DNA from: an uncultured Chloroflexia bacterium
Lineage (GTDB): Bacteria; Chloroflexota; Limnocylindria; Limnocylindrales; CSP1-4
DNA length: 64,000 bases
Assembly (NCBI GenBank): GCA_963715295.1
Contig: CAVQRP010000006.1
Coordinates: 155,585 to 219,584 of the forward strand
Direction of reading: 5' to 3'
The notes under the pieces are model-generated. The model searched no databases. It saw only the letters and a list, made by a program, of their open reading frames with translations, and was not told where the DNA came from. Positions 1 to 64,000 of this stretch are shown here, piece by piece (position 1 is the first letter of the stretch; the number at the start of each line of letters is the position of its first letter). The position numbers and the translations under genes were made by a program.

Positions 1-185
1 CCTTCGGCGGGATGTGGATCTGGAACGAGGCCGACGCACGTCGCCTCGTCGAGGACGCGGGCTTCGTTGATGTCTCGGTCACCTATGACGACGTTCGCGG
101 CGAGTGGACTGGACCGGTCAGCCTCCTCAACCGCCTGATGACGCTGGAGGGCATGCGCATCGTGCGGGGTACGAAGTCGGGGTAG
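1..185 (+). CDS. class I SAM-dependent methyltransferase, C-terminal fragment (5' end lies outside the window)
   Basis: Open frame 3 from the window edge to TAG at 183-185. The tail ...EADARRLVEDAGFVDVSVTYDD... resembles the C-terminus of the methyltransferase at 11554-12196 (...RRRLVEEAGFTDVDVSV...). Confidence 0.5.
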   Translation, partial: FGGMWIWNEADARRLVEDAGFVDVSVTYDDVRGEWTGPVSLLNRLMTLEGMRIVRGTKSG

Positions 186-256
186 GCCGCGCCGCTCGGA
201 CGACGCGCGCGGTGTCGGAAACCGCCATCGACGGTACCGACGAAAGGAGACCAGGC

Positions 257-955
257 ATGGAGACCGAGAACTGGTATCTCGAGCACAAGTCGGGGCTCAT
301 GCGACAGGTGAGGTTCGCTCTCCGGCACTACAGGAAGCACCTCGTCGCGACCTACGGCAAGGCGGAAGGGGAGGCGATCGCACGGGAATCGCTCCAGGGC
401 TTCGAGGTCCTGCTTCCGGAGATCCCGTACATCGGCGGTGATGAGAACCGCTACACGAAGAACCTGTACCTCACCGCAGCCATGCTGGCGATGTATCGAT
501 CGCTCCAGGCACGCGGGACATCCGTCGAGGAAGCCGCCCGGCTCATCTATCTCGGGACGGCGAGCTTCTTCAACAGCTTCCCGACGCGCTGGCTCATGCG
601 CTGGCAGGGCCGACGGATGCTCGGTCCGAAACGCATCGAGCAGCTACGACGCGATGCCGCCCGCAGCCAGGAGCGCCGCTATCCCGACGACTGGGTGTTC
701 GAGTTCGTCGAAGGGGACGGACACGACTGCGAGATGAGGATGGACTTCAGCGAGTGTGGGATCGTCAAGTACCTCGACCGTGAAGGCGCCCCCGAGCTCG
801 CTCCGTACCTCTGCTGGATCGACTATCCCCAGTTCGCCGCGCTGCGCCTGCGGCTCGACCGGACCGAGACGCTCGCCCAGGGTGGGCGGTGTTGCGACTT
901 CCGGGTGAGCCGAGGGCAGCCGGTGCACGTCGAGCCGGAGTTCCTGCATGCCTGA
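257..955 (+). CDS. L-2-amino-thiazoline-4-carboxylic acid (ATC) hydrolase-like family protein
   Basis: ATG at 257 lies 6 nt after the RBS AAAGGAGA and is in frame with track ORF 104..955. Motifs PYIGGDEN, ERRYPDDW, ECGIVKYL, YLCWIDYP and CDFRV. Clear paralog of the C-terminal half of 13026-14522. Confidence 0.7.
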   Translation: METENWYLEHKSGLMRQVRFALRHYRKHLVATYGKAEGEAIARESLQGFEVLLPEIPYIGGDENRYTKNLYLTAAMLAMYRSLQARGTSVEEAARLIYLGTASFFNSFPTRWLMRWQGRRMLGPKRIEQLRRDAARSQERRYPDDWVFEFVEGDGHDCEMRMDFSECGIVKYLDREGAPELAPYLCWIDYPQFAALRLRLDRTETLAQGGRCCDFRVSRGQPVHVEPEFLHA

Positions 956-1631
956 CCCCGGTGCGGCAGGGACTCTGGGCGGCGGCTCGATCACCGTCGA
1001 GGAGATCAAGCAGTCGGACGCACGCGAGGCGGTCCACGTGCTGGCGCTGAGCTTCGCGGACGAACCTGCGCTGAGCCACATCCTGGGGAGCTCGACACGG
1101 CGACGCTACCGCGTGCTCGTCCCGTTCATGTGGGCTGGGCTACGCAGCTATCCCGGTTCGACCGAGATCCACGGCGCATGGCTCGGCGGTCGACTCGTCG
1201 GCGTCGGTCTGCGCATGCCACCAGGCGCCTGGCCGCTCCGTCGGTCGCAGGAGCTGCGGGGCATGGTCTGGGGACTCCTCGGGTCGCTGCCGATGCTCGT
1301 CGCGTTCCCGCAAGCGATGCGGGTGTTCCCTCGCATGGCGGAGCAGCAGCGCCGACACCCGACCGACCGACCGCACTGGTATCTCTGGTGTGTGGGTGTG
1401 CACCCCTCGTTCCGGCGTCGTGGTGTTGCCTCGGCGCTGGCCCGGTTCGTCATCGACAAGGCCGATGCCGACGGCGTGGGCTGCTACCTCGAGACGTACG
1501 GCGACGGGACCGAGGCCCTGTACCGTCGCTTGGGCTTCGATGTGCGGGACCGCTGGGAGATCGGCCCGGGAGCACCGCCGGCCCGCACGATGTGGCGAGA
1601 GCCCTCGTCGGCCAAAGCGGACTTGACGTAG
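948..1631 (+). CDS. GNAT family N-acetyltransferase
   Basis: 227-aa ORF whose ATG overlaps the upstream stop (ATGCCTGA). Acetyl-CoA binding-type motif VHPSFRRRGVASAL and a C-terminal YRRLGF. Confidence 0.75.
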   Translation: MPDPGAAGTLGGGSITVEEIKQSDAREAVHVLALSFADEPALSHILGSSTRRRYRVLVPFMWAGLRSYPGSTEIHGAWLGGRLVGVGLRMPPGAWPLRRSQELRGMVWGLLGSLPMLVAFPQAMRVFPRMAEQQRRHPTDRPHWYLWCVGVHPSFRRRGVASALARFVIDKADADGVGCYLETYGDGTEALYRRLGFDVRDRWEIGPGAPPARTMWREPSSAKADLT

Positions 1632-1708
1632 CGTTCACTGCTTCCGTCGATGGGGGACATCGCATGAGGCCAGGGGTCTCAGACGTCGTGCCAGGTGCGT
1701 GTCGGGGC

Positions 1709-1796
1709 TATCGTGCGATCGGAGCGCTGTAGGCTTTCTTTCTGAGCGTGATGTCCGAAGCGGCGAAGGCCTCGGTCATTGTGCGGTTCGCGAGCA
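1709..1796 (+). repeat. array repeat copy A (both arms present; promoter and tRNA-Pro segment deleted)
   Basis: Left core TATCGTGCGATCGGAGCGCTGTAGGC is joined after 8 nt to the right-arm sequence TGAGCGTG...GAAGCGGCGAAGGCCTCGGTCATTGTGCGGTTCGCGAGC. Confidence 0.8.
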
Positions 1797-1982
1797 CGAA
1801 ATCGTCCGACGCAGGCCTTGCCCAGCTGGCGCCCATGGTGCAGGGGTAGCGCAGCCTGCCACTTGTATCCGATCGCTGGGGTCCGGTGTATCAGTCCCGT
1901 GTCGCCTTCTCGAAGGCCGTCAGGAAGACCTCCCAGCCGGCATCGTCCAGGGGCGTGTGCGCGAGCATCGGGTACGTATGGC

Positions 1983-2010
1983 TTGCGATGCTGCCAATTG
2001 GTGCTAGCAT
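1983..2010 (+). promoter_or_regulatory. putative sigma-70-type promoter of the mazEF-like cassette (probably a leaderless mRNA)
   Basis: TTGCGA (1983-1988), a 16-nt spacer containing the palindrome CCAATTGG and an extended TGc, then TAGCAT (2005-2010). The ATG at 2017 lies 6 nt after the -10 element. Confidence 0.45.
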
Positions 2011-2016
2011 ATCGCG

Positions 2017-2226
2017 ATGGCATCGACAAGAAGCACGTTCACCATCGACCGAGCACTGGCCCAGCGTGCGCGCCACCTCGGGGTCAATGTCTCCGCGGCT
2101 GCTCGTGACGGCGTCGAGGCGGCGGTGCGAACGGCGATGGCGCGAGCAGACCGGGATGCCTACCGCAAACGACCCGAGCGACCGGATCCGTTCTGGTCTG
2201 ATGTCGAAGCCTGGAGCGAGGAGTGA
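2017..2226 (+). CDS. type II antitoxin (ribbon-helix-helix / MazE-like)
   Basis: 69-aa ORF that overlaps the downstream MazF-like gene by 4 nt. The N-terminus STFTIDRALAQRARHLGVNVSAAARDG is typical of RHH antitoxins. Confidence 0.7.
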   Translation: MASTRSTFTIDRALAQRARHLGVNVSAAARDGVEAAVRTAMARADRDAYRKRPERPDPFWSDVEAWSEE

Positions 2227-2531
2227 TACGGGGCGAGATCTGGTACGCGGAGGTCGGACGCAAGCGGCGGCCCGTGCTGATCTTGACTCGGACGGAGGTC
2301 ATCGACGTCCGTGCATTGGTGACCGTGGCGGAGGTGACCACGTCCATCCGCGGCATCGCCGCGGAAGTCGAGTTCGACGACGAGGAGGCCGGCCTCGACC
2401 GATCATCGGTCGTCAACTGCGATGGACTGCACACGATCACCAGGACCTCGCTGACGACGTACGTCGGCTCGGTCAGCGAAGCGACGATGGAGCGCGTCTG
2501 TTCGGCGATCGGCTACGCCCTGGGTTGTTGA
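2223..2531 (+). CDS. mazF: MazF/PemK family endoribonuclease toxin
   Basis: 102 aa. RGEIWYAEVGRKRRPVLILT... and ...SVVNCDGLHTI match the PemK/MazF fold signature. Coupled to the upstream antitoxin. Confidence 0.8.
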   Translation: MIRGEIWYAEVGRKRRPVLILTRTEVIDVRALVTVAEVTTSIRGIAAEVEFDDEEAGLDRSSVVNCDGLHTITRTSLTTYVGSVSEATMERVCSAIGYALGC

Positions 2532-2619
2532 GCGGCCAGCAGCACCGGCGGCGGACTTGGAGCATTGGTCCGTGGCAGATGGCATCTGCAACGGGTCGTA
2601 CCTCGGGAGTCCATCGAGC

Positions 2620-2830
2620 GTGTCGGTTGTGATACGAGCGCTGCAGGCCCATCGGTGTCGCTATCGAAGCGGGCTGTGCACCCCATCCACGCAGGGACTT
2701 CGTCGGGGTGTAGCGCGGCGGTAGCGCACATGCTTTGGGAGCCCACGAGGGGTTTGCGGTGAAGGCTCAGGGGTCCCACGCACGATGGGCTGAGCGGCGA
2801 AGGCCTCGATCATCGTGCGGTTCGCGAGCG
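2620..2830 (+). repeat. array repeat copy B (contains a tRNA-Pro 5' fragment at 2704-2742)
   Basis: Degenerate left core (GATACGAGCGCTGCAGGCCC), GTCGCTATCG box, and tRNA nt 1-39 with 2 D-loop differences. Then GGTTTGCGGTGAAGGCTCAGGGGTCC...GAGCGGCGAAGGCCTCGATCATCGTGCGGTTCGCGAGCG. Confidence 0.9.
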
Positions 2831-2928
2831 TCGTCCGCCCTCCTGCATGCAGCCATCGTGCGGTGCGAGGACCTTCGACTCACTGTCGTCAGCTCACAGA
2901 TACTGTGAGACTGCGTTACTGTGACACG

Positions 2929-3168
2929 ATGAAGAACATCACTGTCTCTGTACCTGACGACGTCTATCGCGCCGCTCGCATCCGAGCCGCGGAGGAGGGC
3001 CGATCAGTCAGTGGCATGGTCGCGACCTACCTGCGCTCGCTTTCCTACGATGACGCCGAGTTCTCGCGGTTGGAAGCGCAGCAGCGTCGCATCCAAGGTC
3101 AGATCACGCGCTTCCGAGCGATGGACCGCCTGACGCGCGATGAGGTTCACGAACGTGCGCTTCGTTGA
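2929..3168 (+). CDS. ribbon-helix-helix (CopG/VapB-like) antitoxin
   Basis: Internal ATG of track ORF 2815..3168. MKNITVSVPDDVYRAARIRAAEEGRSVSGMV is a typical RHH N-terminus. Direct repeats TACTGTGA x2 lie just upstream and could be an operator. Confidence 0.7.
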   Translation: MKNITVSVPDDVYRAARIRAAEEGRSVSGMVATYLRSLSYDDAEFSRLEAQQRRIQGQITRFRAMDRLTRDEVHERALR

Positions 3169-3571
3169 CACGAACATCCTCTTGTACGCGATCTCACGCG
3201 ACCCGGCGGAGGAGGGCAAAGCGATGATCGCGAACGAGATCATCGACGGTGGTGAGATCGGCCTGTCGGTGCAGGTCCTGCAGGAGTTCTACGTCCAAGC
3301 GACCCGGGCAACTCGAGAAGACGCCATCACCCACGATGAGGCAGCCGGACTGGTCGAGGCTTGGTGTCGGTTCCCGGCGCAGGTCACGAGTCTCGATGTG
3401 ATGCGAGCGGCGCTGTCGACTCGGAGTCGCTTCGGCATCTCCTACTGGGACGCGGCGATCCTCGAGGCCGCTCGTGCCCTTGGATGTTCAGTGGTGTTGT
3501 CCGAAGATCTCGACGATGCCACCGACTACGAGGGCATCCGCGTGGAGGACCCCTTCCGACACGCTGCCTGA
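3140..3571 (+). CDS. vapC: PIN-domain ribonuclease toxin VapC
   Basis: 143 aa with FVDTNILLYA (first acidic PIN residue) and WDAAILEAA motifs. Overlaps the antitoxin 3' end. A GTG at 3155 is an alternative start. Confidence 0.8.
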   Translation: MRFTNVRFVDTNILLYAISRDPAEEGKAMIANEIIDGGEIGLSVQVLQEFYVQATRATREDAITHDEAAGLVEAWCRFPAQVTSLDVMRAALSTRSRFGISYWDAAILEAARALGCSVVLSEDLDDATDYEGIRVEDPFRHAA

Positions 3572-3581
3572 AGGCCGTCGA

Positions 3582-4145
3582 TCACCACCCCTCGAGCGGT
3601 CGCACCGAGCGCATGGCGGCGGTCGCCTCGTCCATGTCGAAGACTGTCGGGTCGAAGTCCAGCGGCGCCCATTCGCGCAGGTGGTCGAGCTCGGGATGTG
3701 CGGGATCCGACAGCGCGTCAAGCAGGTCCTCGTAGCCCATTGGCCCCCCGCAATCCTCGGGCGGGCAAGCCATGCTTCCGGCCAGGCAGTTCGGACCATT
3801 GAAGTCCGACCGCTGCGGGCTGATTTCCTCGACCACGACGTCGTGCTCCCAGCCATCGCCGAAGTCGTAGTCCCATCGCAGCTTCGAGCCCACGCCGGGC
3901 AGTACATCATGTAGCTGAAACGCGCGTTCGTCGAGGTCATCGTCGGGCCACTCGGGGTCGGGCATCGCGTACTTGGCATCAGCGCCTTCGAAGGCGTGCA
4001 GGTGTCCACCGAGCCAGCCCATCGCTGCCTCCAGGATGGCTGCCAGCTCAGCCAGGTCGATGTCGGAGCGAACCGTGATCCGTCGCCACACCGGCGGCTT
4101 CACCGACCTCAGGGTGATCTTCAGCTGGTAGACGGTGTCCTCCAT
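3582..4145 (-). CDS. plasmid pRiA4b ORF-3 family protein
   Basis: Start MEDTVYQLKITLRSVKPPVWRRI (ATG at 4145). Hallmarks YDFGDGWEH and CPPEDCGG. This family is typical of mobile-DNA contexts. Confidence 0.8.
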   Translation of the reverse strand: MEDTVYQLKITLRSVKPPVWRRITVRSDIDLAELAAILEAAMGWLGGHLHAFEGADAKYAMPDPEWPDDDLDERAFQLHDVLPGVGSKLRWDYDFGDGWEHDVVVEEISPQRSDFNGPNCLAGSMACPPEDCGGPMGYEDLLDALSDPAHPELDHLREWAPLDFDPTVFDMDEATAAMRSVRPLEGW

Positions 4146-4274
4146 GTCGTCTCCTGGTCGGCGATGGCTACTCAGCCTGACTGATCGACTGTGTCGTCCC
4201 GCGCCATTGTGGCTGCTCGACGCAACCCGACCAGCGTATGCTCGTCGCTCAGCGCTTGGCTTAGTAGCCGCGTC

Positions 4275-4347
4275 ACAGCGGCATTCGAGCGCTGTAGGCC
4301 CCTCTGTGTCGCTATCGGGACGCCCGCCGCAGAGTGTTCCGGGAGCC
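4275..4347 (+). repeat. array repeat copy B2 (left arm plus collapsed tRNA fragment; right arm missing)
   Basis: GCGGCATTCGAGCGCTGTAGGCCCCTCTGTGTCGCTATCGGGACGCCCGC, followed by CGCAGAGTGTTCCGGGAGCC, a collapsed version of GCGCAGAGGTAGCGCACATGCTTTGGGAGCC. Confidence 0.7.
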
Positions 4348-4367
4348 CTTCGAGCCACGCCACCTGG

Positions 4368-4766
4368 TCACTCGCGAGGGAACACCTCTACCGAAGCCGC
4401 GTGACCGGGCTCGCGAGCGAGTCGGGCATCGCAGGTGACCAGCGGTGCACCGAGGGCCTCCGCGAGTGCCAGGAACGCCGCGTCATAGGCCGTCACGTTG
4501 TGGCGAAGCTCCCACATGCGGTCCGCGAGAGAGACGTGTGGGTAGCGCACGATCGTCAGATTCCCGAAGTCCATCCGTGCGTCGGCGGCGCGATCGTCAT
4601 TGATCGCTCCGGCGACCACGAGGCGACGCAGCGCATGCTGGAACTCCACATCGATCAGGTGCGGAGCATGCAGGTCGCCGTCGTTGATGACACGGTCGAC
4701 AAGACGTGCAACTCGGGGCTGGCCCGCCAGAACGCCGATGACGGCCGACGTATCGACCACGATCAC
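4368..4766 (-). CDS. vapC: PIN-domain ribonuclease toxin VapC
   Basis: 132 aa with MIVVDTSAVIGVL (PIN N-terminal acidic motif) and AYDAAFLALAEALGAPLVTCD. Overlaps the upstream antitoxin gene by 4 nt. Confidence 0.85.
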   Translation of the reverse strand: MIVVDTSAVIGVLAGQPRVARLVDRVINDGDLHAPHLIDVEFQHALRRLVVAGAINDDRAADARMDFGNLTIVRYPHVSLADRMWELRHNVTAYDAAFLALAEALGAPLVTCDARLAREPGHAASVEVFPRE

Positions 4767-4993
4767 GGGCGATCGCGACCCGAGCGTACGGCTCCAACGA
4801 TGAGGTCGATATCGGCGCCGCCCGAGCGGGATCCCGCGCGAACGATCACATCAGCGACAGGCGGACGCTCCGCCAGGCGCGTGATGTCCCTGAGCAGGTA
4901 ATCCGACAGTGACGTCCCAGCCGCGGCCGCCCGGGCACGCAGGGTCCGGTGGACATCGTCAGGCACGTTGCGAATCTGTATCGAGTGACTCAT
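4763..4993 (-). CDS. vapB: VapB/FitA-like ribbon-helix-helix antitoxin
   Basis: Internal ATG (4993) of track ORF 4763..5044. MSHSIQIRNVPDDVHRTLRARAAAAGTSLSDYL is typical of RHH antitoxins partnered with VapC. Confidence 0.75.
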   Translation of the reverse strand: MSHSIQIRNVPDDVHRTLRARAAAAGTSLSDYLLRDITRLAERPPVADVIVRAGSRSGGADIDLIVGAVRSGRDRP

Positions 4994-5003
4994 GCGGGTG
5001 ATG

Positions 5004-5057
5004 ATACACCCGAGTTGGGTGTATGACATGGTATCCGCATGCACGTGCGTACATGCG
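5004..5057. promoter_or_regulatory. palindromic operator-like sites upstream of vapBC
   Basis: Perfect inverted repeat ATACACCC-gagtt-GGGTGTAT (5004-5024), plus CCGCATG-n10-CATGCGG (about 5033-5057), directly upstream of the minus-strand vapB start. Confidence 0.45.
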
Positions 5058-5325
5058 GCGCCTCCGCACTTAAATCAGCGGCGGCTGACGATGCGCTCTG
5101 GTCGGTCATCTAGACGATCGCTACTTCGACAAGCTCCGATCGGCGTCCCCGTGAGTCTCCTGCTCGTCCGGGGCTGATGCTGCTCGAGGCCATGCCGCAG
5201 GCCCTCGGCGTCGCCAGCTGACCATCCTCCGTGAGCGCCAGGGCAGCGACCGCGCCGAGGTCGCGGGCATCGATGAACGCTCATCGATCTCCCTTCTGTC
5301 ATGCGTCTTCCGCTGAAGTGGCAGG

Positions 5326-5542
5326 TTATCGTGCGGTTCGAGCGCCGTAGGTCCATCTGTGTCGCTATCGGGGCGCCCGTGTGTACCCTAGTCCACGCAC
5401 GGATACCGTCGGGGTGTAGCGCAGAGGTAGCGCACATGCTTTGGGAGCCTACGACCGGTTTGCGGTGCAGGCTCCGGGGTCTCGAGCGTGGACCGCGAAG
5501 CGGCGAAGGCGTCGATCATCGTGCGGTTCACGAATGTGAGCG
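5326..5542 (+). repeat. array repeat copy C (contains a tRNA-Pro 5' fragment at 5410-5448)
   Basis: Complete unit: TTATCGTGCGGTTCGAGCGCCGTAGG, GTCGCTATCG, GTGTGTACCCTAG, and 39/39 identity to tRNA nt 1-39. The right arm ends ATCATCGTGCGGTTCACGAATGTGAGCG. Confidence 0.9.
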
Positions 5543-5732
5543 TGTTCGGTGATCACCGCTGCGCGGCCGCACGTCACCGGGTTCGCCAACTCGGCCGATT
5601 CGAGCTCAGTCTCACGGGTACAGACCACTGAGGTGCTGACGTGTTCGGGCACGCTCGGCCCCGGCCATCCTTGAGTTCGGCAAACGGCAGGTCCTCGGTC
5701 CAGATCCGAGTGTCGGCTCCAGCGACTTGAAC

Positions 5733-5762
5733 GAAGAAGCCGGCCGCTAGGCCGGCTTCTTT
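5733..5762 (-). terminator. stem-loop terminator downstream of 5808-6311
   Basis: GAAGAAGCCGGCC-gcta-GGCCGGCTTCTT(T) is a perfect 12-13 bp stem, with short T/A-rich flanks on both strands. Confidence 0.55.
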
Positions 5763-5807
5763 CATCGAGATGCGCTGGCGGAAGGCCTGCGCATCGGTGT
5801 TGGCCGA

Positions 5808-6311
5808 TCAGGCCTCGGCGGGAGCCTCGGTCTCCTCCGGAGCTGCCTCGGCAACAGCATCCAGGGCCTCGTCGGTCACGTCGATGGCTTCTACCGAGCC
5901 ACCGAGCTCAGCGAGCTTGCCGGTGATCGCACCAGCCTCTGCGGCGGTCGCCAGGACCCCGACGGCTGCCTTGCCGCCGGTCAGCTCCGCGCCGATACGG
6001 GCCTTGTCCGCATCGCTCATGCCCAGACCCTTGTGATGGAAGGCGCCAAGGATCCCGCCGCCGACCACGCCAGCCAGCAACGCCGGGGGCGCCACGACCG
6101 CGAGGAGGAGGCCGATGCCGGCGCCCTTTGCCTTGCTGCGCGAGCCCATCTTGTGGGTCTTCAGCCCACCCTTGTCGTCAAGGACGAGCACGCCGATCGA
6201 GGTGAGCTTCACCTCGTCGCTTGCCTTGTCCCACGCCTTCAGCGACTCGACCGCCGCGTCCGCAGCAGCCTCGTCCGCAAAGACCCCTAAGACCACCTGG
6301 TTCTCAGCCAT
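5808..6311 (-). CDS. DUF1269-like membrane protein
   Basis: 167 aa. N-terminal VVLGVFADEAAADAAVESLKAW domain, a glycine-zipper TM segment (GAGIGLLLAVVAPPALLAGVVGGGILGA), then GMSDADKARIGAELTGGKAAVGVL. This architecture is typical of DUF1269. Confidence 0.65.
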   Translation of the reverse strand: MAENQVVLGVFADEAAADAAVESLKAWDKASDEVKLTSIGVLVLDDKGGLKTHKMGSRSKAKGAGIGLLLAVVAPPALLAGVVGGGILGAFHHKGLGMSDADKARIGAELTGGKAAVGVLATAAEAGAITGKLAELGGSVEAIDVTDEALDAVAEAAPEETEAPAEA

Positions 6312-6483
6312 GTTTGTTGCTCCTTCGATATGTCGTTAGTGCGACGGAGGATATTTCCGTTGCGCGACTCGACCGGCGGCCGAGGCGCTGTGCGCGATGA
6401 GCTGATCCCAATCGAGCGGAACCTCAAGACTACCCCCTGCGCCGCGATGACGACGCCAGGTGCCAGCAGACGGATCGTGCTGA

Positions 6484-7116
6484 CTACTCTTCTGGTCGGA
6501 GGCTCTGGCAGGTCTCGTCGTTCTTGATCGCGGTGCTGAGCTCGTTGGCAGGCTCGAGTTGCCGGATTTGGTGGAACGTTTGCTTGGCATCCTTGAGCAA
6601 CCCCTCGATGTCGCCCTTGATCTCATCGACACCGGTCGCGATCCCTTCGGCACCCGAGCCGCCGAGTGCTTCGGCTGCGCTCTTGATGTCCCCAACGCCG
6701 ACTTGAACGTCGCTGGTCAGTTGCACGAGGTCATCTTTCGCCTTGTTGCCGTCGTCCGTCTCGGGTGCGCCGATGGCTCCGAGCTGATCGGCGAGGTCCT
6801 TGGTCGCTTGCTCGGCGTCAGCGAACCCTTGTGACAGCGCGTCCCTTGAGATGCCGTTCTTGATATCGGCCGCGATGGTCTTGACCGAGTCTTCCCACGT
6901 CGCGATGGCACCGCACACATCGCTTGCCCACACGGCCGCCGTGGTGGCCTCCTGGGTCGCGGCGGGCTGAGTCGTGGTCGCAGCAGTCGTGGCCGCCGCC
7001 GCCTGCGTCGCCTCGCTGTCAACACCGCTGCATGCCACGATCAGCAGCGTGGCGCTCGCGGCCAGAGCCAGCAACTGCACCGGAAGGCGCACTCGTACTC
7101 GTTGTGTCATCTCCAC
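6484..7116 (-). CDS. secreted lipoprotein, function unknown
   Basis: 210 aa. Signal peptide with lipobox LLIVAC, a Thr/Ala-rich linker, then a helical acidic domain. Confidence 0.65.
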   Translation of the reverse strand: MEMTQRVRVRLPVQLLALAASATLLIVACSGVDSEATQAAAATTAATTTQPAATQEATTAAVWASDVCGAIATWEDSVKTIAADIKNGISRDALSQGFADAEQATKDLADQLGAIGAPETDDGNKAKDDLVQLTSDVQVGVGDIKSAAEALGGSGAEGIATGVDEIKGDIEGLLKDAKQTFHQIRQLEPANELSTAIKNDETCQSLRPEE

Positions 7117-7206
7117 CCCTCCTCATCATCTTCCTACAGGCGCAGCGCGCTCTCACTGGCCTCGTTGACGATGGGACTTGGAGGACCACGTGTCGATGGG
7201 CCGGCC

Positions 7207-7432
7207 AGCCCCTACCGCGGAGAGCTTTCATGGACGCGGCCGGAATGCAGTCCAGGAAGACCTCCACGCAGCGCATCAGGTCGAGGTTGCCGAAGAGCTT
7301 CTGCGACGTCTCTGACGATGGCACACCACCGCTGAAGTCAAACGTACCCAGGCTGGTCTCCACACGATCTGGGGTCGTGATCCTGGACGGGATCGGCGTG
7401 TTGCAGCCCTTGGGGATGTCGACGTTGCTCAT
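7207..7432 (-). pseudogene. N-terminal fragment of a DUF1254/DUF1214-family gene
   Basis: MSNVDIPKGCNTPIPSRITTPDRVETSLGTFDFSGGVPSSETSQKLFGNLDLMRCVEVFLDCIPAASMKALRG resembles the first ~75 aa of ~450-aa DUF1254 proteins. Similarity is lost after that, and the lipoprotein gene starts at 7116. Confidence 0.45.
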
Positions 7433-7633
7433 GGGGTCCTTCCAGCTCGTGCGCGTGCCGGCAGGGTGCTGCTTCGGGTTTCTGAGGGGCCGGAGAGCGA
7501 GGCGCAACCCTTCATCGCATCTTGCCAGAGCCCGTCTCGTCGCTTTGGTCCAGCTGGCGAGCCACAGAGATCGCGCGATCGGGCCCCGGCACTCGGCCGA
7601 CGGGCCAGGTGTGTCGAGGACGGCGTCGATCGG

Positions 7634-7840
7634 CGGCGGTTCACCTTCGAGCGCTGCAGGCCCCCTGCTATCGCTTGAGGGCCGCGCTGTGTACCCTAGT
7701 CACGCACGACCTCGTCGGGGTGTAGCGCAGAGGTAGCGCACATGCTTTGGGAGCCTTCGGGGGGTACGGCGCAGGCTCCGGGGTCCTGAGCGTGGTGGAT
7801 GGAGCGGCGAAGGCGTCGATTATTGTGTGGTTCGTGAGCG
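7634..7840 (+). repeat. array repeat copy D (contains a tRNA-Pro 5' fragment at 7716-7754)
   Basis: Left core CGGCGGTTCACCTTCGAGCGCTGCAGGCCCCC, GCTATCG box, GTGTACCCTAG, and 39/39 tRNA identity. The right arm ends GATTATTGTGTGGTTCGTGAGCG. Confidence 0.9.
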
Positions 7841-7929
7841 TGCGAGCCCAGAGATCTGCCTCGCACAGATCTATGGTCCTGTACGCTCGTCCCCTGTGCT
7901 AAGGTGACTACCTTGGTGACCACTTAGGC

Positions 7930-8178
7930 ATGAGGTACGACATGGCGGAGATCGGTATCAAGGAACTGAAGGCGACCACCTCATCGGTCATCGACGAGGT
8001 CGAAAGCGGCTCTGCCTACGTCGTCACACGGCGCGGCCGACCTGCCGCGGTTCTCTTGCCGGTCGACGAGGCCGAGGACCTCGTTCTTGCCAATGCCGAC
8101 GAGTTTGTCCGCCAGCGTCGACTCGCCCGCGCTGACTACGCCAAGCGGCGGACGGTCAGGCTGGAGGACATCGACTGA
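7930..8178 (+). CDS. Phd/YefM family antitoxin
   Basis: 82 aa with IGIKELKATTSSVIDEVESGSAYVVTRRGRPAAVLLPVDE. An alternative start is at 7942. Inverted repeat AGATCTG-n7-CAGATCT and GGTGAC direct repeats lie upstream. Confidence 0.8.
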   Translation: MRYDMAEIGIKELKATTSSVIDEVESGSAYVVTRRGRPAAVLLPVDEAEDLVLANADEFVRQRRLARADYAKRRTVRLEDID

Positions 8179-8471
8179 CTGCCTATGAGGTCCGGCTCTC
8201 GCGGTCGGCGGCCCGGCAGTTCAAGAAGCTCGGTGACGCTGATCGTGATCGCATCCGCCGAGCCCTCGAGCGACTCGCGCATGACGTCGCCCGCCCCGGA
8301 CGCGTCGCAGGCAAGTCCGTGAAGACCATCCGTGGTGCCGACGACACCTTCCACCGGTTGCGCATCGGCGACTACCGCGTGATGTACGACGTCATCGACG
8401 CCGACCACGCGGTCCTGGTGCTCGGCATCGTCGACCGAGCCGATCTGGAGCGCTGGCTCCGTAGCAGATAG
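8175..8471 (+). CDS. RelE/ParE family toxin (no canonical start codon)
   Basis: My own translation; this ORF is not in the track. LTAYEVRLSRSAARQFKKLGDADRDRIRRALERLAHDV...FHRLRIGDYRVMYDVIDADHAVLVLGIVDRADLERWL*. The frame is open only from 8136 and has no ATG/GTG/TTG. CTG at 8175 overlaps the antitoxin stop (CTGA). Confidence 0.7.
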   Translation: MTAYEVRLSRSAARQFKKLGDADRDRIRRALERLAHDVARPGRVAGKSVKTIRGADDTFHRLRIGDYRVMYDVIDADHAVLVLGIVDRADLERWLRSR

Positions 8472-8517
8472 CACTTGGCAAAGCGGTCGCGACTAGGCAA
8501 ACAGATCGAATGTGCAT

Positions 8518-8597
8518 GTGAGCGCAGAGGTGGCGCTCAGCCGTCGGGAGCCCAGGCGGGGTTTGGGCGAAGCCACGATCATCGTGCGGTTCGAGCG
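8518..8597 (+). repeat. collapsed array repeat copy E0, fused to copy E with no cassette between them
   Basis: GAGCGCAGAGGTGGCGC...GGGAGCC-caggcgg-GGTTTGGGCGAAGCC-ACGATCATCGTGCGGTTCGAGCG. This is a tRNA-fragment remnant with a shortened right arm, and its terminal core is also the left core of copy E. Confidence 0.7.
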
Positions 8598-8787
8598 CTG
8601 TAGGCCCCTGGAATCGCCATCGAGCGCGGGCTGTGTACCCTATCCACGCACGAACGCCGTCGGGGTGTAGCGCAGCGGTAGCGCACATGCTTTGGGAGCC
8701 TATCAGGGGTGAGCGGTGAAGGCTCCGCGGTCCCGAGCGTGGCGGGCCGAGCGGTGAAGGCCTCGATTATTGTGCGGTTCGCGAGCG
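8578..8787 (+). repeat. array repeat copy E (contains a tRNA-Pro 5' fragment at 8661-8699)
   Basis: Complete unit with 38/39 identity to tRNA nt 1-39 (D-loop AGCGG variant). The right arm ends GATTATTGTGCGGTTCGCGAGCG. Confidence 0.9.
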
Positions 8788-8954
8788 TGATCCACCCAGC
8801 TGGAGGTCCGGGCAGAGTCAAGGCTGCCCGGCCCGGCCTACAGGGTCGGCGGGTCTCCCGGAGAAGATGAAGCCCTGGATCGTCCAAGGGTCCCTGTCCG
8901 GCCACTGCTCGAAGCACGACAACTCAGCTTAGCCGCCGGTCCTCCTGTACCAGA

Positions 8955-9130
8955 TCACGATGATGTCGCCGACCGAAACGCGCGCTTGTTGAGGTCATTC
9001 TCCAGCCGCTCGGGATCGGGCATCGCGTATCTGGCCTGCGAGCCCGCTTCCGCGCCATCACGGCATTTCCCAGAATGTTTAGCGGTGAGGTAGACATTCG
9101 AGACCACGAGCCCCAGTATGCCCATCCTCG
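8955..9130 (-). pseudogene. remnant of a pRiA4b ORF-3 family gene
   Basis: ...DGAEAGSQARYAMPDPERLENDLNKRAF... aligns with FEGADAKYAMPDPEWPDDDLDERAF of the intact copy at 3582-4145. The YDFGDGWEH and CPPEDCGG parts are absent. Confidence 0.45.
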
Positions 9131-9190
9131 GATGAGTGTTGTCGGTGAGCCACCGGGGTTCGACCAAACCGGCCTGATGGAGGTGTTCCC

Positions 9191-10346
9191 ATGCGGGGAA
9201 CCGACAGGGGGATTGCGATGGGGGTCGCTTTGGTGGTTGCGGTGGCTGCGCCAGTGGCGGCACAGGGACCGGCGATCACCGAAGTCATCGGCGGCTTGAA
9301 TTCGCCCCGCGGTGTCGCCATCGGCGCCGACGGCACGATCTATGTCGCCGAGGCAGGGGTTGGTGGCACCGAGCCGTGTGCGACGCATGCGGAGCTCGGC
9401 GACATGTGTTTCGGGGCCAGTGGCGCCATCACGGCTGTCGCGGGTGGTGAGGCTTCGACCCTCGTCGACGGTCTTGCTTCGGGGCTCACCGCCACCGGAG
9501 AGGCCATCGGGCCATCGGATGTGACGGTGGGTGCAGATGGGACCGTTTGGTTCCTGGTCGGAGGCCCCGCTGCTGGATCTGCAGAGTTCCGCGCAGTCCA
9601 TCCCCGACGGCGCCGCTGCCGGCATGGGCCAGCTCTATCGCGTCGATGCTGATGGTGTGGCCCAGAGCGTGGCCGACTTCGCTGATTACGAGACGACCGT
9701 CAACCCCGATGCTGACCAGCCGGGCAATGCCGAACCTGATTCGAATGCCCACGGATTGGTGGAGACGCCAGAGGGTGCCGCGATCGCGGACGCGGGCGCG
9801 AACACCCTGCTACTCGTTGATGCCGGGGGTGTCATCTCTACCCTCGCTGTCTTCCCTGTCGTGATGCAGCCCGCTCCGCCAGACCCGGAAGCCGAGCCTG
9901 ACCCGGACGCAGAGCCGCCCATGATCCCGATGGATCCGGTTCCGACAGGCGTGGCGCTCGGCGATGATGGCGCGCTGTACGTGGGAGAACTGACCGGCTT
10001 CCCATTCCCGCCCGGTGGCGCCGCCGTGTATCGCGTCGCACCCGGGGAGGAGCCTTCGGTGTACGCCGATGGCTTCACCAACGTGATCGACGTCGAGTTC
10101 GCGCTCGATGGCACGCTCTACGTGCTCGAGCTCGCTCATGAAGGGCTCTTGAGTGCGGGAGAAGACGGACCTCCCATGGGTGGGCTGTGGAAGGTTCCCC
10201 CCGGTGGTGGCACTGCAGAGCTCATCACCAGTGATGGCCTACCGATGCCCGGCGGTCTGGCCGTCTCCGCCGATGGCACGGTCTACATCTCGACCTGCAC
10301 CGGCTGCCCACCCGGCGCGGGTGGGCTCGTCAGCATCCAGCCGTAA
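9191..10346 (+). pseudogene. ScyD/ScyE-family beta-propeller protein, frame-disrupted
   Basis: Signal peptide and GGLNSPRGVAIGADGTIYVAE are in track ORF 9191..9652. The rest (GALYVGELTGFPFPPGGA, DGTLYVLE, DGTVYIS) is in ORF 9531..10346 in another frame. The frame change is near 9570-9600. Confidence 0.65.
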
Positions 10347-10433
10347 CGATCGGACCGCCCTGAGTGGAAGCGCGTCGGCATACGGCCGGCGCGCTTTCTT
10401 TCAGCTCTCAGGATGTGAGGGCCCAGCGCACCA

Positions 10434-11090
10434 TCACTGGACGGTGAGCGTGCCCACCATGCCGGCCTCCCGATGTCCGGAGATCGAGCAGTAGTACGCT
10501 GTACGTGCCGGGCTCGATATCGGTCACGGTGGCTTCGCCCACCTCGCCCGCGGCCACGACGATCACGATCCCCAGCTCGTCCACCGTCAGGTTGTGCACG
10601 ACACGCCCGGCGTTCTTGAGCCTGATCGTCCAGTGCTCCGAGCTGGAGACCGTTAGCGCAGCCGGTGTGAACCACAGGTCCCGAGCTTCCACCTCGACCG
10701 TCGCGAGCGGAGGCTCATCGGCGGCTTGCGCGCACTGCGGTCGTCCCTTGCTGGGCGGTAGCGCACGCCTCGGACGCTGACGCTGGGACCGCGTCGATCG
10801 CGCCTGTCGACATCGACCGAGGGTCCCGAAGGGGAGGGTGGCTCTGTTTCGACTCGCACGTCGTCCGCGGTGCCATCTTGCAGGAGCGCCGTTCGACCAC
10901 CGGAGATGTCCCGCTCTTCGGACGCGCAGCTCTGGTCGTCCGACATCGGCACCGCGTTCCGGACGAGCGCACTGGCTTCATCGGACAGCCCCCGTTCCTG
11001 TGGATGGCCGGCCGCCACGGTAGATCCGAGGGCGAGGACGAGCACGACGGCGGCTGATATCGAGCGGAGCAAGGTCGGACGGTGCGGCAA
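10434..11090 (-). pseudogene. secreted cupredoxin-domain protein, frame-disrupted
   Basis: Signal peptide is in ORF 10653..11090 and the cupredoxin core (FTPAALTV...HNLTVDELGI) is in ORF 10408..10692. Removing one extra base near 10500 restores GTY(A)YYCSISGHREAGMVGTLTVQ* (Cu-ligand C, H, M motif, TGA at 10434-10436). A second frame change lies near 10690. Confidence 0.5.
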
Positions 11091-11164
11091 AGTGAGTCTC
11101 CCGCGATAATCACCCCCACGGACGATACATCCTACGCTACGTGGCGCGCCAAGGGCAGACCGCG

Positions 11165-11366
11165 GATCGTGGACGCTCGTGGCTGGCTCTTGCTATCGCC
11201 ACAGAGCCTCGCTGTGTACCCTAGTCACGCACGAACTCGTCGGGGTGTAGCGCAGAGGTAGCGCACATGCTTTGGGAGCCTTTGAGGCTCAAGCGGCGAA
11301 GGCTCGGGGTCCTGAGCATGGCGGGCCGAGCGGCGAAGGCCTCGATTATTGTGTGGTTCGCGAGCG
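11165..11366 (+). repeat. array repeat copy F (contains a tRNA-Pro 5' fragment at 11241-11279)
   Basis: Degenerate left core, TTGCTATCG box, GTGTACCCTAG, and 39/39 tRNA identity. The right arm ends GATTATTGTGTGGTTCGCGAGCG. Confidence 0.9.
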
Positions 11367-11553
11367 TGATTCGCGGCGAACTCCAGATGCTGATGGCCTG
11401 GCTGTCCGAGCGAGCCGCCTGACTCTGACTCCCGGCTTGGCGGCCACGGGATAATCGTCAGTAGCGGGAGGCGACGACGCGTGGCCCGCCGACCATGGCC
11501 GCTGAGGACCACGCCGAGCCACTGGCGAACCCGGCCCGCATTCGGGGGGACGT

Positions 11554-12196
11554 GTGATGGGTCTGCGCCGAAGCTGGTGGATCTCATTCTTCGGGGTACC
11601 GCACGGCCTGCCTGGACGGCTCGGCGTCAGGCTGATGCCGAGGAGCAGCCGGCCGTTCCACAACGTGATCGCCGCGGAGCTGGACCTCCAGCCGGAGGAT
11701 GAGCTGCTCGACGTCGGCTGTGGCTCGGCGACCCTGTTCGTCGACCACGCGGGGCACGTGCGCTACGTCGCCGGCCTCGACGCCTCCGAGCTGCAGCTCG
11801 AGATGGCCCGCCGCCGGCTGGCCGAGCGCATCGCGGCGGGCACCGCGGAGATCGTCGAGGGCGATGCCGACCACTCTGCCCTGGGAGGACGGCCGCTTCA
11901 GCGTCGCCACGTCGGTCAATGCCCTGAAGTTCTTCCCCGACCCGTTGGCAGCGCTGCGGGAGATGCACCGGGTCCTGCGCCCGGGTGGTCGGATGGCGGT
12001 CACGATGGGCGAGGCGGGGACGCCCGAAGGCGCGACCGAGGCCGTGGTCGACGGTTGGGCCAGTGGCAGTGGACCGACGACGCCGCGCAGGCGGCTGGTG
12101 GAGGAGGCCGGCTTCACCGATGTCGACGTCTCGGTGATGCCGGTGTTCTCGAAGGCGCTGCTGGCCCGCGGCATGAAGCGGCGGCAGCAGCGGTGA
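11554..12196 (+). pseudogene. class I SAM-dependent methyltransferase, frame-disrupted
   Basis: The N-terminal part with LDVGCGSATL (motif I) is in the frame of ORF 11554. After about 11875 the sequence continues in the frame of ORF 11699..12196 (TLPWEDGRFSVATSVNALKFFPDP...LRPGGRMAV). Confidence 0.7.
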
Positions 12197-12249
12197 AGCG
12201 GACGCCGAGCGGCAGACCAGCCGCTGGATCGGCGTGTGAGGGCGATCCG

Positions 12250-12990
12250 ATGCGACTGGCACCATCCCTGCATCGACTCGGCGAGGCGATCGTCAGCTGC
12301 TACCTCCTCGAGGAGGCCGGCGAGGTCACCATCATCGACGCGGGCGTGCCCGCCTACTACGGCGACCTGACGGCCGAGCTCGCGGCCATGGGCCGCACGA
12401 TCGAGGACGTCCGCGCGCTCGTGCTGACCCACGGCCACGACGACCACATCGGCTTCGCCGAGCGACTGCGTGCCGAGCGCGACGTGCCCGTCAGCATCCA
12501 CGAGCTCGACGCGGCCCTCGCGCGCGGCCAGGTCGGCAACCCGAGCGCCGGCATGGGCGAGCGCAGGCTCCGTTCCCTGCTGCACTACATGCTGTGGCTC
12601 ATGCGTCACGGCGGGATGCGGACCACGGCGCTGACGGAGGTCGGCACCTTCGACCCGGGCACGACGCTGGACGTGCCGGGCGCGCTGCGCGTCATCCACA
12701 CACCCGGACACACGCACGGCAGCGTCACCTTCCATGCGCCGGGGCACGACGCCCTCTTCGTGGGTGACGCGCTGGCCACGGACGCGGTCATCACCGAGCG
12801 CCGTGGTCCGCAGGTCTGTCCCTTCGCTGCCGATCCCGACGAAGCGCTGGCCTCGCTGGCGAGCATCGAGGAGATCGAGGCGCGCTGGCTGCTGCCCGGC
12901 CACGGGGAGCCCTGGACCGATGGCGTCGCGGCCGCGGTGGCCGCCGCGCGCGAGGTCGGCATCGGCCACCTCGCTCGGCCGAAACGGTGA
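12250..12990 (+). CDS. MBL-fold metallo-hydrolase
   Basis: ATG at 12250 inside the long track ORF 11554..12990. THGHDDHIG (HxHxDH zinc motif), HTPGHTHGS, and a later LPGHG. Confidence 0.8.
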   Translation: MRLAPSLHRLGEAIVSCYLLEEAGEVTIIDAGVPAYYGDLTAELAAMGRTIEDVRALVLTHGHDDHIGFAERLRAERDVPVSIHELDAALARGQVGNPSAGMGERRLRSLLHYMLWLMRHGGMRTTALTEVGTFDPGTTLDVPGALRVIHTPGHTHGSVTFHAPGHDALFVGDALATDAVITERRGPQVCPFAADPDEALASLASIEEIEARWLLPGHGEPWTDGVAAAVAAAREVGIGHLARPKR

Positions 12991-13025
12991 AGCCCATGTT
13001 CGTGTCTGTTCAAGGAGGTGACGAG

Positions 13026-14522
13026 ATGAGTGAGCAGCGTTCTCCTGATGGCCTGTATGTCGAGGAGTCCGGGACCCCGGGCTCGCCGGCCATCGTCTTC
13101 ATCCATGGAGCCGGCCAGAGCAGCCGCGAGTGGCGTCAGCACATGGACAGGCTCCCTGGCTTCCACTGCCTGGCGCCAGACCTGCCCGGGTTCGGGCGAA
13201 GCAACCATCTCGGGTCCGCGACCAAGGAGCGCGTGGCGGACCTGCTGGCCGCCTCATCGAGGAGCGCGTCCCGACGCAAGCGCGCCAGCGTCGTGGGCAT
13301 CTCCTCGGGCGGGCTGCACATCCACGCCCTGCTCGATCGCCACCCCGACCGCGTCGAGCGGGCTGTCATCGACGGCTCACCCCCCTTTGGCACGCCGCGC
13401 ATCGGCCGCGCGATCATGCGTCTGTGCATGCTTGCCATGGCGCCATTCATCCACACTCGCCCGCTCCTGGCGCTGTTCCGCGACACCCACGACCCGGAGG
13501 ACCTGCGGGTCGCATCACGCCTGGAGTTCGGGCGCGTCGTCGGGGAGTGCTTCGGGGAGTTCGCAGCCCTCGATGCGCCGAGCCCCGCCCTGCTCATCGC
13601 CGGCGAGAAGGAGAGCATCGTCCGATCGATGAACGCCGCCCTGGCCGAGGTCATGCCCCGGGGCGAGGCCTGGTACGTCCCCGGCCTCGGACACTGCTGG
13701 CAGAAGGCGGATCCCGACCTGCACATCCGCACGGTCGAGGCCTGGGTCAGCGGACAGGAGCTGCCGTCCGAGCTCCGTCGAGAAGCCGCTCCCTCGCCGG
13801 CCAAGGTCGAGCAGGTCCGGCGCATGGGCCCGGAGTTCTGGTACGTCAGGCACAAGGGTCGGCTCATGCGCTTGGCGAGGTTCTACTTCCGGCCCTTCCG
13901 GAAGCCTCTCGCCGAGGCCTACGGCAAGGCGGCAGGGGAGGCCATCGCCAGGGACGCGCTCGGGCGCTTCGAGGTCCTGCTGCCGGACATCCCCTACATC
14001 GGCGGTGGCGAGAACAGCATGACCATCACCCTCGTCAAGGTCGCGGCCAAGCTGGCGATGTACCGAGCACTCCGGGCCCGCGGGGCATCGGAGGAGGAAG
14101 CGGCCCGCCTCATCCACCTCGGGGAGGTGGCCTTCTACAAGAGCGTTCCGATGCGCTGGGTGATGCGCTTGCAGGGTCGAGGCTTCCTCAGCCGCAGAGG
14201 CGTGGATATGTGGAGACGCATCGCTGCCACCAGCCAGGAACGCCGCTACCCGGACGACTGGGTGTACGAGATCGTCGAAGGCGACGGAAGCGACTCCGGG
14301 ATGCGGCTGGACTGTATCGAGTGCGGGGCCGTCAAGTACCTCGACCGCGAAGGTGCCTCCGAGTACGCCCCGTATCTCTGCTGGATCGACTATCCCCAGT
14401 TCGCCGCGATGGGCCTGCGGCTCGACCGCACCGAGACCATCGCGCAAGGCGGCCAGCGCTGCGACTTCCGGGTGAGTCGGGGTGAACCAACTCACGTCGA
14501 GCCCGAGTTCCTGCACGTCTGA
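13026..14522 (+). CDS. fusion protein: alpha/beta hydrolase domain plus ATC-hydrolase-like domain
   Basis: ATG at 13026 lies 5 nt after AAGGAGGTG. N-terminal IVFIHGAGQS...VVGISSGG (nucleophile elbow). The C-terminal ~230 aa are a paralog of 257-955 (PYIGGGEN, ERRYPDDW, YLCWIDYP, CDFRV). A possible compensated double frameshift lies at about 13248-13290. Confidence 0.75.
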   Translation: MSEQRSPDGLYVEESGTPGSPAIVFIHGAGQSSREWRQHMDRLPGFHCLAPDLPGFGRSNHLGSATKERVADLLAASSRSASRRKRASVVGISSGGLHIHALLDRHPDRVERAVIDGSPPFGTPRIGRAIMRLCMLAMAPFIHTRPLLALFRDTHDPEDLRVASRLEFGRVVGECFGEFAALDAPSPALLIAGEKESIVRSMNAALAEVMPRGEAWYVPGLGHCWQKADPDLHIRTVEAWVSGQELPSELRREAAPSPAKVEQVRRMGPEFWYVRHKGRLMRLARFYFRPFRKPLAEAYGKAAGEAIARDALGRFEVLLPDIPYIGGGENSMTITLVKVAAKLAMYRALRARGASEEEAARLIHLGEVAFYKSVPMRWVMRLQGRGFLSRRGVDMWRRIAATSQERRYPDDWVYEIVEGDGSDSGMRLDCIECGAVKYLDREGASEYAPYLCWIDYPQFAAMGLRLDRTETIAQGGQRCDFRVSRGEPTHVEPEFLHV

Positions 14523-14598
14523 GTCCGCTCGTCGCACGGGAGACCTGGATCCGCGACGGTGAGGCCCGTCACGGTGTACGACCTCGAACGCCCAAGGG

Positions 14599-14807
14599 TT
14601 ATCGTGCGGTTCGAGCGCTGTAGGTCCCTCGGCGTCGCTATCGGGGCGCCGTGTGTACCCTAGTCAGGCACGAACACTCGTCGGGGTGTAGCGCAGCGGT
14701 AGCGCACATGCTTTGGGAGCCGCTGAGCGCTCTGCGGCGAAGGCTCCGGGGTCCTGAGCGCGATGGCCGGAGCGGTGAAGGCCTCGATTATTGTGCGGTT
14801 CGCGAGC
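14599..14807 (+). repeat. array repeat copy G (contains a tRNA-Pro 5' fragment at 14682-14720)
   Basis: Complete unit: TTATCGTGCGGTTCGAGCGCTGTAGG, GTCGCTATCG, GTGTGTACCCTAG, and 38/39 tRNA identity. The right arm ends GATTATTGTGCGGTTCGCGAGC. Confidence 0.9.
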
Positions 14808-14893
14808 ACGACCGGCTCGACTGGCGTCGCGCACGACCGTCGCCACCGATACACCCCGACGGTGCGCAGCCGCCTCGAGTCCTCGGTAGGCGG

Positions 14894-17800
14894 CTACAGG
14901 CTGGCCTGGAGCTCGTGGACCCGCTGGAGGTGGGCGGTCGCGCCGAGCTCGTCGAGGACGGTCGCAGCCCTGGAGAGGTCCTCGACGGCCGCTTCTGTCT
15001 GCCCAGCCGCGATGCGGTCGCTAGCCCGCTGCTCGTAGAGCTCAGCCTCGGCCAGCCGGTCACCGAACTGGCGGGCCAGCTCGAGGGCGCGCTCGTAGCG
15101 CTCGAACTCGACGCGGCCGACGCCCGACCGGGCCCGGGCCGTCTGCAGCAGTAGCTCGGTCTGCTCGATCTTGACCGGCATGAACTGGCAGAACACGGCC
15201 AGGTCCGCGCTGGCCTCGAAGGCGATGGCCGCCTGGGCCGCGTCGCCATCGCGCAGGTGCTGCTCGCCGATGACGCCGTGGCCGACCATGGCGCAGGCCT
15301 TGTTGCCGACCCGGTCGGCGACCGAGATGGCCTTGGTGGCGTACTCGATGGCGGCGGTCGAATCGCCCCGGATGCCCTCGACGATCCCGCGCGCCAGGTC
15401 GGCGTCGAGGCTGGCGTTGGGATCGCCGCTGAGAACGCCGAGCTCGTAGCCTCGGTCCGTCCACTCGACGGCCTTCTCGAACTCGCCCAGATGGCCGTAG
15501 GCCGTACCCAGTTGTCCCGCGGCCACCGAGGCGATGTAGGGCTGGCCGGACTCGATGAGGGTCGGGATGGCCCGCTCCCATGACTCGATGGCCTCGGCGA
15601 ACTCGCCGGACGCATAGTGGGCCTGCCCGGTGGCCGCGACGGCCATGGCTATCAACTCGGGTGACCCGCTCGCCTCGGCAAGTTCGGTGGCTCGCCGCAG
15701 CGCCGTCGCCAGCTCTGGACTGGAGCGATACTGTTCGCCACTGAGCGCGCGAGTCACGCCGATCTCAAGGTAGGCCCGTGCCGACATCGCCGGGTCTTCC
15801 AGGATCTCGCCATCGGCGATCACCGCTTCGAGAAGCGCCACGGTCTGATCGAGCGGCACGAAGTCGCCACCGGCTTCGGCCTGAAGGTAGCGAAGCTCGG
15901 CCCGCAGGCGCCGGGCCGGCGTGTCGATGGAGTCGTCGTCGGCCAGCAGGGCAAGCGCCCGCCGTGCGAAGTCGACGGCCTCGTGCCGGGCGAACCGTGA
16001 GCGGGCATGGCGAGCGGCGAGCGCCAGGTATTCGATGGCTCGGGCGCGATCCTCGGCTCGCTCGAAGTGGTGAGCGAGCACGGGCGCCATGTCGTCGCGG
16101 TGGTCCCCATACAGCGCCAGCAGCGTCTCCGCGACCTGGATGTGCAGCGAGCGCCGCTCCTGCTTGAGCAGTGACTCGTAGGCCGCGTCCTGGATGAGGG
16201 CATGACGGAAGAGGTACTCGAGTTCAGGCATCGAGGCGGCCAGCGCGATGAGCCCGGCGCCCTCGAGAAGACTCAGCTCACGCCCGATGCCCCCGCCTGA
16301 CCCGGTCGTCACGATGGCTCCTTCACGATCTGGTCGAGCACGCTGACGGGGAAGGTGCGGCCGATGACCGAGGCTACGCGCAGGACCCGGCGTGCCTCGC
16401 TGGGCAGGCGATCGATGCGGGCAAGGAGCAGGCCGTGCAGCGTCTCGGGGATCTCGACATCGACGACCTTGGCGGTCGCGGTCCAGCGGCCGTCCCGCAA
16501 CTCGATAGCCTCGCGGTCGATGAGCATGCGCACGATCTCCTCGACGAAGAGCGGGTTGCCCTCGGCCCGCGCCAGGATCATGGCCCGGGTGGCGGCCGGC
16601 AGGGAATCGATGGCCAGCAGGTTCGCCACCAGGCGCTCGCCGTCCTCGGCCCCCAGCGGCTTGAGGCGAAGGTCGACCAGGGCCTCGCCGAATGCGTCCC
16701 CGGCTGCCCCGATGAGCTGCCAGCCCGGCACCTCGCGCTCTGCGCGACTGGCCACCACCCACAGCACGGGCATGGTAGACAGCGCCGGGACGAGCGGCAG
16801 CAGGAGTGCCACCGAGGCGTCATCGGTCCAGTGCACGTCGTCGCAGACCATGACCACGGGCTGGGTCCGCGCCGCACCCGCGATGAGACTCGAGATGGAC
16901 TCCGTGTAGCGGAGCTGCAGCGTGCGCGGCTCCATGTTCGCCAGCCGTTCCTCGCCGGCCGCGTCCAGCGGCAGCGAGAGGAGGTGGCTGAGGATGGGAC
17001 CGAACTCCGCGGCGTCTCCGCCCACCAGATCGTCGAGTCGGCGTGCCAGCTTCTCGCTGGCCTCGTCGGCGGGGATGCTCTCGAGCGGTTCGGGCAGGCC
17101 CAGCAGCGCGCGGACCAGGTCGATGGCCAGGTGCAGCGGCAGGTTGCGGCCGTAGCTGACCGTGCGGGCCTCGACCCAGCCGAAGCCGTCGGCCTCCGCG
17201 ACATCGCGCAACTCCCGCAGCAGGCGGCTCTTGCCGATGCCCGGCTCGCCCACGACCAGAGCCATGCGGCCGATGCCGCCACGCACGGGGGCGAGGGTGG
17301 CTACGAGCTGCGCCAGCTCGGCATCCCGCCCCACCATTCGACTGCTGAGACCGGCCACGCCGCGTACCGATCTGAGGATGCCCGTACGGCCCAGGACCTC
17401 GTAGGCCTCGACCGGTTCGGCTTTGCCCTTGACGCTCACGGGGCCGACGTGGCGGCTCTCGATCGCGCCGCTCACCCGGCTGTACGTCTCGCCGGTGATC
17501 ATGATGCCGCCGGGCCGGGCCTCCGACTGCATCCGCGCGGCCACGTTCAGCGTGTCGCCGTAGATGCGTGAGTCCCGGGTGGTGCCGCCCGCGGCGGTGT
17601 CGCGCACCACGACCTCGCCGCTGTTGATGCCGACCCGGATCTGGAATTCGATGCCCTGGGGTCGCAGCTCCGCGGCGAACGTGTCGATGCTGCCGACCAT
17701 CTCGATGGCGGAGCTGACCGCCCGGGCGGGGTCGTCCTCGTGGGCCGAGGGCAGACCGAACAGGGCCATGAAGCCATCGCCGGTGTGCGACGCGACCCAG

Positions 17801-18051
17801 CCCTCGTAGCGCTCCACAGCGCTGGTCATGATGGCCATGGCGCGTTCCATGGTCATGGCCCAGTCCTCGGGGTCCATCGCCTCTGCGAGGCTCGTCGAGC
17901 CGACGACGTCGACGAACAAGGCCGTGACCGGACGACGTTCACCCGTTACATGATCAGGCTGCACCACATGGATGCTAGCGGACGGTGCCTGCACCAGTCC
18001 ATCGGACACTGGACGGGTGCCACGCCGGCGACGGGCGTGCTGGAGCTCCAC
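14894..18051 (-). pseudogene. class III adenylate/guanylate cyclase - P-loop ATPase - TPR protein (about 1050 aa), one frame disruption
   Basis: ORF 16309..18051 carries the cyclase domain (VTALFVDVVGST...GDGFMALFG...GINSGEVVV) and P-loop GEPGIGKSRL. ORF 14894..16762 continues in another frame with the conserved helical region and TPR repeats. The frame change is near 16310-16330. Confidence 0.7.
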
Positions 18052-18368
18052 GTTGAGGAGATGCGCATCCTCGGCCGGTTCCCGGTCGCCACAGGCTACC
18101 TAGGCCACCCGGGCCATGTCGGCGTGGTAGGTCGCGACCAGTCGTGCGAAGGCCGCCTCGTCGCCGGCCCCCGCGAGCGCGATCGTGGAGGCGACGACCT
18201 GACCGCCCATCGCCTGAGGGTTCATGTCCTATAGATGCGTCGCGAGTAGATGCGTCGCGAGGCCGTTGTGCTACAGAGTTTCCGCAGATGGGCCGCGAAG
18301 GCGCGTACCCCCTCGCTACTCCAACACGAGTCTCCCAGCGGCGCCAGAGGAGAACGGCCCGTGTCGCG

Positions 18369-18451
18369 TTATCGTGCTATTCGAGCGCTGTAGGCCCTCC
18401 GCTACCGGCTCGAGAGCCGCGCTGTGTACCCTATCCACGCACGAACCTCGT
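18369..18451 (+). repeat. array repeat copy H: left arm and promoter-like segment directly upstream of the intact tRNA-Pro
   Basis: TTATCGTGCTATTCGAGCGCTGTAGGCCC...GCTACCG...GTGTACCCTATCCACGCACGAACCTCGT is homologous to the left arms of copies C, E and G. No right arm follows the tRNA. Confidence 0.85.
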
Positions 18452-18526
18452 CGGGGTGTAGCGCAGAGGTAGCGCACATGCTTTGGGAGCATGAGGTCGC
18501 GGGTTCGATCCCCGCCACCCCGACCA
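18452..18526 (+). tRNA. tRNA-Pro (anticodon UGG), CCA encoded
   Basis: Manual cloverleaf: acceptor CGGGGTG/CACCCCG, D arm GCGC-agaggta-GCGC, anticodon arm CATGC-TTTGGGA-GCATG, variable AGGTC, T arm GCGGG-TTCGATC-CCCGC, discriminator A, then CCA. Confidence 0.9.
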
Positions 18527-18625
18527 TCTTCTTCGACTCTTGCCGCCCGCTCACTCTGTCGTGCCGCGCCTCGAGCTGCTCGCGGTAGCATCGCGAACGT
18601 GGACGAGACTGAAGCCAGGAGGCCG

Positions 18626-19021
18626 GTGAGTGCGCACGCCGAGACCGAGGTCGCCGCGAGCGACCGTGATGTCTGGGCCGTGCTGGCCGACGTCGGAGGC
18701 TGGCCCAGTTGGAATCCCGGCGTCCGCGATGCGGTCATCGATGGCGCGCTGGAGGTCGGCGCGCACCTCCGTTTCGCGACGGGCCCGGGGACGATGTCCT
18801 GCCTCCTGCTCGACGTGGATGCGCCACGCAGGCTGACCTGGTCGGGTCGACTGCTGGGTCTTGGGCATCGGCAGGTCTGGCGCATCGAGCCACGACCGGA
18901 CGGTTGCCTGGTCACGGTCGACGGTGCGATGACCGGCCCTATCGCCTGGCTCTTCAGGCGCCGACTTCGGCCGCCAGCTGCGGCGGGATGTGCACGCCTG
19001 GCTGCGACTGCTCAAGCTTGA
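18626..19021 (+). CDS. SRPBCC (polyketide cyclase/dehydrase-like) family protein; the 3' end may be frame-shifted
   Basis: GTG at 18626 lies 3 nt after AGGAGG; the track ORF start at 18491 falls inside the tRNA. VAASDRDVWAVLADVGGWPSWNPG. From about 18950 another frame reads ADFGRQLRRDVHAWLRLLKLEAE... and ends in a TGA overlapping the next ATG (19073-19076). Confidence 0.6.
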   Translation: MSAHAETEVAASDRDVWAVLADVGGWPSWNPGVRDAVIDGALEVGAHLRFATGPGTMSCLLLDVDAPRRLTWSGRLLGLGHRQVWRIEPRPDGCLVTVDGAMTGPIAWLFRRRLRPPAAAGCARLAATAQA

Positions 19022-19072
19022 GGCAGAGAGCCGGGCTTCCGAAGCCCGCGAGGGAGCGGGGGGCAGCGCCCC

Positions 19073-19426
19073 ATGAACGAGCGCTCGATGCGCAACCTCA
19101 ACCTGGTGTTTCGCTTCATCCTCGAGCTCGTCGTGCTGGTGGCACTCTTCCTGTGGGGGGTCGCGACATCGGGTGAGCTGCTCGTCCGGGTCGTGATGGG
19201 CCTCGCGGCACCGGCCGCCGCCATCGCCATCTGGGGGCTCTTCGTGGCGCCCAAGGCCTCACGTCGCCTGCCTGACCCGCAGCGGCTGGCGGTGGAGACC
19301 GTCGTCTTCGGGGCCGGCGTGCTCGCCTTCGCGTCCCGGGGCGAATGGCTGCTCGCCGTCCTGCTCGCCGCCGCCGCCACCATCAGCCTGGTGCTGATGT
19401 CCTACTGGGGCCAGCGCGGCCGCTGA
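19073..19426 (+). CDS. YrdB/DUF2568 family membrane protein
   Basis: 117 aa with four hydrophobic segments. N-terminal NLVFRFILELVVLVALFLWG is typical of DUF2568. Confidence 0.65.
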   Translation: MNERSMRNLNLVFRFILELVVLVALFLWGVATSGELLVRVVMGLAAPAAAIAIWGLFVAPKASRRLPDPQRLAVETVVFGAGVLAFASRGEWLLAVLLAAAATISLVLMSYWGQRGR

Positions 19427-19629
19427 CCACCACCGCCGACGGGAGCGGTCCAGGCCGCACGGTGTACCGAACGGTTCGAACGTGAAGCACGGACCGGCTC
19501 GGTGGACAGCCCGCCGAGGCTGCCGAGATCGTGGCGGCCACCGAACAGGCTCCGCCCGAAGGGTGTCGATCGGTTCCGTTCGGCAGGGCGCCGTGCCGGA
19601 TCCCCCGACCCCAGAAGGGGATTCGTGCC

Positions 19630-19944
19630 TCAGTCGGCGTCGTCACCATCCTCGCCGTCGTCAGACGGGGTGCCCTCGGGCCCCAGCTGGTCCAGGCCGT
19701 CGATCCCCGCAGCCTCGGCCTCGGGTTCCGGATCGCCGCGGTCGAAGGCAGCCTTGTCCCGCCAGCGAGTGCCGCAGTTCAGGCAGACGATCCCGACCGT
19801 TCCCTCCTGTCTCAGGTCACCCATGCCCACGATGTCCGAGTAGAGCTGGATGCCCATGACATCGATGCGCGGGGGCTCGTCGATGGCCAGCGTGTGCTGC
19901 AGGCAGACCGGGCAGGCCTGCTCGGAACGGGTGATCTCGCTCAT
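19630..19944 (-). CDS. small zinc-ribbon protein with an acidic tail, function unknown
   Basis: Start MSEITRSEQ (ATG at 19944, GAGG upstream). CPVC...CLNC pairs suggest a zinc ribbon. The C-terminus is Asp/Glu/Gly-rich. Confidence 0.5.
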   Translation of the reverse strand: MSEITRSEQACPVCLQHTLAIDEPPRIDVMGIQLYSDIVGMGDLRQEGTVGIVCLNCGTRWRDKAAFDRGDPEPEAEAAGIDGLDQLGPEGTPSDDGEDGDDAD

Positions 19945-20112
19945 GGCTACCTCGTTGGGGCTGACGTTGCCTGCCGTCCACACTAGCAGTCACGAGCAGG
20001 GGCGGCGGGGTAGGGCAGGGCAGTACCATTCGGCCAGCGTGAGCGAGTACTTGTGGTGCAAGAACCTGCCGCACCACGGCCGCACCTGCCAGCGCGGGTC
20101 ATGGGGTAGCGC

Positions 20113-21915
20113 GTGTCCGTAGACCAGATCGTCCTGCTCATCGTCGGGCTCATCGTCATCGCCGCCGTGGCAGTGACGGTGGCCTATGCGACGGCGTACA
20201 CGGGCCGCCGGGAGGGGTCGGGAGCAGCGGGCGAGATCGCCACGACCGGCCTGCGCGACCACGATGATGGCCCCCCGGACCTGCCCCGTGCCAACACCGC
20301 CGCCGCTGCGCCCGCCGGGACGCACCGCGCCGTGACAGCCGGTGGTGGCAACCCGCGGGCCTCGTCCGCTCTCATCTCGCCCACCAGTACCCGCCAGGTG
20401 GCGCGCGTGGTGGCCTTCCTCTATCTCGCTGCCGTGGCCGTGGTGGTGGCGCTTACTGACGCCTGGGCAGACACCGAGCCGGCCATCTTCACGCTGCTCG
20501 CGGTGGGCACCCTGCTGGTGGTCCTCTTCATGGACCTGGTCCCGCCCGCCGCACTGGGGCGCTGGCGCCGGCCGGTCGAGGGCATCGGCGCGGTCGTCTT
20601 CCTGGGCCTGCTCACGGCGCTCACGGGCGGAGCCGGCAGCCCCTTCTTCGTGGGCTACTTCCTGGTCGTGGCCGGCACGGCGCTCTCGACCGAGGGTCGA
20701 GCTCCACTGGCCATCGCGCTGCTGGCCTCGGCCACCGTGGCGCTGGTCGGGATCGTCGATGCCATCGCGTCGCCCATCGATGCCCAGGCGCTGGCCTGGG
20801 TCGGCTTCAACGCCGTCGCGCTGGTGCTGCTGGCGGACATCGCTACCGCAGCATCGCGGGCCCAGCGGCACGCCCGGGATGAGGCCCTGCGAGCGTCCCG
20901 GTTCGACGGCCTGACGGGCCTCTACAACCGGGCCTTCTTCTTCACCACCATGGAGCAGGAGATCCGCCGCTCCGATCGCATGGGTCGCGGCTTCACCATG
21001 CTGATGCTGGACCTGGACGATCTGAAGCCGGTCAACGACACCTTCGGCCACCAGTGGGGCGACCGACTCCTGCGCGCCGTCGCGGACACCATCCGTCAGA
21101 CCATCCGCTTCACCGACGCAGCGGCTCGCTACGGCGGTGACGAGTTCGTCATCCTGCTGCCGGAGACCGATGCTGCGGGCGGCTACGTGGTGGGCGAGAA
21201 GCTGCGCCGCGATATCGCCGCCGTGACACTGCGCGCGGCGGACCGCAACGTCCGTTCGACCGTCTCGGTGGGGCTGGTGACGTATCCGGACGATGGCCGG
21301 ACGATCGAGCAACTGGTCGCCGCCGCGGACGTGGCCATGTACGAATCCAAGCGCCGTGGCAAGAACCGCATCGTGGGCTACCAGACGCGCACCGAGCGGA
21401 TAGCCACGGCCATCGACATCGAGGTCGAGGGCGATGCCATCGCGGAGCTGCCGACCGCTCCGGCCCAGGACGTGCGGACCGGTGGCGACCCAGCGCCGTG
21501 GGGTGCGGTGCCCGTCACCATCGAGCCGACGACCGAAGGGACCCGGGCACCGTCACCCGCTCCGGGCCCGCCCCGCAGCTCCATCCCGCCCCGTAGCCCC
21601 GAGTCTCAAGGGACCCCGGCCGTCGAGGCGCCGGCCACCCGTGCGGACGCCATGCCGCCCGACCGACCCTGGCTGACCCGGACCGGTGATGTCGCGCCAG
21701 CGCCACCGCGACGCCCTGCGTTCGAACCCGGTCAGGCGGCTGAGCCCCGTCCGCCCGAAGCGCCACAGCAGCGACCTGCGGCCGATCTCCGGGCGAGTGG
21801 CGGCAACCCCGGCCGCTCTCCCAGCCGCAGCGAAGAGATCCGCAGCAGCGGCGAGCGTCCCTGGATCGCGCTGCCCATCGAGCCCTGGGAGCCCCCGGAG
21901 CGACCGAACAGCTAG
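20113..21915 (+). CDS. membrane-anchored diguanylate cyclase (GGDEF domain) with a Pro-rich C-terminal tail
   Basis: 600 aa with multiple N-terminal TM segments. DGLTGLYNR, LDLDDLKPVNDTFGH and YGGDEF (intact GGDEF motif). Confidence 0.8.
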   Translation: MSVDQIVLLIVGLIVIAAVAVTVAYATAYTGRREGSGAAGEIATTGLRDHDDGPPDLPRANTAAAAPAGTHRAVTAGGGNPRASSALISPTSTRQVARVVAFLYLAAVAVVVALTDAWADTEPAIFTLLAVGTLLVVLFMDLVPPAALGRWRRPVEGIGAVVFLGLLTALTGGAGSPFFVGYFLVVAGTALSTEGRAPLAIALLASATVALVGIVDAIASPIDAQALAWVGFNAVALVLLADIATAASRAQRHARDEALRASRFDGLTGLYNRAFFFTTMEQEIRRSDRMGRGFTMLMLDLDDLKPVNDTFGHQWGDRLLRAVADTIRQTIRFTDAAARYGGDEFVILLPETDAAGGYVVGEKLRRDIAAVTLRAADRNVRSTVSVGLVTYPDDGRTIEQLVAAADVAMYESKRRGKNRIVGYQTRTERIATAIDIEVEGDAIAELPTAPAQDVRTGGDPAPWGAVPVTIEPTTEGTRAPSPAPGPPRSSIPPRSPESQGTPAVEAPATRADAMPPDRPWLTRTGDVAPAPPRRPAFEPGQAAEPRPPEAPQQRPAADLRASGGNPGRSPSRSEEIRSSGERPWIALPIEPWEPPERPNS

Positions 21916-21965
21916 AGAGGCCCAGCCGTCCACGGACGCCCACAGACGGCTCGCCGCGTCGGCCG

Positions 21966-23207
21966 ATGTACAGTCTGGCGATGGCCCACCACGAGCAGCA
22001 GTCCGGCCAGCCGCAGCGCGGCTTCGGGACGCGTGCCATCAAGGCCGCCACGCGGGTGCCCAGGGTGGAGCAGGGGCCGGCGGCGGTCCCCATCTACCAG
22101 TCGGCCACCTTCCACGCCCAGGACGTGGACGACTACGCCGAGCTGGTCGGCTTCCGCAAGGCGGGCTACACCTACGCGCGCATCGAGAACCCCACCGCCG
22201 ATGCCCTCGGCGCCGCGTTCGCGGAGCTCCACGGTGCTGAGGCGGGCTTCGCGTTCGGCTCCGGGATGGCGGCCATCCACGCCGCCATCCTCTCGCTGGT
22301 CCGCGCCGGTGACCGCATCGTCTGCACGCGGGCCGTGTACGGCAGCACGCGTGCGCTCATGAGCAACGTCTTCGCGCGCCTCGGGGTGGAGGTCGTGTAC
22401 GTCGATCCCACCGACCTCGGGGCGGTCGAGGCCGCGCTGGCTGCCGCCCCCACGCGCCTGCTCTATGCCGAGACCATCTCCAATCCGACCATCGTGGTGG
22501 CTGACCTGTCGCGCCTGGCGGAGCTTGGGCATGCGCACGGCGCCACGTTCGTGGTCGACAACACGTTCGCCTCGCCGTACCTCTGCCGGCCCCTGGAGCT
22601 GGGCGTGGACGTGGTCGTCGAATCGGCGACCAAGTGGTTGAGCGGCCATTCGGACGTCATCGCCGGTGTGGTGGCCGGGCGGCGCGGACTCATCGAGGCC
22701 ATCCGCGGGGTGAGCATCGACACCGGCGGAATCGCCGCGCCCTTCAGCGCCTTCCTGGTGTTGCGCGGCCTGCAGACGCTGCATGTGCGCATGGACCGGC
22801 ACAGCCAGTCGGCGCTGACGCTGGCCAGGGGGCTGGCGGCGCATTCGGCTGTCCGCTCGGTGACCTACCCGGGCCTGCCCAGTCACCCCCAGGCAGAGGT
22901 GGCGGCGCGGCAGCTGCGAGCCGGCGGCGGCATGCTGGCCATCGACCTGAGGGCGCGGGAGGCGGCTGCCGCCTTCATCGATGCGCTGCGCATCCCGCCG
23001 GTCACGGCCACGCTCGGCAGCGTCGTCACCTACGCGGTCCATCCGCCCACGGCCACGCATCGGCAGCTGAGCGAGGAGGAGCTGGCGGCGACGGGCATCC
23101 CGCCGGGCCTGGTGCGCATCTCCGTGGGGCTGGAGGACATCGACGACCTGGTGGTGGACGTGGACCAGGCGCTGTCCGCGGCCGTGGAGGCCGGCGTCAC
23201 CGCCTAG
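21966..23207 (+). CDS. Cys/Met-metabolism PLP-dependent enzyme (cystathionine gamma-synthase / methionine gamma-lyase family)
   Basis: 413 aa with YTYARIENPT and VVESATKWLSGHSD (PLP-lysine motif). Length is typical of the family. Confidence 0.8.
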   Translation: MYSLAMAHHEQQSGQPQRGFGTRAIKAATRVPRVEQGPAAVPIYQSATFHAQDVDDYAELVGFRKAGYTYARIENPTADALGAAFAELHGAEAGFAFGSGMAAIHAAILSLVRAGDRIVCTRAVYGSTRALMSNVFARLGVEVVYVDPTDLGAVEAALAAAPTRLLYAETISNPTIVVADLSRLAELGHAHGATFVVDNTFASPYLCRPLELGVDVVVESATKWLSGHSDVIAGVVAGRRGLIEAIRGVSIDTGGIAAPFSAFLVLRGLQTLHVRMDRHSQSALTLARGLAAHSAVRSVTYPGLPSHPQAEVAARQLRAGGGMLAIDLRAREAAAAFIDALRIPPVTATLGSVVTYAVHPPTATHRQLSEEELAATGIPPGLVRISVGLEDIDDLVVDVDQALSAAVEAGVTA

Positions 23208-23210
23208 GAG

Positions 23211-24685
23211 ATGGTGCTGGCACGGATGGGCGCCGCTGCCTGGCGGCTGCTGACCGATGTGCGCTTCGCCGTCATCCTCATCCTGCTCCTGGCGCTGGCC
23301 GGCCTGGTGGGCACGCTGCGTGCGCCAGTTCCCGGTGACCGCTGCCGACGACCCGGCGCGCTATGCCGCCGAGCTGGCGGCCATGCACCGCGCCTGGGAC
23401 CCCATCGCGCCGCTGGGCCTGCCCCTCGGCTCGTTCCTGGTGGACGCCTTCGATAGGCTCGGACTCTTCAGCGTCTTCTCCGCGCCCTGGTTCCTGCTGC
23501 TCATGGCGGTACTCGTCATCAGCATCATCTGCTGCACCTTGGACCGGACGCCACGCCTGTGGCGAGGGGCGCACGAGGTCCGCGTGGAGCAGCCGGAGGC
23601 CTTCTTCGATCCGGGCCGTGACCACCGCGGGCATATCGACCTGGTGGCGGCCAGTGGCGGGTCGGCCAGGCCTGATCCTCGGTCACCGAGGCCGCGGTGC
23701 AGCGGGCCTTTCGCGCCCGTCACTTCCGCCGCCAGCGGGTGGTCCAGGCCGACGGCGCCACCTTCGTCTACGGCGATCGCAACCAGTACATGAAGCTGGC
23801 CACGCTGCTGACACATGCCGGACTGGTGCTCTTCCTGGCGGGCGGCGCCGTCACGGTGGCGGCCGGCTTCGAGACCGTGGTCTTCGTGGGCGAGGGCCAG
23901 ACTGCCCCGGTCAAGCCCATCGGCACGCCGGGCAACCTGCTGGTCAAGAACCGGGAATTCTCCGCGCCGCAGCGGGCCGATGGTTCGTTCGTCGACTTCA
24001 GCACCGACCTGTCCGTCTACCGCGATGGCCAGGAAGTGGCGCGCAAGACCATCCGCGTCAACGACCCGCTCACGGTGGACGGCTACGTCTTCCACCAGAA
24101 CACCTTCGGGCCCGCGGCGGAGCTGACCATCCATGACGCCGCCGGTGCGCTCGTCTGGGATGGCCCGCTGCTGCTCGATGATGAGCTGCTGGGCCGTCCG
24201 CAGGGCTTCATGACCATTCCCGGGGCGCCGGTGGGCCTCGTGGCGGTGCTCAATGAAGGGGCCGATGGGGCCTCGCAGCTGGTCCTGCAGGGCGTGGGGT
24301 CGGCGGATCCGGTCAGCGGCGAGAACGCGACGCTCTTCCTCGCCACCATCCCCGTCGGTGTCACCACGGACCCGGAGGTGACGGCGGGGCACAGCATCAG
24401 CTGGGCCGGCATCGGCGCGTGGACGGGCATGGTCATCAAGAACGACCCGGGTCAGCCCATCATCTGGCTGGCTTTCGGGCTGCTTATCGCGGGCCTGGTG
24501 CTGACCTTCTACTTCCCGCGCCGACGCGCGTGGGCGCGCTCGAGGGTGACCGGGTCGGCCTGGCCTTCCTGGCCGACCGCTACGTGGACCGCGATGGCGA
24601 ATTCGAGCGCCTGCGCGACGCCGTGCTCCGGGCCACCGGCGGCAGTCGACGAGTGGATCGGGTCCACCGGGCCGCTGACACCTGA
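23211..24685 (+). pseudogene. resB: cytochrome c biogenesis protein ResB/Ccs1, multiply frame-disrupted
   Basis: Recognisable ResB segments lie in four successive track ORFs or frames: 23211 (WRLLTDVRFAVILILLLALAG), 23257 (FSAPWFLLLMAVLVISIICCTLDR), 23697 (DGATFVYGDRNQYMKLATLLTHAGLVLFL...VNDPL) and 24419 (C-terminus). No ccsA/resC follows. Confidence 0.65.
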
Positions 24686-25050
24686 TCGGTGCGGCACGAG
24701 CCGCGCTGCCTCAGGCCGGGCGAACCTGGACCGGCCAGGCCGAGGAGACCGGCAGCCCTGACCGGGAGGCGTACAGTCGCCCTGCCGCAGAGCTTCGCCC
24801 GGAACTGGCCGCGGACTGCACTCGCATGCACACGGCCGGCCATACGCGTGCGGTGTCTTGCTTCCCAGTGCAGCGACCGACGGTCTGTCGCGCCCTCGAC
24901 GGTCACGGACCGGCGTGCCGGGCGGTTCGTGGGCGCTGGCTGGACAAGCGCGAGAATCGGGCTGCAAGATGGACAACAGGACCTCTGAGCAGCGTCATCT
25001 GGGTGTGAAGCGTCGCAGGGCGACGCGAAACGGATGACGCGGAGACCGAA

Positions 25051-25618
25051 GTGGGGATGGATACGTCGCTGGTGGTTCGTGCGCAGGGCGGTGACCGGGA
25101 AGCCTTCTCGGCGCTGGCGTCGTCGAGCTACAGCCGGTTGCATCGGGTCGCGCAGAACATCCTGGCCGACCTGGACCTGGCCGAGGACGCCACCCAGCAG
25201 GCCGTCGTGAGCATGTGGCGCAACCTGCCCCAGCTGCGCGAGCCGGCGCGCTTCGAGGCCTGGTCCTATCGCATCCTCGTCAACTGCTGCTATGGCGAGG
25301 CCCGCAAGACCCGGCGCTGGCTGCCCGGCCTGGAGGCCGACCACGACCCCGACGCTGGCGCTGCGGCTCGCGCTCTCCGGGGTCATCTATCGCGACCAGC
25401 TGGAACGCGGCTTCCGCAGGCTACCCATGGAGCAGCGGGCCGTGGTGGTCTTGCACCACTACCTCGATCTGCCACTCGAGAAGGTGGCCGAGGTGCTGGG
25501 CATCCCCACCGGGACGGCCCATTCGCGACTCCATCGGGCCATGTCGGCGCTGCGTGCCGCGCTGGAGGCTGATGCCCGCGTCCCCGACAGCCACGCTTCA
25601 GCGGAGAGCGCGCGATGA
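25051..25618 (+). pseudogene. ECF-type sigma-70 family factor, frame-disrupted
   Basis: Region 2 (REAFSAL...DATQQAVVSMWRNLPQLREPARFEAWSYRILVN) is in ORF 25051. Region 4 (FRRLPMEQRAVVVLHHYLDLPLEKVAEVLGIPTGTAHSRLHRA) is in ORF 25292..25618. The frame change is near 25330-25380. Confidence 0.7.
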
Positions 25619-27022
25619 ACACGAACAAGGAGCTCGACCGCATCGTCCGCACCTGGCTGGACGACCGCGCTGTGGAACCGACGCGCGCCAGCCTGGAGGT
25701 GGCGCTCGATCGAGTCGCCGAGACCCCCAGCAGCGACACCGGTGGCTGGGGCGGTGGTTCGGCCGCGGTGGCGGCGCGATGCGCAGCGCCGATGACCGCG
25801 GCGGTCCGTCTGACACCGTACCGGGAGGAACCGACTCATGTTCAGCCTCACCACCGTCGCCGCGAGCCTGGCCGCGCTGGCGCTCGCCGCGACCCTCGTC
25901 GTCCCGCGGGGCGATCCCGGAGCAGGGGTCGTTCCCGGTGCGCCGGCCGGTGCCACCCACGTGGTGGCCGCCGACGGCTCGGGCGACTTCAGCACCATCG
26001 GCGAGGCCGTCGCCGCTGCTTCCGACGGCGACACCGTGCTCGTCAAGCCCGGCGAGTACGCCGAGGCCCTCGTCATCGACAAGGACATCACCGTCGCGGG
26101 CGATGGTCCCCGCGAGGACATCGTCATCACCTTCCAGGAGGGCGGACCGCACCGAGGACCTCGACGGAGAGTCCTCGTCTACGTGACCGATCAGGTCCGA
26201 GAGACACCGACGCGACCCTCAGGGCCTGAGCCTGTGCCGTCCGGCGCCCCGGTCGACTCCGTCGCCGTTCTGGTGACGGGCGGTGCCCCGCAGCTCGAGG
26301 ACCTGGCCATCGCTGGCGCCGCGGAGGCTGACGTGGACGATCGCGATGCGCCGAAGGTCGCAGCCGGCCGTGCCTGCCAGGCGTAGCTGCGATGGGCGGT
26401 GACCTGTTCACCGATAGCACGGGTACGGTCACCCACCTTCGAGGGCAACACCATCACGGCGTGGACCTGACGCTCGGAGGCCCCGGCTGAGGCCACCGTC
26501 CGGGACAACACCTTCCTCGAGGCGAGTAGCGATCAATCGCGTCGGGCGGGATCACCGCCCTCATCGAGGGCAACGTCTTCACGGCCGGTGGCATCGAGCA
26601 TCGCCACGGACATGGCCATCACGGCAGCGACTCCGCCAGCACCGTCGTGGCCGGGCAACACCATCACCGACTACGGACATCGGCGTCTCGGTCATGTGGG
26701 CCGGCTCGACGGCCATCGTCGAGGACAACGAGTTCGTCGACACGGCATGGCCGTCGTCTGGGGCACGACCCAGGGTGGCGCCATCGAGGGCAACAGCATT
26801 CGCGGAGGGTTCGCTGGCATCACGGTGAGCGGCGGTTCGCCATCTGATCACCGGCAACACCATCGAGGATGTCACCGGTCGCGGCATCGCCGTCGGGAGC
26901 CAGGCCACGCCGTCGTCGAGGGCAACACCGTCTGTGGCTGCGGCACCAACCTGTCCGTGGCCGAGGACGCCGGCTCGCAGGTCGGCGAGAACGACATCTG
27001 TCCGGACGAGGCCACTGAGTAA
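25615..27022 (+). pseudogene. membrane protein with a right-handed parallel beta-helix domain (possible anti-sigma partner), multiply frame-disrupted
   Basis: ATG overlaps the sigma gene stop. N-terminal MNTNKELDRIVRTWLDD, a TM segment (MFSLTTVAASLAALALAATLVV), DGSGDFSTIGEAVAAASDGDTVLVKPGEY, and later GNTI/GNSI/GNTV beta-helix repeats. These parts are spread over several frames up to the stop at 27020-27022. Confidence 0.5.
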
Positions 27023-27291
27023 GCGCTCGCGCTTCGTTCGATTCGGAGACTGCCCGGGTCGGCCACGACGGCCGGCCCGGGCACTCGCGTGGGCGAGCGC
27101 CTCGTCACGGATGCTGCGCATCGAGCGGCCTGCCTTGCAAATCGTCCGGGGACCGCACCCCACGTGTAACCGTGGGGCAACCTACCGGGCCGAGTCGGGT
27201 CCTAGACTCGGAGATGGCCGTGCAGTCCGTTTCTGTGCGCCCGCACCCACGTCACAGGCGGGCCTGTCGCACGCCAGGAGAGGAGCCACCA

Positions 27292-28674
27292 TTGGTCATC
27301 GAAGTCGCATCGAACGATCCGCTCGACAAGATCCAGGTCGCCAGGGAGCGCGACATCCGCTTCGTCGAGCTGCAGTTCACCGATCTGCTCGGCATCGTCA
27401 AGGGCATCACCATCCCGCTCTACCGGCTCGAGGAATCGCTGGAGCACGGGACCTGGTTCGACGGCTCCTCCATCGAGGGCTTCACCCGTATCGCCGAGTC
27501 CGATCAGTGGCTGGCTCCGGACATGAGCACGTTCGCTGAGATCCCGTGGCAGCAGGGCGAGATGGGTGTCGGGCCGCTGGGCAGCCGCGGCACGGCGCGC
27601 GTCATCTGCGATGTCATGACGCCCGACGGACAGCCCTTCGTGGGCGACCCCCGCGGCGTGCTCAAGCGCCAGCTGGCCCGCGCCAGGGACATGGGCTACA
27701 TCTGGAACGCCGGCCCGGAGCTGGAGTTCTTCCTCTTCCGAAAGGACGCCGAGGGCAGGATCCGACCGCTGCCGCACGATACCGGCGGCTACTTCGACTT
27801 CAGCACCGACCTCGCCCAGGCCGTGCGCCGCGACATGGTCAACGCCCTGGAGGCGTTCGGGATCCGCGTGGAGGCCGCTCACCACGAGGTCGCCTACGGC
27901 CAGCACGAGATCGACTTCCAGTACAGCGACGGCCTGACCACCGCGGACAACGCCATCACCTTCAAGTTCACCCTGAAGGCCATCGCCAACCTGCACGGCC
28001 TCTACGCCACGTTCATGCCCAAGCCCATCGAGGGCATCAACGGCTCCGGCATGCACACGCACCAGAGCCTGTGGTCCATCGAGGAGCAGAAGAACGCCTT
28101 CGCCGAGCCGCGCAGCAAGTACGGCCTCTCCAAGCTGGCGCAGTCCTACATGGCCGGCGTGCTGGCTCACGCCCGCGCCATGAGCGCCATCCTCGCGCCG
28201 CTGGTCAACTCCTACAAACGGCTGGTGCCCGGCTACGAGGCGCCCACCTATCTGACCTGGGGCCGCACCAACCGTTCCGCGCTCATCCGCGTGCCCAAGG
28301 TGTCGCCCGGCCGCTCCATCGAAGCCACGCGCATCGAGGTGCGCTGCCCGGACCCCACCGCGAATCCGTACCTGGCCTTCTCGGCCATGCTCGCGGCCGG
28401 CCTGGACGGCATCGAAAAGGGCATGAAGCTGGCCGACCCGGTCGAGGAGAGCCTCTTCGAGATGACGCCCGAGCGGGTCCTCGAGAAGGGCATCACCGAG
28501 CTGCCCGGCTCGCTGGGCGAGGCCATCGAGGAGCTGGAGAAGGACGAGGTCATCGCCGAGGCGCTCGGTGACCACGTCTTCAGCCACTACATCGAGGCCA
28601 AGCGCGAGGAGTGGGACGAGTACCGCACCCAGGTCACCGGCTGGGAGCTCGACCGCTACCTGGAGGCCTACTAG
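27292..28674 (+). CDS. glnA: glutamine synthetase, type I
   Basis: TTG at 27292 lies 6 nt after GGAGAGGAG and is in frame with track ORF 27172..28674. RFVELQFTDLLG, FDGSSIEGF, NGSGMHTHQS and NRSALIRVP motifs. Confidence 0.9.
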   Translation: MVIEVASNDPLDKIQVARERDIRFVELQFTDLLGIVKGITIPLYRLEESLEHGTWFDGSSIEGFTRIAESDQWLAPDMSTFAEIPWQQGEMGVGPLGSRGTARVICDVMTPDGQPFVGDPRGVLKRQLARARDMGYIWNAGPELEFFLFRKDAEGRIRPLPHDTGGYFDFSTDLAQAVRRDMVNALEAFGIRVEAAHHEVAYGQHEIDFQYSDGLTTADNAITFKFTLKAIANLHGLYATFMPKPIEGINGSGMHTHQSLWSIEEQKNAFAEPRSKYGLSKLAQSYMAGVLAHARAMSAILAPLVNSYKRLVPGYEAPTYLTWGRTNRSALIRVPKVSPGRSIEATRIEVRCPDPTANPYLAFSAMLAAGLDGIEKGMKLADPVEESLFEMTPERVLEKGITELPGSLGEAIEELEKDEVIAEALGDHVFSHYIEAKREEWDEYRTQVTGWELDRYLEAY

Positions 28675-28739
28675 CGAACACGGTTCCCACGGGCATCGCA
28701 CTTCCGGGGATGTGAGGCTCCCTGGAAGCTCACGAACAC

Positions 28740-28770
28740 GGGCGGCGGAGTGGTTCCGTCGCCCGTTTCG
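28740..28770 (+). terminator. rho-independent-type terminator after glnA
   Basis: GGGCGGCGGA-gtggt-TCCGTCGCCC (10-bp stem with one G-T pair) followed by GTTTCG. Confidence 0.55.
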
Positions 28771-29327
28771 AAATCCGCCTGGGGCCGTGGCGGGCGGCGA
28801 CCCGGGCTGGCGTGGCTGGTGGCTGCCCTCAGCCAGGCCGGCCATGTGGCCAGATGCCACTCCGGGTAGCGCCGGGCCGACTTCCTGGGGCGGCAGGCTC
28901 TGGCAGCGATGCGCGTTCGTGCTCGGCCGGCGCAGGGCCGACCTGCCGTTTGCCGTCGCGGCTGGTCTCCGACCCGCGGATCTCACCCGCCACATCGCCC
29001 CGTGCTACCCGGGTTGGCATCTGGCCAAGTCCGCAGCGGCCGTGGGAAGGGCTGCTGCTGGTGCAGGCGCCGGTGGCTGGCCACCGCTGGTGCCGGTGCC
29101 GGCGCCGGTACTTGCGCCGGTGACCGATGCTGCGATCGACCCCCGTCTCGTTCCCTCGGACGGAGCCTTGACTCGACCGTGACGGCTGGCCATCATCGTC
29201 GGCGATGAGGACCATGACCGCCGGACTGCGTCCTCGGCCGCAACGGCTGGCGCGAGCGCGCGCCAGATGAGCCCGGCGCCGATGGCGGCCGAGATGAGCC
29301 CGCGCGGGCGCCAGTTCGAGAGCGCTC

Positions 29328-30441
29328 ATGAAAGCCATCGCCATCCGGCCGGGCGTGGCCGGCTCCATCCATCTGCGCGACGTGCCCCGGCCGCGCCTGG
29401 AGGACGTGCCTGGCGGTCGCGGCGTGCGCGTGCGCATCATCCGCACCGGCCTGTGCGGCACGGATGCCGACCTCGCCGCCGGCGAGTACGGCCGCGCCCC
29501 CGAAGGCGCCGACCACCTCATCCTCGGCCACGAATCGCTGGGGCGCGTCCTGGAGGTCGGCCCGGGCGCGACCGGGGAGGTGGCGCCGGGCCAGCTGGTC
29601 GTCATCACCATCCGCCGCCCCGGCGACAGCGCCTACGATCGCATCGGCCGCCCCGACCTCTCCAGCGATGACATCTTCATCGAGACCGGCATCAGCCGTG
29701 CCCACGGCTTCATGACCGAGGAGGTCGTGGTCGAGGCACGCTACCTGGTCCCGGTGCCCGACGACCTGGAGGCGGTGGCCATCCTCACCGAGCCACTCTC
29801 CTGCATCACCAAGTCGTTGCGCCAGGCGGACCAGGTGCAGGCGCGACTGGGACTGTGGGAGCCGCGCCGGGCCCTGGTCACCGGGGCCGGCACCATCGGC
29901 CTGCTGGCCTCGCTCGCGCTGCGCCTGCGCGGCCTGGACGTGACCACCTATGCTCGCCGTCGTGCGCCGTACCGGAACAGCCAGCTCGTCGAGCGCATCG
30001 GCGCCCGCTACAGCAGTGCCTCCGACGCGGACCTGGCCGAGCTGACCAGGCGGTCCGGCCCATTCGACATCGTGTTCGAGGGCTCCGGGGCGCCGCAGCT
30101 GGTCGAGCCGGCCGTCGCGGCCCTGGCACCCAACGGGGTGCTGGCGCTCTTCAGCGTCACTCCCGGGAGCCATGCCGCTGCAGGTGGACATGGCCCGCCT
30201 CAACCAGGCCGTGGTGCTCTACAACCGCGTCATCGTCGGCAGCGCCGCGGCCGCCTGGGACGACTATGCCGCGGCAGTGGCGACCATCGCGCGGGCGGAG
30301 GCGGAGGCGAGCACGCGCGGCTGGCTGGCCGAGCTCATCACCGATCGCATCCACGGCTTCGATGCTGGCGCCATCGCGCGGCACCTGGCCGGCAGGACCG
30401 ATGCCATCAAGGCCACCGTGGAGCTGGCCGCGGGCGAGTAG
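29328..30441 (+). pseudogene. glucose 1-dehydrogenase-like zinc MDR enzyme, one frame disruption
   Basis: MKAIAIRPG...GLCGTDADLAAGEYG...LGHESLG...LVTGAGTIGLL are in ORF 29328. The C-terminus (LQVDMARLNQAVVLYNRVIVGS...) is in ORF 30172..30441. The frame change is near 30165. Confidence 0.65.
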
Positions 30442-30507
30442 ACCTGCCAGGTCGGGCCGGTCGGCTCGATGCCTGATGGCTGGAGCGGCGTAGAGTGGGT
30501 GCATTCC

Positions 30508-31854
30508 ATGTCAGGCACGCCCGCTACTCCAGCCGAGCCGGCGCTGACGGACGCGACGGGACCGGGGGAGTCGCCGCAGAGCGAGCCGTCACGCCCCGTC
30601 CGCGCCGATCCGTGGGCGCCTGCGTGGCTTCCGGGCCCTTCGCTACCCCGGCTTTCGGATCTACTTCGTGGGCATGCTCCTGCGCGGGCTGGCCATGTGG
30701 ATGCCCCTCGTGGCCATCCCGTGGCTGGCCGTGGAGCTCGGGGCCAGCGCTGCCGAAGATCGGCATCGTCAGCGCTGCCTTCTACCTGCCCACGCTCTTC
30801 GTCGGCCCACTGGGCGGGGTCATGGCCGACCGCGTGGACCGCCGCAACGTGCTCGTCGGCGCGCAGCTCTTCGCGGCAGGGCTGGCCGTTCTCGTCGCCA
30901 CCCTTGTCGTCCTGGACCTCCAGACGCTGCCCATCGTGGCCTCCGCCTCGCTCAGCCTGGGACTCGTCATCGCCATCGAGGTCCCCGTCCGGCAGGCGTA
31001 CATGACCGAGCTGGTCCCTGTACGGGATGTCTCCAGCGCCGCCTCCCTCCATGCCACGGCCTGGAACAGCACGCGCCTGGTCGGCCCGCTGGTGGCTGGC
31101 ATCATGATCGCAACCATCGGCGCTGCATCCCCCTTCGTCTTCGCTGGCCTGGCCTCACTGGTCGTGGTGCTCTCCTTCCTGTGGATGGACCGCTACCGCG
31201 AGCACGGCCGCCAGCGAGTCGATCGCAGCCACAGCATCCTCGCCGACCTGCGTGGTGGGGCGGCCTTCGCGCTGGGTGAGCCGGTGGTGCTGTGGTGCCT
31301 GCTGCTCATCCTGGCCGCCGGCATGTTCGGCATGTCCACCTTCTCGACGCTCGCGCCCATCTACGCCAGGGATGAGCTCGGTGTCGGGGCCGAGGGGTAC
31401 GGTGCCTTCCTGGGGGCTGCCGGCGCGGGCGCCCTCACGGCGGCACTGCTGGTGACCACCTTCGCCCACGGCGACCGGCGACCCTGGCTCATCGTCGGTG
31501 CCCTGGCCATGGCCGGCCTGGTCGGAGGCATCGCCTTGGCCGGCTCGGCGGCCGTGGTCTTCGTGCTCGCCTTCCTGCTGGGGGCTGCTCAGATCGACCC
31601 TTGCCCAGAACGCGCTGGTGTCGGTCCACTCGGCGACCCCGGACGCCCTGCGCGGGCGGGTGATGGGCCTGTGGGTCACGGTCTTCCAGGGTTCCGGCCT
31701 CTTCGGCTCACTCCTCTCCGGCGGGCTTGCCGACGCGCTCGGCGTCAGGCCAGCCATGCTCGTCAGCGCGCTGGCGCTGGCCGGGGTCGGACTCGTGGCC
31801 TTCGTCGGCATCCGACGAGCCAGCTGGCGGTTGGCGCCGGCCGCAGCCGGCTGA
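30508..31854 (+). pseudogene. MFS transporter (MFS_3 / EntS-like), multiply frame-disrupted
   Basis: TM-rich segments run through four frames: 30508 (MSGTPATP...), about 30617 (FRALRYPGFRIYFVGMLLRGLAMWM), about 30745-31590 (GIVSAAFYLPTLFVGPLGGVMADRVDRR...) and 31590-31854 (LAQNALVSVHSATPDALRGRVMGLW...). Confidence 0.6.
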
Positions 31855-31864
31855 CGCGGCAGGA

Positions 31865-33064
31865 CTACCGCGGTCGGCTGCGGTCCTCCGTGACGCGCCG
31901 GTCGACCGTGCAGCGCTCGACATAGTCGGCGTCCAGGCTGATGCCGAACCCTGGCCGATCGGGGAGTCGCAGCCAACCATCGTGCAGGAACGAGGAGAGG
32001 TCCGAGAGCTGCCAGAAGAAGGGGTCGCGCTCCTCGTCAAAGCACTCCACGAAGGTGTGGCGCGGCACGCTGGCCAGCAGGTGCGATGCGACCTGGGGTT
32101 CCTCGTGGTGACCCATCTCCACGCCGAACGCCGCGCACAGGCCGGCGGCGCGCCGCCAGATGGTGGGACCGCCCGACCACGACGCATCGAAGTTGCTGAC
32201 GTCGATGGCGGACTCGACAACGAGGTCGCGCAATCCACCGAGCGTCACCTCGCTCTGCCCGGCCGCGACCGGCAGGCCGGTCTGATAGCGCACGTCACGC
32301 ATCCAGCGGCGGTCGTTCGTCCAGCGGCAGGGCTCCTCGAACCAGCGGATGTCCAGATCGGCGACGCGCCTGCCGAACTCCACGGCCTCGGCGCGCTCAT
32401 AGCCCTGGTTGGCATCGACCATGATCGCGAAGCCCGGCCCGGCCGCCTCGCGGGCGGCCCGCACGCGCTGCGCATCCTCCGCCGGTGAGCGCCCGCCGAC
32501 CTTGAACTTCATGCCCGCAAAGCGCGCCGCATACCCGGCCACGACGTCGCGCGTCTGGGCGGCATCGAGGTGGTAGTAGCCGCCGATGACGCTCATGGGC
32601 AGGGTGTCGGTGACCGAGCCCCAGAGGCGGTGAAGGGGTACCTCGAGGGCGCGGGCAAGGGCATCCCAGATGGCCGTGTCCAGGCAGGCGATGGCCTGCA
32701 GCGCCAGGCCTCGGTCACGCAGGATGTCATTGGTCGACGGTTCCATGGCTGCCCACGCACCTTCGGGGTCCGTGGCACTGCGGCCGAGCACGCGAGGTGC
32801 CAGCTCCTCGTGGATGATGTCGAGGATGATCGGCTGCTCCACGTCGGTATCGCCGTTGTAGACCTCGGCCACCACGCCGTCGGCAGTGGACAGCCGCGTG
32901 ATGATGGTCGCCCGATTGACCATCGAGTAGCCACTGCCCTCGAAGCGTCGCGCCAGCGGCGCGCGGACGGCGATGGTCTCGATGCGCTCGATGCGCAGGG
33001 AATCCCGACCCAGTCGCCGGGTCACCGACTGCGGTCCGCCATCGGCGGGGCGTTCTGCGCTCAC
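31865..33064 (-). CDS. enolase-superfamily (mandelate racemase/muconate lactonizing) sugar-acid dehydratase
   Basis: 399 aa with KFKVGG, IMVDANQGY, IRWFEEP and AAGQSE metal-ligand-type motifs. Confidence 0.8.
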   Translation of the reverse strand: MSAERPADGGPQSVTRRLGRDSLRIERIETIAVRAPLARRFEGSGYSMVNRATIITRLSTADGVVAEVYNGDTDVEQPIILDIIHEELAPRVLGRSATDPEGAWAAMEPSTNDILRDRGLALQAIACLDTAIWDALARALEVPLHRLWGSVTDTLPMSVIGGYYHLDAAQTRDVVAGYAARFAGMKFKVGGRSPAEDAQRVRAAREAAGPGFAIMVDANQGYERAEAVEFGRRVADLDIRWFEEPCRWTNDRRWMRDVRYQTGLPVAAGQSEVTLGGLRDLVVESAIDVSNFDASWSGGPTIWRRAAGLCAAFGVEMGHHEEPQVASHLLASVPRHTFVECFDEERDPFFWQLSDLSSFLHDGWLRLPDRPGFGISLDADYVERCTVDRRVTEDRSRPR

Positions 33065-33159
33065 GCTCGGACCCCATCGCGCATCAGCTGCGCGATGCGC
33101 TCGACTGATCTGTCAGGCATCGGCTTCTCCATGAGGCACGTCTCCACTCATCAGGTCGG

Positions 33160-34230
33160 TCACGAGTCGATGGCCTCGAGCCTGCCGCTCTCGGCGGAGC
33201 GGTAGGCAGCGGCGAGGATCTCCACGGTACGGGCTCCCAGCTCGGCCGGAGAGTTGTTGGTCGGAGCCCTGCCCAGCGCCGCGTCCACGACGGCATCGAT
33301 GGGTCCGATGCAGTCATAGCGCCCGGCATCCGCGTCCAGCGGCACACGGATGTCATCTCCCGGACCGCGGTAGCGCCACAAGACGTTGTCGCGCAGGTCC
33401 ACGTGCAGGATGCCGCGATGGCCGACCACGTGGACCTCCACACCGTGCCGGTTGTCGGCCGCGCCAACGTGCGAGGACGCGCCACCCATCGACCCGATCG
33501 CTCCGCCGGTGAAGCGCATCGCGACCGCGTCATGGAGTTCCACCTGGGCGCCCAGCGGCTGCGTCATCAGGGCAAAGACCGCCGCTCCCCGCAACTCGGT
33601 CAGCCACAGTGTCATCCCCAGCAGGTGTGTCAGCTGCGCCTGGCCGTAGCCGCCGCCGGCCGTCTCCGGTCGCGACCACGTGTCCGGGTGCGGCGCCAGC
33701 TCGGCCGCCGCGTCGTGGTAGGAGCCACGCTCGGAGAGCAGCTCCCGGGTGGGCGAGTCCATGCGCATGGCGACATGCTCGATCTCGCCGATGCCGCCAT
33801 CTTCGCGCATGAGCCGGTGCGCCGTGATGACCATCGGTCGGTAGTTCCAGCCGTAGGCGATGAAGAGCTGGCGCCCCGTCCGTCTCACCGTCTCCTCGAG
33901 GTCCCAGGCATCGGCCGGGTCGATGGTGAACGGCTTCTCGCACATCACGTGGGCGCCCGCCTCCAGCGCTGCCCTGGCCTGTTCGTGGTGCAGCCGCGGC
34001 GGACTGGCCACCACGACCACGTCCGGCGCCGCGGCGATGACCTCTCGCCAGTCCGTGGTGGCGTGCTCGATGTCGAAGGCCTCCCGGATGCGCTCCAGCT
34101 TCTGCGCATCGCGACGGTTCACGATGGTGAGCTCGATCTCGCCGGCATCGCGCCGCCGCGCCAGGTTGGGCAGGTGGGAGCTCACGGCCCACGAGCCTGC
34201 TCCGATGATGCCCACGCGCAGCCTGGCCAT
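33160..34230 (-). CDS. Gfo/Idh/MocA family oxidoreductase
   Basis: Start MARLRVGIIGAGSWA (ATG at 34230, GGAGGTAGGAGG upstream). EKP motif (VMCEKPF). Confidence 0.8.
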   Translation of the reverse strand: MARLRVGIIGAGSWAVSSHLPNLARRRDAGEIELTIVNRRDAQKLERIREAFDIEHATTDWREVIAAAPDVVVVASPPRLHHEQARAALEAGAHVMCEKPFTIDPADAWDLEETVRRTGRQLFIAYGWNYRPMVITAHRLMREDGGIGEIEHVAMRMDSPTRELLSERGSYHDAAAELAPHPDTWSRPETAGGGYGQAQLTHLLGMTLWLTELRGAAVFALMTQPLGAQVELHDAVAMRFTGGAIGSMGGASSHVGAADNRHGVEVHVVGHRGILHVDLRDNVLWRYRGPGDDIRVPLDADAGRYDCIGPIDAVVDAALGRAPTNNSPAELGARTVEILAAAYRSAESGRLEAIDS

Positions 34231-34396
34231 GCCTCCTACCTCCCCTGGTCGACCGCCGGATGATAGCCCGGAGTCGGGCAGCGATGGATGCGTGCCGGCC
34301 CCGGACGGCGCGGCACTCCCGGTACACTGGCTGGGCAGCTCGCGACACGGTTGGGCAGTTCGGGCGCCCAGGGTCACACAGGAGGATCGGAACCCG

Positions 34397-35563
34397 GTGC
34401 ACCAGATCGCCCGTGTCGAGGCCATCCCCGTCTCCTACCCGGAGCGCAACGACTTCGGCGCCCTGCGAACCCTCTGCCTGGTGCGCATCTCGACCACCGA
34501 CGGCGTCGTCGGCTGGGGCGAGGCGGTGACGCTGTGGCCGGAGGCCGCCTTCGCCACCCGGGCACTCGTCGAGGGCATGGCCGACCTGGTGGTGGGACGC
34601 GACCCGCTCGACGATGTGGCCATCTGGCACGCGCTCCATGACCGCGCCTGGTGGTACGGCTACAACGGCGGCATCGCCTCGTTCGCCATCGCGGCCATCG
34701 ACATCGCGCTGTGGGACCTCAAGGGCAAGCTGTTGGGTCTCCCGGTCGTGCAGCTCCTGGGTGGCGCGGTTCACGATCGCCTGCCCGCGGTGGCGTCATG
34801 CCACGCCCAGCATGCGGACATCGGCCGGATGGTCGAGGAGGCCCAGGCCTGGATGGCCACGGGCCTGCACGGTATCAAGGTCGGCTTCGGCAAGCGCGGC
34901 GATGCGCACCTGGGCTACGAGCACGACCGCGACGTGGAATACGTGCGCCGTCTGCGCGAGGGCCTGGGGCCGGACAGGCTCATCATGATCGACTGTGGCT
35001 GGCGCACCAGCTGGGACGTCATGACCGCGATTCGCCGCATCCGCGCCTTCGAGGAGTGGGGACTCCACTGGATCGAAGAACCGTTGGGAGCCTGGGACCC
35101 GCAGGGCTACGCGGATCTGCGCGCGCGGACGAGCACGCTCATCGCCTACGGCGAGAAGGAGTGGGATGTCGCCGGCTACGAGCGCATCCTCGCCACCGGG
35201 ACCGTCGACGTCGTGGGTATCGACCCCGGTCGTGCCGAGGGCATCACCGGGTTCCGCAAGGTCAGCGACCGCGTGGAGCAGCACCGCCGCCAGTCCAACG
35301 CCCACGCCTGGTCCTCGGCCATCGTGACCGCCGCCAGCCTGAACCTCAGCTTCGCCACTGCCAGCGCCAGGCTCATCGAGGTCAAGCCGCTGCGCGACCC
35401 GATGCAGCACGAGCTGCTCGCGGAGCCGCTGGTCCACCAGGGCGGCTGGTTCGAGGCACCGACCCGGCCGGGGCTTGGCATCGAGATCATCGAGGACGTC
35501 GTCGAGCGCTATCGATCGGAGCGGGTGCTGGCCGACCCGGCCTCGGTGGGAGCGAGGCCGTAG
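34397..35563 (+). CDS. enolase-superfamily sugar-acid dehydratase / cycloisomerase
   Basis: GTG at 34397 after AGGAGGA. IDIALWDLKGK, IKVGFG, IMIDCGW, LHWIEEP and AYGEKE motifs. Confidence 0.8.
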   Translation: MHQIARVEAIPVSYPERNDFGALRTLCLVRISTTDGVVGWGEAVTLWPEAAFATRALVEGMADLVVGRDPLDDVAIWHALHDRAWWYGYNGGIASFAIAAIDIALWDLKGKLLGLPVVQLLGGAVHDRLPAVASCHAQHADIGRMVEEAQAWMATGLHGIKVGFGKRGDAHLGYEHDRDVEYVRRLREGLGPDRLIMIDCGWRTSWDVMTAIRRIRAFEEWGLHWIEEPLGAWDPQGYADLRARTSTLIAYGEKEWDVAGYERILATGTVDVVGIDPGRAEGITGFRKVSDRVEQHRRQSNAHAWSSAIVTAASLNLSFATASARLIEVKPLRDPMQHELLAEPLVHQGGWFEAPTRPGLGIEIIEDVVERYRSERVLADPASVGARP

Positions 35564-35577
35564 GGGAGGGGTCGAGG

Positions 35578-36345
35578 ATGACGTGGAGTGTGGGCGCCGG
35601 CCTGGAGGGCAGGGGCGTCATCGTCACCGGGGCTGCCGGGGGCATCGGCCGGGCCGTGGCGGGGGCCTTCGCCACCACGGGCGCCCGGGTCCTGGCGGTC
35701 GATCTCGAGCAGGGCAGCGTCGATGACGTCGTAGCCGGCCTGGAGGGCACGGGGCATGTCGCCGTGGGCGCCGATGTGCGCGACCTGGCCAGCCACGCAG
35801 CGCTCGTCGAGCGAGCGCGGCGGGAGCTGGGCGACCTGTACGTGCTGGCCAACCTGGCCGCCGTGCTGCGACGCCGCGGCAGCGTGGCCGAGGTGACCGA
35901 GGACGACTGGGACGTCCAGCACGACGTCAACCTCAAGGCCGCCTTCTTCCTCAGTCGCGAGGTGGCCGAGGCCATGGTCGAGGCCGGCCGGGGTGGCCGC
36001 ATCATCCTGTTCACGTCGCAAGGCTGGTGGACGGGCGGTTTCGGCGGTTCGGTCGTCTATGCCTCCACCAAGGGCGGCGTGACCTCGATGTGCCGGGGCC
36101 TGGCGCGCACGTACGGCCCCCACGGCATCACCGTCAACGCGGTCTCGCCCGGACAGGTGGAGACGCCCATGCTCCTGACGGACCTGGACCCCGAGATCTA
36201 CGAGTCGATGCGTCGGGCCACGCCGCTGGGCTACGTGGCCCGGCCGGAGGAGCTGGCCGGCCCGGTCGTGTTCCTGGCCTCGGACCATGCCAGCTACATC
36301 ACCGGGGCGACCATCAACGTCTCCGGTGGCTTCCTGATGTACTGA
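35578..36345 (+). CDS. SDR family oxidoreductase
   Basis: 255 aa with TGAAGGIG (NAD(P) motif), YASTKGG (YxxxK) and ITGATINVSGG. Confidence 0.85.
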   Translation: MTWSVGAGLEGRGVIVTGAAGGIGRAVAGAFATTGARVLAVDLEQGSVDDVVAGLEGTGHVAVGADVRDLASHAALVERARRELGDLYVLANLAAVLRRRGSVAEVTEDDWDVQHDVNLKAAFFLSREVAEAMVEAGRGGRIILFTSQGWWTGGFGGSVVYASTKGGVTSMCRGLARTYGPHGITVNAVSPGQVETPMLLTDLDPEIYESMRRATPLGYVARPEELAGPVVFLASDHASYITGATINVSGGFLMY

Positions 36346-36354
36346 GGCGGACGG

Positions 36355-37380
36355 ATGGATCCCAGCACCAGGCGACCGCTGGGCCGCAGCGGCGTGGAGG
36401 TGACCCAGCTGGGGTTGGGCGGGGCGACATACGGCTCGATCTACCGGGAGGTGTCCGAGCGGGACGCCCTTGATGCCATCGACGCCGCCTGGGATGCCGG
36501 CATCCGCTACTTCGACACCTCGCCGTGGTATGGCCGTGGCCTGTCCGAGCTGCGCACCGGCGCCGGGCTGCGCTACCGGCCGCGTGAGGAGTACGTCCTC
36601 TCATCGAAGGTCGGCCGCTGCTTCGATGCCGCCCGGCCGGGAACCGAACCCGACCTGTCGCCGTGGGTGGCGCCGGCGCCGTTCCTGCATTACCACGACT
36701 ACACCTACGACGGCATCATGCGCAGCTACGAGCAGAGCCAGCTGCGCCTGGGCATGGCCTGGTACGACGTCGGCGTCATCCACGACCTTGACTTCTGGAC
36801 GCATCAGACCGAGCAGATGGTCCAGCACTACCTCGACCAGCTGCAGTCGAGCGGCTGGCGGGCGCTGGAGGAGCTGCGCCGGAACGGACTGCTCAAGGCC
36901 ATCGGCGCGGGCATCAACGAGTTGGGCATGATGCGGCGCTTCCTGGCTTTCTGCGAGCCGGACTTCTGGCTCGTCGCGATGCCCTACACGTTGCTGCGCC
37001 AGGAGATGCTCGACGAGGAGTTCGACATCTGCGCGAAGCGGGGCATCAGCGTGGTCATCGGGGCACCCTTCCAGTCGGGCATCCTGGCCACCGGCGCTGT
37101 GCCCGGGGCGCGCTCGGACTACCGGCCCGCGGACGAAGCCACGCTGGCGAAGGTGCGGCGCATCGAGGCGGTCTGCGCCCGCCACGAGGTGCCGCTGGCA
37201 GCGGCGGCGCTGCAGTTCGTGATGGGTCACCCGGTGGTGGCCGCGGTCATCCCGGGGGCGGCGTCGCGGGCACAGGTGGAGCGCAACGTGGCCACCTTCC
37301 GCCACCCCATCCCGGTCGATCTGTGGGCCCAGCTGAAGGCGGAGGGCCTGCTGCGCGAGGACGCGCCCGTGCCCGACTGA
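36355..37380 (+). CDS. aldo/keto reductase (aldose 1-dehydrogenase-like)
   Basis: 341 aa with LGLGGA...GIRYFDTSPWYG...SSKVGR, typical of the AKR family. Confidence 0.8.
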   Translation: MDPSTRRPLGRSGVEVTQLGLGGATYGSIYREVSERDALDAIDAAWDAGIRYFDTSPWYGRGLSELRTGAGLRYRPREEYVLSSKVGRCFDAARPGTEPDLSPWVAPAPFLHYHDYTYDGIMRSYEQSQLRLGMAWYDVGVIHDLDFWTHQTEQMVQHYLDQLQSSGWRALEELRRNGLLKAIGAGINELGMMRRFLAFCEPDFWLVAMPYTLLRQEMLDEEFDICAKRGISVVIGAPFQSGILATGAVPGARSDYRPADEATLAKVRRIEAVCARHEVPLAAAALQFVMGHPVVAAVIPGAASRAQVERNVATFRHPIPVDLWAQLKAEGLLREDAPVPD

Positions 37381-37455
37381 TCGGCCTGCCGCGGCATCTA
37401 CCCGCGCGGCGGCGGGGTGTTACAGCATGACTCTCCTACTCTCCGAGAGGTCGAG

Positions 37456-37675
37456 ATGCTCGTCAAGCTGCGTCACAAGGGCCAGATCGACCCTCCCCGA
37501 CGAGATCCGTCGCGCGGTCCGGCTGGCTGAGGGCGACTACCTGGCGGTCTCGGTGCGTGGCGACGCCATCGTGCTGGAGCCCAAGGCCGTCGTCGATGCC
37601 TCGCAGGCGTGGTTCTGGCAGCGGGATTGGCAGGCTGGCGAGCGCGAGGCATCCGCGCCTGCAGGGCACCCATGA
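37456..37675 (+). pseudogene. AbrB/SpoVT-type antitoxin, frame-disrupted
   Basis: MLVKLRHKGQI (ATG at 37456) continues, after one extra base near 37488, as TLPDEIRRAVRLAEGDYLAVSVRGDAIVLEPK in the frame of track ORF 37427..37675. A short RelE-like remnant follows (see findings). Confidence 0.5.
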
Positions 37676-37865
37676 CGTCTTCGAGATGACCTGGTCCGCG
37701 GACGGCAGGGCGACCTTCCAGTACGGCCCACGGGGAGCCTCGGGGGCCCACGTCATCTGGGCGACGGATCGGTCGCCACGACGTCCTGCACCGGCCGTAG
37801 GGAGGCCTGGTCGGGCCCTCCGTGCGTATCTGGGGCCGAACCCCATCGGTCGCAGGACCGACCAC

Positions 37866-38513
37866 TCATTCCACGTGGTAGATCTCGCGCGCGGTGAGGT
37901 TGCGCCCATCGGCTCCGGTGAAGGTGGTGATGACGCCATCGAAGGCACGACCCCAACGTGCGGCCACGTCGGTGGCGTTGATGCGCGCGATGACCGTGTC
38001 GAAGTCGGGGAAGTAGTCACCCACGTACACGACATGCGCACCACGGCGGAAGCCGGTGTAGTCGCGGTAGCCGGCCTCGGCGATGGCGGCCAGCATCTCC
38101 GGCCAGGGCTCGGCGTGGAGCCGGTCGTAGTGGTCCGCTCGCTCCGGGTCGATGACGAGGCTGAAGCAGCCACGCTCGAAGGGACCCTCCGGCCGCGGTG
38201 CGTCGGTATGGAAGACCTCGTCGTACCAGATCAGTCCGCCACCCGGTGACTCGAGGTCAGCCAGCACGTCTCGCAGCTCGTGCCGCCGCTCGCGGCTGAT
38301 GGGTGCCTCCAGGTAGCGCCGATAGGCGGTCTCGCGGTCGGGCTCGGCCTCGGCGTAGCGCCAGGCGTCGGTGCCGCGTCGGAAGACCGTCACATTGCGC
38401 AGGCCGGCCTCGGCCATGGCCGCCGCGACCTCCCGGGGGACCTCCTGGTGCATCCGGTCGAAGCGATCCTCCGTGCCGGGGAAGAGGCGGAAGTAGTGCA
38501 GGCAGCGCTCCAT
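37866..38513 (-). CDS. rhaM: tandem (duplicated) L-rhamnose mutarotase-domain protein
   Basis: 215 aa. Two ~100-aa halves each have the mutarotase pattern (H..VP.E....M.EAG..N...FRRG... and H..PWPE.L.AI.EAGYRDYT.FRRG...). Confidence 0.7.
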   Translation of the reverse strand: MERCLHYFRLFPGTEDRFDRMHQEVPREVAAAMAEAGLRNVTVFRRGTDAWRYAEAEPDRETAYRRYLEAPISRERRHELRDVLADLESPGGGLIWYDEVFHTDAPRPEGPFERGCFSLVIDPERADHYDRLHAEPWPEMLAAIAEAGYRDYTGFRRGAHVVYVGDYFPDFDTVIARINATDVAARWGRAFDGVITTFTGADGRNLTAREIYHVE

Positions 38514-38521
38514 GGTGCTCC

Positions 38522-39391
38522 TCAGATGCGGAAGTAGCGCTCGGCGTTGCCGCTGAACATGGCGGTCTGCTCGGCGGGTGTGAAGGTGCTGCTGATCTGG
38601 GCGTAGGCGTCGACGACGTCGGGGTACGACGAGAAGAGGCGGTCGACCGGCCAGTTGGTGCCGAAGATGGTGCGCTCCACGCCGAAGGTGTCGATGCAGA
38701 ACAGCACCATGGGTCGCAGCGACTGGAGCGTCCAGCGCGGGTCGCCCATGCCCAGGGCCGAGATCTTGATGATGACGTTGGGTGCCTCCGCGAGGTTGGC
38801 CAGCTCGCGCCGCCAGAGGTCCAGGTACTCGGCATCGCGCCGCAGCGGCAGGCCGGCGTGGTCAAGGCAGATGCGCGTGTCGGGGAAGGCACGCGCCAGG
38901 TCCTTCACCTTGGCGTAGCGCTCTGGCCGCGAGTCCATGCAGGCGACCAGGTCGTGCGCGCGCAGATGGGCGAAGCCACGCCTCCAGGCGGGATCGAGCT
39001 CGTAGTCGCCCTCGCCGAAGTCGCGCACGCCGCGCAGGTTCGGGAACGCCAGGTGCGCCTCGATGACGGCCTCGGCGTCGGGTTGGGCCAGGTGCACCTC
39101 GGCCACGATGCCGTGGGGGTGACCGAGGCGATCGGCGAAGGCCTGCAGCCAGCGTGTCTCCTCCACCGGGTCCGGCGTGCCCACCGCGCACTCGACGTGG
39201 ATGGACTTGACCACGTTGGCGAAGCGGGACTCGGCGATCCAGTCGTCGGCCCAGTAGCGCTGGGCCTGGATGGCCTCCACGGCTTCGAGGATGTGGTGCT
39301 TGACACCCGGCTGCAGCCAGCCGTACTGCAGCGTCGGATGCCCCAGGTCGTAGAAGTGGACGTGCGTGTCGATGAACGGGATCGCTGCCAC
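38522..39391 (-). CDS. amidohydrolase-2 family sugar lactonase (fucono-/rhamnono-lactonase-like)
   Basis: 289 aa with IDTHVHFYD at the N-terminus and LDHAG, which are typical amidohydrolase_2 metal ligands. Confidence 0.75.
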   Translation of the reverse strand: MAAIPFIDTHVHFYDLGHPTLQYGWLQPGVKHHILEAVEAIQAQRYWADDWIAESRFANVVKSIHVECAVGTPDPVEETRWLQAFADRLGHPHGIVAEVHLAQPDAEAVIEAHLAFPNLRGVRDFGEGDYELDPAWRRGFAHLRAHDLVACMDSRPERYAKVKDLARAFPDTRICLDHAGLPLRRDAEYLDLWRRELANLAEAPNVIIKISALGMGDPRWTLQSLRPMVLFCIDTFGVERTIFGTNWPVDRLFSSYPDVVDAYAQISSTFTPAEQTAMFSGNAERYFRI

Positions 39392-39529
39392 GGGCTCATC
39401 GTAGCCACTCGGGGCCGGCTCTGGGAACGTCGCTGACCAGCTCGGAGGTGTCGTTCAGCCCATCGGTCCTGCCACGCAGGGCTGTCCGACCGCCTCTCCG
39501 GCGATCGGCCGCTCAGCTATCCTCCGACG

Positions 39530-41128
39530 ATGGCTGAGCGCGATGAGGAGGCGACGCAGCAGCCTCCATCGGCCCTGGATGACGGGACAGCGGCTGGACC
39601 GGCGATCGATCCTGCCGTAGCTGCAGCTGTGCGCGGCCCGGTGCTGGAGATGCGCGGTATCTCGAAGCGCTTCGGTGAGATCCAGGCGCTCGATGACGTC
39701 TCGCTCGGCCTTGTGCCGGGCGAGATCCACGCGCTCCTCGGCGAGAACGGCGCGGGCAAGTCGACCCTCATCAAGGTCATGACCGGTGTCGTGCAGCCGG
39801 ACGTCGGCGACATCCGCATCGATGGTCAGCCCGTCCACATCGGCAGCGCCTTCGACGCACAGACCTACGCGGTCGCGGCCATCTACCAGGAGCCCATGGT
39901 CTTCCCCGACCTGACCGTGGCCGAGAACATCTTCATCGGCCACCGCGACCGCGGGCGCATCGTCAACCGCCGCCGGATGCGCGAGGAGGCGAAGGCGGTC
40001 CTGGCGCGACTGGGCGTCGATTTCGATGTCATGCAGCAGGCGCGCGGGATCACGCTGGCCCAGCAGCAGACGGTGGAGATCGCGAAAGCGCTCTCGCTCG
40101 ACGTGCGGGTCCTGGTCATGGACGAGCCGACCGCCTCGCTGAGCGCGCACGAAGTCGCCCAGCTGTTCGGCATCGTCTCGAGGCTGCGCAGCCAGGGCGT
40201 GGCCATCCTCTTCATCTCGCACCGGCTCGAGGAGGTCTTCCGGGTCGCCGACCGCATCACCGTCATGCGCGACGGTCGCTGGATCTCGACGACTGCGCGG
40301 CACGAGCTGACACCCGGCGAGGCCATCCGGCAGATGGTCGGCCGGGAGGTGACCGAGTTCTTCACGAGATCCCCATCCGCGCCTGGGGAGGTCCTGCTCG
40401 AGGTCCGTGACCTGGGCCGCGAGGGCGCGTTCGAGGGCGTGTCCTTCGATCTGCGCCAGGGCGAGGTGCTGGGATTCGCCGGCCTCGTCGGGGCTCGCCG
40501 CACGGATGTCGGCCTGGCCCTCTTCGGCATCGCCCCGGCTGACAGTGGAGAGATCCGACTGGAGGGCGAGGCCGTCCGCATCAGGAACCCGCAGGATGCG
40601 CTCGGTCTCGGTATCGCCTACGCCACGGAAGACCGTCGCGGCCTTGGTCTGATCTTCTCCCAGTCGATCGCGTCAAACATCACCCTGCCGTCGCTGGGCA
40701 AGTACCTGTCACGGATCGGCATCACCCAGCGTACAGCTGAACGGGCGATCGCGGAGACGTTCCGGGAGCGCCTGTCCATCCGGGCGCCCTCCGTGGATAC
40801 GCCGGCTTCGTCCCTGTCCGGCGGCAACCAGCAGAAGGTGGTGCTCTCCAAGTGGCTGGCGACCACGCCCAAGGTCCTCATCCTCGATGAGCCCACAAGA
40901 GGTATCGACGTGGGTTCCAAGGTTGAGGTCCACCACCTCATCGACGAGCTGGTTGCGCAGGGCATCGCCATCATCATGATCAGCTCGGACCTGCCGGAAC
41001 TGCTGCCCATGAGCGACCGCATCCTGGTCATGCGCGAGGGACGCCAGATGGCCATCCTCGACGCCAAGGAGGCGACCCAGGAATCCGTCCTGTCGATGGC
41101 CATGGGCCAGCTGGAGCCGGCGACGTGA
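39530..41128 (+). CDS. sugar ABC transporter ATP-binding protein (two fused ABC domains)
   Basis: 532 aa. Walker [10 protein letters not shown], signatures LAQQQ.. and LSGGNQQK, and two Walker B motifs (LVMDEPT, LILDEPT). Confidence 0.85.
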
Positions 41129-42189
41129 GGAGCGCGCTCTTCCGGCACGTGCGGCCTGAGCAGGTCCGGGAGATCACGCTCCTGATCATCATCGTCCTGC
41201 TGCTGCTGTTCTTCGCCACGCAGGTCCCCAACTTCCTGTCGGGCCGGACCTTCACCCGGGTCACGACAGCCATCCCCGTCACCGTCGTGCTCGGTGTCGG
41301 GCTGACGCTCGTCGTGCTGACGCGCAATATCGACCTGTCCATCGGTGCCATCGTGGCCGTGGTCGCCTACGGGGTCGGTACCCTCCTGGCCAACGATCCG
41401 GGCATGAGTCCCGTCATCGTGATCGCGCTGAGCGTCGCCATCGGGGTGGGCCTCGGCGTCATCAACGGTCTCATCGTCGCCTACGGGGGCGTTCCAGCCA
41501 TCGTCGCCACCCTGGGGACGATGGCCCTGTTCCGCTCCGTTCTGGTGACCATCACCGACTCCAGGCCGGTCACGACGGCACGCCTACCAGACTGGATCGT
41601 GGACCTCAACGGCATCAGGCTCATCTCGCTCGATGACCTTGACGTGCGGGTCCTGCCGGTCATCGCGTTGGCCGTGGTCATCGTCTTCCAGCTCCTGCTC
41701 CGCTACGCGAGCTATGGTCGGCGCCTCTTCGCCATCGGCTCGAATCCCGATGCCGCGCAGGTCGCCGGCCTGCCCATGAAGCGAGATGTCTTCGTGGCCT
41801 TCGTGCTGTGCGGCGCGCTTGCCGGGCTCGGCGGGTTCATGTACATGGCGCGCTTCGGGAACATCGACACACAGTCCGCCGTCGGGCTGGAGCTGGTGGT
41901 CGTGGCCGCCGTGGTGGTCGGCGGCGTCAATATCTTCGGCGGATCGGGCTCGATGATCGGGGTCATGCTCGGTGCCATCCTCATCGTTCTCGTCGATCAG
42001 GGCCTCATCCGCTGGGCAGCCATCAGCGAGTTCCTCCGCGACGCCCTGCTCGGCCTCCTCATCCTGTTGGCCGTCGCCTCGGACACGGTCATCCTGGAGA
42101 GGCTGCGTGTCATCTGGGCCCGGGCGAGACGCGCCGAACAGGAGAGCTCGAGGGAGCCACCAGCAGCGGCCGGCGGTGAGCAGCCATGA
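41125..42189 (+). CDS. sugar ABC transporter permease
   Basis: 354 aa, multi-TM, RbsC/AraH-like ([21 protein letters not shown]). Start overlaps the upstream stop. Confidence 0.8.
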
Positions 42190-43191
42190 CGACCAGGCTC
42201 GGCCCCTACCTGCGACGCTGGGAGACGTTCCTCTTCGCGTTGCTTGTGGGGGTCATGGCCACGAACGCCCTCGCGGCCCCTGGCTACCTCGGACTCCAGA
42301 ACCAGTCGAACCTCCTCGAGCTGAGCCTGGAGAGGGCCATCGTCGCGCTGGCCATGGCCTTCGTGATCATCAGCGGTGAGATCGACCTTTCCGTGGCGTC
42401 CGTGATGGGCCTGTGCGCCGTGATCATGGGCGTGCTCTGGCAGGCCGGCCTGCCCATCGAGCTTGCTGTCATCGTCGCCATCATCAGCGGTGCCGCATGC
42501 GGGCTTTTCAACGGCTTCTGGGTCGCCGTCGTGGGTCTTCCCTCGCTGGCCGTGACGCTGGCCGGGCTGATCGGCTTCCGGGGTCTGGCCTACTTCCTTG
42601 TCGAAGGCGAGTTCATCACCGGCCTGCCCGACCAGTTCAAGGCCATCGCGCAGCAAGACCTGGTCGGCCCTGTCCCGGCCTCGGTCTTCGTCTACGCCAT
42701 CTTCGTCGTCATCGCCGTCGTGCTCCTCCATGGGTCCGGGTTCGGTCGCTACGTGTATGCGATCGGCAACAGCAAGGCTGCGGCGACCTACTCCGGTGTC
42801 AGGGTCGTGCGGGTGAAGCTGGCCGTGTTCACGATGTCCGGCATCGTGGCGGCCATCGGTGGGCTCATCATCGCGTCACGCTTCGGGGCCGTGCGGGGTG
42901 GCACGGCAGAAGGCTTCGAGCTGGAGATCATCACCATGGTGCTGCTGGGCGGTGTCAGCATCTTCGGTGGGTCCGGGACGATGATCGGGGTGATCCTGGC
43001 CACCCTCCTGGTCCTGAACCTGCGCAACGGCATGGACCTGGCGACCATCAGCGGCAATACCCAGCTGGGCGTGATCGGCCTGCTGCTCGATCTTCTCGGT
43101 GCTGCTCCCGAACCTCGGGTCGAGAATGCGCGATCGATACCGCGCGCGGCAAGCCCGATCGGCGCAAGCAGCAGCCTCGACCCCCGAGTGA
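42186..43191 (+). CDS. sugar ABC transporter permease (second), probable frame disruption near the 3' end
   Basis: The track ORF runs 42186..43235. After about 43090 another frame gives a more natural tail (LLLIFSVLLPNLGSRMRDRYRARQ...*, TGA at 43189-43191). Confidence 0.7.
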
Positions 43192-43328
43192 CCCAGCCAC
43201 AAGGGGTGGTCCACCTCCACCGGGGTGCTTGGTAGGGTTACCATTCGGTAGGTGACGAGTCCCCGCCGGGCGCGCCTCGCGCTCGGGAACCAAAAGACAG
43301 GGATCTCGCAGAGCAGGAGGAGGATCGC

Positions 43329-44411
43329 ATGAGACTGCCTCGTAGCGCCGTAGTTGCGGCCATGTCTGTCGCGCTCACGGTCTCTGGCCTGGGCGGCGCC
43401 ACGCTCGCCCAGGATGGTGAGCCCGCGGTGGCGACCCCTGGGCAGGACGTCAAGATGATGCTGCTGCCCAAGTTCCTCGACAACGAGGTGTTCGTGCAGG
43501 CGAACGACGGCGCCCTTGAGGCTGCGGCAGAGCTGCAGAACCCCACGCCACACGACTTCGTCGGCCCGGCTTCCACGGATCCCGGCTCGGAGCAGATCTC
43601 GTACATGGTCAACGCCCCGGTCCAGGAATACGACGTGGTCATGCTCTCGAACAACGTCGGTGAGGACATCGCCGATGCCGCCGCCGAGGCGCAGGCCGCC
43701 GGCGTCAAGGTCGTGACCTGGGACTCGGGCATCCCGTCGGGCATCGGTGAGGATGTCTTCGTCGCGCAGGTCGATTTCGATCAGACCGGTGTCGTCATGG
43801 CCGACATGGCCCTGAGCATCCTGCCCGAAGGCGGGCAGTTCGCGATCCTGTCAGCCCGGCCCGAATCACCCAATCAGAACGCCTGGATCGCTGCCATGGA
43901 GGCCGCGCTCGAGGATCCCAAGTACGACGGCCTCGAGCTCGTCGAGACCGTCTACGGCAACGACAACTCGGAAGACAGCGAAGCTGCGGCGACCGGCCTG
44001 GTCGACAAGTGGCCGGACCTCAAGCTGATCATGTCCCCCACCACGATCGGCATCAAGGCAGCTGCCAAGGTCCTGACGGACGATGGTATCTGCGACGAGG
44101 TCAAGATCTCCGGCCTCGGACTCCCGTCCGAGATGGCCGCCTACACGCTGAGTGGCTGTGCTCCCGAGTTCGCGCTGTGGTCGTTCGTCGACCTCGGCTA
44201 CCTCACCTACTACCTGTCCTACATGCTCGCGACCGGTGACCTGGAGGCTGTCGAGGGCGCGACCTTCGAGGTCGGACGCCCGGTCAGCGGCAACACGGTG
44301 TTCGAGATCACCGCTGACCCGACCCGGCCGGACGTCGAGGGTGCGCTCCGTGTCCTGATGGGCCCCTTCACCGTCTACACCGCTGAGAACGTCGAGGCTG
44401 CCGCTGGCTGA
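43329..44411 (+). CDS. rhamnose/autoinducer-2-type sugar ABC substrate-binding protein
   Basis: 360 aa. Signal peptide and periplasmic-binding-protein type I pattern ([15 protein letters not shown]). Genomic context is a rhamnose-type island. Confidence 0.75.
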
Positions 44412-44434
44412 CCCGCCGCAAGCGTCGAAGTGAC

Positions 44435-44472
44435 GACCCCCGGTCCGCCTCGGCGGGCCGGGGGTCTTGTTC
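44435..44472. terminator. bidirectional stem-loop terminator between convergent genes
   Basis: GACCCCCGG-TCCGCC-tc-GGCGG-g-CCGGGGGTC followed by TTGTTC. It lies between the SBP gene (+) and the URO-D-like gene (-). Confidence 0.6.
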
Positions 44473-44498
44473 TGCGCGAGAAGGGCGCCCTTCCCGCC

Positions 44499-45599
44499 TC
44501 AGGTGTAGGCGCCGTGGCGCCTGACGGCCTCGATGAAGGCCTCGACGTTCTCGACGGGCGTGTCGCCCTGGAGGATGTGCGCCGGCGCCACCATGTAGCC
44601 ACCACCCGGGCCGAGGGCCTCGATCTTGGCCTTGATGTCGGCCTCGATCTCAGCCGGCGTGCCCTTGGGTAGCAGGTGCTGCTGGTCGATGGCGCCCCAG
44701 AACGAGAGGCGATCCCCGAACCTGGCCTTGAGCTCGTGCGGCTCGTGGCCGGGGACGTTGGGCTGGACCGGGTTGAAGACGTCCAGTCCGATCTCGACAA
44801 GGTCGTCGAGGATGGGTGCGATGGCCCCGTCGCAGTGGTACATGACCATGACGTCGGGGTTGACGGAGCGAAACTCGCGGAAGACCTCGGCGAAGCGGGG
44901 CTTGAAGATGCGCCGCCACATGTCCGGCGAGATCATCATGCCGTTCTGGGACCCGAAGTCGTCACCCGTCCAGATGCCGTCGACACCCAGCTCCACGAGC
45001 CGCCGGCCGATGGCGACGCTGAACTCCATGGTGCGGTCGATGAGCGCCTCGATGTAGGGCTCGCCCATGGCCATGTCGGTCATGAACTTCTGCAGGCCGG
45101 TCATATGCCAGGCCATCTCGAACATCGTCAGCTCGACGTCGCCGATGATGAAGTACTCGCCCCGGTAGCGATCGATGGTGCGCCGGGCGTCCTCGAAGCG
45201 AGCCTCGTCGGTGGGGTCGGGGAAGGGCAGGTGCCGGACCTCCGCGACGGTGCCGGCCTGCTCCAGGGGACCCTCGACGACGTCGTACCAGGCGACGCCC
45301 ATCCGCATCTTCATGCCGAACTCGTTGACGATGCAGCCGTCGTCGGTCTGCTCCGGCTCGAAGCCGGTCGGCACGCCGCCGCCGACGAGCACGCAATCGC
45401 TGCCCATGGCCACCCGGATCTCATTGCCGGAGGTGCGGTACTTGAGGTCCTCGTAGTAGTTGGCCTGCCAGCCGATGGGGATGTCCAGCTTCTGGCTGAA
45501 GGCCTCCAGCAGGGGGCGCGACAGGTCGAACTGCAGTGGGACTCGGTCCGGCAGGCCGTCGCGACGCAGGGCTCGCAGGACGCGCTCTCGTGAGTTCAT
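44499..45599 (-). CDS. uroporphyrinogen decarboxylase (URO-D) family protein
   Basis: Start MNSRERVLRAL (ATG at 45599) inside the longer track ORF 44499..46436. 366 aa with DDFGSQNGMMISP and a C-terminal APAHILQGDTP, typical of URO-D/MtaA-like enzymes. Confidence 0.7.
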   Translation of the reverse strand: MNSRERVLRALRRDGLPDRVPLQFDLSRPLLEAFSQKLDIPIGWQANYYEDLKYRTSGNEIRVAMGSDCVLVGGGVPTGFEPEQTDDGCIVNEFGMKMRMGVAWYDVVEGPLEQAGTVAEVRHLPFPDPTDEARFEDARRTIDRYRGEYFIIGDVELTMFEMAWHMTGLQKFMTDMAMGEPYIEALIDRTMEFSVAIGRRLVELGVDGIWTGDDFGSQNGMMISPDMWRRIFKPRFAEVFREFRSVNPDVMVMYHCDGAIAPILDDLVEIGLDVFNPVQPNVPGHEPHELKARFGDRLSFWGAIDQQHLLPKGTPAEIEADIKAKIEALGPGGGYMVAPAHILQGDTPVENVEAFIEAVRRHGAYT

Positions 45600-45840
45600 G
45601 GTTCGACTCCACTGGCGGATGGGGCAGCACGGGGACCGTTCCGAATCTAGCAGCCCGGGCCGCCTCGGCAGAGTGAGAGAGGCACGATGCCGATCGACGT
45701 GGCAGCCCGCGGCTGGAGGTGCGCAAACGTATGCAAGCGCAGCCCGGAGATTGGTATCGTAGGAGCCGACGAGTCGCGAACTCTCGGGCCGCATCCCGGA
45801 CCGGAGACAGTGCACACGGAGGAGGCTGGACCGGGGCCGC

Positions 45841-47404
45841 ATGACAGCGCTGCTCGAGCTTGAGGGCATCTCCAAGTCGTTCCCCGGCGTGAAGGCGCTC
45901 CAGGATGTGCACTTCGCGACGAGTGCGGGCGAGGTGCATGCGCTGGTGGGCGAGAACGGCGCCGGCAAGTCCACGCTCATCAAGGTCGTCTCCGGCGTGC
46001 ACAGGCCGGACGCCGGAATCATCCGCATGGACGGCCGGGAGGTCGTCTTCCACAGCCCGCATGAGGCACAGGCGGCCGGCATCGCCACGATGTACCAGGA
46101 GCTGAGCCTGTACCCCGAGCTTTCGGTGGCCGAGAACATGTTCATGGGCCACGCACCCATGCGCAAGGCCGGACGCATCCAGGTCGTCGACTGGAAGGCC
46201 ATGAACGATCGGGCCGAGGAGGTCCTGGCCTCGCTGAATATCCACGACATGGATGTCCGCCGCAAGGTCGGCACCATGAGCGTGGGCAACCGGCAGCGCG
46301 TCGAGATCGCCAAGGCCCTGTCCATCAACGCCAAGGTCCTGATCATGGATGAGCCCACGGCGGCGCTCACCGAATCGGACGTCGAGCAGCTCTTCGACAT
46401 CGTGCGCCTCCTCAAGGAGCGCGGCGTGGCCGTCATCTACATCAGCCACCGCCTGGTGGAGGTGTTCCAGCTGGCAGACAGGGTCACCGTGCTGCGCGAT
46501 GGCAAGTACGTCGATTCCAGGCCCGTGGCGGAGACGAACGAGGACGACCTCATCCGCATGATGGTCGGCCGCACCATCTCCGAGCTGTTCCCCAAGCTGC
46601 CCAGCGAGATCAGGGGTGACGTCCTGGAGGTGCGCGACCTGACCCGCCGGCCACAGCCGGAGGACGTCAGCTTCACGGTCCGGGGCGGGGAGATCGTGGG
46701 CATGGCCGGGCCTGGTCGGCTCCGGTCGCAGCGAGACGGCGCAGGTCATCTTCGGCATCCTGTCCGCCGACTCGGGCGAGATCCTGCTCGAGGGCCAGAA
46801 GGTCGACATCACGCTCACCCGGACAGGCCATGAAGCTGGGCATCGCCTACGTGCCGGAGGATCGCGGCACGCAGGGACTGGTGCGCGAGATGCGCATCCG
46901 CGAGAACATCTCCATGGCCATCCTGGGTTCCCTGACCCGCCTCGGGCTTCGTCGACCGCCGGGCCGAGCGCCGCATCGGCGAGGACATGATCGCTCAGCT
47001 CAACATCATCGCCACCAGCGGGGAGCAGGTCGTCAACAAGCTCTCCGGTGGCAACCAGCAGAAGGTCGTCGTCGGCAAGTGGCTGGCCAGCAAGCCCAAG
47101 CTGCTCATCGTGGATGAGCCCACGCGCGGCGTGGACGTGGGCGCCAAGGCGGAGATCCACCGCCTCATGAGCGAGCTGGCCCAGCAGGGCCTCGGCATCC
47201 TCATGATCTCCAGCGAGCTGCCCGAGGTGCTGGGCATGAGCGACCGCATCCTGGTCATGCGCCAGGGCCGCATCGTCGCCGAGTTCAGCCGCGCCGAGGC
47301 CACCCAGGAGAACGTGGGCGCCGCGATGATGCGCGACTCCGACGGCGGCACCGACGGCGCCAGCCCTGCGCCGAGGATCCGCCTGGCAGGGCAGCGCGGC
47401 GTGA
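45841..47404 (+). pseudogene. sugar ABC transporter ATP-binding protein, multiply frame-disrupted paralog of 39530-41128
   Basis: The first ABC domain is intact ([24 protein letters not shown]). The second domain is split over frames near 46705, 46825, 46950 and about 47340 (GLVGSGRSE.., [28 protein letters not shown]). Confidence 0.7.
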
Positions 47405-48424
47405 GCGCCGCGGGCGCCAGCCGCAGGCGCGCAGGGCAGCCGCGTCATCGGCACCGCCCGGCGGCTCCTGGGCACGCAGGAGGGCATCCTGCTCATCCTG
47501 CTCGTCGTCCTGTTCCTGGGCGTCGGGCTCTACAACCAGCGGTTCCTGGCCTGGAACAACGTCACGGACCTCTTCAGCGTCAACGCCTACATCGCCGTGG
47601 CGGCCATCGGCATGTCCATGGTCATCATCACCGGCAACATCGACATCTCGGTCGGGCTCGGCCATCGGCGTGCTGGTGACGCTGTCGGGCTACGTGGCCC
47701 TGGGGCTTGGCCGATGCCGGGTTGCCGCTGCCGCTGGTGAACCTGGTCGCCTGGGTCGTGCCCATCCTCGGGGGCATGCTCATCGGCGCCATCAACGGCT
47801 TCTTCGTGGCCTACCTGCAAGATCCCGGCCATCGTCGTGACGCTGGGCATGTTCAGCATCCTGAAGGGTGGCCTCATCCTGGTGGCCGGCGGCGATCACC
47901 GCTCTACGATCTGCCGCGCCGGCTACACCTTCGCCATGCAGGACTGGCTGGGCATCCCGTCGCCGGTCTGGATCATGGTCGCCCTGACCATCGTGGCCTT
48001 CCTGTGGATGCGCTACAGCCGCACCGGCCGCTCCCAGTACGCCGTCGGCGGCAACGCCGAGGCGGCGCGCCTGTCCGGTCTCGACACCCGTCGGATCCTG
48101 ATGACCACCTTCATCCTCGCCGGGCTCTTCGCCGGCATCGCCAGCGTCATGTTCGCGACCCAGTTCAACACCATCCAGGCCGTGGCCACGCCGGGCCTGG
48201 AGCTCCAGGTCATCACCGCCTCGGTGGTGGGCGGCGTCTCCATCCTGGGCGGCGTCGGGACCGTCATCGGCTCGACGCTGGCGGCCATCCTCATCCGCTT
48301 CATCGGCTCGGCGCTGGTCTTCGTCAACATCTCGCCGTTCTGGGTGAAGGCCATCCTCGGCGTGCTCATCCTCGTGACCGTGCTCGCCGACGTCGTGCGC
48401 CGCCGGCGCCAGGAACGGATGTAG
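47401..48424 (+). pseudogene. sugar ABC transporter permease, multiply frame-disrupted
   Basis: Permease segments ([74 protein letters not shown]...) occur in at least four different frames. The last ~195 aa are intact in ORF 47837..48424. Confidence 0.65.
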
Positions 48425-48436
48425 GGGGTAGCGACG

Positions 48437-49470
48437 ATGACGACTGCGACGCCCGCCCGGTCCGGCTCCCAGATCGCTCGGTCCGCCTGCAGGGCATCCT
48501 GCTGCGCCAGGAGACGATCCTCTTCTTCATCCTCATCGTGGGCGATGGTCCTGATGTCGTTCCAGTCGAGCGTGTTCCTGACGCCGGAGAACCTGCTCAA
48601 CCAGGGCCGCCTGGCCACCGAGATCGCGCTCATCGCGCTGCCCATGACGCTGATCATCATCACCGGCGGCATCGACCTCTCGGTCGGCTCGATCATGGGC
48701 CTCACGCGCCATCATGCTCGGCGTCGCCTGGCAGAACTGGGGCCTGCCGCTCGAGCTGGCCATCGTGGTGGCGCTGCTCGTCGGCACCGCTTGCGGCCTC
48801 TTCAACGGCCTCTTCATCACCCGCGTGGGCCTGCCGCCGCTCATCACGACGCTGGCCACGCTGGCGCTCTTCCGAGGACTCGCGGAGGGCATCGCCCAGG
48901 CGCGCTCGGTGCGCGGCTACCCGGAGTGGTTCTACATCCTGGGGCAGGAGAACTTCCTCGGCGACGCCGACGGCCTTCCCCAACCAGCTCTTCCTGGTGG
49001 TCATCGCCATCATCGCCATCGGCGCCGCCCTGGCCTGGACGCCCTTCGGCCGATCGCTCTACGCCATCGGCAACAACGAGACCGGGGCACGCTTCAGCGG
49101 CATGCCGGTGCTCCGCAACAAGCTCATCATCTACACGCTGTCGGGCTTCATGTCCGGCCTGGCCGGCTGGGTCTTCGTCTCGCGTGTCAGCACGACCCGC
49201 TCGGACATGGGCAACGGCTTCGAGCTCACCGCCATCACCGCGGTCGTCGTCGGCGGCACCAGCATCTTCGGCGGCAGCGGCACGATCATCGGGACCGTGC
49301 TCGGCCTGGCGCTCATCCAGCTCATGAAGAACGGCCTGGCGCTTTCCGGCGCCAAGGGCGACTCCACGACCATCGTGGTGGGCGTCGTGCTCATCCTGGC
49401 CGTGCTCGTCAACGCGCTCATCCAGAACCCGCCGGAGCAGCTGAAGAGGCTTCTCCCCGGACGACGCTAG
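48437..49470 (+). pseudogene. sugar ABC transporter permease (second), multiply frame-disrupted
   Basis: Segments are distributed over ORFs 48437, 48714 and 47707 (FLTPENLLNQGRLATEIALIALPMTLIIITGGIDLSVGSIMGL / LFNGLFITRVGLPPLITTLATLALFRG / GRSLYAIGNNETGARFSGMPV...). Confidence 0.65.
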
Positions 49471-49585
49471 GGCTACCATGCCCAACGAGAGGAGGTGACA
49501 CGGACTCCCCAGTCACATGTAGGTCGGTCCTCAGGGACCAGTACGGATACCAGCTCGGATGACACGAGGAGATGGACTGAGCAAC

Positions 49586-50717
49586 ATGCGCAAGACTGAT
49601 CGTTCGTACTCACCACGATCACCCTGGCCCTTGGGTCGGTCGCGTCGGCGACCGCGCAGGACCGCTGGGACGGCGGCGACGACCTGCCGACCAACCCGCT
49701 GCGCGTGCTGGCATCGGATGAGCCCGAGCCCATGACCGGCGAGATGCCGGCCTATGACGGCGGCCAGCCGATCGAACCCGCCCGACCTGGCCGGCCAGCC
49801 GATCACCCTCGTCGACATCCCCAAGCTCATCGGCATCGGCTACTTCAACGCCACTGCCCAGGGCATGCAGCAGGCAGCCGCAGAGCTCGGCAACGTCGAC
49901 GGTCATCAACGACGGCCCGACCAGCGCCAACATCGACGAGCAGATCACGCTTCATCGACAACTACATCACCCAGGGCGTGGACGGCGTCCTCTTCGCCGC
50001 CAACGACCCGGTGGCCATCGGCCCGGTCCTGACCAAGGCGCCTCGAGGCCGGCATCCATGTCGTCGGCTACGACGCCAACTCCGAGCCCGAGGCCCGCGA
50101 GTGGTTCGTCAACCAGGCCGAGTTCAACGGCATCGCCAAGGCCATGATCGACAGCCTCGTCGCCGAGCAGGGCGAGGACGCCTCCTTCGGCATCGTCACC
50201 AGCACCTTCACCACGCCCAACCAGGCGCGCTGGATCGCCGAGATGGAGGCCTATGCCGCGAAGTGCTATCCCGAACCTGACCTGGCTCGAGACCCTCGAG
50301 GCCCAGGAGGATGCGCCGCTGTCCTTCAGCCAGGCCCAGACGCTGCTCAACAAGTACGGCGACGGCATCCAGGGCATCCTCGGCATGACCAGCGTGGCCA
50401 CCCCGGCCGCGGCTGACGCCGTCACCCAGGCCGGTGCCTGTGGCTAGGTCGCGGTCGTCGGCCTGGCTACCCCGAACGCGATGAAGCCGTTCGTCAACGA
50501 CGGCTGCGTCAAGTCGGTCGTGCTGTGGAACCCGATCGACCTGGGCTACGCCGCCGTGTACGTCACTCGCGCCGTCGTGGACGGCGAGTTCGCTCCTGGC
50601 GATACCTCCGTGATGGCCGGTCGCCTTGGCGAGCTGCAGGTCGTCAACGGCAGCGAAGTGCTGCTTGGCCCACCCTTCATCTACACGGCTGAGAACATCA
50701 ACGACTTCGACTTCTAG
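49586..50717 (+). pseudogene. sugar ABC substrate-binding protein, frame-disrupted and carrying an in-frame stop
   Basis: ATG at 49586. Recognisable pieces lie in several frames (LTTITLALGSVASATAQD, PITLVDIPKLIGIGYFNA, IDNYITQGVDGVLFAANDP, GIHVVGYDAN, WNPIDLGYAAVY). TAG at 50445-50447 interrupts ...QAGACG*VAVVG... Confidence 0.65.
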
Positions 50718-50772
50718 ATCGTGATGCAGGCTCCGCGCCAGCCGACGGGGGCCTGAGCACTCGGAAGCTCAG

Positions 50773-50804
50773 AACGGCGGAGTGCCTCAAGGCACCCCGC
50801 CGTT
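50773..50804 (+). terminator. stem-loop downstream of the decayed ABC operon
   Basis: AACGGCGG-a-GTGCC-tcaa-GGCAC-c-CCGCCGTT. No strong T-tract follows. Confidence 0.45.
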
Positions 50805-51317
50805 GCGTATCCAGCGGCCGACCGGGGCAGCGGCACGACCGGGGCAGCGGCATGACCGGGCGAGATCCGCCGTGTCAGGTGACCTGCCCGTCGGTTCCTG
50901 TCACCCAGTCCTGGGGGGACTGGTAGGCAGGGTCAGGCCGGGCTTGCCTGCGTCAGGCGCGCCGCGATCCAGGCTGGCAGGTCGTCTCCACGCTCGCGCC
51001 GAGCGCCCACGAGCCTGTCCCCGGCTACGTCGTGGCTTCGGGGGCGCCACCATTCCGTCTACCAGTCCTCCGGTGCATAGGTGACGGGAACTGGCCGGCA
51101 TCGCGCCAGCTCGATGCGGTCTGGCATCGCGCCAGCGTGGCTGGGATGAGGCCATCGAGGCATGGTCGGACGGCCGAGGCGAGGCACGGCGGGAGGCGGG
51201 TCGAGCCGCGCCGATCGGGATGGCCGACAAGGCCGCGCCGATTCAGGATGGCCGACAAGGCCGAGACGCGCCGGGCAGTCTGGTGCGCCGAGGCGAGTGC
51301 TCCTGCGCCAGCGCGGA

Positions 51318-52198
51318 TCAGCCCTTCGCCGCAGCGGCGGCGGCCGCGATCGCCATCTGCTCGCCGATGTAGCGGCGTGCCTGGACCGCGAGGTCCATGC
51401 TGTCGTCCCACATGTTGCGCCAGATGCGCAGGGTCGTGGTCAGAAGCTCATCGACCACCTTGGAGCTGAACGACTCGAAGGTGATGACGCCCTCGTAGTC
51501 GACATCCGCAAGGGCCTGGAAGAGCTCGGGGAAGTTGACGTGTCCCTGGCCCAGGTAGCCGCGGTGGTTCTCGCCGATGTGGACGTAGCCGAGCAGGTCG
51601 CCCGCGTCGAAGACCGGGTCGCGGAAGTTGGCTTCCTCGATGTTCATGTGGTACGAGTCGAGGTGCACGACGAGGTTGTCCGAGCCGATCTCACGGATGT
51701 ACTCGACCGTCTGGGCCGACGTATTGAGCAGGTTCGACTCGTAGCGGTTGACGAACTCGAGGCCGACGCTGATGCCCGAGGCCTTGGCGTTGTCGGCGAG
51801 CCGGGCGATGACGGCCTGGCTGTTGGCGCGGCTCCTGGCCGTGGACGGGTGCGTGTAGGGCCCGAGGGCGCTGAAGATGACGCCGCCGAGGTAGGTGGCG
51901 CCGATATCGCGCGCCATCGAGAGGGCATCGTTGAGCGTCTGCTCGCCGCGGGCCACGCTGTCGGGGTCCTCGCTGTTGATGTCGTTGTCGAAGCCCAGGC
52001 CCAGCGAGCACGTGGCCTCCGACGCCGTGCGCCTCGAGCGCGCGCTGGATGGCGGCGATGTCCATCGAGGCAGGCTCGAAGGCGGGGAACTCGATGAGGT
52101 CGTAGCCGGCCTCTGCGGTGCTGGCGACGGCATAGTCGCACTGCCTGGCTGTCCCAGCTGCCCGACCATACCAGCCCGTGGACCCCGATCTTGTTCAT
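51318..52198 (-). pseudogene. xylose-isomerase-like TIM-barrel sugar isomerase/epimerase (ketose 3-epimerase-like), frame-disrupted
   Basis: N-terminal MNKIGVHGLVW (ATG at 52198), a middle part (MDIAAIQRALEAHGV) and the long C-terminal part (LGLGFDNDINS...GLEFVNRYESNLLNT...HLDSYHMNIEE...HIGENHRG) lie in three frames. Confidence 0.6.
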
Positions 52199-52273
52199 CG
52201 ATCTGCTCCTTCCCCTCCGGGCCCCGCGTCGCGGAGCCATGACTCCTTGATGGTACGCCCGGGGCGCGCCGCG

Positions 52274-53752
52274 TCAGCGTGCCGCGAGCATGGCCGCGAA
52301 TCGCGCCCGACCCTCGGACCAGTCGCCCGTGGGCTCGTAGGTGCTTGTCGGGAAGGACCGCGCGATGAGCTCGCGTGCCTGGTCGATGCCGGTCAGCTCG
52401 CCGGCGCTGATGGCCTGGATGGCGATGTTGCCGATGGCGGTGGCCTCCACGGGGCCGGCCACGACCTCGCGCCCGCTGACGTCCGCGGTCAGCTGGCAGA
52501 GCAGCGCGTGGTTGACGCCACCGCCCACGATGTGGATCTGCTCGATGGCCTGGCCGGTGCTGCTCGCGAGCTCATCGAAGACGGCGGTGTACTTCAGGGC
52601 CAACGACTCGAGGATGACTCGCAGCAGCGTGGGCGTATCGGCCGGGACAGGCTGGCCGGTCTCGGCGCAGAACTCGCGGATGCGAGCCGGCATGTCCCCC
52701 GGCCACAGGAAGCGCTGGTCGGTCGGATCGATGAAGGCGGTCCCCGACGGAGCCTCCGTCGCCATCGTCGAGAGCTCCTCGTAGGATGGTCGCCGATCCG
52801 GGTCCCACAGCGCGCTGCGGCACTGCTGGATGAGCCACATGCCCATGACGTTCTTGAGCAGCGTGATGGTGTCGCCGTAGCCGCCCTCGTTGGTGATGTT
52901 GGCCGCCAGCGTGCGCTCGTCGATCACGGGCTCTGGCACCTCCAGCCCCACCAGCGACCACGTGCCCGACGAGATGTACGCCGTGGAGGACCCGGCCAGC
53001 GGCGTCCCGGCCACGGCCGAGGCGGTGTCATGGGCGGCCGTGGCCACGACCCTGGTCCCGGACAACCCGGTCTGTGCGGCGACCTCCGGCAGCAGCTCGC
53101 CCAGCACGGTCCCGGGCGGCACCACCTCGGGCAGGAAGTGGGTGGGGATGCCCAGGCGCTCGAACAGCGGCCGTGCCCAGTCGCGGGTCCAGGGATCCAG
53201 GCACTGGCTGGTGGTGGCCTCGGTGTATTCGGCCACGACGCTGCCGCTGAGGAAGTGGTTGAAGAGGTCCGGCATCATCAGCAGCCGCTCTGCCTGGTCC
53301 AGGATGGGGTCGTTGGAGCGAGCCTCGCTCAGCAACTGGAAGAGCGTGTTGATGGACATGATCTGGATGCCCGTGGCGGCGTAGATCTCCGCCTTCGGGA
53401 CGATCTGGAAGGCGATCTCGGGCAGGCCCTCATGGCGAGCGTCGCGGTAGTGGACGGGGTTGGCCAGGAGGCGGCCGCGCGCATCGATGAAGCCGTAGTC
53501 CACGCCCCAGGTATCGACCGCGACCGAGGCCACCGGCCCGTCCACGGCCGCCCGCTGCAGTCCGGCGAGGAGATCCCCGAACTGGCGCGGGAAGTCCCAG
53601 TAGAGCGTGCCCGCCATGCGCACCGGGGTGTTGGGGTAGCGATGGACCGGCTCGATGGAAAGCTGGTCACCGTCGAAGCGCCCCACGATGGTCCGGCCGC
53701 TCTCGGCGCCGAAGTCGAGGGCGACGTAGCGAAGGCCGCGGCGCTCAGGCAT
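52274..53752 (-). CDS. rhaB: rhamnulokinase (FGGY carbohydrate kinase family)
   Basis: 492 aa with VALDFGAESGR, DTWGVDYG, NTLFQL and HIVGGG motifs. Its neighbour is the bifunctional aldolase/SDR gene. Confidence 0.8.
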   Translation of the reverse strand: MPERRGLRYVALDFGAESGRTIVGRFDGDQLSIEPVHRYPNTPVRMAGTLYWDFPRQFGDLLAGLQRAAVDGPVASVAVDTWGVDYGFIDARGRLLANPVHYRDARHEGLPEIAFQIVPKAEIYAATGIQIMSINTLFQLLSEARSNDPILDQAERLLMMPDLFNHFLSGSVVAEYTEATTSQCLDPWTRDWARPLFERLGIPTHFLPEVVPPGTVLGELLPEVAAQTGLSGTRVVATAAHDTASAVAGTPLAGSSTAYISSGTWSLVGLEVPEPVIDERTLAANITNEGGYGDTITLLKNVMGMWLIQQCRSALWDPDRRPSYEELSTMATEAPSGTAFIDPTDQRFLWPGDMPARIREFCAETGQPVPADTPTLLRVILESLALKYTAVFDELASSTGQAIEQIHIVGGGVNHALLCQLTADVSGREVVAGPVEATAIGNIAIQAISAGELTGIDQARELIARSFPTSTYEPTGDWSEGRARFAAMLAAR

Positions 53753-55467
53753 CGGTACCCTCCGGCTCGCCCTTCGTGCCCCCGGCAGCCGCCAGCAGCG
53801 CCTCCTCGGCCGCCCGGCCCCAGTGGCCGTCCTCCATCGCCGCTGCGACGTCCGGGAAGTGCTCCGCCATCACGCTCGAGCGGGATGAGCCCCATCGTCG
53901 TCAGCTGTGGGTAGATGACGATCTTGCCGGAGGTCGTGCGTGCCTTGACGGCCTCCAGTGCCTCGATGACGCCTTCCAGGCCGGACACCGCGTAGACGCT
54001 GATATCGCTGTCCAGCTGGCCGGACTCCAGCCGCTTCACGACGGTCTGCATGTCCGGGATGATCGAGCCGCTCGTCCCGAACAGGAAGATCCGCCTGGCG
54101 AGGAGTGCATCCACGTCGACAGGGACGCGCGTCCCCACGGCGAACCCGGCGAAGAGGTCGATGACTGCGCCGTTGGCCGCCGCCGCCATCGCCGCCGCCA
54201 CGACGGCCGGGATGGGCACCATCACCCCGATGTGGCTGAAGCCGGAGCCGGGATCGGCGGAGTTGCTGTCGATGGTCCTGAGGTCCACGCCACGGGCCTC
54301 TGCGAGCGGAGCAGCCACGGATGCGAGGTGCTCCAGGCGCGCGACATCGATGTCTGCGGCCACGACGGAGAGGTCCCGCCGGCCCGTCGTCAGGGCGCGG
54401 ATGACGTGCATGAAGCCCATCGGCCCGGCGGCGCCGATGACCAGGACCCGGTCGCCGTCGCGCAGCTCGGTACTCGTCGGCGCCCAGGCATAGCCGTCGG
54501 CCGCGGACGAGCCTGGTGTGCCCACCCAGCGCACGAGGTCGTAGTGGATGCGCCCGACGTCGATCTCGACGGCACCGCCCAGCCGTTCGCCCCCGAGCAC
54601 GACATCGAGGATGCCCTGGTAGGCCAGGAGCGCCTGGAGTCGCTCGAGGTGGGCACCGTCCGCACCGAAGTAGATGATGTCGTCGAAGGCCAGGGCTGGC
54701 AGGCTCCCCGTCTCCGCGATGACGTCCGCTCTGAGGCCCGCCGCCTCGGCGATCGTGCGGAGCACGGCGGCCTGGGTGGGATCCTCGACGACGACGGTCA
54801 GGGACGCCGGGACGGCCGTCTTCAGCAGCGTGTCCAGGCCGTCGATGACATGGCCGGCTTCGACCACGACCAGCAGCGATCCGCCGGGCTGCAGGGTGTC
54901 GCGCTCGGCCGAGGCGTAGGCGCGCTCGACGCAGGCCCACGGTTCCAGGAGCGCCACGGACGACGCACTGGGCTCCTCCGACACCGGGATGAGGAAGCGC
55001 TCCCCGGTGCCGGGCTCGATGATCATGCGCTCGTCCATGACCACGTATTCCTGCAGCCCGCCTTCGAAGTCGTAGCCGAAGGCGGCATTGGCCTGGTCGG
55101 TCATGAGGGTGCGGTAGTCGGTCTGGACGAGGACGCGTTCACCGACGCGATGTCGCCTGACCTCGCTGCCGACGGCGACGATGCGGGCACAGGTCTCGTG
55201 GCCCGGGACCGTGGGCTGCTCGCCGGGCACGTAGTTGGGCATCTCGGCCAGGACGGCCTGGTCGATGCCGGTGATGACGGCACCCTTGCGTGGATGGCTC
55301 GTCCAGGCGTGCAGGAGCTTCGTATCACTGAAGCAGATCCCGACCGCCTCGACCCGCGCCAGCACCTGCGTGGGGCCCATCGGGCCGACCGGCTTGGAGC
55401 GGTTGAGGCGGACCTCGTCGGGGCCAACGAACTGGATGGCGTGCTGGGTCTCCGGGATCCGTGTCAT
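53745..55467 (-). pseudogene. extended zinc-type alcohol dehydrogenase (MDR) family protein, about 570 aa, one frame disruption near the 3' end
   Basis: N-terminal VEAVGICFSDTKL...PGHE... and a second nucleotide-binding-like region VLVIGAAGPMGFMHV. After about 53870 another frame reads VMAEHFPDVAAAMEDGHW...GTDA*, and its TGA lies in a 5'-ATGCCTGA-3' (minus-strand) 8-nt overlap with the rhaB ATG. Confidence 0.6.
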
Positions 55468-57543
55468 GACAGCATCACCTGGCCTCCCGTGACCGGCAGG
55501 GCCTGGCCGGTCTCATACTGCTGCGCCACGAGGTAGAAGATGGCCTCCAGCACGTCAGCCGGGGTGCAGCCCCGGCCCATCGGCACCTTGGCCTCGTAGG
55601 CGTGGCGGACGTCCGCCACGGACCGGGCCCCGGGGACCTTGCCCTCGCGCAGGTACTGGACGAAGAGGCCGTTCTCGGGGTCCGACCACAACGGACCCTC
55701 GAAGTAGTTGCCGGGGCAGATGGCGTTGACCTTGATGCCGTCCTCGATGAGCTCAAGCGCGAACGACTGTGTCAGGCCGATGCCGCCGAACTTGCGAACC
55801 GGCGTAGGCGAAGTTGCGCTTCGAGCCCACCAGGCCCGACTTGGAGTTGATCTCGATGATGTCGGCACGATAGTCCGGCCTGGCGGCGTGCTGGCGCGCC
55901 ATGACCGGTGCCACGGCGCGGACCGCCAGGTAGTAGCCGCGGTAGTTGACCTGCGTGACGAGGTCGAACTCCGTCACCGTCTGGGTGCTGATGGAACCAG
56001 CTTTCAGGATGCCGGCGTTGGAGACCAGCAGGTCCAGCCCGCCGTATCGCTCCACCGCCGCCTGCACGCCCGCGCGGACGGAGGTCTCGTCGGTGACGTC
56101 CATGGCGACGGACCAGGCACGTCCGCGGCCGTGATTCGCCTCCAGCTCCGCTGCCCGGGTGGCTGCCAGCTCCGCATTGAGATCGGCCAGCACCACGTGA
56201 CCGCCGTCGGCCACGAGACCGCGCGCGATCTCCAGTCCGAAGCCCTGGGCGGCCCCGGTCACCAGCGCGATGCGCCCCCCGAACCGTCCCCGGTCACGGC
56301 TGAACGCGGCGGCATTGCGGCGGTAGGCCTCCACTTCCCAGGTCTCGATGAAGGTGCGCTCCTCATCGGAGAGGGCCCGAAAGTGGCCGAGGGCATCCGC
56401 CCCTTCGTAGACGCGCAGGGAATCGAGGTAGATGTGCTGCGCCGTGTCTGCCTCCTTCCAGGTCTCGCCCGTGGCGAAGATCCCCAGGCCGGGCACGACC
56501 GTGATGACCGGTGCTACGCCTCGCTCCGAGATGAGTGCATCGAGGTCCTGGCGCAGCAACTGGGGCACTTCTTCAGGCGTGGCGTCGCGCGGTGGATCGA
56601 AGAGCAGCGGGAAGGAGCCCGCGTAGACGATCTGGTCGGGCGTCATCGGCCCGCCCGCGACGGCAGCACGGCCTGCGTCGGACTCGAGATACTCGGCGGC
56701 GCGAGGCGCCGGATCGTACGCCACGACCCTGGGTGCTCCCGCTCCGGCCAGCAGCGCGCGCAGCGTGGGCGCGATGGTCGCGACCAGGCCGCTGGCCGCC
56801 TCGGCAGCCCCGGCGACCCGGCTGGGCGTCCGGCTGGGACTATCGACGGCGATGCCGAACCGTCCCAGCTCAGCGCTGACGGTGGCCATGACGTGCTCAC
56901 AGAGCCGGGCTACCTCAGCGGTCGTATCGGCCGAGACGATGATGCCGTGGTTGCCCATGAGCGTGATGCGCGGTGCCGGTTTGCCGGTGCGCTCCTCGAA
57001 CGCCGTCCGCAGTTGGTGGATGGTGCGCGCCAGCGGCAGTCCCGGATCGGTGTAGGGCACCCAGAGGGCGTCATCCCCGAAGATGCGCGCTGCGATGGCC
57101 TCGCCGTCCCGGTTGCAGGTCACGGCGTTGGGCACGATGGGGTGGGTGTGGAGTACGTAGCGCTCGGGCAGGAGCGAGTGGAACATCAGCTCCACCGAGG
57201 GGCGGCGGCCCTTGGCCTCGGCCAGGCGGACCTTGGCTGCGGCGCGCATGACCGGATCGGGCGCGTCCGGCAAGCGTGCCTCATCCGCTTCGTCACCGCC
57301 CTCGAGCAGCAGATCCAGCAGCGGGCCGGTGGCCAGGGGCACCAGGTCCTCGGCCTCCAGCGTGGCCAGGGGCACGCCGCTGGGCTTGATGTAGACCACG
57401 CCCCCGGCCTTGACGGAGGAGTTGCCCCCGCCACCGCGGGAGTACTCCGGATCGCGGCCGAAGCGCTGGGATAGGTCGATGACCCCGCGGATGAGCTCAT
57501 CATCCGGCTCGAGAAGAGGCGGAGTGGTGGTCGGGTCGGTCAT
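55464..57543 (-). pseudogene. bifunctional rhamnulose-1-phosphate aldolase / short-chain dehydrogenase (RhaEW-like), one frame disruption
   Basis: Start MTDPTTTPP (ATG at 57543). The class II aldolase-like N-terminal half and SDR TGAAQGFG are in ORF 55753..57657. The SDR C-terminus (FGGIGLTQSFALE...NAICPG...PVTGGQVM) is in ORF 55464..55868. The frame change is near 55800. Confidence 0.7.
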
Positions 57544-58771
57544 CGGGCTGCCCCCGTGGTTTCGACGAGTGATCCTCCTCGCCGAGCTCGGCGAAGTAGC
57601 GCATGCGGGACTCACCATCAGGGAAGGTGGGGTTGAGCCGGCCCTCGCCATCGACATAGCCGGCCTTGCCCTCGCGACGAAGCTGCTGGTGCGCGGCCAC
57701 GATGCAGGTGCCTTCCCAGCAGATGTCCTTCACCATCGGGGACAGCGGGATGCCTCCCCGGCATCTGGGCTCTACCGGGATCCGTTCGAGGGTGTTGTGC
57801 TCCGTGCCGACCATGGTGAAGATGCCGGCGTCCCGCCAGGCCCTGACGTACGCGTCGACGGTCTCGGGCGAGTTGCGCAGTGGGATGAGCTCCGCGCCGT
57901 AGATCTCGTAGCCGAGCATGCGCTCGATGAGCGCATCGACCGGGTCCTCGAAGCCGCAGATGGGGATGATCCCGTCTGCCACGGTGGGATAGACAGGGAT
58001 GGCGTCCAGGCCGAGCACGTAGGCGAGACCATCGGTGAAGGGGATGGGCGTCTCTTCGACGAACGCGGGGCAGCCGGCCTTCATGAGCCGCGAGCGCAGC
58101 TCGCCCTGCGTGCCCACGGCGTCATCGACGGTGGCCCGGGCCGGCTGTCCGTAGACCTTCCCGAGGAGGGCGCCCCGCCGCTCGGCCGGGACCTGCTCGA
58201 ACAGGGCCAGCTGGAATCCCAGCGCGACATGCCGTTCCTGGAGCACGACCCACTCGGCCGGGACCTGGGCGCGCGCTGCGACAGCGGCGACGATGCTGCC
58301 GTAGCCGACCTCGAGATCGACCCCGGCCTCCGAGAAGAGGCCAACGATGAGCTCGACCATCTGCCGGGTGCGGGCCTCGTTGGAGGCCCTGGCGCCGTCC
58401 ATGAAGCGTTTCGTCGCCGCGCTGGGTGAGGTCGGTGCCGGGATGCCCTTGCCGCAGATATAGGCACGACCCGGGTTGTCCGGGTCGTTGATCTTGACGC
58501 CGTTGCGCTGCTCCTCCGCCAGGACCGAGATGAACTCGAGTCCGAAGAGCGGCGCGATGCCGTGCTTCCTGGCCGCGGCCTCGAAGCGGTCATACACGCC
58601 GAAGTCGTGGAAGTTGGAGGAGCCGATGACGCGGACGTCCTCGCGCGCGGCTGTCTCGATGGCGTCCTCGACGGTCTCGAAGGCCGAGAAGTTGGGTGGC
58701 AGGTGGACATGGGTGTTGAAGGCGGGCCGCTTCTCCACCGGGAGGCGGCCGTACCGGGTCGGGCTGGTCAT
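57500..58771 (-). CDS. metal-dependent hydrolase-like (PHP/amidohydrolase-type) protein of unknown function
   Basis: 423 aa with N-terminal NTHVHLPPNFSAF (HxH metal motif) and a later GTEHN. It overlaps the downstream gene start by 44 nt, so its 3' end is uncertain. Confidence 0.5.
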   Translation of the reverse strand: MTSPTRYGRLPVEKRPAFNTHVHLPPNFSAFETVEDAIETAAREDVRVIGSSNFHDFGVYDRFEAAARKHGIAPLFGLEFISVLAEEQRNGVKINDPDNPGRAYICGKGIPAPTSPSAATKRFMDGARASNEARTRQMVELIVGLFSEAGVDLEVGYGSIVAAVAARAQVPAEWVVLQERHVALGFQLALFEQVPAERRGALLGKVYGQPARATVDDAVGTQGELRSRLMKAGCPAFVEETPIPFTDGLAYVLGLDAIPVYPTVADGIIPICGFEDPVDALIERMLGYEIYGAELIPLRNSPETVDAYVRAWRDAGIFTMVGTEHNTLERIPVEPRCRGGIPLSPMVKDICWEGTCIVAAHQQLRREGKAGYVDGEGRLNPTFPDGESRMRYFAELGEEDHSSKPRGQPDDRPDHHSASSRAG

Positions 58772-58923
58772 CGCCTTCGAGTCTAGCCACCTCGGTCCTC
58801 CCGAGTGCCGTCACGGAGGTCGCCTCCAGACGGTCCGTTCGGCAGGTTCGCTGCGATCCTGCCAGCCGGCCGATGATTCCGAGCGGCCATGACCCCACGC
58901 CCGCCGCAGGCTACCCTCTGCCG

Positions 58924-59868
58924 ATGCGCGCATCCACAGCGCCCGACACGGGCCACCGCAGACCCCGCGTCGCCATCGGCGATGACGTCGAGCTCAGCGT
59001 CATCGAGCACGACGCCATGTCCGGGGTCGACAGCGCGCCCCGGGATCCGGTCTTCGTGCTGGTCCACGGACTCGCCTCCAACGCGCGGACCTGGGATGGT
59101 GTCGCTGTGGCCCTGGCCGCCAGGGGGCGTCGCAGCTATGCCGTGGACCTGCGCGGCCACGGCCGGTCATCCAAGCCCGACGCGGGCTATGACGTGCCCG
59201 GCGTGGCGGCCGACCTGGACCGACTCATCGCCAGGCTGTCGGACGCTCCGGTCGTGCTCGCCGGCCAGTCCTGGGGCGGCAACGTGGTCATCGAGGCCGC
59301 GGCGCGGTTCCCGCAGCGGATCGGCGCGGTGTGCGGCGTGGACGGCGGCGCCATCCGCCTGGCCGCTGTCTTCCCGCAGTGGGAGCGCTGTGCGGAGGAG
59401 CTGGCGCCGCCACCGCTCGCGGGGATGGCCGGCGACGTCTTCGAGCGGCACATCCGCAGGGCCCATCCAGACTGGCCCGAGCCCGGCATCGTGGGTACCC
59501 TGGCCAACGTGGAGTGGCGCGCGGACGGCACGGTGGCCCCGTGGCTCACTCGCGCGCGCCACATGCTGGTGCTGCGCGGTCTCTGGGAGCACGACCCTCG
59601 CTCGGCCTATCCGCACATCCGCGGGCCGGCGCTGCTCATCGCCGTGCGCGACGCTGGCTCCGGCCGCAGGACGGACCATCACACTGGGACCTGGGAGCGG
59701 CATCGCGAGCGCGCGCTGGCTGAGGCCATGGCGGCCCTGCCTGACGGCGAGCTGGTGTGGTTCGATGGGGCCGATCATGACGTCCACGCCCAGCATCCCG
59801 AACGGGTCGCTGAACTGCTGCTGGGTCTGTCCGGCCGGATGATCGCCGCAGGCCGCGCCGCCGGATGA
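58924..59868 (+). CDS. alpha/beta hydrolase
   Basis: VFVLVHGLASN, DLRGHGRS and LAGQSWGG (nucleophile elbow). An alternative upstream start is at 58873. Confidence 0.8.
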   Translation: MRASTAPDTGHRRPRVAIGDDVELSVIEHDAMSGVDSAPRDPVFVLVHGLASNARTWDGVAVALAARGRRSYAVDLRGHGRSSKPDAGYDVPGVAADLDRLIARLSDAPVVLAGQSWGGNVVIEAAARFPQRIGAVCGVDGGAIRLAAVFPQWERCAEELAPPPLAGMAGDVFERHIRRAHPDWPEPGIVGTLANVEWRADGTVAPWLTRARHMLVLRGLWEHDPRSAYPHIRGPALLIAVRDAGSGRRTDHHTGTWERHRERALAEAMAALPDGELVWFDGADHDVHAQHPERVAELLLGLSGRMIAAGRAAG

Positions 59869-59912
59869 TCGCCGCGGGACGCGGCCGCGGGCCCGAGCAG
59901 GCCGAAGCCTGA

Positions 59913-62724
59913 TCAGCCGGTGTTCTGGAGACCGGCCGCGACACCGCTGACGGTCAGCTGCACGAGGCGTCGCAGGTGCGGCCGGCCCGGATCGTCGTGG
60001 CGCATGGCGCGGAGACGGCCAAGGAGCATGACCTGGAGCTCGGAAAGGGAGTCGATGTAGGGGTTGCGCAGCTGGATGGAGCGCTGCAGTGAGAGCGCGG
60101 CATCGAGGAGGTGCTCCCGGCCGGTGATGCGCAGCACAGCCGCCACGGTCCGCTCGTACTCGGCGCGGATGTCCGCCCAGATGCGATCGCCGTCAGGCTT
60201 GGGGGCCAGGCCCGCGTAGCGCATGGCCACCGCCAGGTCGACCTTCGCGAGGGCCATCTCCATGACGTCGATGACGCCGGTGAAGAAGGGCGACTCCAGG
60301 TACAGCGCCTGGAGCTCCTGCGGTGGCACCAGCGCCATGGGCGGCCTCGTACTCCTCGACGGCGGAGCCCAGTCCGAACCAGGCCGGCAGGAAGGCACGC
60401 GCCTGGGCCCACGAGAACACCCAGGGGATGGCGCGCAGCGTCGGCAACGAGACCGTTCCGCCACCGCGGGCCGCCGGCCGGGATCCCAGCGCCAACTCGG
60501 AGAGCTCGGCGATGGGCGTGGCCGCGACATAGAAGGCCTCGAAGGCGGGGTCTTCCCAGACCAGGGCGCGGTAGGCACGCGACGAACGCTCGGCAAGCTC
60601 CGCGATGATGGCGCTGCCGCGATCCTGCGCGGCCTTGACCTGTCGTTCGTGGCTTCGGGAGGACGCCATCAACACGGCGTTGGTGAGCTGCTCCAGGTGG
60701 CGCAGGGCGATGTCACGGTTGGCGTAGCGGTTGGCCACCACCTCGCCCTGTTCGGTGATCTTGAGGTGACCTCCCAGCGAATGCGGGGCGCTCGCCAGGA
60801 TGGCCCGGTTCATGGGTCCGCCACCACGACCGATCGCGCCGCCGCGCCCGTGGAACAGGGTCAGGCGGACGCCATGGCGCTGTGCGGCCACAGCCAGCTT
60901 GGATTCGGCTCCGTGGAGCAGCCAGGCGGCGGCCAGGGCGCCCGACTCCTTGGTGGAATCGGAGTAGCCCAGCATGACCTCCTGGTGATCGCCCCGGCGA
61001 TGGATGTGCCCACGATACTTAGGGTTGCTAAGTAGTTCATCCAGCAGCCGGTCCGCCCGTTCGAGGGCATCCGCTGATTCCAGCAGCGGTACGACGTCCA
61101 AGGTGTGCTCGTCCAGCCCGGCCTCGCGTGCCAGGGTGAGCACGTCATAGATGTCCTGCGGCGTGCGCGTGAAGCTGATGACATAGCGTTGGCAGGCTGC
61201 CGGCCCGAAGCGCTTCTGGATGTCGTCGATGGCGCGGAAGGTCTCCAGCACCTCATGGGCCGTCACGCCGTCCGCGACCAGGTGTTCATCGAGGTCGGCG
61301 CCGACCGCGATGGCCTCGAGCGTGGCGCTGTGGACCTCGCTGTGCTGGCGGACCTCGAGCGAGAGGGCATGGAACCCGAACGTCTCCACCTGCCAGCGCA
61401 GGTGCTGGACCTCACCGTAGGCGACGCGGGCCATGCCAGCGGTGACGAGCGATGCCTGGAGCTCGGCTACCTCGGCGAGCAGCTGTGCCGGCGAGGTGTA
61501 CCCGGCGCCGACCCCGCGGCCGTCCACGAGGTGGTGGCGTGTCTGTCGGAGGCGCTCGGCGATGGCGCCGAAGCGGCGTCGGTAGGGCTCCCTGGGGAAG
61601 TGGCGCTCCAGCTCCCGGTAGGCACCGGCGAGTTCCGTGCGATCCTGCTCGAGGCGTGCGGCGAGGCGAGGGTCGATGCCGTCATCGGCGTGGGTCGGCG
61701 AGACCGTCTGCATCAGCCGCGTGGCCACCGCTTCCAGTCCGTGCAGGACGTGATCGGCACCGATGGCGGCGGCCTGGCGGGTCGTGGCCGCGGTGACCCG
61801 CGGATGCCCGTCGCGATCCGACCCGACCCAGGAGCCCCAGCGCAGGAAGGGCTTGATGGCCGACGGACGAGTCCCGCTGCGGCCGGTGTCACGGGCAGGA
61901 ACGCTGCTCGGCGTGGTTTCCGGGCCGAGACCGGTCCACGGCGCCAGATCGAGCGCCCGGTCGAGTGTCCGATAGAGCCGTGGGGTGACCACGAACAGCG
62001 ATTCGTCGAAGAAGAGCAGCGCATTGCGCACCTCGTCCAACGGTGAAGGGCGCTCCAGGCGCAGGGCCGAGGTGCGCCACAGCAGCGAGATCTCCTCCCG
62101 CAGGCGCCTGCGGATCTCGGCGTCCTCGTCGGGGGTGATGCGCGAGTCGTCCAGCCGGTCGATGAGGGCGAAGACCCGGCGCAGGGCCACCAGCACGGTG
62201 CGCCGACGCGCTTCGGTGGGGTGGGCGGTCAGGACCAGGCCGATGGAGAGCTCGCTCATCAGCGCCTGGTTGCGCTCTGGCTCGTCCTCGCGAAGGAGCC
62301 GGATGATGGCCTCCTCGACCGAGCCCTCCGGACCGCCGGCCTTGGCGGTGCGGGCGCGCTGGCGTACCCGCCTCACCCGATGCTTCTCCTCGGCCAGGTT
62401 GGTCAGGTGGAAGTAGAGGCTGAAGGCCTTGATGAGGTCCTCCACCTGCTCGATCGACAGTCCTTCGAGGATGGCTCGCAGGCCGCGCTGCCGGGTCACG
62501 CTGCCGGTGGCGCGGATGTCGCCGGTGAGCTTGCGGACCCGCTCGACGATGTGGAGGAGGTCCTCCCCGGCTTGCTCGGCGATGACCTGGCCGAGGAGCG
62601 AGCCGAGCAACTTGACCTCGCGCGACAGTGGGTCCCGGGCCCGCGACGAGCCGATGCCGGCCGGCTCGGCGAGCACCGCCGGATTGGCGGTGCCGGTGCG
62701 CTGGGCGGATCTCGGTATGGTCAC
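59913..62724 (-). pseudogene. ppc: phosphoenolpyruvate carboxylase, one frame disruption
   Basis: ORF 60193..62724 has TAHPTE, VMLGYSDS and FHGRGG(A)IGRGGGP. The C-terminus (...LRNPYIDSLSELQV...TVSGVAAGLQNTG*) is in ORF 59913..60596. The frame change is near 60340. Confidence 0.8.
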
Positions 62725-62785
62725 GTCAGTCAGCGTAGCGCCGAGTGGCAGTCGGGTCGTCGGGTCCGCAAGATGGTGAAGCCGC

Positions 62786-63632
62786 CTAGCGGATCTCGGC
62801 CGTCTCGCGGGAGCCCATGACCTCGCCGCCGTCCACGCCGATGACGTTGCCCGTCATCCAGTGCGTCTGCGGCGTCGCCAGGGCCACGAGCGCATCGGCG
62901 ACATCCTCCGGCCGACCCATCCTCCCGTGCGGGTTGCGTGTGGTGGCGGCCTCCACGAGCTGCTCCCAGCCGGGGATGCGACGCAGCGCCGGCGTGTCCG
63001 TGACGCCGGCACGGATGGCATTGACGGTGATGCCGGCAGGGGCCAGTTCGAGCGCCAGCTGGCGCACGTGCGCCTCCAGTGCGGCCTTGGCCGCGCTAAC
63101 GGCGCCGTAGGTGGGCACCGCCAGGATGGCCCCCTCGCTGGACATGGCGTAGATGCGGCTACCGCGGCCCAGCAATCCCGCGTGATAGAGGTCGCGCGTC
63201 CAGTAGAGCAGGGAATGGGCCATGACGTCGGCGGTCATCTCCATCTGCCTGCGCGAGAGCTCCTTGCGGCCGGGATCGTCGCTGATGTAGTGCAGCGTGG
63301 CGCCGAAGGCGAGTGAGTGGAGCATCGCGCCGACGAAGGGATCGTTTCCGGCGGCGCGGCGCTGCTCGAAGAGCTCCCCGATGGTCCCGATGACAGCGGC
63401 GCGCTTCCCATCATCGGCGGCATTGACGTTGTAAAAGACGACCGGCACGCCGAGGCGTTCGATCTCCTCGCGCACCGCGTTGGCGGTCGCGATCGATGCC
63501 GCGCAGGTCGAGGTGGACGCCGATGATGCCGAATCCGGCACGCGCCCAGGCCCGCGCAGTAGCTGCGCCGAACCCGCTGCTGGCGCCGAGCACCAGGGCC
63601 CAGCACTCGCGCCCACCCCACTTCAACGACAT
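62786..63632 (-). pseudogene. SDR / enoyl-(acyl-carrier-protein) reductase-like oxidoreductase, one frame disruption
   Basis: Start MSLKWGGRECWALVLGASSGFG (ATG at 63632, GGAGGTG upstream) in the frame of ORF 63411..63875. The rest (YGAVSAAKAALE..., ITVNAIRAG) is in ORF 62786..63616. The frame change is near 63490. Confidence 0.65.
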
Positions 63633-63759
63633 GGTCACCTCCCGCTCGCAGTGTACCGGCGCCTCGGCCCAGCGTGGCCGGGGCGCTCTCGAGTGGGCGG
63701 GTCTGTGGCCGACGAAGGTCCGGCTCCAGCGTGAGCCGGAGCCGGGTTCGACTTGACGG

Positions 63760-64000
63760 CTACTCGCCGTCTTCCAGCTCGGCCTCGGCCCGCATGGCCG
63801 CACCCAGGCTGACCAGCTCCTGGACGCCGATCCACTCGTTGGCCAGCATGACCCCACCGGCATCCACGACAGCATCCCGGAACGGCACCGCCCAGGCGTG
63901 TTCGATGATGAGCAGGACCCCCGCGCTGCCGTCCGGCAGCTCGTCGATGAGGTCCTCGGTGATGTCCTCGACCAGCCCGAAGCCGCCCTCGTTGGCGATC
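63760..64000 (-). CDS. hypothetical protein, C-terminal part (5' end lies outside the window)
   Basis: Minus-strand frame is open from the window edge to TAG (63762-63760). My own translation: ...IANEGGFGLVEDITEDLIDELPDGSAGVLLIIEHAWAVPFRDAVVDAGGVMLANEWIGVQELVSLGAAMRAEAELEDGE*. Confidence 0.4.
   Translation of the reverse strand, partial: IANEGGFGLVEDITEDLIDELPDGSAGVLLIIEHAWAVPFRDAVVDAGGVMLANEWIGVQELVSLGAAMRAEAELEDGE

Follow-up and report, generated by a model that had tools for sequence, protein, structure and literature searches.

Gene cassettes without integrases arrayed at tRNA-Pro(UGG) in Limnocylindria-type Chloroflexota

How does a chromosome come to carry, upstream of one intact tRNA gene, a row of copies of that gene's 5′ half with small gene groups between them? 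This question is raised by the window, the whole 64-kb stretch of DNA analysed here. Its host is a soil or sediment bacterium of the Chloroflexota, represented by Limnocylindria-type MAGs, rather than the high-GC Gram-positive bacterium assumed in an earlier, sequence-only reading. We read the array as a series of integrase-less gene cassettes anchored at tRNA-Pro(UGG).

Structure of the array

ARAGORN predicted a single tRNA in the window, tRNA-Pro(tgg) at 18452-18526 (+), in agreement with the sequence-only reading, which had placed the only intact tRNA-Pro(UGG) gene there. The 3′ half of this tRNA occurs only once. Upstream of it, a composite, attachment-site-like unit of ~215 bp is repeated and bounds each cassette, consisting in order of an L arm, the tRNA upstream region, tRNA nt 1-39, a variable heptamer and an R arm. 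A whole-unit profile was built for nhmmer and used to scan the window. It recovered six full units (E 1e-47 to 1e-69), the terminal L part (18368-18492) and remnants at 1742-1800 and 4283-4323. Matches to the tRNA half (0-2 mismatches) agree with nhmmer on the six sites, as had been claimed. In the window the arm motifs, which are direct repeats, matched 10 and 7 times, where shuffled sequences gave expectations of 0.7 and 0.14; every match lay on the + strand and inside 1710-18387, and none was found when the other 45 kb was searched. All array copies have one orientation, and their span is restricted to 1.7-18.5 kb of the window. The features are as follows.

1-1708, +: leftmost visible cassette, cut by the window start; ATC_hydrolase-domain gene 104-955, GNAT acetyltransferase 948-1631 (Pfam)
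1709-1800, +: degenerate unit, L motif (ATCGTGCGATCGGAGCGCTGTAGGC) joined to distal R arm (sequence, motif matches, nhmmer profile positions 161-219)
1801-2616, +: cassette C0; CcdA-like antitoxin 2017-2226, MazF/PemK toxin 2223-2531 (Pfam)
2617-2840, +: unit J1; tRNA 1-39 copy 2704-2742, 2 mismatches (nhmmer, 224 bits)
2841-4282, both strands: cassette C1a; RHH antitoxin and PIN toxin 2815-3571 (+), PRiA4_ORF3 protein 3582-4358 (-) (Pfam)
4283-4323, +: L-arm remnant at the decayed C1a/C1b junction (nhmmer profile positions 17-57)
4324-5322, -: cassette C1b; VapC PIN toxin 4368-4766, FitA-like RHH antitoxin 4763-5044 (Pfam)
5323-5544, +: unit J2; exact tRNA 1-39 copy 5410-5448 (tRNA-half matches, nhmmer)
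5545-7645, -: cassette C2; DUF1269-like protein 5808-6311, 210-aa putative secreted protein 6484-7116 (Pfam)
7646-7842, +: unit J3, without outer L motif; tRNA copy 7716-7754 (nhmmer profile positions 18-217)
7843-8574, +: cassette C3; Phd/YefM antitoxin 7930-8178, frameshifted ParE/RelE toxin 8185-8471 (sequence, Pfam)
8575-8797, +: unit J4; tRNA copy 8661-8699 (tRNA-half matches, nhmmer)
8798-11187, both strands: cassette C4; NHL-repeat-like protein 9531-10346 (+), cupredoxin-like protein 10408-10692 (-), unassigned ORFs (Pfam)
11188-11372, +: unit J5, without outer L motif; tRNA copy 11241-11279 (tRNA-half matches, nhmmer)
11373-14594, +: cassette C5 (Rfam, Pfam), comprising the next three features
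11458-11545, +: c-di-GMP-II-GAG riboswitch (Rfam)
11554-12990, +: methyltransferase plus MBL-fold ORF (Pfam)
12987-14522, +: alpha/beta-hydrolase plus ATC_hydrolase ORF (Pfam)
14595-14818, +: unit J6; tRNA copy 14682-14720 (tRNA-half matches, nhmmer)
14819-18367, -: cassette C6; nucleotide cyclase, AAA_16 and TPR protein as two overlapping ORFs 16309-18051 and 14894-16762 (Pfam)
18368-18451, +: terminal L part, L motif and tRNA upstream region (nhmmer profile positions 6-129)
18452-18526, +: intact tRNA-Pro(UGG), putative attachment site and right end of the array (ARAGORN; Rfam tRNA, 71.5 bits)
18527-23207, +: core right flank; DUF2568 19073-19426, GGDEF 20113-21915, Cys/Met PLP enzyme 21966-23207 (Pfam)

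The copy that the sequence-only reading reported at 1709 is indeed a degenerate unit: its L motif runs directly into the distal R arm, an internal deletion having removed the promoter region together with the tRNA half. A separate copy reported at 8518 was not called by the nhmmer profile, and by eye it is only R-arm-like sequence extending the L arm of the unit at 8575. No unit contains a sigma-70 consensus match, so "promoter" is a purely positional designation. The array probably continues leftward beyond the window start, judging from the L arm retained by the unit at 1709 and from the gene at 104-955, which is paralogous to a cassette gene (bases 255-774 and 13822-14341, the latter in C5, are 76-77% identical). 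Homologues also lie within C5-type cassettes in L014 and L022.

Cassettes range in content from a single gene up to an operon and have genes on both strands. Their cargo includes toxin-antitoxin pairs, hydrolases, methyltransferases, a riboswitch-controlled operon and signalling proteins. Four toxin-antitoxin pairs had been described as complete; three are intact, and the fourth, in C3, has the frameshifted toxin.

Related arrays in other genomes

The arm pattern matched 24 public-genome chunks, giving ~16 species-level MAGs after one false match was set aside. Overall, the same architecture was found in about 16 species-level Chloroflexota MAGs and about 48 true metagenome contigs, while none of the viral, plasmid and phage records searched carries the unit. 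Related arrays invariably terminate at tRNA-Pro, between conserved flanks. In four genomes for which both flanks were sampled, Cys/Met-PLP, GGDEF and DUF2568 genes lie on one side and AzlDC and MsrAB on the other, and the right-flank gene order of the window recurs beside tRNA-Pro in L077, L078 and L079. The distance from tRNA to flank varies from 4.3 kb to more than 32 kb across arrays (to AzlD, 4.3 kb in L078 and L079, 6.3 kb in L077 and more than 12 kb in L076). In another array at least 15 units are spread across 30 kb, and unit-to-unit spacing is 0.85-9.2 kb (median 2.3 kb). This type of locus is common to Limnocylindria-type Chloroflexota.

Exchange of cassettes between genomes

Cassettes of the window occur elsewhere at 84-96% identity with different neighbours, whereas for these pairs of genomes identity in the adjoining core flank is no more than 67-75%, which argues that cassettes move between species. 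The commonest is C3, present in 13 other sources (82-93% identity). C0 was found in L019, L004, L063, CAVZWI and CAWDAI (94-96%, with other neighbours), C1a in L009, CAWDAI and CAVQJC (93-96%), C2 in L019 and L043 (88-94%), and C5 in CAVZWI and L024 (91-92%). C1b is 96-97% identical in L004 and L027, and in L004 it is preceded by a full unit where the window has only the remnant at 4283-4323. The entire C4 cassette is present in L001 (94.7%), with units at both ends.

Furthermore, the order of cassettes varies between genomes, and in 49 pairs of units the shared cassette lies on just one side (left in 25, right in 24). With the variable array length, these bear out the expectation of the sequence-only reading that cassette polymorphism would be delimited by the repeat. 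The tRNA-adjoining cassette also differs, being C6 in the window, C5 in L024/L077 and C1b in L015/L078. The tRNA is intact each time, and a complete L part precedes it in every array. Unit integrity rises weakly with nearness to the tRNA (rho 0.46, not significant). Metagenome contigs were checked for terminal overlaps and a circle-junction signature, and no circular cassette was found; no empty site was seen in the arrays compared.

Boundary and conservation within the units

In 84 of the 84 partial copies compared across species, the match to the tRNA breaks off at nt 39|40: positions up to nt 39 are 93-100% identical, nt 40 only 1%. The anticodon loop occupies nt 31-37. Segments from the L motif to the tRNA covary (r 0.36-0.58), as do adjacent segments from the heptamer to Rvar (r 0.44-0.54), whereas covariation of the heptamer with left-block segments is 0.00-0.16. 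The linkage break coincides with the nt 39|40 boundary.

Between units bearing unrelated cassettes, the R2 and R-motif blocks keep 86-95% identity, equal to that of the tRNA half itself, while the variable spacers separating them reach only 54-65%. This difference makes the arms look functional. The unit interior is weakly linked to either neighbouring cassette; excess identity declines across the outer L motif and returns only outside the R motif, so exchange occurs near the outer motifs too.

Origin and maintenance of the array

As the sequence-only reading had noted, no recombinase is encoded in cis. A Pfam search of every substantial ORF in the window gave no tyrosine or serine recombinase. 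Nor did phmmer with seven tyrosine/serine recombinase seeds in 391 kb of arrays including the window (best E 0.016), or the same seeds in L076-L078. In four bridging loci, precomputed Pfam annotation covering 10 kb on each side of MsrAB listed none, and the right flank, sampled over 3-4 kb in four genomes, contained none either. The central actor of the integration model set out next is consequently hypothetical.

The geometry of the window fits the proposal of repeated site-specific integration with an attP carrying the 5′ part of the tRNA: six 5′ halves lie displaced upstream, the only intact gene stands at the right end, and there is no extra 3′ half. We judge it somewhat probable that an unlinked recombinase inserted integrase-less cassettes into the tRNA gene at its anticodon loop. 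A cassette would be transiently circular and bear one complete unit (attP). A site-specific recombinase, most likely a tyrosine integrase binding the arm motifs, would recombine the circle with chromosomal tRNA-Pro, crossing over within the anticodon loop. Joined to the resident 3′ half, the L part and 5′ half brought in by the circle would restore an intact, expressed tRNA, and the old 5′ half would be shifted left and joined to the incoming R arm. Repeated rounds would stack cassettes, and the terminal L part at 18368-18451 would come from the last arrival, C6. With no gene for it in the array or next to it, the recombinase would have to work in trans, encoded at another place in the chromosome or by a helper element that uses the same site. 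Mobilisation in trans, proposed by the sequence-only reading, is something we infer, as neither recombinase nor circular form was found. The 5′-distal part of a tRNA gene is a rare but documented recombination target, according to a passage of PMC6563490 citing Zhao & Williams 2002. Homologous exchange between conserved units is probably a secondary contributor to shuffling.

Homologous recombination may also have had the larger role, a possibility we consider rather unlikely. One or a few ancient site-specific integrations would have made the tRNA-half unit, and the ~215-bp units would then have served as portable homology: after DNA uptake, RecA-dependent double crossovers or unequal crossing-over would gain, lose, replace and exchange cassettes with no dedicated recombinase. 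The missing recombinase and circles agree with this, as does an array in which two diverged C5-type cassettes lie in tandem. Linkage breaks fall in the longest conserved stretches (tRNA half, R2/R-motif and L-motif blocks), and homologous recombination inside such blocks would leave the linkage pattern seen here. Descent of all units from one ancestor would account equally well for their uniform boundary at nt 39|40. Left unexplained, however, is the conservation of the direct-repeat arm blocks far above coding flanks and spacers. The tRNA has, moreover, been rebuilt behind a complete L part with varied adjoining cassettes, and transfer has occurred between genomes whose core identity is only ~70%, a divergence at which homologous recombination usually works poorly.

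A further reading, which we think improbable, sees the array as the accumulated remains of decayed integrative elements: tRNA-Pro-specific, integrase-bearing islands or prophages would have integrated repeatedly and lost their integrase and transfer genes by deletion, leaving att-flanked cargo. Such decay has been proposed for cis-mobilizable elements (CIMEs), some Dehalococcoides ssrA islands and tycheposon islands, and tandem partial tRNA/tmRNA repeats can arise by this kind of accretion (PMC5704250; PMC3146451; tycheposon preprint). Some units here are truncated or internally deleted, so decay does occur. Yet more than 100 units over about 390 kb contain no integrase, integrase fragment, replication or transfer gene, nothing between units (maximum about 9 kb) is of island or phage size, and random deletion of integration modules would not leave complete conserved arms on both sides of most cassettes. 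The comparators, in contrast to the arrays here, readily yield integrase-bearing elements: 16 ssrA islands carry an integration module with dsiB (PMC3146451), and 937 integrase-carrying elements are reported in Prochlorococcus (tycheposon preprint). That the unit is a dispersed repeat of generic type (REP or MITE-like), or an artefact of assembly, unconnected to the tRNA, has almost no credibility. Units are short, non-coding and repeated, but the exact arm pattern is restricted to the tRNA-Pro locus in contigs of 0.7-1.7 Mb, the arm motifs of the window are confined to the array, and the architecture was found independently in ENA, NCBI and JGI assemblies. The generic REP/MITE reading is refuted by the public-genome search, in which each true match is preceded by the adjoining tRNA-Pro 5′ half and unit orientation is that of the tRNA throughout.

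The likeness to tycheposons drawn by the sequence-only reading is loose, since tycheposons carry an integrase and their island material mostly lacks clear boundaries (tycheposon preprint). Its likeness to integrons holds only as an analogy: the units as single strands show no attC-like folding, no IntI is adjacent to the array, and cassette genes lie on both strands. As a whole, the locus looks like an undescribed integron-like gene-capture site.

A repeat unit built on the 5′ half of tRNA-Pro

ARAGORN found a single tRNA in the 64 kb, an intact tRNA-Pro(tgg) gene. Upstream of it lie six copies of its nt 1-39, at 2704, 5410, 7716, 8661, 11241 and 14682, with 0-2 mismatches each, and the 3′ half is present in the window in one copy only. 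Each 5′ half is part of a longer unit of about 215 bp, delimited by repeat finding together with an nhmmer profile built from four units. This geometry largely bears out the structural part of an earlier, sequence-only reading of the locus, which had described co-oriented units, six of them with a 5′ half, and one intact tRNA-Pro gene at the right end.

Units, remnants and tRNA gene at the array (window positions)
1709-1800, remnant unit, left motif joined directly to the distal right arm, middle deleted
2617-2840, full unit
4283-4323, remnant unit, fragment of the left arm only
5323-5544, full unit
7646-7842, full unit
8575-8797, full unit
11188-11372, full unit
14595-14818, full unit
18368-18451, terminal left part, continuing into the intact tRNA gene
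18452-18526, + strand, intact tRNA-Pro(tgg)

A consensus was derived from 66 units. Its left side comprises, in order, ATCGTGCGGTTCGAGCG-CTGTAGGCCC, a variable spacer, GCTATCG, a further spacer and GCTGTGTACCCTA-(T)CCACGCACGA, followed by tRNA nt 1-39; on the right side the tRNA half is followed by C and a variable heptamer, GCGGCGAAGGCTCC-GGGGTCC-GAGCG, a spacer and GAGCGGCGAAGGCCTCGATTATTGTGCGGTTCGCGAGCG. Several motifs recur as direct repeats, namely ATCGTGCGGTTCG(C)GAGCG (once per arm), GCGGYGAAGGC(C)TC (twice in the right arm) and GAGCG (five times). The two arm motifs matched the window 10 and 7 times, against 0.7 and 0.14 matches expected, and all matches were on the + strand and confined to 1710-18387, with none in the remaining 45 kb.

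When units next to unrelated cassettes are compared, identity is 86-95% in the R2 and R-motif blocks, as high as in the tRNA half (92-96%); it drops to 54-65% in the inter-block spacers and, immediately beyond the unit, to the essentially random level of about 27%. Conserved blocks with freely varying spacers are the pattern expected of protein-binding arm sites, and judged by this pattern the arms look selected. No match to the sigma-70 consensus was found inside any unit; we infer a promoter role for GTGTACCCTA only from its fixed position upstream of the sole functional tRNA. Rfam returned nothing in the units besides the intact tRNA, and single-strand folding of both halves of two units (one or both strands) gave z-scores of -0.18 to +1.32 relative to shuffled sequences.

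Distribution and genomic context of the arrays

The exact degenerate right-arm pattern matched 24 chunks of a one-genome-per-species collection, 50 metagenome contigs and no viral contigs. All true matches belong to MAGs labelled 'uncultured Chloroflexia', Chloroflexota or Ca. Limnocylindrales, and the high-GC Gram-positive host assumed in the sequence-only reading was wrong. In every true match the right arm directly follows a tRNA-Pro 5′ half and all units point in the same direction, and the arrays end at an intact tRNA-Pro(tgg) wherever their end is visible. Contigs as long as 0.7-1.7 Mb carry the pattern at the tRNA-Pro locus and nowhere else, which rules out a dispersed repeat of the REP/MITE kind; the rest of the window (45 kb) has no copies either. 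The lineage-wide cassette array is real and, apparently, undescribed so far; a search for cassette arrays of this sort in Limnocylindria or Chloroflexi found nothing within a limited collection of papers.

Two coding-region matches were set aside. A 28-nt stretch identical to the right arm (GGCGAAGGCCTCGATCATCGTGCGGTTC) occurs in an Armatimonadetes MAG (L021, 5454-5478) and in a near-identical metagenome contig (L040, 13140-13164); it lacks the other unit parts and is probably a chance match in GC-rich, codon-biased sequence. Units were also seen at the end of contig 8 (L016; CAVQJC010000008.1, 96-100 kb) of a MAG that has a 32-kb array on contig 5. A contig placed in a different bin of the same sample (L003) matches this contig-8 stretch at 97-99% identity, and strain mixing or mis-binning is more likely than a second array locus.

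The context of the locus was retrieved through the left-flank gene MsrAB in four genomes (L076-L079). On the right-hand side, all four have the order Cys/Met-PLP enzyme, GGDEF, small ORF, DUF2568, (SRPBCC), tRNA-Pro and array, which is the right flank of the window gene for gene. Beyond the array, the order is AzlD, AzlC, MsrAB, epimerase and FemAB-like gene, and further on URO-D, GalK and DUF3160. In more distant relatives, at approximately 69% MsrAB identity, synteny is lost. The tRNA and AzlD are separated by 4.3 kb (L078), about 4.3 kb (L079), 6.3 kb (L077) or more than 12 kb (L076). The array extends over at least 18.5 kb in the window, and CAVQJC010000005.1 carries at least 15 units across at least 30 kb.

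A VapBC-type PIN module lies between AzlC and MsrAB in L076 (9477-9875) and L077 (9475-9873) and is missing from L078. It is 87% identical to window cassette C1b (4368-5044), and no unit is detectable beside it, so one toxin-antitoxin module is present inside the array, as a cassette, and also close by outside it. In L079, extra PIN and VapB-PIN genes (13919-15105) interrupt the otherwise conserved left flank between the FemAB-like gene and a conserved gene of approximately 312-320 aa. This region as a whole seems prone to acquiring toxin-antitoxin modules.

Cassette content

Units are spaced 0.85-9.2 kb apart (median 2.3 kb, 45 intervals), and the longest cassette examined is a 7.5-kb copper and two-component operon in L061, a related array locus. 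The window cassettes, which carry genes on either strand, are as follows, from left to right.

Cassettes of the window array
C0, CcdA-like antitoxin and MazF toxin
C1a, RHH antitoxin and PIN toxin, with PRiA4_ORF3
C1b, FitA-like antitoxin and PIN toxin
C2, DUF1269-like protein and secreted protein
C3, Phd antitoxin and frameshifted ParE/RelE toxin (8185-8471)
C4, NHL-like protein and cupredoxin
C5, c-di-GMP-II-GAG riboswitch, methyltransferase/MBL and alpha/beta-hydrolase/ATC_hydrolase
C6, split cyclase/AAA_16/TPR gene

Bases 1-1708, with ATC_hydrolase and GNAT genes, resemble one more cassette, truncated at the window edge, because the unit at 1709 retains its left arm and 255-774 is a 76-77% identical paralogue of part of C5. 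To the right of the tRNA, the 45 kb encode ordinary core metabolism (GlnA, PEP carboxylase, sugar catabolism, ABC transporters). The stretch 40000-50000, with sugar and branched-chain-type ABC transporter genes, has a G+C content of 0.66-0.68 against approximately 0.70 around it, and contains overlapping ORF calls at 44.5-48.7 kb. Across the loci, a family census of 96 ORFs included methyltransferases, hydrolases, beta-lactamase-fold and MBL proteins.

The C5 aptamer (RF03169) is full-length, lies at 11458-11545 (+), approximately 85 nt beyond the right arm, and directly precedes the methyltransferase/MBL/hydrolase operon. RF03169 matches score 47-58 bits against a gathering score of 40. Seven more copies were found at five other loci.

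Further c-di-GMP-II-GAG copies
L024, 4715-4802
L001, 7006-7091 and 1322-1409
L022, 2049-2135 and 5486-5572
L018, 4792-4879
L014, 6125-6213

Since the aptamer is conserved in these copies, the C5-type cassette constitutes a mobile riboswitch-controlled operon. Near the C5 riboswitch, C6 encodes a nucleotide cyclase, and a GGDEF diguanylate cyclase (20113-21915) is among the first core genes to the right of the tRNA.

Several cassette genes of the window may be decaying. The overlapping C6 ORFs on the minus strand (16309-18051, cyclase and AAA_16; 14894-16762, TPR) look like one gene of approximately 1100 aa split by a frameshift, the C3 toxin is frameshifted, and a 478-aa ORF (11554-12990) fuses methyltransferase and MBL through a low-complexity stretch, these being two separate genes in L077.

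Exchange of cassettes between species

Window cassettes recur elsewhere at 84-96% identity and in different orders, for example C2…C0-C5 in L019, C1a-C3 in L009 and C0-C1b…C3 in L004. The cassette adjoining the tRNA is C5 in L024 and L077, and C1b in L015 and L078. Pairwise comparison of 66 units flanked on both sides gave 25 pairs with a common left neighbour only, 24 with a common right neighbour only and 1 pair with both in common. These differing orders and one-sided sharing constitute the cassette-level polymorphism bounded by the repeat that the sequence-only reading had called for. For the same genome pairs, we compared shared cassettes with the core flank, i.e., the DNA to the right of the tRNA.

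Identity of core flank and shared cassettes to the window
CAVQJC: core flank 74.7%; C1a 95.7%, C3 91.9%
CAWDAI: core flank 73.9%; C0 93.6%, C1a 94.8%
L024: core flank 66.9%; C5 92.2%
L015: core flank 69.9%; C1b 85.0%

The cassettes are far more alike than the core flanks, a sequence contrast that shows horizontal exchange.

Search for a recombinase and for carriers

We searched 2,815 ORFs of 80 aa or longer from six-frame translation, covering the window and the genome and metagenome loci (391 kb), by phmmer with seven seeds: lambda Int, a P4-type integrase (checked against real phage integrases), XerD, an actinobacterial-type tyrosine recombinase, gamma-delta resolvase, phiC31 and a large-serine consensus. 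No recombinase was found; the best hit (E 0.016, 12 bits) was in the wrong frame. Pfam scans of the window ORFs returned no integrase, resolvase or transposase families, and among the top 25 families listed in the Pfam and PHROG censuses of the 96 locus ORFs there was no recombinase family with at least two members; the 25 Pfam families listed include no primase or helicase either. The precomputed Pfam annotation of the four MsrAB-centred loci, 10 kb on either side and taking in the whole array plus 3-4 kb of right flank in three of the four, likewise contained no recombinase, and neither did L076-L078 with the same seven seeds. The absence of a recombinase noted from the window sequence therefore extends to 391 kb of arrays.

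Individual candidates were rejected as well. A syntenic 312-aa gene with weak matches to recombinase seeds encodes a secreted Pro/Thr-rich protein; PRiA4_ORF3 is too rare in the arrays to be a mobility gene, and a 233-aa ORF (8924-9625) proved non-homologous and is possibly a spurious frame.

No cassette in the sampled DNA contained an integrase fragment, transfer gene or replication gene, and no element longer than approximately 9 kb occurred in the sampled arrays. A master or carrier element was sought among viral contigs (two patterns) and in plasmid and phage collections, where only the generic tRNA-Pro part matched. Circular cassettes were sought as contigs with terminal overlaps, of which there were none, and the search for circle junctions yielded nothing beyond a tandem pair of diverged C5-type cassettes and a single coincidental match.

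Comparison with known systems

Functionally, the closest known system is the large sedentary chromosomal integron or the CALIN (a cluster of attC sites lacking an integrase), although the defining features of these fail here. As in integrons, long one-directional arrays hold small cassettes without a recombinase, delimited by recombination sites that all point the same way; many cassettes are toxin-antitoxin modules, their order differs between species, and the recombinase is not self-encoded. In contrast to integrons, there is no intI-attI platform beside the array, insertion would be at a tRNA anticodon loop rather than at attI, and the units are double-arm sites of approximately 215 bp, with a tRNA 5′ half and direct repeats, that lack the single-strand hairpin potential of attC. 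Furthermore, integron cassettes are mostly single promoterless co-oriented ORFs, whereas genes here lie on both strands and some form multi-gene operons. The integron label of the sequence-only reading is therefore not retained, there being no attC hairpins, adjacent IntI or co-oriented promoterless ORFs.

Its other label, tycheposon, fares no better. The tycheposons of Prochlorococcus carry their own tyrosine recombinase and replication genes (primase or helicase), number 1-2 per genome, and lie in islands whose material mostly lacks clear boundaries (bioRxiv 10.1101/2020.12.28.424599). Likeness is confined to islands by specific tRNAs, including tRNA-Pro(tgg), to partial tRNA copies, and to newcomers pushing older material away from the tRNA; the cassettes described here are the opposite in being cleanly bounded by a full unit and in none having a recombinase.

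Within the same phylum, the nearest case is that of the Dehalococcoides ssrA islands, which are arranged in tandem and bounded by 20-bp repeats of the ssrA 3′ end; 16 of them carry the serine integrase DsiB as part of a six-gene integration module, and some lack the module and were suggested to be cis-mobilizable (PMC3146451). Both systems stack multiple islands at a single-copy small-RNA gene between direct repeats of part of that gene, but the repeat here consists of the 5′ 39 nt of tRNA-Pro plus arms of approximately 175 bp, and no integration module is present.

Recombination with the 5′-distal part of a tRNA is a documented rarity (PMC6563490, citing Zhao & Williams 2002). In the citing paper's description, through which we make the comparison, such elements likewise supply the tRNA 5′ part, and with it the upstream region, and leave a displaced 5′ fragment at the far junction; unlike the cassettes, they are single and encode an integrase. 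As in classical tRNA islands, the locus has direct repeats of a tRNA part and a rebuilt tRNA gene, but it lacks an element-encoded integrase next to the att site. We classify it as an integrase-less cassette form of site-specific tandem integration at tRNA genes.

Site of exchange and competing explanations

In 84 partial tRNA copies, every position up to nt 39 matches the tRNA with 93-100% identity, against 1% at nt 40. The boundary falls at nt 39|40 in all 84, and position 40 is C in 80 of them. The match ends two bases beyond the 7-nt anticodon loop (nt 31-37, linear numbering). Covariation, measured on pairwise-identity vectors of unit segments, separates the unit into two blocks. The L motif, CTGTAGG, L spacer, promoter region and tRNA covary on the left (r 0.36-0.58), adjacent segments from the heptamer through R1 to the R spacer covary on the right (r 0.44-0.54), and values between the heptamer and the left-block segments are 0.00-0.16. 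Unit interiors are only weakly tied to the adjoining cassettes. For a shared left cassette, excess identity starts at +0.50 and is down to about +0.1 once the outer L motif has been crossed; for a shared right cassette it is visible only outside the R motif, so exchange also takes place near the outer motifs.

We lean towards the explanation that integrase-less circular cassettes were inserted at the tRNA-Pro anticodon loop by an unlinked recombinase. A crossover in the anticodon region would predict the two covarying blocks, yet homologous recombination in the most conserved stretches would be expected to break the units in a similar way. Cassette exchange by homologous recombination after an ancient founding event is, in our judgement, a rather unlikely account of the arrays, and accretion of decayed integrase-bearing elements a decidedly improbable one. 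The latter fits the description of CIMEs, which are decay products of ICEs or IMEs found beside functional elements, e.g., those related to ICESt1 (PMC5704250). Like CIMEs (PMC5704250), each cassette lies between att-like units without integration and transfer genes, in tandem at a tRNA gene, with a recombinase presumed to come from elsewhere. However, within the sampled DNA there is no sign of decay from an ICE or IME and no integrase-bearing relative or partner, and, unlike CIMEs, the cassettes are uniformly small, arrays reach at least 15 units, and the architecture is common to approximately 16 species.

Under insertion by an unlinked recombinase, each cassette would integrate as a circle carrying one complete unit. 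The crossover would lie in the tRNA-Pro anticodon loop, where the incoming left part and 5′ half would rebuild the tRNA and the displaced old 5′ half would become joined to the incoming right arm, and repeated events would stack the cassettes. The enzyme would most plausibly be an arm-binding tyrosine integrase encoded elsewhere or on a helper element. A host Xer-type enzyme could conceivably be responsible instead. In Xer-dependent modules (IMEX, pdif), a 28-bp dif-like XerC/XerD site flanks each module, whereas the unit here is approximately 215 bp long with arm repeats rather than a bare dif site.

As a tentative extension, Limnocylindria-type Chloroflexota could possess a separately evolved, integron-like form of gene capture. 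A dedicated unlinked recombinase would act on double-stranded sites of approximately 215 bp, circular cassettes would enter and leave at the anticodon loop from a pool common to different species, and junctions carrying the tRNA upstream promoter region might read into the next cassette.

Implications

To our knowledge, integrons are the only well-understood system that stockpiles many small recombinase-less cassettes at one chromosomal site. The arrays described here differ from them in site architecture (two arms around a tRNA 5′ half in place of a folded attC) and in phylum, which is largely uncultured, and they are possibly a second solution to gene capture. They also provide a clean case of reversed tRNA targeting, in which the element must bring the tRNA promoter region, repeatedly at one site. 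Annotation pipelines keyed to integrases or attC sites would overlook the locus entirely. The unit offers a sequence handle in the search for the putative recombinase, a site-specific enzyme whose long, well-defined target could make it useful as a tool. The locus would also be a defined hotspot at which abundant Chloroflexota of soil, sediment and freshwater gain and lose genes. Should a recombinase prove to act in trans, the capture of genes as cassettes has arisen more than once.

Follow-up and report, generated by a model that had tools for sequence, protein, structure and literature searches.

The anticodon loop is the classical crossover location of integrases that target tRNA genes. CIMEs are integrase-less, att-flanked elements that are mobilised in trans, and the pdif modules of Acinetobacter plasmids are small, Xer-dependent cargo units that often carry toxin-antitoxin (TA) pairs. 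Islands at tRNA genes grow by repeated insertion, and in the Tycheposon islands of Prochlorococcus, which sit at tRNA genes including tRNA-Pro-tgg, partial tRNA copies are scattered (10.1101/2020.12.28.424599). In the Islander collection 159 of 3919 islands leave a 5' tDNA fragment, and tandems with at least three members account for 4 of 3919 (PMC4383910). In dusA islands the 5' end of the target gene is replaced by island sequence, with putative -10/-35 promoters upstream of the gene before and after integration (PMC4482086).

The locus studied here is a tRNA-Pro(TGG) gene with its upstream flank, located in a window of 64,000 nucleotides (the whole stretch of DNA analysed) from a soil Chloroflexota bacterium. 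The host organism is known from metagenome-assembled genomes (MAGs) only. Within 2620-14811 we identified six displaced units of ~215 nt, all on the + strand, each comprising the upstream region of tRNA-Pro(TGG), the first 39 nt of the tRNA and a right arm of ~90 nt that is not tRNA. An earlier note on this DNA had described six extra copies of promoter and 5' half, and these are real: the displaced 5' halves (positions 1-39, ending in GGGAGC) differ from the intact gene at 18452-18526 by 0-1 mismatches, and the upstream segment and the conserved right arm are common to all six. Identity between the working tRNA and the displaced units runs to GGGAGC (18490), two bases beyond the anticodon loop. 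The array comprises more units than had been described, namely a collapsed unit, a left-arm remnant and three further decayed units at most 14 kb upstream of the window. In the 3.0-Mb assembly the repeat is confined to one locus. Its features are:

~1708-1799, + strand: collapsed unit X, left arm fused to the R2 core, without promoter or tRNA half.
2620-2833, + strand: unit A (rank 6 from the tRNA), left arm 2627-2649, box 2660-2666, degenerate -10 CACCCC 2679-2684 (-10 lost), tRNA-Pro 5' half 2704-2742, R1 repeat 2756-2769, R2 with 17-nt core 2792-2832.
4271-4324, + strand: left-arm remnant Y, within the cassette that separates units A and B.
5324-5539, + strand: unit B, left arm 5331-5353, box 5364-5370, candidate -10 TACCCT 5384-5389, 5' half 5410-5448, R1 5462-5475, R2 5498-5538.
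7640-7843, + strand: unit C, weak left arm 7640-7662, box 7667-7673, candidate -10 TACCCT 7692-7697, 5' half 7716-7754, R1 7766-7779, R2 7802-7842.
8577-8790, + strand: unit D, left arm 8584-8606, box GCCATCG 8616-8622, candidate -10 TACCCT 8636-8641, 5' half 8661-8699, R1 8713-8726, R2 8749-8789.
11191-11369, + strand: unit E, without recognisable left arm, box 11192-11198, candidate -10 TACCCT 11217-11222, 5' half 11241-11279, R1 11293-11306, R2 11328-11368.
14597-14811, + strand: unit F (rank 1, newest displaced), left arm 14604-14626, box 14637-14643, candidate -10 TACCCT 14656-14661, 5' half 14682-14720, R1 14734-14747, R2 14770-14810.
18367-18526, + strand: working copy, left arm 18374-18396, box GCTACCG 18401-18407, candidate -10 TACCCT 18427-18432, intact tRNA-Pro(TGG) 18452-18526.

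The layout of unit X matches the tRNA-Pro upstream region of array-less congeners, and an R2-like remnant just before the left arm of unit D is likewise a collapsed junction. The conserved arms contain a repeated GAGCGGYGAAGGC motif and, at both ends, the 17-nt core ATYGTGCGGTTCG; they are best read as putative protein-binding or recombination sequences. A coding function of the unit was judged unlikely, the alignment, inspected by eye only, containing 1-2-nt indels.

Judging from its sequence, the segment preceding the tRNA half very probably represents the promoter region of tRNA-Pro. A TAnnnT hexamer ends 5-20 nt upstream of 27 of the 42 tRNA genes of the genome, compared with 1.5% of random positions, which makes TACCCT credible as a -10 box and bears out its earlier assignment to the TAnnnT pattern. 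TACCCT had been thought to be kept in every full repeat; it is present in five of the six displaced copies and in the working gene, but copy A has CACCCC and has lost the box. The reported distance of about 24 nt to tRNA +1 applies if counted from the first base of the hexamer (24-26 nt), whereas the hexamer end lies 18-20 nt from +1 in units B-F and the working copy (19 nt in the latter). The GCTATCG box, reported about 17 nt before TACCCT, has no constant position and does not qualify as a consistent -35: in A, B, D and F it is separated from the hexamer by 12-13 nt, in C, E and the working copy by 18-19 nt, the box itself varies in D and the working copy, and 26-36% of the positions of this block depart from the consensus. 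A consensus scan detected no -35 element at 16-18 nt in the units, and a -35 consensus is absent from the tRNA promoters of this genome too. As five displaced copies have an intact -10 box, transcription of truncated 5' halves from these copies is plausible. The right-arm core was rejected as an outward promoter, since TATTGT occurs in 64 of 93 units but is unrelated to cassette orientation, and a third of the units have CATCGT instead.

The array is widespread in soil Limnocylindrales. Congeneric MAGs carry 2-17 units each, and in all 11 arrays compared the units are uniformly oriented with the intact tRNA always last. Synteny is kept downstream of the tRNA (a small ORF without Pfam match, DUF2568, a small protein with a weak DUF7340 match, GGDEF), and the upstream side varies. 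The units decay with their rank from the tRNA: the -10 box is kept in 17 of 18 units at rank 1-2, in 12 of 16 at rank 3-5 and in 4 of 12 at rank 6 or more. Across these classes divergence from the consensus rises from 4.3 through 12.1 to 25% in the -10 block, from 6.3 through 11.2 to 17.9% in R2 and from 1.8 through 3.1 to 4.7% in the tRNA half, and is flat in naturally variable segments. The -10 box is thus the fastest-decaying conserved block, decaying faster than the tRNA half, and this gradient fits selection that acted on each unit while it served as working promoter and 5' half and ended with its displacement. The same cassettes (85-97% amino acid identity) occupy differing ranks in different species; the phd-relE cassette, for example, lies next to the tRNA in G021, fourth in G000 and as the most distal delimited cassette in G031. 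Tracing a single insertion through this cassette, tRNA-proximal in G021 and internal elsewhere, failed because the tails after relE are too diverged.

We think it reasonably likely that the units are junctions of serial insertion, always in one direction, by which small cassettes without a recombinase of their own entered tRNA-Pro(TGG) at its anticodon loop. An incoming cassette would carry an attP-like site made of left arm, tRNA promoter, tRNA positions 1-39 and right arm. Crossover in the anticodon loop, by a recombinase acting in trans, would join the promoter and 5' half of the cassette to the resident 3' half, creating a new working tRNA gene, and the older promoter and 5' half would be shifted upstream and joined to the right arm of the newcomer. 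On this reading, each of the six extra promoters served the working tRNA-Pro gene before it was displaced. Units F to B, the youngest, are still intact in sequence and probably still fire, producing read-through RNAs with a tRNA 5' half at their start; the displaced promoters are best read as by-products decaying with age and not as a system for cassette expression or structured small RNAs.

The enzyme that such insertions would require was not visible in the arrays. A search of up to 15 genomes for PF00589 and PF00239 gave no match within any of the array stretches, and phmmer with six seeds, run against ORFs from all six frames of the arrays and of 54 metagenome contigs, returned no recombinase; two matches were discarded as translations of tRNA-like DNA. 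Thus, no tyrosine or serine recombinase was found in or beside any array or contig, none, IntI included, near the tRNA, and none among the ten largest cargo proteins, which are regulators and enzymes. No Tycheposon-type recombinase or replication module was found in the arrays, and two patterns for a free or phage-borne junction form gave 0 matches in viral contigs.

Besides the missing linked recombinase, three observations speak against serial insertion. The working tRNA of one relative, G009, has a different upstream type, yet with TACGGT at the same distance; the tRNA half of old units (4.7% divergence) is better kept than expected of a pure scar; and cassette homology between genomes mostly breaks off at the 17-nt cores instead of the tRNA half, with the unit interior showing only partial linkage to either neighbour, so that core crossovers or gene conversion must also occur. 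Going beyond serial insertion as such, we tentatively consider an integron-independent gene-capture platform, conceivable though doubtful, in which a trans-acting recombinase other than a recognisable linked tyrosine or serine enzyme would insert recombinase-less cassettes at the tRNA-Pro anticodon loop, each event giving an essential tRNA a new promoter and 5' half; freshly displaced promoters would be active, the array would carry several of them firing outwards, and their read-through, sense or antisense, would modulate the cassettes until the -10 boxes mutate.

The position of the homology breaks is also what would be expected if the tRNA half were a passenger and cassettes moved by recombination at the ATYGTGCGGTTCG cores, either site-specific (e.g. 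by the host's Xer-like enzymes) or as homologous exchange between arrays, the anticodon-loop breakpoint going back to one ancient event. The collapsed R2 core-left arm junctions in unit X and upstream of D, the presence of both core copies upstream of the tRNA in array-less congeners, and an Xer-like pair as the only recombinases of G009 (90% complete) all agree with such exchange. We nevertheless regard this explanation as unlikely, as it accounts neither for pristine -10 boxes and halves near the tRNA against distal decay nor for a 39-nt half that is 95-98% identical between flanks differing by 20-50%, and the cores lack a dif-like dyad. Strand exchange within CATGCTTTGGGAGC would contradict it.

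Retention of the displaced promoters for the expression of downstream cassettes, like an integron Pc but renewed with each cassette, is improbable. TACCCT is kept in five of the six copies of the window and, as given above, nearly all units at rank 1-2 are intact, and the co-orientation of several cassettes on which the earlier note had built holds within the window, where the first gene is co-oriented after four of six units (five of seven with unit X). It does not extend to the larger sample of 96 cassettes behind displaced units from the 11 arrays and 54 metagenome contigs, in which the first gene is co-oriented in 45; collapsed to 66 first-gene protein families, the count is 27 + versus 39 -, with orientation relative to the units fixed within every family (0 of 66 mixed). 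An intact -10 box is not commoner before co-oriented cassettes (29 of 40) than before the others (36 of 44), so that neither orientation nor box retention ties promoters to cassettes, the -10 box decays fastest among the conserved blocks, and the median distance from unit to start codon is 163 nt. Moreover, three co-oriented cassette types (methyltransferase, phd-relE and RHH-PIN) have -10-like boxes of their own, together with a riboswitch or repeats:

7844-7929, + strand: phd-relE cassette leader, with a conserved -10-like TGTGCTAAGGT and direct repeats GGTGACCAC of its own.
~11436-11455, + strand: likely own promoter of the methyltransferase cassette, CTTGGCGG-N6-GATAAT.
11458-11545, + strand: c-di-GMP-II-GAG-type riboswitch aptamer, 58 bits (gathering score 40).

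The methyltransferase/MBL gene (11554-12990) follows directly behind its promoter and riboswitch, an aptamer class that occurs in 12 further cassettes of relatives. The phd-relE leader elements are kept in three of four genomes compared, and the repeats of the TA-pair cassettes are possible operators.

The earlier note had also proposed that GGGAGCC pairs with a downstream GGCTCC in an alternative hairpin, while remarking that no covariation was seen. The complementarity stands, the hairpin as an RNA structure is not supported. The motifs GGAGCC and GGCTCC, separated by 21 nt, can pair in 92% of cells across 46 units, but none of the six pairs shows a double change, which leaves 0 compensatory changes, in keeping with that remark, and pairing equalled that with shuffled partners (92.4% versus 92.5%). 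RNAalifold predicted no such helix (consensus fold -13.7 kcal/mol overall) and, in the right arm, only weak elements of 2-6 mostly wobble-rich pairs. Fold-energy z-scores of the six copies were -0.5, +0.5, -1.3, 0, -3.1 and +0.2, five of them near 0, and the folds differed. At E<=1 Rfam matched only the tRNA and one riboswitch over 1-20000 and nothing in the units. The units share no terminator: one of six (unit C) was flagged, with counts not above those of shuffles, and a right-arm terminator insulating the cassettes was discarded on the same grounds. A short hairpin, GAGCC-UUUCA-GGCUC, is limited to the v1 variant, with one compensatory cell and a score no better than shuffles. Although young units have intact promoters, the inverted repeat is frequent and R2 is conserved as well as the tRNA half, it is thus highly improbable that chimeric RNAs of tRNA-Pro 5' half and right arm act through this hairpin as tRNA-half-like regulators or as RNase P decoys, the more so as the acceptor 3' strand is absent and an RNase P substrate cannot form.

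If serial insertion is correct, tRNA targeting at this locus is unusual in that the incoming DNA brings the promoter and 5' half and not the 3' end. Every insertion would then leave behind a ready-made and probably strong promoter, making the extra promoters a side effect of 5'-type targeting; to our knowledge, the common 3'-type islands never leave such a promoter. Ordered by rank, the units amount to a natural series in which the decay of an orphaned promoter can be followed, and in which the tRNA half and the arm repeats stand out as the parts of the junction that are kept. The array is a candidate integron-like gene-capture system, and we know of no such system described in Chloroflexota.

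Like sedentary chromosomal integrons, the arrays consist of small cassettes, many of them TA pairs, inserted mostly next to the promoter, separated by a recurring site and shuffled among species. They differ in that no IntI lies near the tRNA, the junctions are not hairpin-forming imperfect palindromes of attC type (single-stranded DNA fold of unit D, z = +0.68 for the top and +0.44 for the bottom strand), and cassettes are not co-oriented with a common promoter, those examined having apparent promoters of their own. With tRNA-targeting islands (Islander/TIGER) they share a displaced tDNA fragment, directly oriented and located on the side required of such islands, whose identity ends inside the tRNA at the anticodon loop, a target regenerated by the element, and, as in tandem islands, newer insertions that push older ones away. 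In contrast to most Islander islands the fragment is the 5' half with its promoter, a rare class, and unlike Islander tandems the arrays hold 7-17 units with cassettes of only 0.7-5 kb, without the integrase per island that Islander expects. Growth beside a tRNA by repeated insertion and a gradient of heterogeneity from the tRNA recall the Tycheposon islands (10.1101/2020.12.28.424599), which, however, carry integrase and replication modules. The arrays resemble dusA islands in the replacement of the target's 5' end with displacement of the 5' remnant, but dusA elements are large islands or prophages that occur singly, encode an integrase, use a protein-coding target and form no arrays. Finally, CIMEs and pdif modules resemble the arrays in that recombination sites bound small cargo, in many cases TA pairs, which has no recombinase of its own; here, no helper element or dif-like site was found, and the sites combine a tRNA 5' half with the promoter that precedes it.

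The sole tRNA gene detected by ARAGORN in the window is tRNA-Pro(TGG) at 18452-18526. Repeat finding and alignment confirmed, with corrections, the six extra tRNA-Pro 5' halves reported in an earlier note: the first 39 nt of the gene recur six times, each displaced copy ending at GGGAGC, two bases beyond the anticodon loop. The copies, ranked by counting from the intact gene, and their upstream hexamers are:

Copy A (rank 6), half at 2704; CACCCC at 2679
Copy B, half at 5410; TACCCT at 5384
Copy C, half at 7716; TACCCT at 7692
Copy D, half at 8661; TACCCT at 8636
Copy E, half at 11241; TACCCT at 11217
Copy F (rank 1), half at 14682; TACCCT at 14656
Working copy, 18452-18526; TACCCT at 18427-18432

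Each displaced copy belongs to a unit of ~215 nt that comprises, in this order:

left arm (..ATCGTGCGGTTCGAGCGCTGTAGGCC)
variable spacer
TGTGTACCCTA
leader (CACGCACGAAC..CGT)
tRNA half
right arm, i.e. two GAGCGGYGAAGGC copies (R1 and R2), terminating in ATYATYGTGCGGTTCGCGAGCGTG

Both arms are closed by a 17-nt core (GTGCGGTTCG..). Within the right arm an AT-rich stretch, GATTATTGTG, is conserved at 2792-2832 and in the same block of every unit; in 64 of 93 units it contains the TAnnnT hexamer TATTGT, the remainder being GATCATCGTG. The repeat is confined to one locus of the 3.0-Mb MAG (66% complete), in which the window corresponds to C6:155585-219584, with three further decayed units up to 14 kb upstream of the window. 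The exact junction sequence was found only in 25 stretches in Chloroflexia/Limnocylindrales MAGs and in 54 metagenome contigs, with no occurrence in viral contigs.

The units are separated by gene cassettes of 0.7-3.6 kb, which carry:

MazF-type toxin, with a putative MazE named in the earlier note
RHH-PIN
pRiA4 ORF3 protein
FitA-PIN
DUF1269-like protein
Phd-RelE
cupredoxin
methyltransferase-MBL gene and hydrolase
cyclase-ATPase-TPR regulator

Arrays of the same kind, with 2-17 units, are present in many of 36 other genomes of the genus, showing one polarity throughout and the intact tRNA last in every case. Synteny across species is found downstream of the tRNA and variability on the upstream side, and the rank of one and the same cassette type (85-97% aa identity) differs between species. 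The most recurrent type is the methyltransferase/ATC-hydrolase cassette (31 proteins, all co-oriented). An ATC-hydrolase-like domain occurs twice in the window, as a free gene and in an alpha/beta hydrolase fusion (104-955 and 12987-14522; also 255-774 versus 13822-14341), with 76-77% DNA identity; the two are paralogous cassettes inside one array. Numerous cassettes consist of a single gene for a large STAND/AAA-TPR regulator that has LuxR, BTAD or cyclase domains (14894-18051 in the window; metagenome loci L071, L075, L092 and L107). In 13 array cassettes a variant c-di-GMP-II riboswitch aptamer was identified, matching Rfam c-di-GMP-II-GAG or -GCG at 47-63 bits, one at 11458-11545 immediately before the methyltransferase/MBL gene, one in locus L015 (16914-16998) and 11 in L016-L018, L022, L023 and L025. 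Two unit-bearing metagenome contigs contain tRNA-gene-like translations (GVEPTLGFEPRTCCLR; L110, about 8700-8844, and L073, about 250-339), and these may represent additional tRNA genes or fragments within cassettes.

In aligned upstream regions, 27 of the genome's 42 tRNA genes have a TAnnnT whose end lies 5-20 nt ahead of +1, as compared to 1.5% of random positions. As TACCCT of tRNA-Pro, ending 19 nt before +1, matches this pattern in position, its assignment as -10 element is reasonable. The earlier note had seen a GCTATCG box and TACCCT in each repeat; whereas the -10 assignment is supported, copy A reads CACCCC, leaving five rather than six intact extra -10 boxes. The GCTATCG box was rejected as -35 element since its spacing to the hexamer is inconsistent (18-19 nt in C, E and the real gene as against 12-13 nt in the other four copies), it is altered to GCTACCG in the real gene, and the tRNA promoters of the source genome have no -35 consensus. 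In relatives lacking an array, tRNA-Pro is immediately preceded by sequence similar to the 17-nt core, and TACGGT is located at the same 19-nt distance as TACCCT in congener G009 and in the most distal unit of G035, so that the cores may represent inactivated copies of the -10 region belonging to the tRNA itself.

The proposal that the displaced promoters express the cassettes disagrees with three tests. Among 96 cassettes from 11 arrays and 54 metagenome contigs the first gene after the displaced unit is co-oriented in 45; counted by protein family, 27 are in plus versus 39 in minus orientation, with no family in both. An intact -10 box is independent of orientation, preceding 29 of 40 co-oriented versus 36 of 44 opposed cassettes. 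Finally, the box decays with rank, being intact in 17/18 units of rank 1-2, 12/16 of rank 3-5 and 4/12 of rank 6 or beyond. Over these classes its divergence from the consensus increases from 4.3 to 12.1 to 25%, that of R2 from 6.3 to 11.2 to 17.9%, and that of the tRNA half less steeply, from 1.8 to 3.1 to 4.7%. In addition, co-oriented cassettes seem to have their own start signals: CTTGGCGG-N6-GATAAT immediately before the c-di-GMP-II-GAG-type aptamer at 11458-11545, TGTGCTAAGGT with GGTGACCAC repeats ahead of phd, and TACTGTGA repeats ahead of the RHH gene. All this argues that the copies are not kept as promoters.

The alternative hairpin suggested earlier survives as complementarity, but not as structure. 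Across 46 units GGAGCC can pair with GGCTCC in 92.4% of cells, the value for shuffled partners being 92.5%; 21 cells are broken, and the covariation check yielded no compensatory change at any pair. A shorter GAGCC/GGCUC stem is limited to one of two segment variants, with one compensatory cell, and RNAalifold predicts neither helix. Minimum free energy z-scores of half plus right arm are -0.5, +0.5, -1.3, 0, -3.1 and +0.2 for the six copies, with differing folds, and the unit as single-stranded DNA does not fold better than shuffles. The inverted repeat is thus a conserved sequence, none of covariation, RNAalifold and fold energies giving evidence for a conserved structure. Comparative evidence lends no support to cassette expression, structured tRNA-half RNAs or decoys as functions of the copies.

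Instead, four features agree with units that are junctions of serial insertion: the break in identity lies at the anticodon loop, polarity is uniform, the 3' flank is conserved, and decay increases with rank. Each incoming cassette would supply a tRNA promoter and 5' half, pushing the previous ones away. The key argument is the decay gradient: units near the tRNA would have been released only recently from selection as working promoter and 5' half, and distal ones would have had more time to degenerate. In the genomes compared, among them relatives G007, G016, G036, G015, G018 and G028 (loci L037-L042), arrays occur only with the tRNA-Pro allele having a CATGC/GCATG anticodon stem. Units are absent from several congeners whose allele is 76 nt long and has a CGTGC/GCACG stem, a pattern that would follow from a need for incoming 5' halves to base-pair with the 3' half already in place.

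Insertion alone does not account for all observations. In comparisons between genomes, the 17-nt cores are where most cassette homology stops, and linkage of a unit's interior to either of its neighbours is only partial. Junctions are collapsed in unit X (1708-1799) and upstream of unit D, and congeners without array already have left-arm-like and core-like sequence upstream of tRNA-Pro. Judging from these patterns, core recombination or gene conversion among units must also occur. On two competing crossover models the joint would lie within CATGCTTTGGGAGC or within ATYGTGCGGTTCG. A search for tyrosine and serine recombinases found none in or near any array, and one relative, 90% complete, has only a Xer-like pair. 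In several MAGs the Pfam match of one of two conserved Xer-like genes is split into two parts lying in different frames (contig C8, 38198-38735, of the source genome; also G022, C4, and G024, C5); either a genuine frameshift or an error of long-read assembly could be the cause.

Among known systems, the units belong with those tRNA islands that leave a 5' fragment, a rare class (159 of 3919 islands); only 4 tandems have three or more members (PMC4383910). Swapping of a target gene's 5' end has a precedent in dusA islands, where the replaced 5' end is afterwards preceded by putative promoters (PMC4482086), and growth at a tRNA has one in Tycheposon islands (10.1101/2020.12.28.424599).

Follow-up and report, generated by a model that had tools for sequence, protein, structure and literature searches.

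The 17-nt core that closes one repeat unit and opens the next in an array upstream of a tRNA-Pro(UGG) gene appears to be the conserved block at the end of an attP-like recombination unit of ~225 nt. Our preferred reading, put forward tentatively and with slightly less than even confidence, is that this core (motif A) and the GAGCG/GAAGGC repeats (motifs B1, B2, and B3) are arm-type sites of that unit, served in trans by a candidate protein. Comparison of the junctions shows that the core motifs are also deletion-prone direct repeats. The anatomy of the units fits the arm-type reading, in that conserved blocks lie at both unit ends, the repeats are direct, their spacing is invariant, and the motifs are nearly exclusive to the arrays.

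The DNA analyzed here (the window) is a stretch of 64,000 nt, G000:C6:155585-219584, from a metagenome-assembled genome of 3.0 Mb with 69% GC; related records carry the label 'uncultured Chloroflexia bacterium' and belong to the Microflora Danica project. The tRNA-Pro(UGG) gene at 18452-18526 is the sole intact tRNA of the window. On its 5' side and on the same strand, the unit is repeated at 2620, 5324, 7646, 8577 (unit E), 11191, and 14597, with partial copies at 1705-1799 and 8518-8600 (E0), and the array runs 14 kb past the left window edge, up to C6:141423. Each unit is made up of ~85 nt of tRNA upstream region, tRNA positions 1-39 (ending in GGGAGC), and a right arm of ~90 nt of non-tRNA sequence. 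Between the units lie 0.7-6 kb of cargo, in which Pfam searches of the window array identified MazF, two PIN toxins, Phd/ParE, methyltransferases, hydrolases, an aquaporin-family (MIP) gene, and a cyclase-STAND-TPR gene.

The same unit forms arrays, always with tRNA-Pro(UGG) at the end, in at least 13 genomes of one genus-level clade, and cargo content differs between these related soil Chloroflexota arrays. The array of G042 has ~25 units across 49 kb. As in tandem islands, the tRNA 5' fragments all lie upstream of the intact tRNA-Pro gene and on its strand; as in integrons, small cassettes stand in an array with one recombination-site repeat apiece. In a search of genomes from 185,579 species, a 31-nt pattern of the distal right arm was found in one uncultured 'Chloroflexia' clade only. 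It also occurs in 42 short JGI metagenome contigs, every one of them an array fragment, and had no match in viral contigs. The genomes compared are metagenome-assembled and 57-95% complete.

The junction between E0 and unit E comprises the following features.

8521-8552, plus strand: decayed remnant of the E0 tRNA-Pro 5' half (family D5, 76% identity; nhmmer model positions 98-150).
8521-8536, plus strand: degenerate D-arm of E0, AGCGCAGAGGTGGCGC (sequence and alignment).
8537-8552, plus strand: degenerate anticodon region of E0, TCAGCCGTCGGGAGCC (sequence and alignment).
8553-8580, plus strand: short right arm of E0, with the proximal remnant CAGGCGGGGTTTG, one GAAGGC-type repeat GGGCGAAGCC, and ACGATC (alignment).
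8553-8565, plus strand: proximal right-arm remnant of E0 (alignment).
8565-8580, plus strand: single GAAGGC-type repeat of E0, GGGCGAAGCCACGATC (alignment).
8581-8597, plus strand: shared core ATCGTGCGGTTCGAGCG, both the right-end motif of E0 and the left-end motif of unit E (left core, A_L, plus the start of B1; exact match).

The first-pass annotation had described two units that abut without any cargo DNA, the right-arm core of the first doubling as the left-arm core of the second, and the sequence of 8518-8600 bears this out: the exact core at 8581-8597 runs directly into CTGTAGGCCC of unit E. Alignment likewise confirmed that the right arm holds an internal duplication, GCGG(C/T)GAAGGC, and that E0 lacks the DNA between its two copies. 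This B2-to-B3 segment is absent from E0, and the same short form is present in other units. E0 also has no acceptor strand and no recognisable left arm, and its tRNA part is 76% identical to the family reference, whereas the other internal copies are 93-100% identical. E0 may be read as a unit that lost its left arm and acceptor strand, collapsed between B2 and B3, and lost its cargo through an event between a right core (A_R) and a left core.

An ortholog of the E0/E junction is carried by the JGI contig L051, which is 89% identical to window positions 7650-8790 over 1154 nt. Within this alignment, the 43 consecutive nucleotides at 8565-8607 (degenerate B3, core, and B1) are 100% identical; by our own arithmetic, the chance of such a run at 89% overall identity is ~0.008. 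Since this block is identical in a contig that has diverged by 11%, the junction is old and inherited, an ancestral state instead of a recent event. The block seems to be under constraint while the remainder of E0 drifts.

Matches to the core with up to three mismatches number 10 in the window, compared with 0.69 expected, and none of 100 shuffled sequences reached 10. When the core was tabulated genome-wide in nine genomes, as the first-pass annotation had suggested, the 18-mer ATYGTGCGGTTCGCGAGC gave 36 matches with at most one mismatch, 34 of which lie inside tRNA-Pro arrays; the array matches are all on the tRNA strand, and a reversed-pattern control gave none. The extent of the motif needs revision. 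The right-arm copy had been described as the same 17-mer with one optional C; it carries instead a 2-nt insertion (GGTTCG-CG-AGCG, compared with GGTTCG-AGCG in the left arm) and is thus 19 nt long. In the 5' direction, the similarity between the arms reaches 7-8 nt further (gaTTATY). With its last five bases, the described 17-mer enters a second repeat family (GAGCG, then (G/C)YG(A/T)AGGC), and because a third copy of this GAGCG type, GAGCGCTGTAGGCCC, directly follows the left core, the 17-mer covers two motifs. The shared motif proper is gaTTATYGTGCGGTTCG, after which comes one of the roughly five direct repeats of GAGCG type in each unit. Members of the GAGCG family stand after the left core (B1) and in the right arm (B2 and B3), and a short form, GAGCGTG, stands midway along the right arm and again behind the right core. 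Core copies of the window outside the E0/E junction and the right arm of unit E include the following.

5328-5344, plus strand: left-arm core (exact match).
14601-14617, plus strand: left-arm core (exact match).
18371-18387, plus strand: left-arm core with two mismatches, 65 nt upstream of the intact tRNA-Pro (motif match).
2812-2830, plus strand: 19-nt right-arm core, ATCGTGCGGTTCGCGAGCG (18-mer match, converted from C6 coordinates).
5518, 7822, 11348, and 14790, plus strand: further right-arm cores (18-mer matches, converted from C6 coordinates).

The core is not a constant feature of all units, as had been supposed. Among the seven left arms of the window, three (5328, 8581, and 14601) have it exactly, the one at 18371 has it with two mismatches, those at 2620 and 7646 have a degenerate form, and the one at 11191 lacks it. 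Across the 13 genomes and the metagenome contigs, 43 of 85 left arms have a left core with at most two mismatches. Because A_L is missing or degenerate in the other half or so, several arms adjoining a live tRNA among them, the left copy is dispensable for persistence. As A closes the right arm and opens the next left arm, direct repeats of 17-22 nt bracket the cargo.

The anatomy of a complete unit is illustrated by unit E, whose left core is the shared core given above.

8593-8607, plus strand: B1, the left-arm GAGCG-type repeat GAGCGCTGTAGGCCC and the best-conserved block of the left arm (conservation profile).
8608-8660, plus strand: variable left spacer, the CTGTGTACCCTA box (conserved, putatively the -10 region), and the leader that reaches the tRNA start (alignment and spacing).
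8661-8699, plus strand: copy of the tRNA-Pro(UGG) 5' half, positions 1-39 in ARAGORN numbering, ending in GGGAGC (alignment).
8700-8748, plus strand: proximal right arm, with 13 variable nucleotides, B2, and a variable middle with GAGCGTG (alignment and spacing).
8713-8725, plus strand: B2, GCGGTGAAGGCTC (alignment).
8749-8787, plus strand: distal right arm, best conserved of all non-tRNA blocks in the unit (58 right arms, at least 90% at each position).
8749-8767, plus strand: B3, GAGCGGTGAAGGCCTCGAT (conservation profile).
8769-8787, plus strand: A_R, ATTGTGCGGTTCGCGAGCG (conservation profile).

In general, the left arm consists of A_L (gaTTATcGTGCGGTTCG), B1, a variable spacer, and the tRNA promoter region, and the right arm of a variable 13-nt segment, B2, a variable middle, B3, and A_R. 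Conservation across 44 full units of 13 genomes is concentrated in TTCGAGCGCTGTAGGCCC, CTGTGTACCCTA, the tRNA half, GCGGYGAAGGCTC, and GAGCGGYGAAGGCCTCGATYATYGTGCGGTTCGCGAGCGTG. B1, B2, B3, and A_R are strongly conserved in this set, and the 5' part of the left core moderately so. The three spacers (left spacer, proximal right arm, and right-arm middle) are ~58-61% identical between units. Spacing is rigid: the anticodon boundary lies 13 nt from B2 in 83 of 88 units, B2 lies 36 nt from B3 in 76 of 83, B3 lies 23 nt from A_R in 79 of 81, and B1 lies 37-39 nt from the promoter box in 70 of 77 arms. The unit thus has A at both ends, GAGCG/GAAGGC-type repeats in both arms, and spacing that holds within 1 nt in more than 90% of cases. 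Such rigid block spacing beside free-running spacers fits the pattern of protein-binding sites in a nucleoprotein complex.

The motifs could alternatively be transcription signals. A_L and B1 would then be upstream activator or UP-like sites that travel with each cassette and drive the restored tRNA gene, and B3 with A_R an insulator or weak terminator for transcripts from the tRNA promoters of internal units. The CTGTGTACCCTA box, whose distance from the tRNA start is constant at 29-32 nt in every unit, and the position of B1 upstream of it are compatible with such a role, as is one B3-A_R variant (7805-7818) that forms a weak terminator-like hairpin with a T-rich tail. However, kilobases of cargo stand between the right-arm motifs and the next promoter, no stable fold is seen for the distal right arm (z from -0.3 to +2.2), and a simple sigma-70 scan found no consensus promoter. 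We consider this explanation very doubtful.

Conserved blocks that alternate with variable segments of fixed length also resemble an RNA family, and the blocks could be loops or junctions between variable stems of a structured RNA or of an attC-like single-stranded DNA. A small hairpin between the proximal right arm and GAGCC of the tRNA part is indeed possible (mean z -1.4). On the other hand, the left spacer and the right-arm middle fold no better than shuffled sequences (mean z +0.5 and +0.4, respectively), whole right arms have z-scores near 0, RNAalifold found no consensus helices in the variable segments, and the Rfam match is to the true tRNA only. An apparent B2-B3 stem, which had raised a hairpin or covariation reading of the variable segments, consists of four invariant pairs followed mostly by mismatches, with two compensatory cases in 44 units. 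A folded strand is extremely unlikely as an explanation and is largely refuted by these fold tests. A coding cause of right-arm conservation can likewise be rejected, given that the lengths and indels of the spacers ignore the reading frame and that no conserved open reading frame starts at the core.

Differences between closely related genomes point to where cassettes may enter. The arrays of G014 and G013 are ~100% identical (two substitutions) across the end of one cargo, the left arm, and the tRNA 5' half; ~10 nt past GGGAGC, the right arm falls to ~86% identity, and the cargo beyond is unrelated. In G021, the same stretch of cargo, left arm, and tRNA 5' half leads into the tRNA 3' half; in G041, it leads into a right arm, then another 6-kb cassette, and then a new left arm with a new 5' half. 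This newest cassette of G041 encodes a methyltransferase, APH-like kinases, and a STAND-LuxR regulator, and is without a recombinase. The two comparisons cover the most recent cassette differences; in each, the difference stops at the anticodon boundary instead of the core, which fits entry where the tRNA 5' half ends. In the region where a lambda-type site would have core-type inverted repeats around a short overlap, the intact tRNA reads CATGC-TTTGGGA-GCATG, and the units keep only CATGC-TTTGGGA-GC before they diverge; the exchange point would lie somewhere in the shared ~125 nt. A homologous crossover anywhere in this stretch would give the same picture as entry at the anticodon boundary, which would then simply mark where the tRNA homology stops.

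Older comparisons are mosaic, with variable segments that are nearly unlinked from their neighbors. The probability of a similar left spacer given a similar upstream flank is 0.19 against a base rate of 0.06, and that of a similar downstream flank given a similar right-arm middle is 0.03 against 0.01. The right-arm middle segment is common to two of the 20 pairs with common downstream cargo; the left spacer is common to three of the 16 pairs with common upstream cargo at a cut-off of 0.85, and to one more at 0.82. Cargo is mostly uncoupled from the interior of the flanking units. Linkage between cargo and flank was discarded as a means of placing the crossover, as the units are such thorough mosaics that only a few near-identical pairs are informative.

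The near absence of linkage implies that exchange occurred in every conserved block, and hence that general homologous recombination shapes the units; it could alone explain insertion, excision, and deletion. A and B would then be merely the best-conserved tracts, without a protein role, in a family driven by RecA-type or slipped-strand recombination: a cassette circle would insert Campbell-style via the ~125-nt homology of left arm and 5' half, and E0/E would be a direct-repeat deletion. The breakpoints in every conserved block and the ambiguity of the anticodon boundary speak for this explanation. However, gene conversion should homogenize whole units, yet in all units it is the same three spacers that are hypervariable, and the blocks keep their distances within 1 nt. 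Nor would homology by itself be expected to keep a perfect A-B1 block in the decayed E0 over at least 11% divergence while the rest drifts, and it leaves the origin of the first unit or of new cargo unexplained. We regard recombination by homology only, the main rival to the arm-type reading, as somewhat unlikely.

Deletion breakpoints were traced in the window and in related arrays. Core-to-core junctions are the E0/E junction, a junction at G042:C5:~95212 at which a solitary B3 and core lead directly into B1 (B3, A, and B1 contiguous), and a reciprocal, unit-losing junction at C6:145250. At the last of these, G000 and G021 agree through the MIP cargo end and into the 5' part of the core; after GGTTCG, G000 continues into a right-arm-type end (CGAGTGTGAACC...) and different cargo, and G021 into a full unit. 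Deletions between B2 and B3 occurred in E0, at C6:~153100, in G043, and in G042; between B1 and B3 in G021 and in L003 (the second array of G022); between B1 and B2 at window positions 1705-1799; and between the D-loop GCGGT and B2 in G001. The B1/B2 deletion in the window left two features.

1705-1799, plus strand: collapsed unit with the tRNA half deleted and the left core plus B1 joined to the middle and distal parts of the right arm (alignment).
1778-1796, plus strand: right-arm core closing this collapsed unit (alignment).

Solitary distal right arms are common, and illegitimate joints occur as well, e.g., at the left end of unit 11191. This range of deletions between all kinds of short repeats, together with the illegitimate joints, is also what recombination by homology only would produce. 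The first-pass annotation had offered the core as the actual point of cassette loss. Since breakpoints were found at the core in three junctions, that idea survives, with the restriction that deletions at GAAGGC-type and other short repeats are at least as frequent as core-to-core ones. The core is one of several short-repeat breakpoints and not the cassette boundary.

The core-to-core junctions could alternatively reflect a second, integron-like crossover in which A itself is a site-specific crossover site, and cargo alone, with one A, leaves or enters between A_R and A_L without the reaction at the anticodon boundary. The E0/E and G042 junctions would then be empty sites. Several patterns are in line with this possibility: cargo is mostly unlinked from the interiors of the flanking units; two independent B3-A-B1 junctions and the reciprocal junction break inside the core; left and right cores part exactly after GGTTCG, as expected for an exchange there; and solitary distal right arms are frequent. 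But the most recent differences lie at the anticodon boundary, the left boundary of the shared cargo in the MIP example is not at A, and the interior segments are just as unlinked from one another, so that the unlinking is not specific to A. The absence of A_L from half of the left arms, the lack of a detected recombinase, and ends that are direct instead of attC-like inverted repeats, with no fold signal, also argue against it. On balance, a second crossover at A is quite improbable.

Genes for a recombinase were searched with Phage_integrase in 18 genomes and with Resolvase in 14 genomes (G041-G044 left out). No Phage_integrase (PF00589) match lies in or beside any of the 13 arrays, no Resolvase match lies in or beside any array of the 14 genomes, and Pfam found no recombinase in the cargo of the window array. 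In the arrays, we found neither an intI beside an attI, as in integrons, nor an integrase carried by each array member. The genome of G009 (90% complete, six units) has as its only tyrosine recombinase genes the conserved pair ~40 kb apart, presumably XerC/D, and no resolvase-family match. G042, with its ~25 units, has the conserved pair plus two weaker Phage_integrase matches on other contigs. A Xer/dif reading was rejected: the canonical dif-like site at C9:79735, TTCCGATAATGTAAGTTATGTAACAT, has no more than CGAT(A/T)A in common with the distal right arm, which has no XerD arm. PRiA4_ORF3, sometimes annotated as TnpR, was considered as a resident recombinase and dismissed as occasional cargo of 5 of 20 genomes, its genes being mostly within arrays (four of five matches).

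No carrier was found either. An integrase-bearing element at the tRNA-Pro site was found in none of the 13 genomes, in none of the 42 metagenome contigs, the long ones of which have no integrase or other recombinase, and nowhere in the viral collection. An attP-bearing phage or plasmid as carrier was set aside on the same grounds, with no viral-contig match and metagenome contigs that are all array fragments. Clustering of 196 array open reading frames yielded no family common to all arrays. Counting against the arm-type reading are the lack of a recombinase in or beside the arrays, the absence or degeneration of A_L in about half of the left arms, the lack of units on viral contigs, the lack of a gene family common to all arrays, and the near absence of linkage between variable segments; the first of these points also favors recombination by homology only. 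One further possibility is that the A and B motifs are sites of recombination machinery of a new kind, either a host protein or an undetected recombinase family, for lineage-specific gene capture by replacement of the tRNA-Pro promoter and 5' half up to the anticodon boundary, with cargo-only exchange at A. We consider this version unlikely.

The attP of phage lambda, with arm-type sites for a heterobivalent tyrosine integrase, is ~240 bp long, close to the ~225 nt of the unit. Both have a central crossover region, here putatively at the anticodon stem-loop of a tRNA, a classic target, and short direct repeats distinct from that region in both arms and at fixed distances. Unlike lambda-type attP, no integrase or excisionase gene is found beside the site or in the arrays of the 13 genomes, the element supplies the tRNA 5' half and promoter rather than the 3' half, and the cargo units of 0.7-6 kb are without mobility genes.

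Of the 3919 tRNA-anchored islands in the Islander survey, 159 are recorded with a 5' tRNA fragment; tandems of three or more number only four, and every member of these has an integrase of its own (PMC4383910). The tycheposon model in Prochlorococcus describes island growth beside a tRNA gene, with partial tRNAs left behind (bioRxiv 10.1101/2020.12.28.424599), and this growth model is the closest concept. These islands share with the present arrays an intact tRNA at one end, partial copies between acquisitions, and growth beside the tRNA. In contrast, the present arrays have up to ~25 units in 49 kb, all of them with 5' fragments, no integrase, and a conserved non-tRNA arm of ~90 nt in each unit.

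Integrons, including integrase-less attC arrays, are closest in outcome. They likewise hold many small, toxin-antitoxin-rich cassettes, each bounded by a conserved repeat that resembles a recombination site, with cassette content that differs among related genomes and with empty junctions. However, the repeat ends here are direct, not inverted, there is no hairpin signal and no IntI, cargo stands in both orientations, and the tRNA gene that anchors the array has its 5' half replaced. Tests for the defining features of integrons found neither intI nor an attC with imperfect inverted repeats that folds as a single strand: the terminal motifs are direct repeats and show no covariation. CIMEs (cis-mobilisable elements without an integrase, flanked by the att sites of an integrative element) and Xer-dependent dif modules also have recombinase-less cargo bounded by recombination sites and presumably moved in trans, but no cognate integrase-bearing element was found at the present site in any genome, in contrast to CIMEs, and the dif-like site at C9:79735 does not resemble A or B, in contrast to dif modules.

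Taken together, the preferred arm-type reading can be put as follows. A cassette would join at the end of the tRNA 5' half, that is, at the anticodon boundary suggested by the genome comparisons, and would supply a new promoter and a new 5' half; because it brings both, each internal junction would become a complete unit. The A motif and the GAGCG/GAAGGC B repeats, standing as direct repeats at fixed distances from this boundary, most likely bind a recombinase or an accessory protein that would be encoded outside the arrays and act in trans. The same A and B repeats double as substrates for occasional deletion.

These arrays hold up to ~25 small cassettes, with toxin-antitoxin pairs, methyltransferases, hydrolases, and STAND regulators, and no mobility gene was found in them. 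The best starting point for finding what builds the arrays is the end motifs with their rigid spacing, and they offer a short bait and a minimal recombination substrate. They also predict the junctions expected in long reads: a joint inside GTGCGGTTCG for exchange at the core, and at GGGAGC for exchange at the anticodon boundary. If machinery of a new, lineage-specific kind is at work, the arrays would be an integron analogue on a tRNA gene that operates without the integron integrase. If no protein binds the motifs, plain homologous recombination between promoter-bearing tRNA half-repeats would mimic a cassette system. If a dedicated protein does bind them, the arrays would be a system that captures genes with a result like that of integrons, through another mechanism.

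At locus L078, a partial left arm of the repeat unit runs straight into the following left arm, which it enters at position 23. The two meet at TGTAG, which is common to the tRNA acceptor/D region (GGTGTAGCG) and to B1, the GAGCG-type repeat directly after the left core (GCTGTAGGC). The joint is another microhomology-mediated rearrangement. A different joint, found at locus L016 of genome G008, appears to result from a deletion that linked the post-core GAGCACGAA to CGCACGAAC of the leader (i.e., the stretch before the tRNA start), and the same joint is present in genome G042 (position 17813, array coordinates). The features at these joints are:

L078 2554-2628, minus strand: partial left arm, model positions 18-99
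L016 (G008:C3), directly upstream of the intact tRNA-Pro at about 301756: right-core-like motif GGTTATGTGTGGTTCGTGAGCACGAAACCACGTC

All cores, including that at window positions 8584-8599, contain GGTTCGA within GCG-GTTCGAG-CGC. GGTTCGA is the universal T-loop consensus, and the core is possibly what remains of a tRNA T-arm; it is not scored as tRNA-like by Rfam.

For PRiA4_ORF3 (PF07929), four of the five matches in this clade are inside tRNA-Pro arrays, several of them truncated, and the fifth (in G001) lies elsewhere. The array matches are:

Window 3582-4358, minus strand: PRiA4_ORF3
G021:C8:78115: PRiA4_ORF3
G042:C5:103613: PRiA4_ORF3
G022:C12:140102: PRiA4_ORF3

One cassette also holds a riboswitch, just upstream of a methyltransferase/metallo-beta-lactamase-fold gene (window 11554-12990):

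Window 11458-11545, plus strand: c-di-GMP-II-GAG riboswitch aptamer (58 bits vs. a gathering score of 40)

Elsewhere in the 69% GC genome containing the window (G000), positions C1:388000-389350 are extremely AT-rich (e.g., ATAATAAAAAATAATATATATTATAATTATTAAA), and a dif-like site probably serves for chromosome dimer resolution:

G000 C9:79735-79768: canonical dif-like site TTCCGATAATGTAAGTTATGTAACAT

The largest array observed (G042:C5:73715-122597, loci L033-L035) has approximately 25 units in 49 kb, with tRNA-Pro(UGG) at its end. Further unit fragments occur on three more G042 contigs (C17, C8, and C20), on which ARAGORN found no tRNA. Two fragments in G000 likewise have no tRNA gene nearby:

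G000 C3:339-356, minus strand: solitary perfect right-arm core, close to the contig end
G000 C19:120755-120857, minus strand: degenerate left arm together with a tRNA 5' half

These two G000 fragments indicate that unit fragments exist beyond the main array.

Follow-up and report, generated by a model that had tools for sequence, protein, structure and literature searches.

Why the 5' half of a tRNA gene should be repeated many times, always in the same orientation, in front of one intact copy of that gene is the question raised by this locus. The window (the whole 64,000-nucleotide stretch of DNA that was analyzed) contains a sole tRNA, identified with ARAGORN as tRNA-Pro(tgg) at 18452-18526 on the + strand and matched to tRNA in Rfam with 71.5 bits. 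The first 39 bases of this live gene, together with the left arm upstream of it, are common to six upstream repeats, and its 3' half (18491-18526) was found nowhere else in the window. The 38-mer GGGGTG...TTTGGGAGC has seven matches with at most 2 mismatches, all on the + strand, where chance would yield none. Multiple alignment of the copies and a repeat profile HMM agree with the first-pass annotation that the similarity between the live gene and the repeats starts in the left arm and stops just past the anticodon loop, and the alignment maps the end of identity to ...TTTGGGAGC (18490). The live gene comprises a left arm and a 5' half (18366-18492, HMM positions 10-135) without a right arm, and the six fragments of the window comprise a left arm, a 5' half, and a right arm. 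Downstream of ...GGGAGC the live gene reads ATGAGGTCGCGGGTTCGATCC. Every fragment of the window instead continues with C, about 12 variable bases, and then a conserved right arm of about 90 nt, and C followed GGGAGC in 40 of 40 family fragments from other genomes. On the other side of the live gene, a conserved core flank (SRPBCC, DUF2568, GGDEF, Cys/Met-PLP enzyme, ResB, GlnA) bounds the array at its tRNA-proximal end. The features at and around the live gene are as follows.

18366-18451, + strand: left arm of the live gene, in one family with the left arm of every fragment; contains the conserved TGTGTACCCTA, a putative -10 region
18382-18396, + strand: motif CGAGCGCTGTAGGCC in the left arm of the live gene
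18452-18526, + strand: live tRNA-Pro(UGG) gene, of which 18452-18490 (canonical tRNA positions 1-40) is common to all fragments
18484-18490, + strand: probable recombination core TGGGAGC, canonical tRNA positions 34-40, placed from junction end-points
18601-19021, + strand: SRPBCC (Polyketide_cyc2) gene, with which the conserved core flank begins; the start at 18601 is approximate and was read by eye, and the tools used the open reading frame 18491-19021 and a start at 18629
2705, 5411, 7717, 8662, 11242, 14683, and 18453, + strand: matches to the 38-mer with at most 2 mismatches

The first 18.5 kb of the window form an array of about nine (at least nine) co-oriented cassettes, and the array extends past the left edge of the window. 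Its repeats and cassettes are listed below in order of position; the cassettes, as intervals, carry no strand.

1-2623: distal cassettes, with ATC_hydrolase and GNAT at 104-1631
1740-1803, + strand: remnant A, the end of a right arm only (HMM positions 165-228), with a left-box-like piece just before it at about 1715-1735
1804-2623: distal cassette, 91% identical to L025
2624-2835, + strand: composite repeat B, 5' half 2704-2742, D-loop GGCGG
2836-5321: two fused cassettes between B and C, the first with a PIN toxin module and a PRiA4_ORF3 gene
4272-4323, + strand: remnant of a left-arm start (HMM positions 12-63), a decayed junction within the B-to-C interval
4324-5321: second fused cassette of the B-to-C interval, 95.6% identical to L007
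5322-5541, + strand: composite repeat C, 5' half 5410-5448, D-loop AGAGG
5542-7644: cassette C-to-D, with a DUF1269-like gene and open reading frames of unknown function
7645-7844, + strand: composite repeat D, 5' half 7716-7754, D-loop AGAGG
7845-8574: cassette D-to-E, a Phd/YefM antitoxin module
8575-8795, + strand: composite repeat E, 5' half 8661-8699, D-loop AGCGG
8796-11183: cassette E-to-F, which includes a cupredoxin-like gene; 94.5% identical to L002
11184-11373, + strand: composite repeat F, 5' half 11241-11279, D-loop AGAGG; its left box is divergent
11374-14592: cassette F-to-G, 90-92% identical to cassettes in L021, L027, and L029
11458-11545: c-di-GMP-II-GAG riboswitch in cassette F-to-G
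14593-14813, + strand: composite repeat G, 5' half 14682-14720, D-loop AGCGG
14814-18365: last, tRNA-proximal cassette, with an adenylate cyclase / AAA_16 / TPR gene
14894-18051, - strand: the adenylate cyclase / AAA_16 / TPR gene, as two overlapping open reading frames

The L numbers in this list and below designate loci that were compared with the window (W). The cargo consists of toxin-antitoxin pairs, enzymes, and regulators, with one riboswitch-controlled operon in cassette F-to-G, whose genes are a methyltransferase/metallo-beta-lactamase gene and an alpha/beta-hydrolase/ATC_hydrolase gene. Roughly 60% of the cassette genes are co-oriented with the array; genes on the opposite strand lie at 3582-4358, 5808-6311, 10408-10692, and 14894-18051, among others. 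The GC content is 64-67% over 1-11 kb versus about 70% elsewhere.

The composite repeat is about 220 bp long and consists of a left arm, tRNA positions 1-40, and a right arm. The left arm contains the CGAGCGCTGTAGGCC motif and a putative tRNA promoter, and the right arm repeats this motif twice more and has ATTGTGCGGTTCGCGAGCGTGA as its terminal box. These conserved elements are direct repeats. The motif CGAGCGSYGWAGGCY has 19 matches in the window versus 5.6 expected; 16 of the 19 fall inside repeats and all 19 are on the + strand. When unrelated junctions are compared in pairs, identity is 95% for the tRNA fragment, 81-88% for the three motifs, and 58-78% for other arm segments. The possibility that the repeat is a structured RNA or an attC-like hairpin was rejected: RNAalifold on 31 repeats gave a covariation term of -1.0 kcal/mol with a compensatory change in 1 of 33 pairs, and the only Rfam match was to tRNA. 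This lack of base-pair covariation argues for the motifs being protein-binding sites rather than RNA or hairpin elements. MAFFT alignments had hinted that the right arm might be a decayed tRNA 3' half with its downstream flank, but the local alignment score of the right arm with that sequence was 17, compared with 16.4 +/- 2.6 for 2000 dinucleotide shuffles, and this candidate was also rejected. Inspection of the right box by eye revealed no inverted partner arm of the kind found in Dif/Xer-like sites. That the left arm carries the tRNA promoter is suggested by its conservation and position, and a consensus scan of the left arm found no canonical sigma-70 promoter. Left-arm-like sequence is still present at the outermost copies of short arrays (L094, L010), and for this reason the left arm could be no more than the native promoter region.

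The composite repeat is not restricted to the window. It has 103 matches in 39 loci, almost all from Limnocylindrales-type Chloroflexota metagenome-assembled genomes, among them 50 full copies, 16 copies of left arm plus 5' half (intact tRNAs and copies of the L016 type), and 34 partial copies. The repeat is always upstream of tRNA-Pro, and all 103 matches are co-oriented within their own loci. The inter-repeat segments (n=62) have a median length of 1.5 kb, and cassettes range from 0.5 to 6 kb with a median of about 1.5 kb. Cassettes of the window are 88-96% identical to cassettes in genomes whose tRNA/SRPBCC flank is only 66-70% identical and whose SRPBCC proteins are only 42-54% identical. 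L101 and L102, whose core is 77% identical, both have cassette X, with 97.7-99.7% identity and at a different place in each array. Among 1128 junction pairs, not one had both neighbors in common; 48 share only the left neighbor and 28 only the right. These results demonstrate that the cassettes have spread horizontally and have been shuffled between genomes.

Comparison of the loci also bears on the claim that the functional tRNA-Pro is chimeric, with its 5' half supplied by the last cassette. Support for this claim comes from at least two cassette families that border the live tRNA in one genome but are followed by a fragment with a right arm in others. The D-to-E family adjoins the live tRNA in L016 and is internal in the window and in seven other loci, and another family is terminal in L020 and internal in L009, where a fragment and right arm lie downstream. 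L001/L025 is a weaker, possible third pair of this kind, seen in one analysis only.

A scan of metagenomes with an SRPBCC profile recovered loci with arrays and loci where the contig stops at the tRNA, and no intact array-free tRNA-Pro at an SRPBCC-flanked locus. More distant SRPBCC loci (L032, L033, L036) have no tRNA there, and L037 and L040 have kept only the tRNA 3' half or its remnant. At L043, 2.5 kb of upstream DNA was without a match. Neither a circular cassette nor an empty site was seen.

The polarity of the fragments had been called unusual for tRNA-integrating elements, and it is: only 5' fragments were found, all of them upstream and co-oriented, with exactly one tRNA 3' half per locus. 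Such polarity is rare but known. A 5' fragment is found in 159 of 3919 Islander islands (PMC4383910), and a reversed-polarity minority of tRNA-integrating islands is also stated in PMC6563490, which cites Zhao and Williams (2002).

The first-pass annotation further proposed that the anticodon stem-loop is a core site for a tyrosine integrase. The position part of this proposal is supported, in that the break is at the 3' side of the anticodon loop and half-junctions meet at (T)GGGAGC, but no tyrosine integrase was found. TGGGAGC is the stretch common to all junction types. Four clear right-arm-only junctions start at (T)GGGAGCC (L103:1451, L007:2015, L027:5759, L097:5116), with a fifth, approximate one at L103:16278; the left arm and 5' half at L016:2253 end at GGGAGCC; and the 3' half that stands alone in L037 starts at GAGC/ATGAGG. 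Fragments from the divergent lineages L006 and L008 have the D-loop of their own lineage's tRNA and break at the same place. Partial copies start at the core in 5 of 24 cases (P ~0.04), a post hoc and weak result. From these junction end-points, we infer that the recombination core is at the 3' side of the anticodon loop.

The explanation that we favor, if by a modest degree, is that, in a Limnocylindrales-type Chloroflexota bacterium, the tRNA-Pro(UGG) gene anchors an integron-like cassette array, with a tRNA insertion site, the rare 5'-fragment polarity, and a recombinase that acts in trans. A circular cassette would recombine site-specifically with the live tRNA inside (T)GGGAGC. The resident promoter and 5' half would be shifted upstream and remain there as a fragment, attached to the right arm that came with the cassette, and the promoter and 5' half of the cassette would become fused to the resident 3' half, so that the live tRNA would be a chimera renewed at each insertion. 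The newest cassette would adjoin the live tRNA. A cassette-borne 5' half would have to function in the tRNA upon insertion, and selection could thus keep the fragment near-invariant (95%) while the arms drift (58-88%). Secondary shuffling by homologous recombination or gene conversion between repeats also reorders cassettes and makes the repeat interiors mosaic.

Searches for the recombinase covered cassettes, flanks, and mobile element collections. Queries with XerD and gamma-delta resolvase (jackhmmer) found no match in the 64-kb window or in L001-L030, and Pfam scans of about 40 neighboring open reading frames revealed no recombinase, with no Phage_integrase or resolvase match. Precomputed Pfam matches placed no recombinase within 10 kb in L092-L103 (eight SRPBCC-locus flanks and the L103 array segment). 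Neither an integrase nor an integrase fragment was present in any of about 60 inter-repeat segments from more than 25 genomes. In the 39 loci there was no helper element that combined this att site with a cognate integrase. Searching IMG/VR with the fragment-junction pattern, and INPHARED phages and PLSDB plasmids with the full ~233-bp repeat, gave nothing beyond ordinary tRNA-Pro genes. Because the recombinase is absent from cassettes and array flanks, it would have to act in trans, and because no tyrosine integrase or other recombinase was found, its class can only be inferred. The simplest guess would be a heterobivalent tyrosine recombinase, given the resemblance of the site to an attP that has arm-type repeats.

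The interiors of the repeats add a second kind of exchange. Variants of the D-loop differ between copies as previously described, with the same variant in C, D, F, and the live gene, another in E and G, and a third in B; however, the suggestion that each element brought its own version was not supported, because the variant is not linked to the cassette. One cassette family has AGAGG in some genomes and AGCGG in others. The GGCGG of repeat B is a mutation of the conserved D-loop A14, which suggests that B is an old, decaying copy. Linkage to the adjacent cassette is confined to the outermost repeat segments, with mosaic sequence inside. Between W and L002, the near-identity that goes with the right cassette sets in no earlier than about 30 nt inside the right arm. 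The apparent exchange boundaries vary by pair, at position ~143 in L010/L020 and ~162 in L002/W. Such linkage differs from the prediction of one fixed crossover and shows homologous exchange to be active. Mapping the crossover by linkage of repeat sub-segments to neighboring cassettes was, with such mosaic interiors, uninformative for a single crossover point.

It is possible to imagine that homologous recombination did everything. One ancestral event would have made a circle of left arm, 5' half, and right arm; RecA-type Campbell insertion, at the 125 nt of homology before the tRNA or at any of the repeats, would since then have brought cassettes in, and exchange between flanking repeats would have excised them, with no need for a dedicated recombinase, and the sharp GGGAGC end would be inherited rather than re-made at each event. 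The mosaic interiors, the D-loop variant unlinked to either cassette, the shifting exchange boundaries, and the failure to find a recombinase in or near the arrays are all as expected under this scenario, for which the invariant 39-nt tRNA piece would be a perfect homology block. However, homologous exchange does not predict half-junctions to unrelated DNA that start or end exactly at (T)GGGAGC. It also gives the right arm no role, yet the three motif/box elements of that arm are 73-88% conserved across unrelated cassette bodies in hosts with about 50% core protein identity, and arms that are only 60-85% identical are a poor substrate for RecA. We consider homologous recombination as the only process to be unlikely.

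Another possibility is that ordinary islands of the rare 5'-fragment type, each with an integrase, once stood in tandem here and decayed, with the integrases deleted and the cargo and att remnants left. Tandem tRNA arrays, 5'-fragment islands, and degenerate remnants are known (PMC4383910; bioRxiv 10.1101/2020.12.28.424599), and the 34 partial copies are the kind of truncated repeats that decay would leave. Decayed islands are nevertheless an improbable source, given that not even an integrase fragment was found between the repeats and that the segments are very small. Furthermore, identity across species reaches 95-99.7% for intact cassettes whose sites are complete; these have therefore moved in their present integrase-less form. 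Nonmobile segmental duplication, with the tRNA promoter and 5' half copied in place and ordinary chromosomal genes between the copies, would suit the left arms at the outermost copies, which are plausibly native promoter DNA, but it is very hard to credit when cassettes are far more alike between genomes than the core, neighbors are reshuffled in every comparison, the GC content of 1-11 kb departs from that of the rest, and the conserved right arm, which the shuffle test found to have no similarity to the tRNA 3' half or flank, goes unexplained.

The favored reading, site-specific capture of cassettes at the tRNA by a recombinase acting in trans, invites comparison with several known systems. 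Integrons are the textbook arrays of recombinase-less cassettes at one site. Like them, the arrays described here have small cassettes without a recombinase at a fixed insertion point, the newest presumably adjoining that point, in an order that differs between genomes; the cargo is rich in toxin-antitoxin modules and small enzymes, and a conserved recombination site bounds each cassette. Integron attC sites are 60-140-bp imperfect palindromes (R''-L''...L'-R') that fold as single-strand hairpins. In contrast, the site here consists of 220 bp of direct motifs and half a tRNA gene, without a conserved hairpin or covariation. Integron cassette genes are mostly promoterless and co-oriented with the array, with a single Pc, whereas the cassette genes here lie in both orientations and each cassette brings a putative tRNA promoter. 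Furthermore, there is no intI beside the insertion point, where the genes downstream of the tRNA are SRPBCC, DUF2568, GGDEF, and other core genes. CIMEs (cis-mobilizable elements) and accretion arrays beside integrative conjugative elements, known from the Streptococcus ICESt literature, are att-flanked elements without their own recombination module that stack at a tRNA-type site. The cassettes share with CIMEs the att-type flanks, the lack of a recombination module, and the stacking at a tRNA-type site, but they are much smaller and far more numerous, and no helper with the same att site was found.

Islander-type tRNA islands are similar in their tRNA target, in a break that appears to be centered on the anticodon loop, in the probable restoration of the gene by the incoming DNA, in a co-oriented displaced fragment at each junction, and in repeated use of the site that leads to tandem arrays. 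The six + strand fragments lie upstream of the intact tRNA gene, which is the correct side for a 5' fragment. However, each Islander island, including members of tandem arrays, has by definition its own integrase gene (PMC4383910), and the array units here do not. The units are also 0.5-6 kb rather than 5-100 kb, the arrays are long (at least nine units in the window), and both arms are conserved across unrelated cargo, so that every internal junction is to all appearances a complete attP-like site. The islands formed by Prochlorococcus tycheposons grow at the proximal tRNA, with tRNA-Pro tgg among the targets, and tycheposons have their own tyrosine recombinase and replication genes as well as adaptive cargo (bioRxiv 10.1101/2020.12.28.424599). 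Successive integrations at a tRNA separated by partial tRNA copies, and adaptive cargo, are common to both systems. Unlike tycheposons, the cassettes lack a recombinase and replication module of that type (Pfam scans, jackhmmer), and the partial tRNA sits in a much larger conserved two-armed site.

It is quite possible, as a more tentative proposal, that these arrays represent an integron-like gene-capture platform not described before, which uses an essential tRNA as its insertion site and a two-armed ~220-bp site with a portable promoter and 5' half; a dedicated recombinase encoded elsewhere, perhaps of an unrecognized type, would serve all cassettes, and the platform would be widespread in soil Limnocylindria, with cassettes moving between species. 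If so, an integron-like layout would have been reached by an independent route, from the logic of tRNA-targeting integrases in rare reversed polarity. The platform would also have a built-in quality check, in that a defective 5' half would damage the tRNA at insertion. The near-invariance of a nonfunctional tRNA fragment would be explained because each insertion rebuilds the tRNA and so tests the site of the cassette. Island finders that demand an integrase in each unit discard such arrays by design. The compact site and core sequence defined here can be used as bait for the missing recombinase. The arrays are a hotspot of recent interspecies gene exchange in abundant uncultured soil Chloroflexota. 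Contig CAVQJC010000005 carries about 18 mapped repeats (full and partial) across five 8-kb chunks.

ARAGORN detected a single tRNA in the 64-kb window, tRNA-Pro(tgg), and Rfam agreed. The 38 bases after C1 of this live gene (GGGGTG...TTTGGGAGC) have six further copies on the plus strand, with zero to two mismatches, where none is expected by chance. Alignment and a profile HMM of the repeat demonstrated that each of these copies belongs to a composite of ~220 bp, which consists, in order, of a left arm of ~85 nt, tRNA positions 1 to 40, a C, ~12 bases that vary, and a conserved right arm of ~80 bases. In the live gene, the left arm and 5' half (18366 to 18492) are present and the right arm is absent; after GGGAGC, the sequence continues with the genuine 3' half, ATGAGGTCGCGGGTTCGATCC.... 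These results bear out in full the first-pass annotation's observation that repeat identity ends just past the anticodon loop, and the D-loop variants of the copies match those that it listed.

Repeat features at the tRNA-Pro gene
1740-1803, co-oriented with the live gene, repeat remnant (repeat HMM)
2705, plus strand, 38-base copy
4272-4323, co-oriented with the live gene, repeat remnant (repeat HMM)
5411, plus strand, 38-base copy
7717, plus strand, 38-base copy
8662, plus strand, 38-base copy
11242, plus strand, 38-base copy
14683, plus strand, 38-base copy
18452-18526, plus strand, live tRNA-Pro(tgg)

The repeat HMM resolved the first 18.5 kb of the window into an array of six full composite repeats, the two remnants, and the live gene, all co-oriented, and found no repeats downstream of the tRNA in the window. 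The array comprises at least nine units. The cassettes, the segments between consecutive repeats, have genes on both strands, and GC content is 64 to 67% in 1-11 kb compared with ~70% in the rest of the window.

Cassette cargo in the window
ATC_hydrolase and GNAT acetyltransferase
PIN toxin module
PRiA4_ORF3 protein
Phd/YefM antitoxin module
cupredoxin-like protein
c-di-GMP-II-GAG riboswitch, then methyltransferase/metallo-beta-lactamase and alpha/beta-hydrolase genes
adenylate-cyclase/AAA/TPR gene

The riboswitch is a full-length aptamer inside a mobile cassette (RF03169; 11458-11545, plus strand; 58 bits, gathering score 40, E 2e-9), directly 5' of the methyltransferase/metallo-beta-lactamase open reading frame (11554-12990). 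A homologous cassette is present in four other loci (L021, L025, L027, and L029). On the minus strand, the adenylate-cyclase/AAA_16 (16309-18051) and TPR (14894-16762) reading frames overlap by ~450 nt in different frames, and 14894-18051 looks like a single large gene of the STAND signalling type that is frameshifted or misassembled.

When one genome per species was scanned for the exact fragment junction (GCGCACATGCTTTGGGAGC followed by any base except A), 30 stretches were returned, often with several matches per contig. All of these stretches except three chance ones were in Chloroflexota metagenome-assembled genomes (MAGs) labelled uncultured Chloroflexia or Limnocylindrales, and every family match had a C after GGGAGC and the common right arm. 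When metagenome and contig look-ups were added and mapped with the repeat HMM, there were 103 repeat copies in 39 loci (50 full, 16 with left arm and 5' half, which are intact tRNAs and copies like that in L016, and 34 partial), and within each locus all copies were co-oriented. The 62 inter-repeat segments had a median length of 1.5 kb (quartiles 0.83 and 2.45 kb). The tRNA 3' half was present once per locus, in the live gene. The reversed polarity proposed in the first-pass annotation, with 5' fragments left upstream, is thus largely right. In the divergent lineages L006 and L008, fragments bear their own lineage's D-loop and break at the identical base.

The gene order downstream of the live gene is conserved (SRPBCC, DUF2568, GGDEF, Cys/Met-PLP enzyme, ResB, GlnA). 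Therefore, the array end at the tRNA is a fixed chromosomal anchor, with all variation on its 5' side. The distal flank of two arrays (L003 and L010) is a sugar ABC-transporter operon. Similar operons lie in the window at 39500-50700, where two paralogous copies, which form repeat families D8 and D10-D12 (66 to 79% identity), are separated by ~6.2 kb. The window SRPBCC protein (18601-19021, plus strand) matches its homologues only to about residue 113, after which it diverges and ends early, which suggests a frameshift near 18960. In the homologues, an MEQTR start 7 nt after a conserved TAGCAT suggests that the transcript is leaderless.

Window cassettes are 88 to 96% identical in DNA to cassettes of other MAGs whose tRNA/SRPBCC flank is only 66 to 70% identical to that of the window and whose SRPBCC proteins are 42 to 54% identical. 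Two loci from one sample, L101 and L102, have cores that are 77% identical and share a cassette that, with its repeat, is 97.7% identical (99.7% over the last 300 nt) and differs in array position. Among 1128 junction pairs, 48 had only the left neighbour in common, 28 only the right, and none both. These cross-genome identities and the shuffling of neighbours indicate that cassettes are independent, reshuffled, horizontally moving units. A distal part of another array (L103, 1-20723) has mostly right-arm-only remnants (HMM starts 125, 132, 134, 174, and 202), and its cargo is mainly paralogous methyltransferase, alpha/beta-hydrolase, and ATC_hydrolase genes that resemble those at 104-955 and 11554-14522 of the window. 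In L030 (1646-2431, minus strand), one repeat has an IS21-type IstB gene in place of its left arm, and therefore an insertion sequence landed in that array.

At least two cassette families adjoin the live tRNA in one genome and precede a fragment and right arm in others. For example, the Phd/YefM cassette adjoins the live tRNA in L016 and lies inside the array at the 8662 junction of the window and in seven other loci, and the terminal cassette of L020 occupies an internal position in L009. A third case, L001 versus L025, is weaker and came from one analysis only. Successive insertion at the tRNA would predict exactly this switching. The left arm and 5' half would ride at the cassette's right end, where they would adjoin the resident 3' half if the cassette is the newest, and otherwise the right arm of a cassette that arrived later. 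The proposal that the live gene is chimeric, with its promoter and 5' half supplied by the last cassette, thus largely stands.

The break-point was located with half-junctions, at which unrelated DNA is joined to one side only of the composite site.

Half-junctions (locus:position)
L103:1451, L007:2015, L027:5759, and L097:5116, right arm only, family sequence begins at (T)GGGAGCC
L016:2253, left arm and 5' half, family sequence ends at GGGAGCC
L037, 1-340 of a metagenome contig, 3' half only, beginning at GAGC/ATGAGG, adjoining SRPBCC with an ECF sigma gene upstream
L040, 380-660 of a metagenome contig related to L037, decayed remnant of the tRNA 3' end, also adjoining SRPBCC

The stretch common to all half-junction types is (T)GGGAGC, canonical positions 34 to 40, which begin at the anticodon and reach two bases into the 3' strand of the stem. 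Its length is that of a tyrosine-recombinase overlap region. This size and the meeting of the half-junctions support the placement of the core at the anticodon loop. Start points of partial copies fell at the core in 5 of 24 cases (P ~0.04), a modest and post hoc result. L037 and L040, in which the upstream ECF sigma-factor gene is divergent, appear to have lost the 5' half and promoter at the core break-point.

We somewhat favour site-specific insertion by a recombinase that acts in trans. Repeats clearly undergo homologous exchange or gene conversion with one another. Inside repeats, linkage to neighbouring cassettes is weak, with only the outermost segments following their cassette, and ancestry switches in near-identical cassette pairs at about HMM position 143 in L010 and L020 and 162 in L002 and the window. 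The D-loop variant follows neither adjoining cassette, which does not support the argument that each element brought its own version of the 5' half. The main rival is that homologous recombination acts alone, with Campbell-style insertion of circles that bear the left arm and 5' half. This is unlikely because half-junctions fall exactly at the core and because it gives the right arm no role, yet the right arm is conserved. Decayed integrase-bearing islands are improbable, and in-place duplication is very improbable.

No recombinase was found by Pfam on ~40 open reading frames of the window and neighbouring loci, by jackhmmer with XerD and gamma-delta resolvase on all reading frames of the window and L001 to L030, or in the precomputed Pfam annotation of genes up to 10 kb from eight further SRPBCC loci and of the 20-kb array segment L103. 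Therefore, either the enzyme is encoded in another part of the genome and works in trans or insertion requires none, and the proposed recombinase is unproven. IMG/VR contained no instance of the fragment-junction pattern, and in phage and plasmid collections the complete repeat unit matched only ordinary tRNA-Pro genes; no phage, plasmid, or viral contig with a cassette was identified.

Each unit has three direct copies of the motif CGAGCG[CG][CT]G[AT]AGGC[CT], one at the left boundary and two in the right arm. The window has 19 matches, all on the plus strand and 16 within repeats, against 5.6 expected. The terminal box of the unit is ATTGTGCGGTTCGCGAGCGTGA, and a related box starts about half of the left arms. 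No covariation indicating RNA or a hairpin was detected in the repeat. Comparison of unrelated junctions gives 95% identity for the tRNA fragment, 81 to 88% for the three motif elements, and 58 to 78% for the other arm segments. We infer that the displaced fragment stays intact because it must serve as a tRNA half whenever its cassette inserts. An attP with arm-type binding sites has direct repeats flanking a core on both sides; the composite site resembles such an attP, which is a lead rather than proof.

tRNA genes are classic tyrosine integrase targets, and usually it is the 3' part of the gene that travels with the element. The opposite polarity is on record but uncommon, with a 5' fragment in 159 of 3919 Islander islands (PMC4383910); PMC6563490, which cites Zhao and Williams 2002, describes it as "considerably less frequent." Islander accepted tandem arrays only if every member had its own integrase and has just four arrays of three or more (PMC4383910). 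Tycheposons are islands built at tRNA-Pro(tgg) and other tRNAs that carry their own recombinase (bioRxiv 10.1101/2020.12.28.424599), whereas none was found in the window cassettes. The likeness to integrons lies in operation; however, the array has no adjacent intI, no attC-type palindromes, and mixed gene orientation. No description of such arrays was found in full-text literature searches. What appears to be new is the combination of integrase-less cassettes of very small size, a two-armed 220-bp site that is conserved at every junction, long arrays, and interspecies spread. There is a fair chance that the arrays are a distinct gene-capture platform of their own.

Three assemblies (L092, L099, and L100) end at SRPBCC or no more than ~120 nt upstream of it. 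The L099 contig stops within the tRNA-Pro 5' half, the L092 contig stops at the break-point between fragment and 3' half, and L100 retains no tRNA sequence. Such ends are expected if the repeat array defeats assembly, and therefore short-read data probably understate how frequent arrays are. Variation also occurs on the 3' side of the tRNA, through some other route. In L096 (8226-10000), L097 (6177-10000), and L101 (5258-10000), 1.8 to 4.7 kb of additional genes (ABC-2 membrane protein, glucosyltransferase, LPG_synthase_TM, and GT2), flanked by neither a tRNA 3' fragment nor a repeat, lie between the live tRNA-Pro and SRPBCC.
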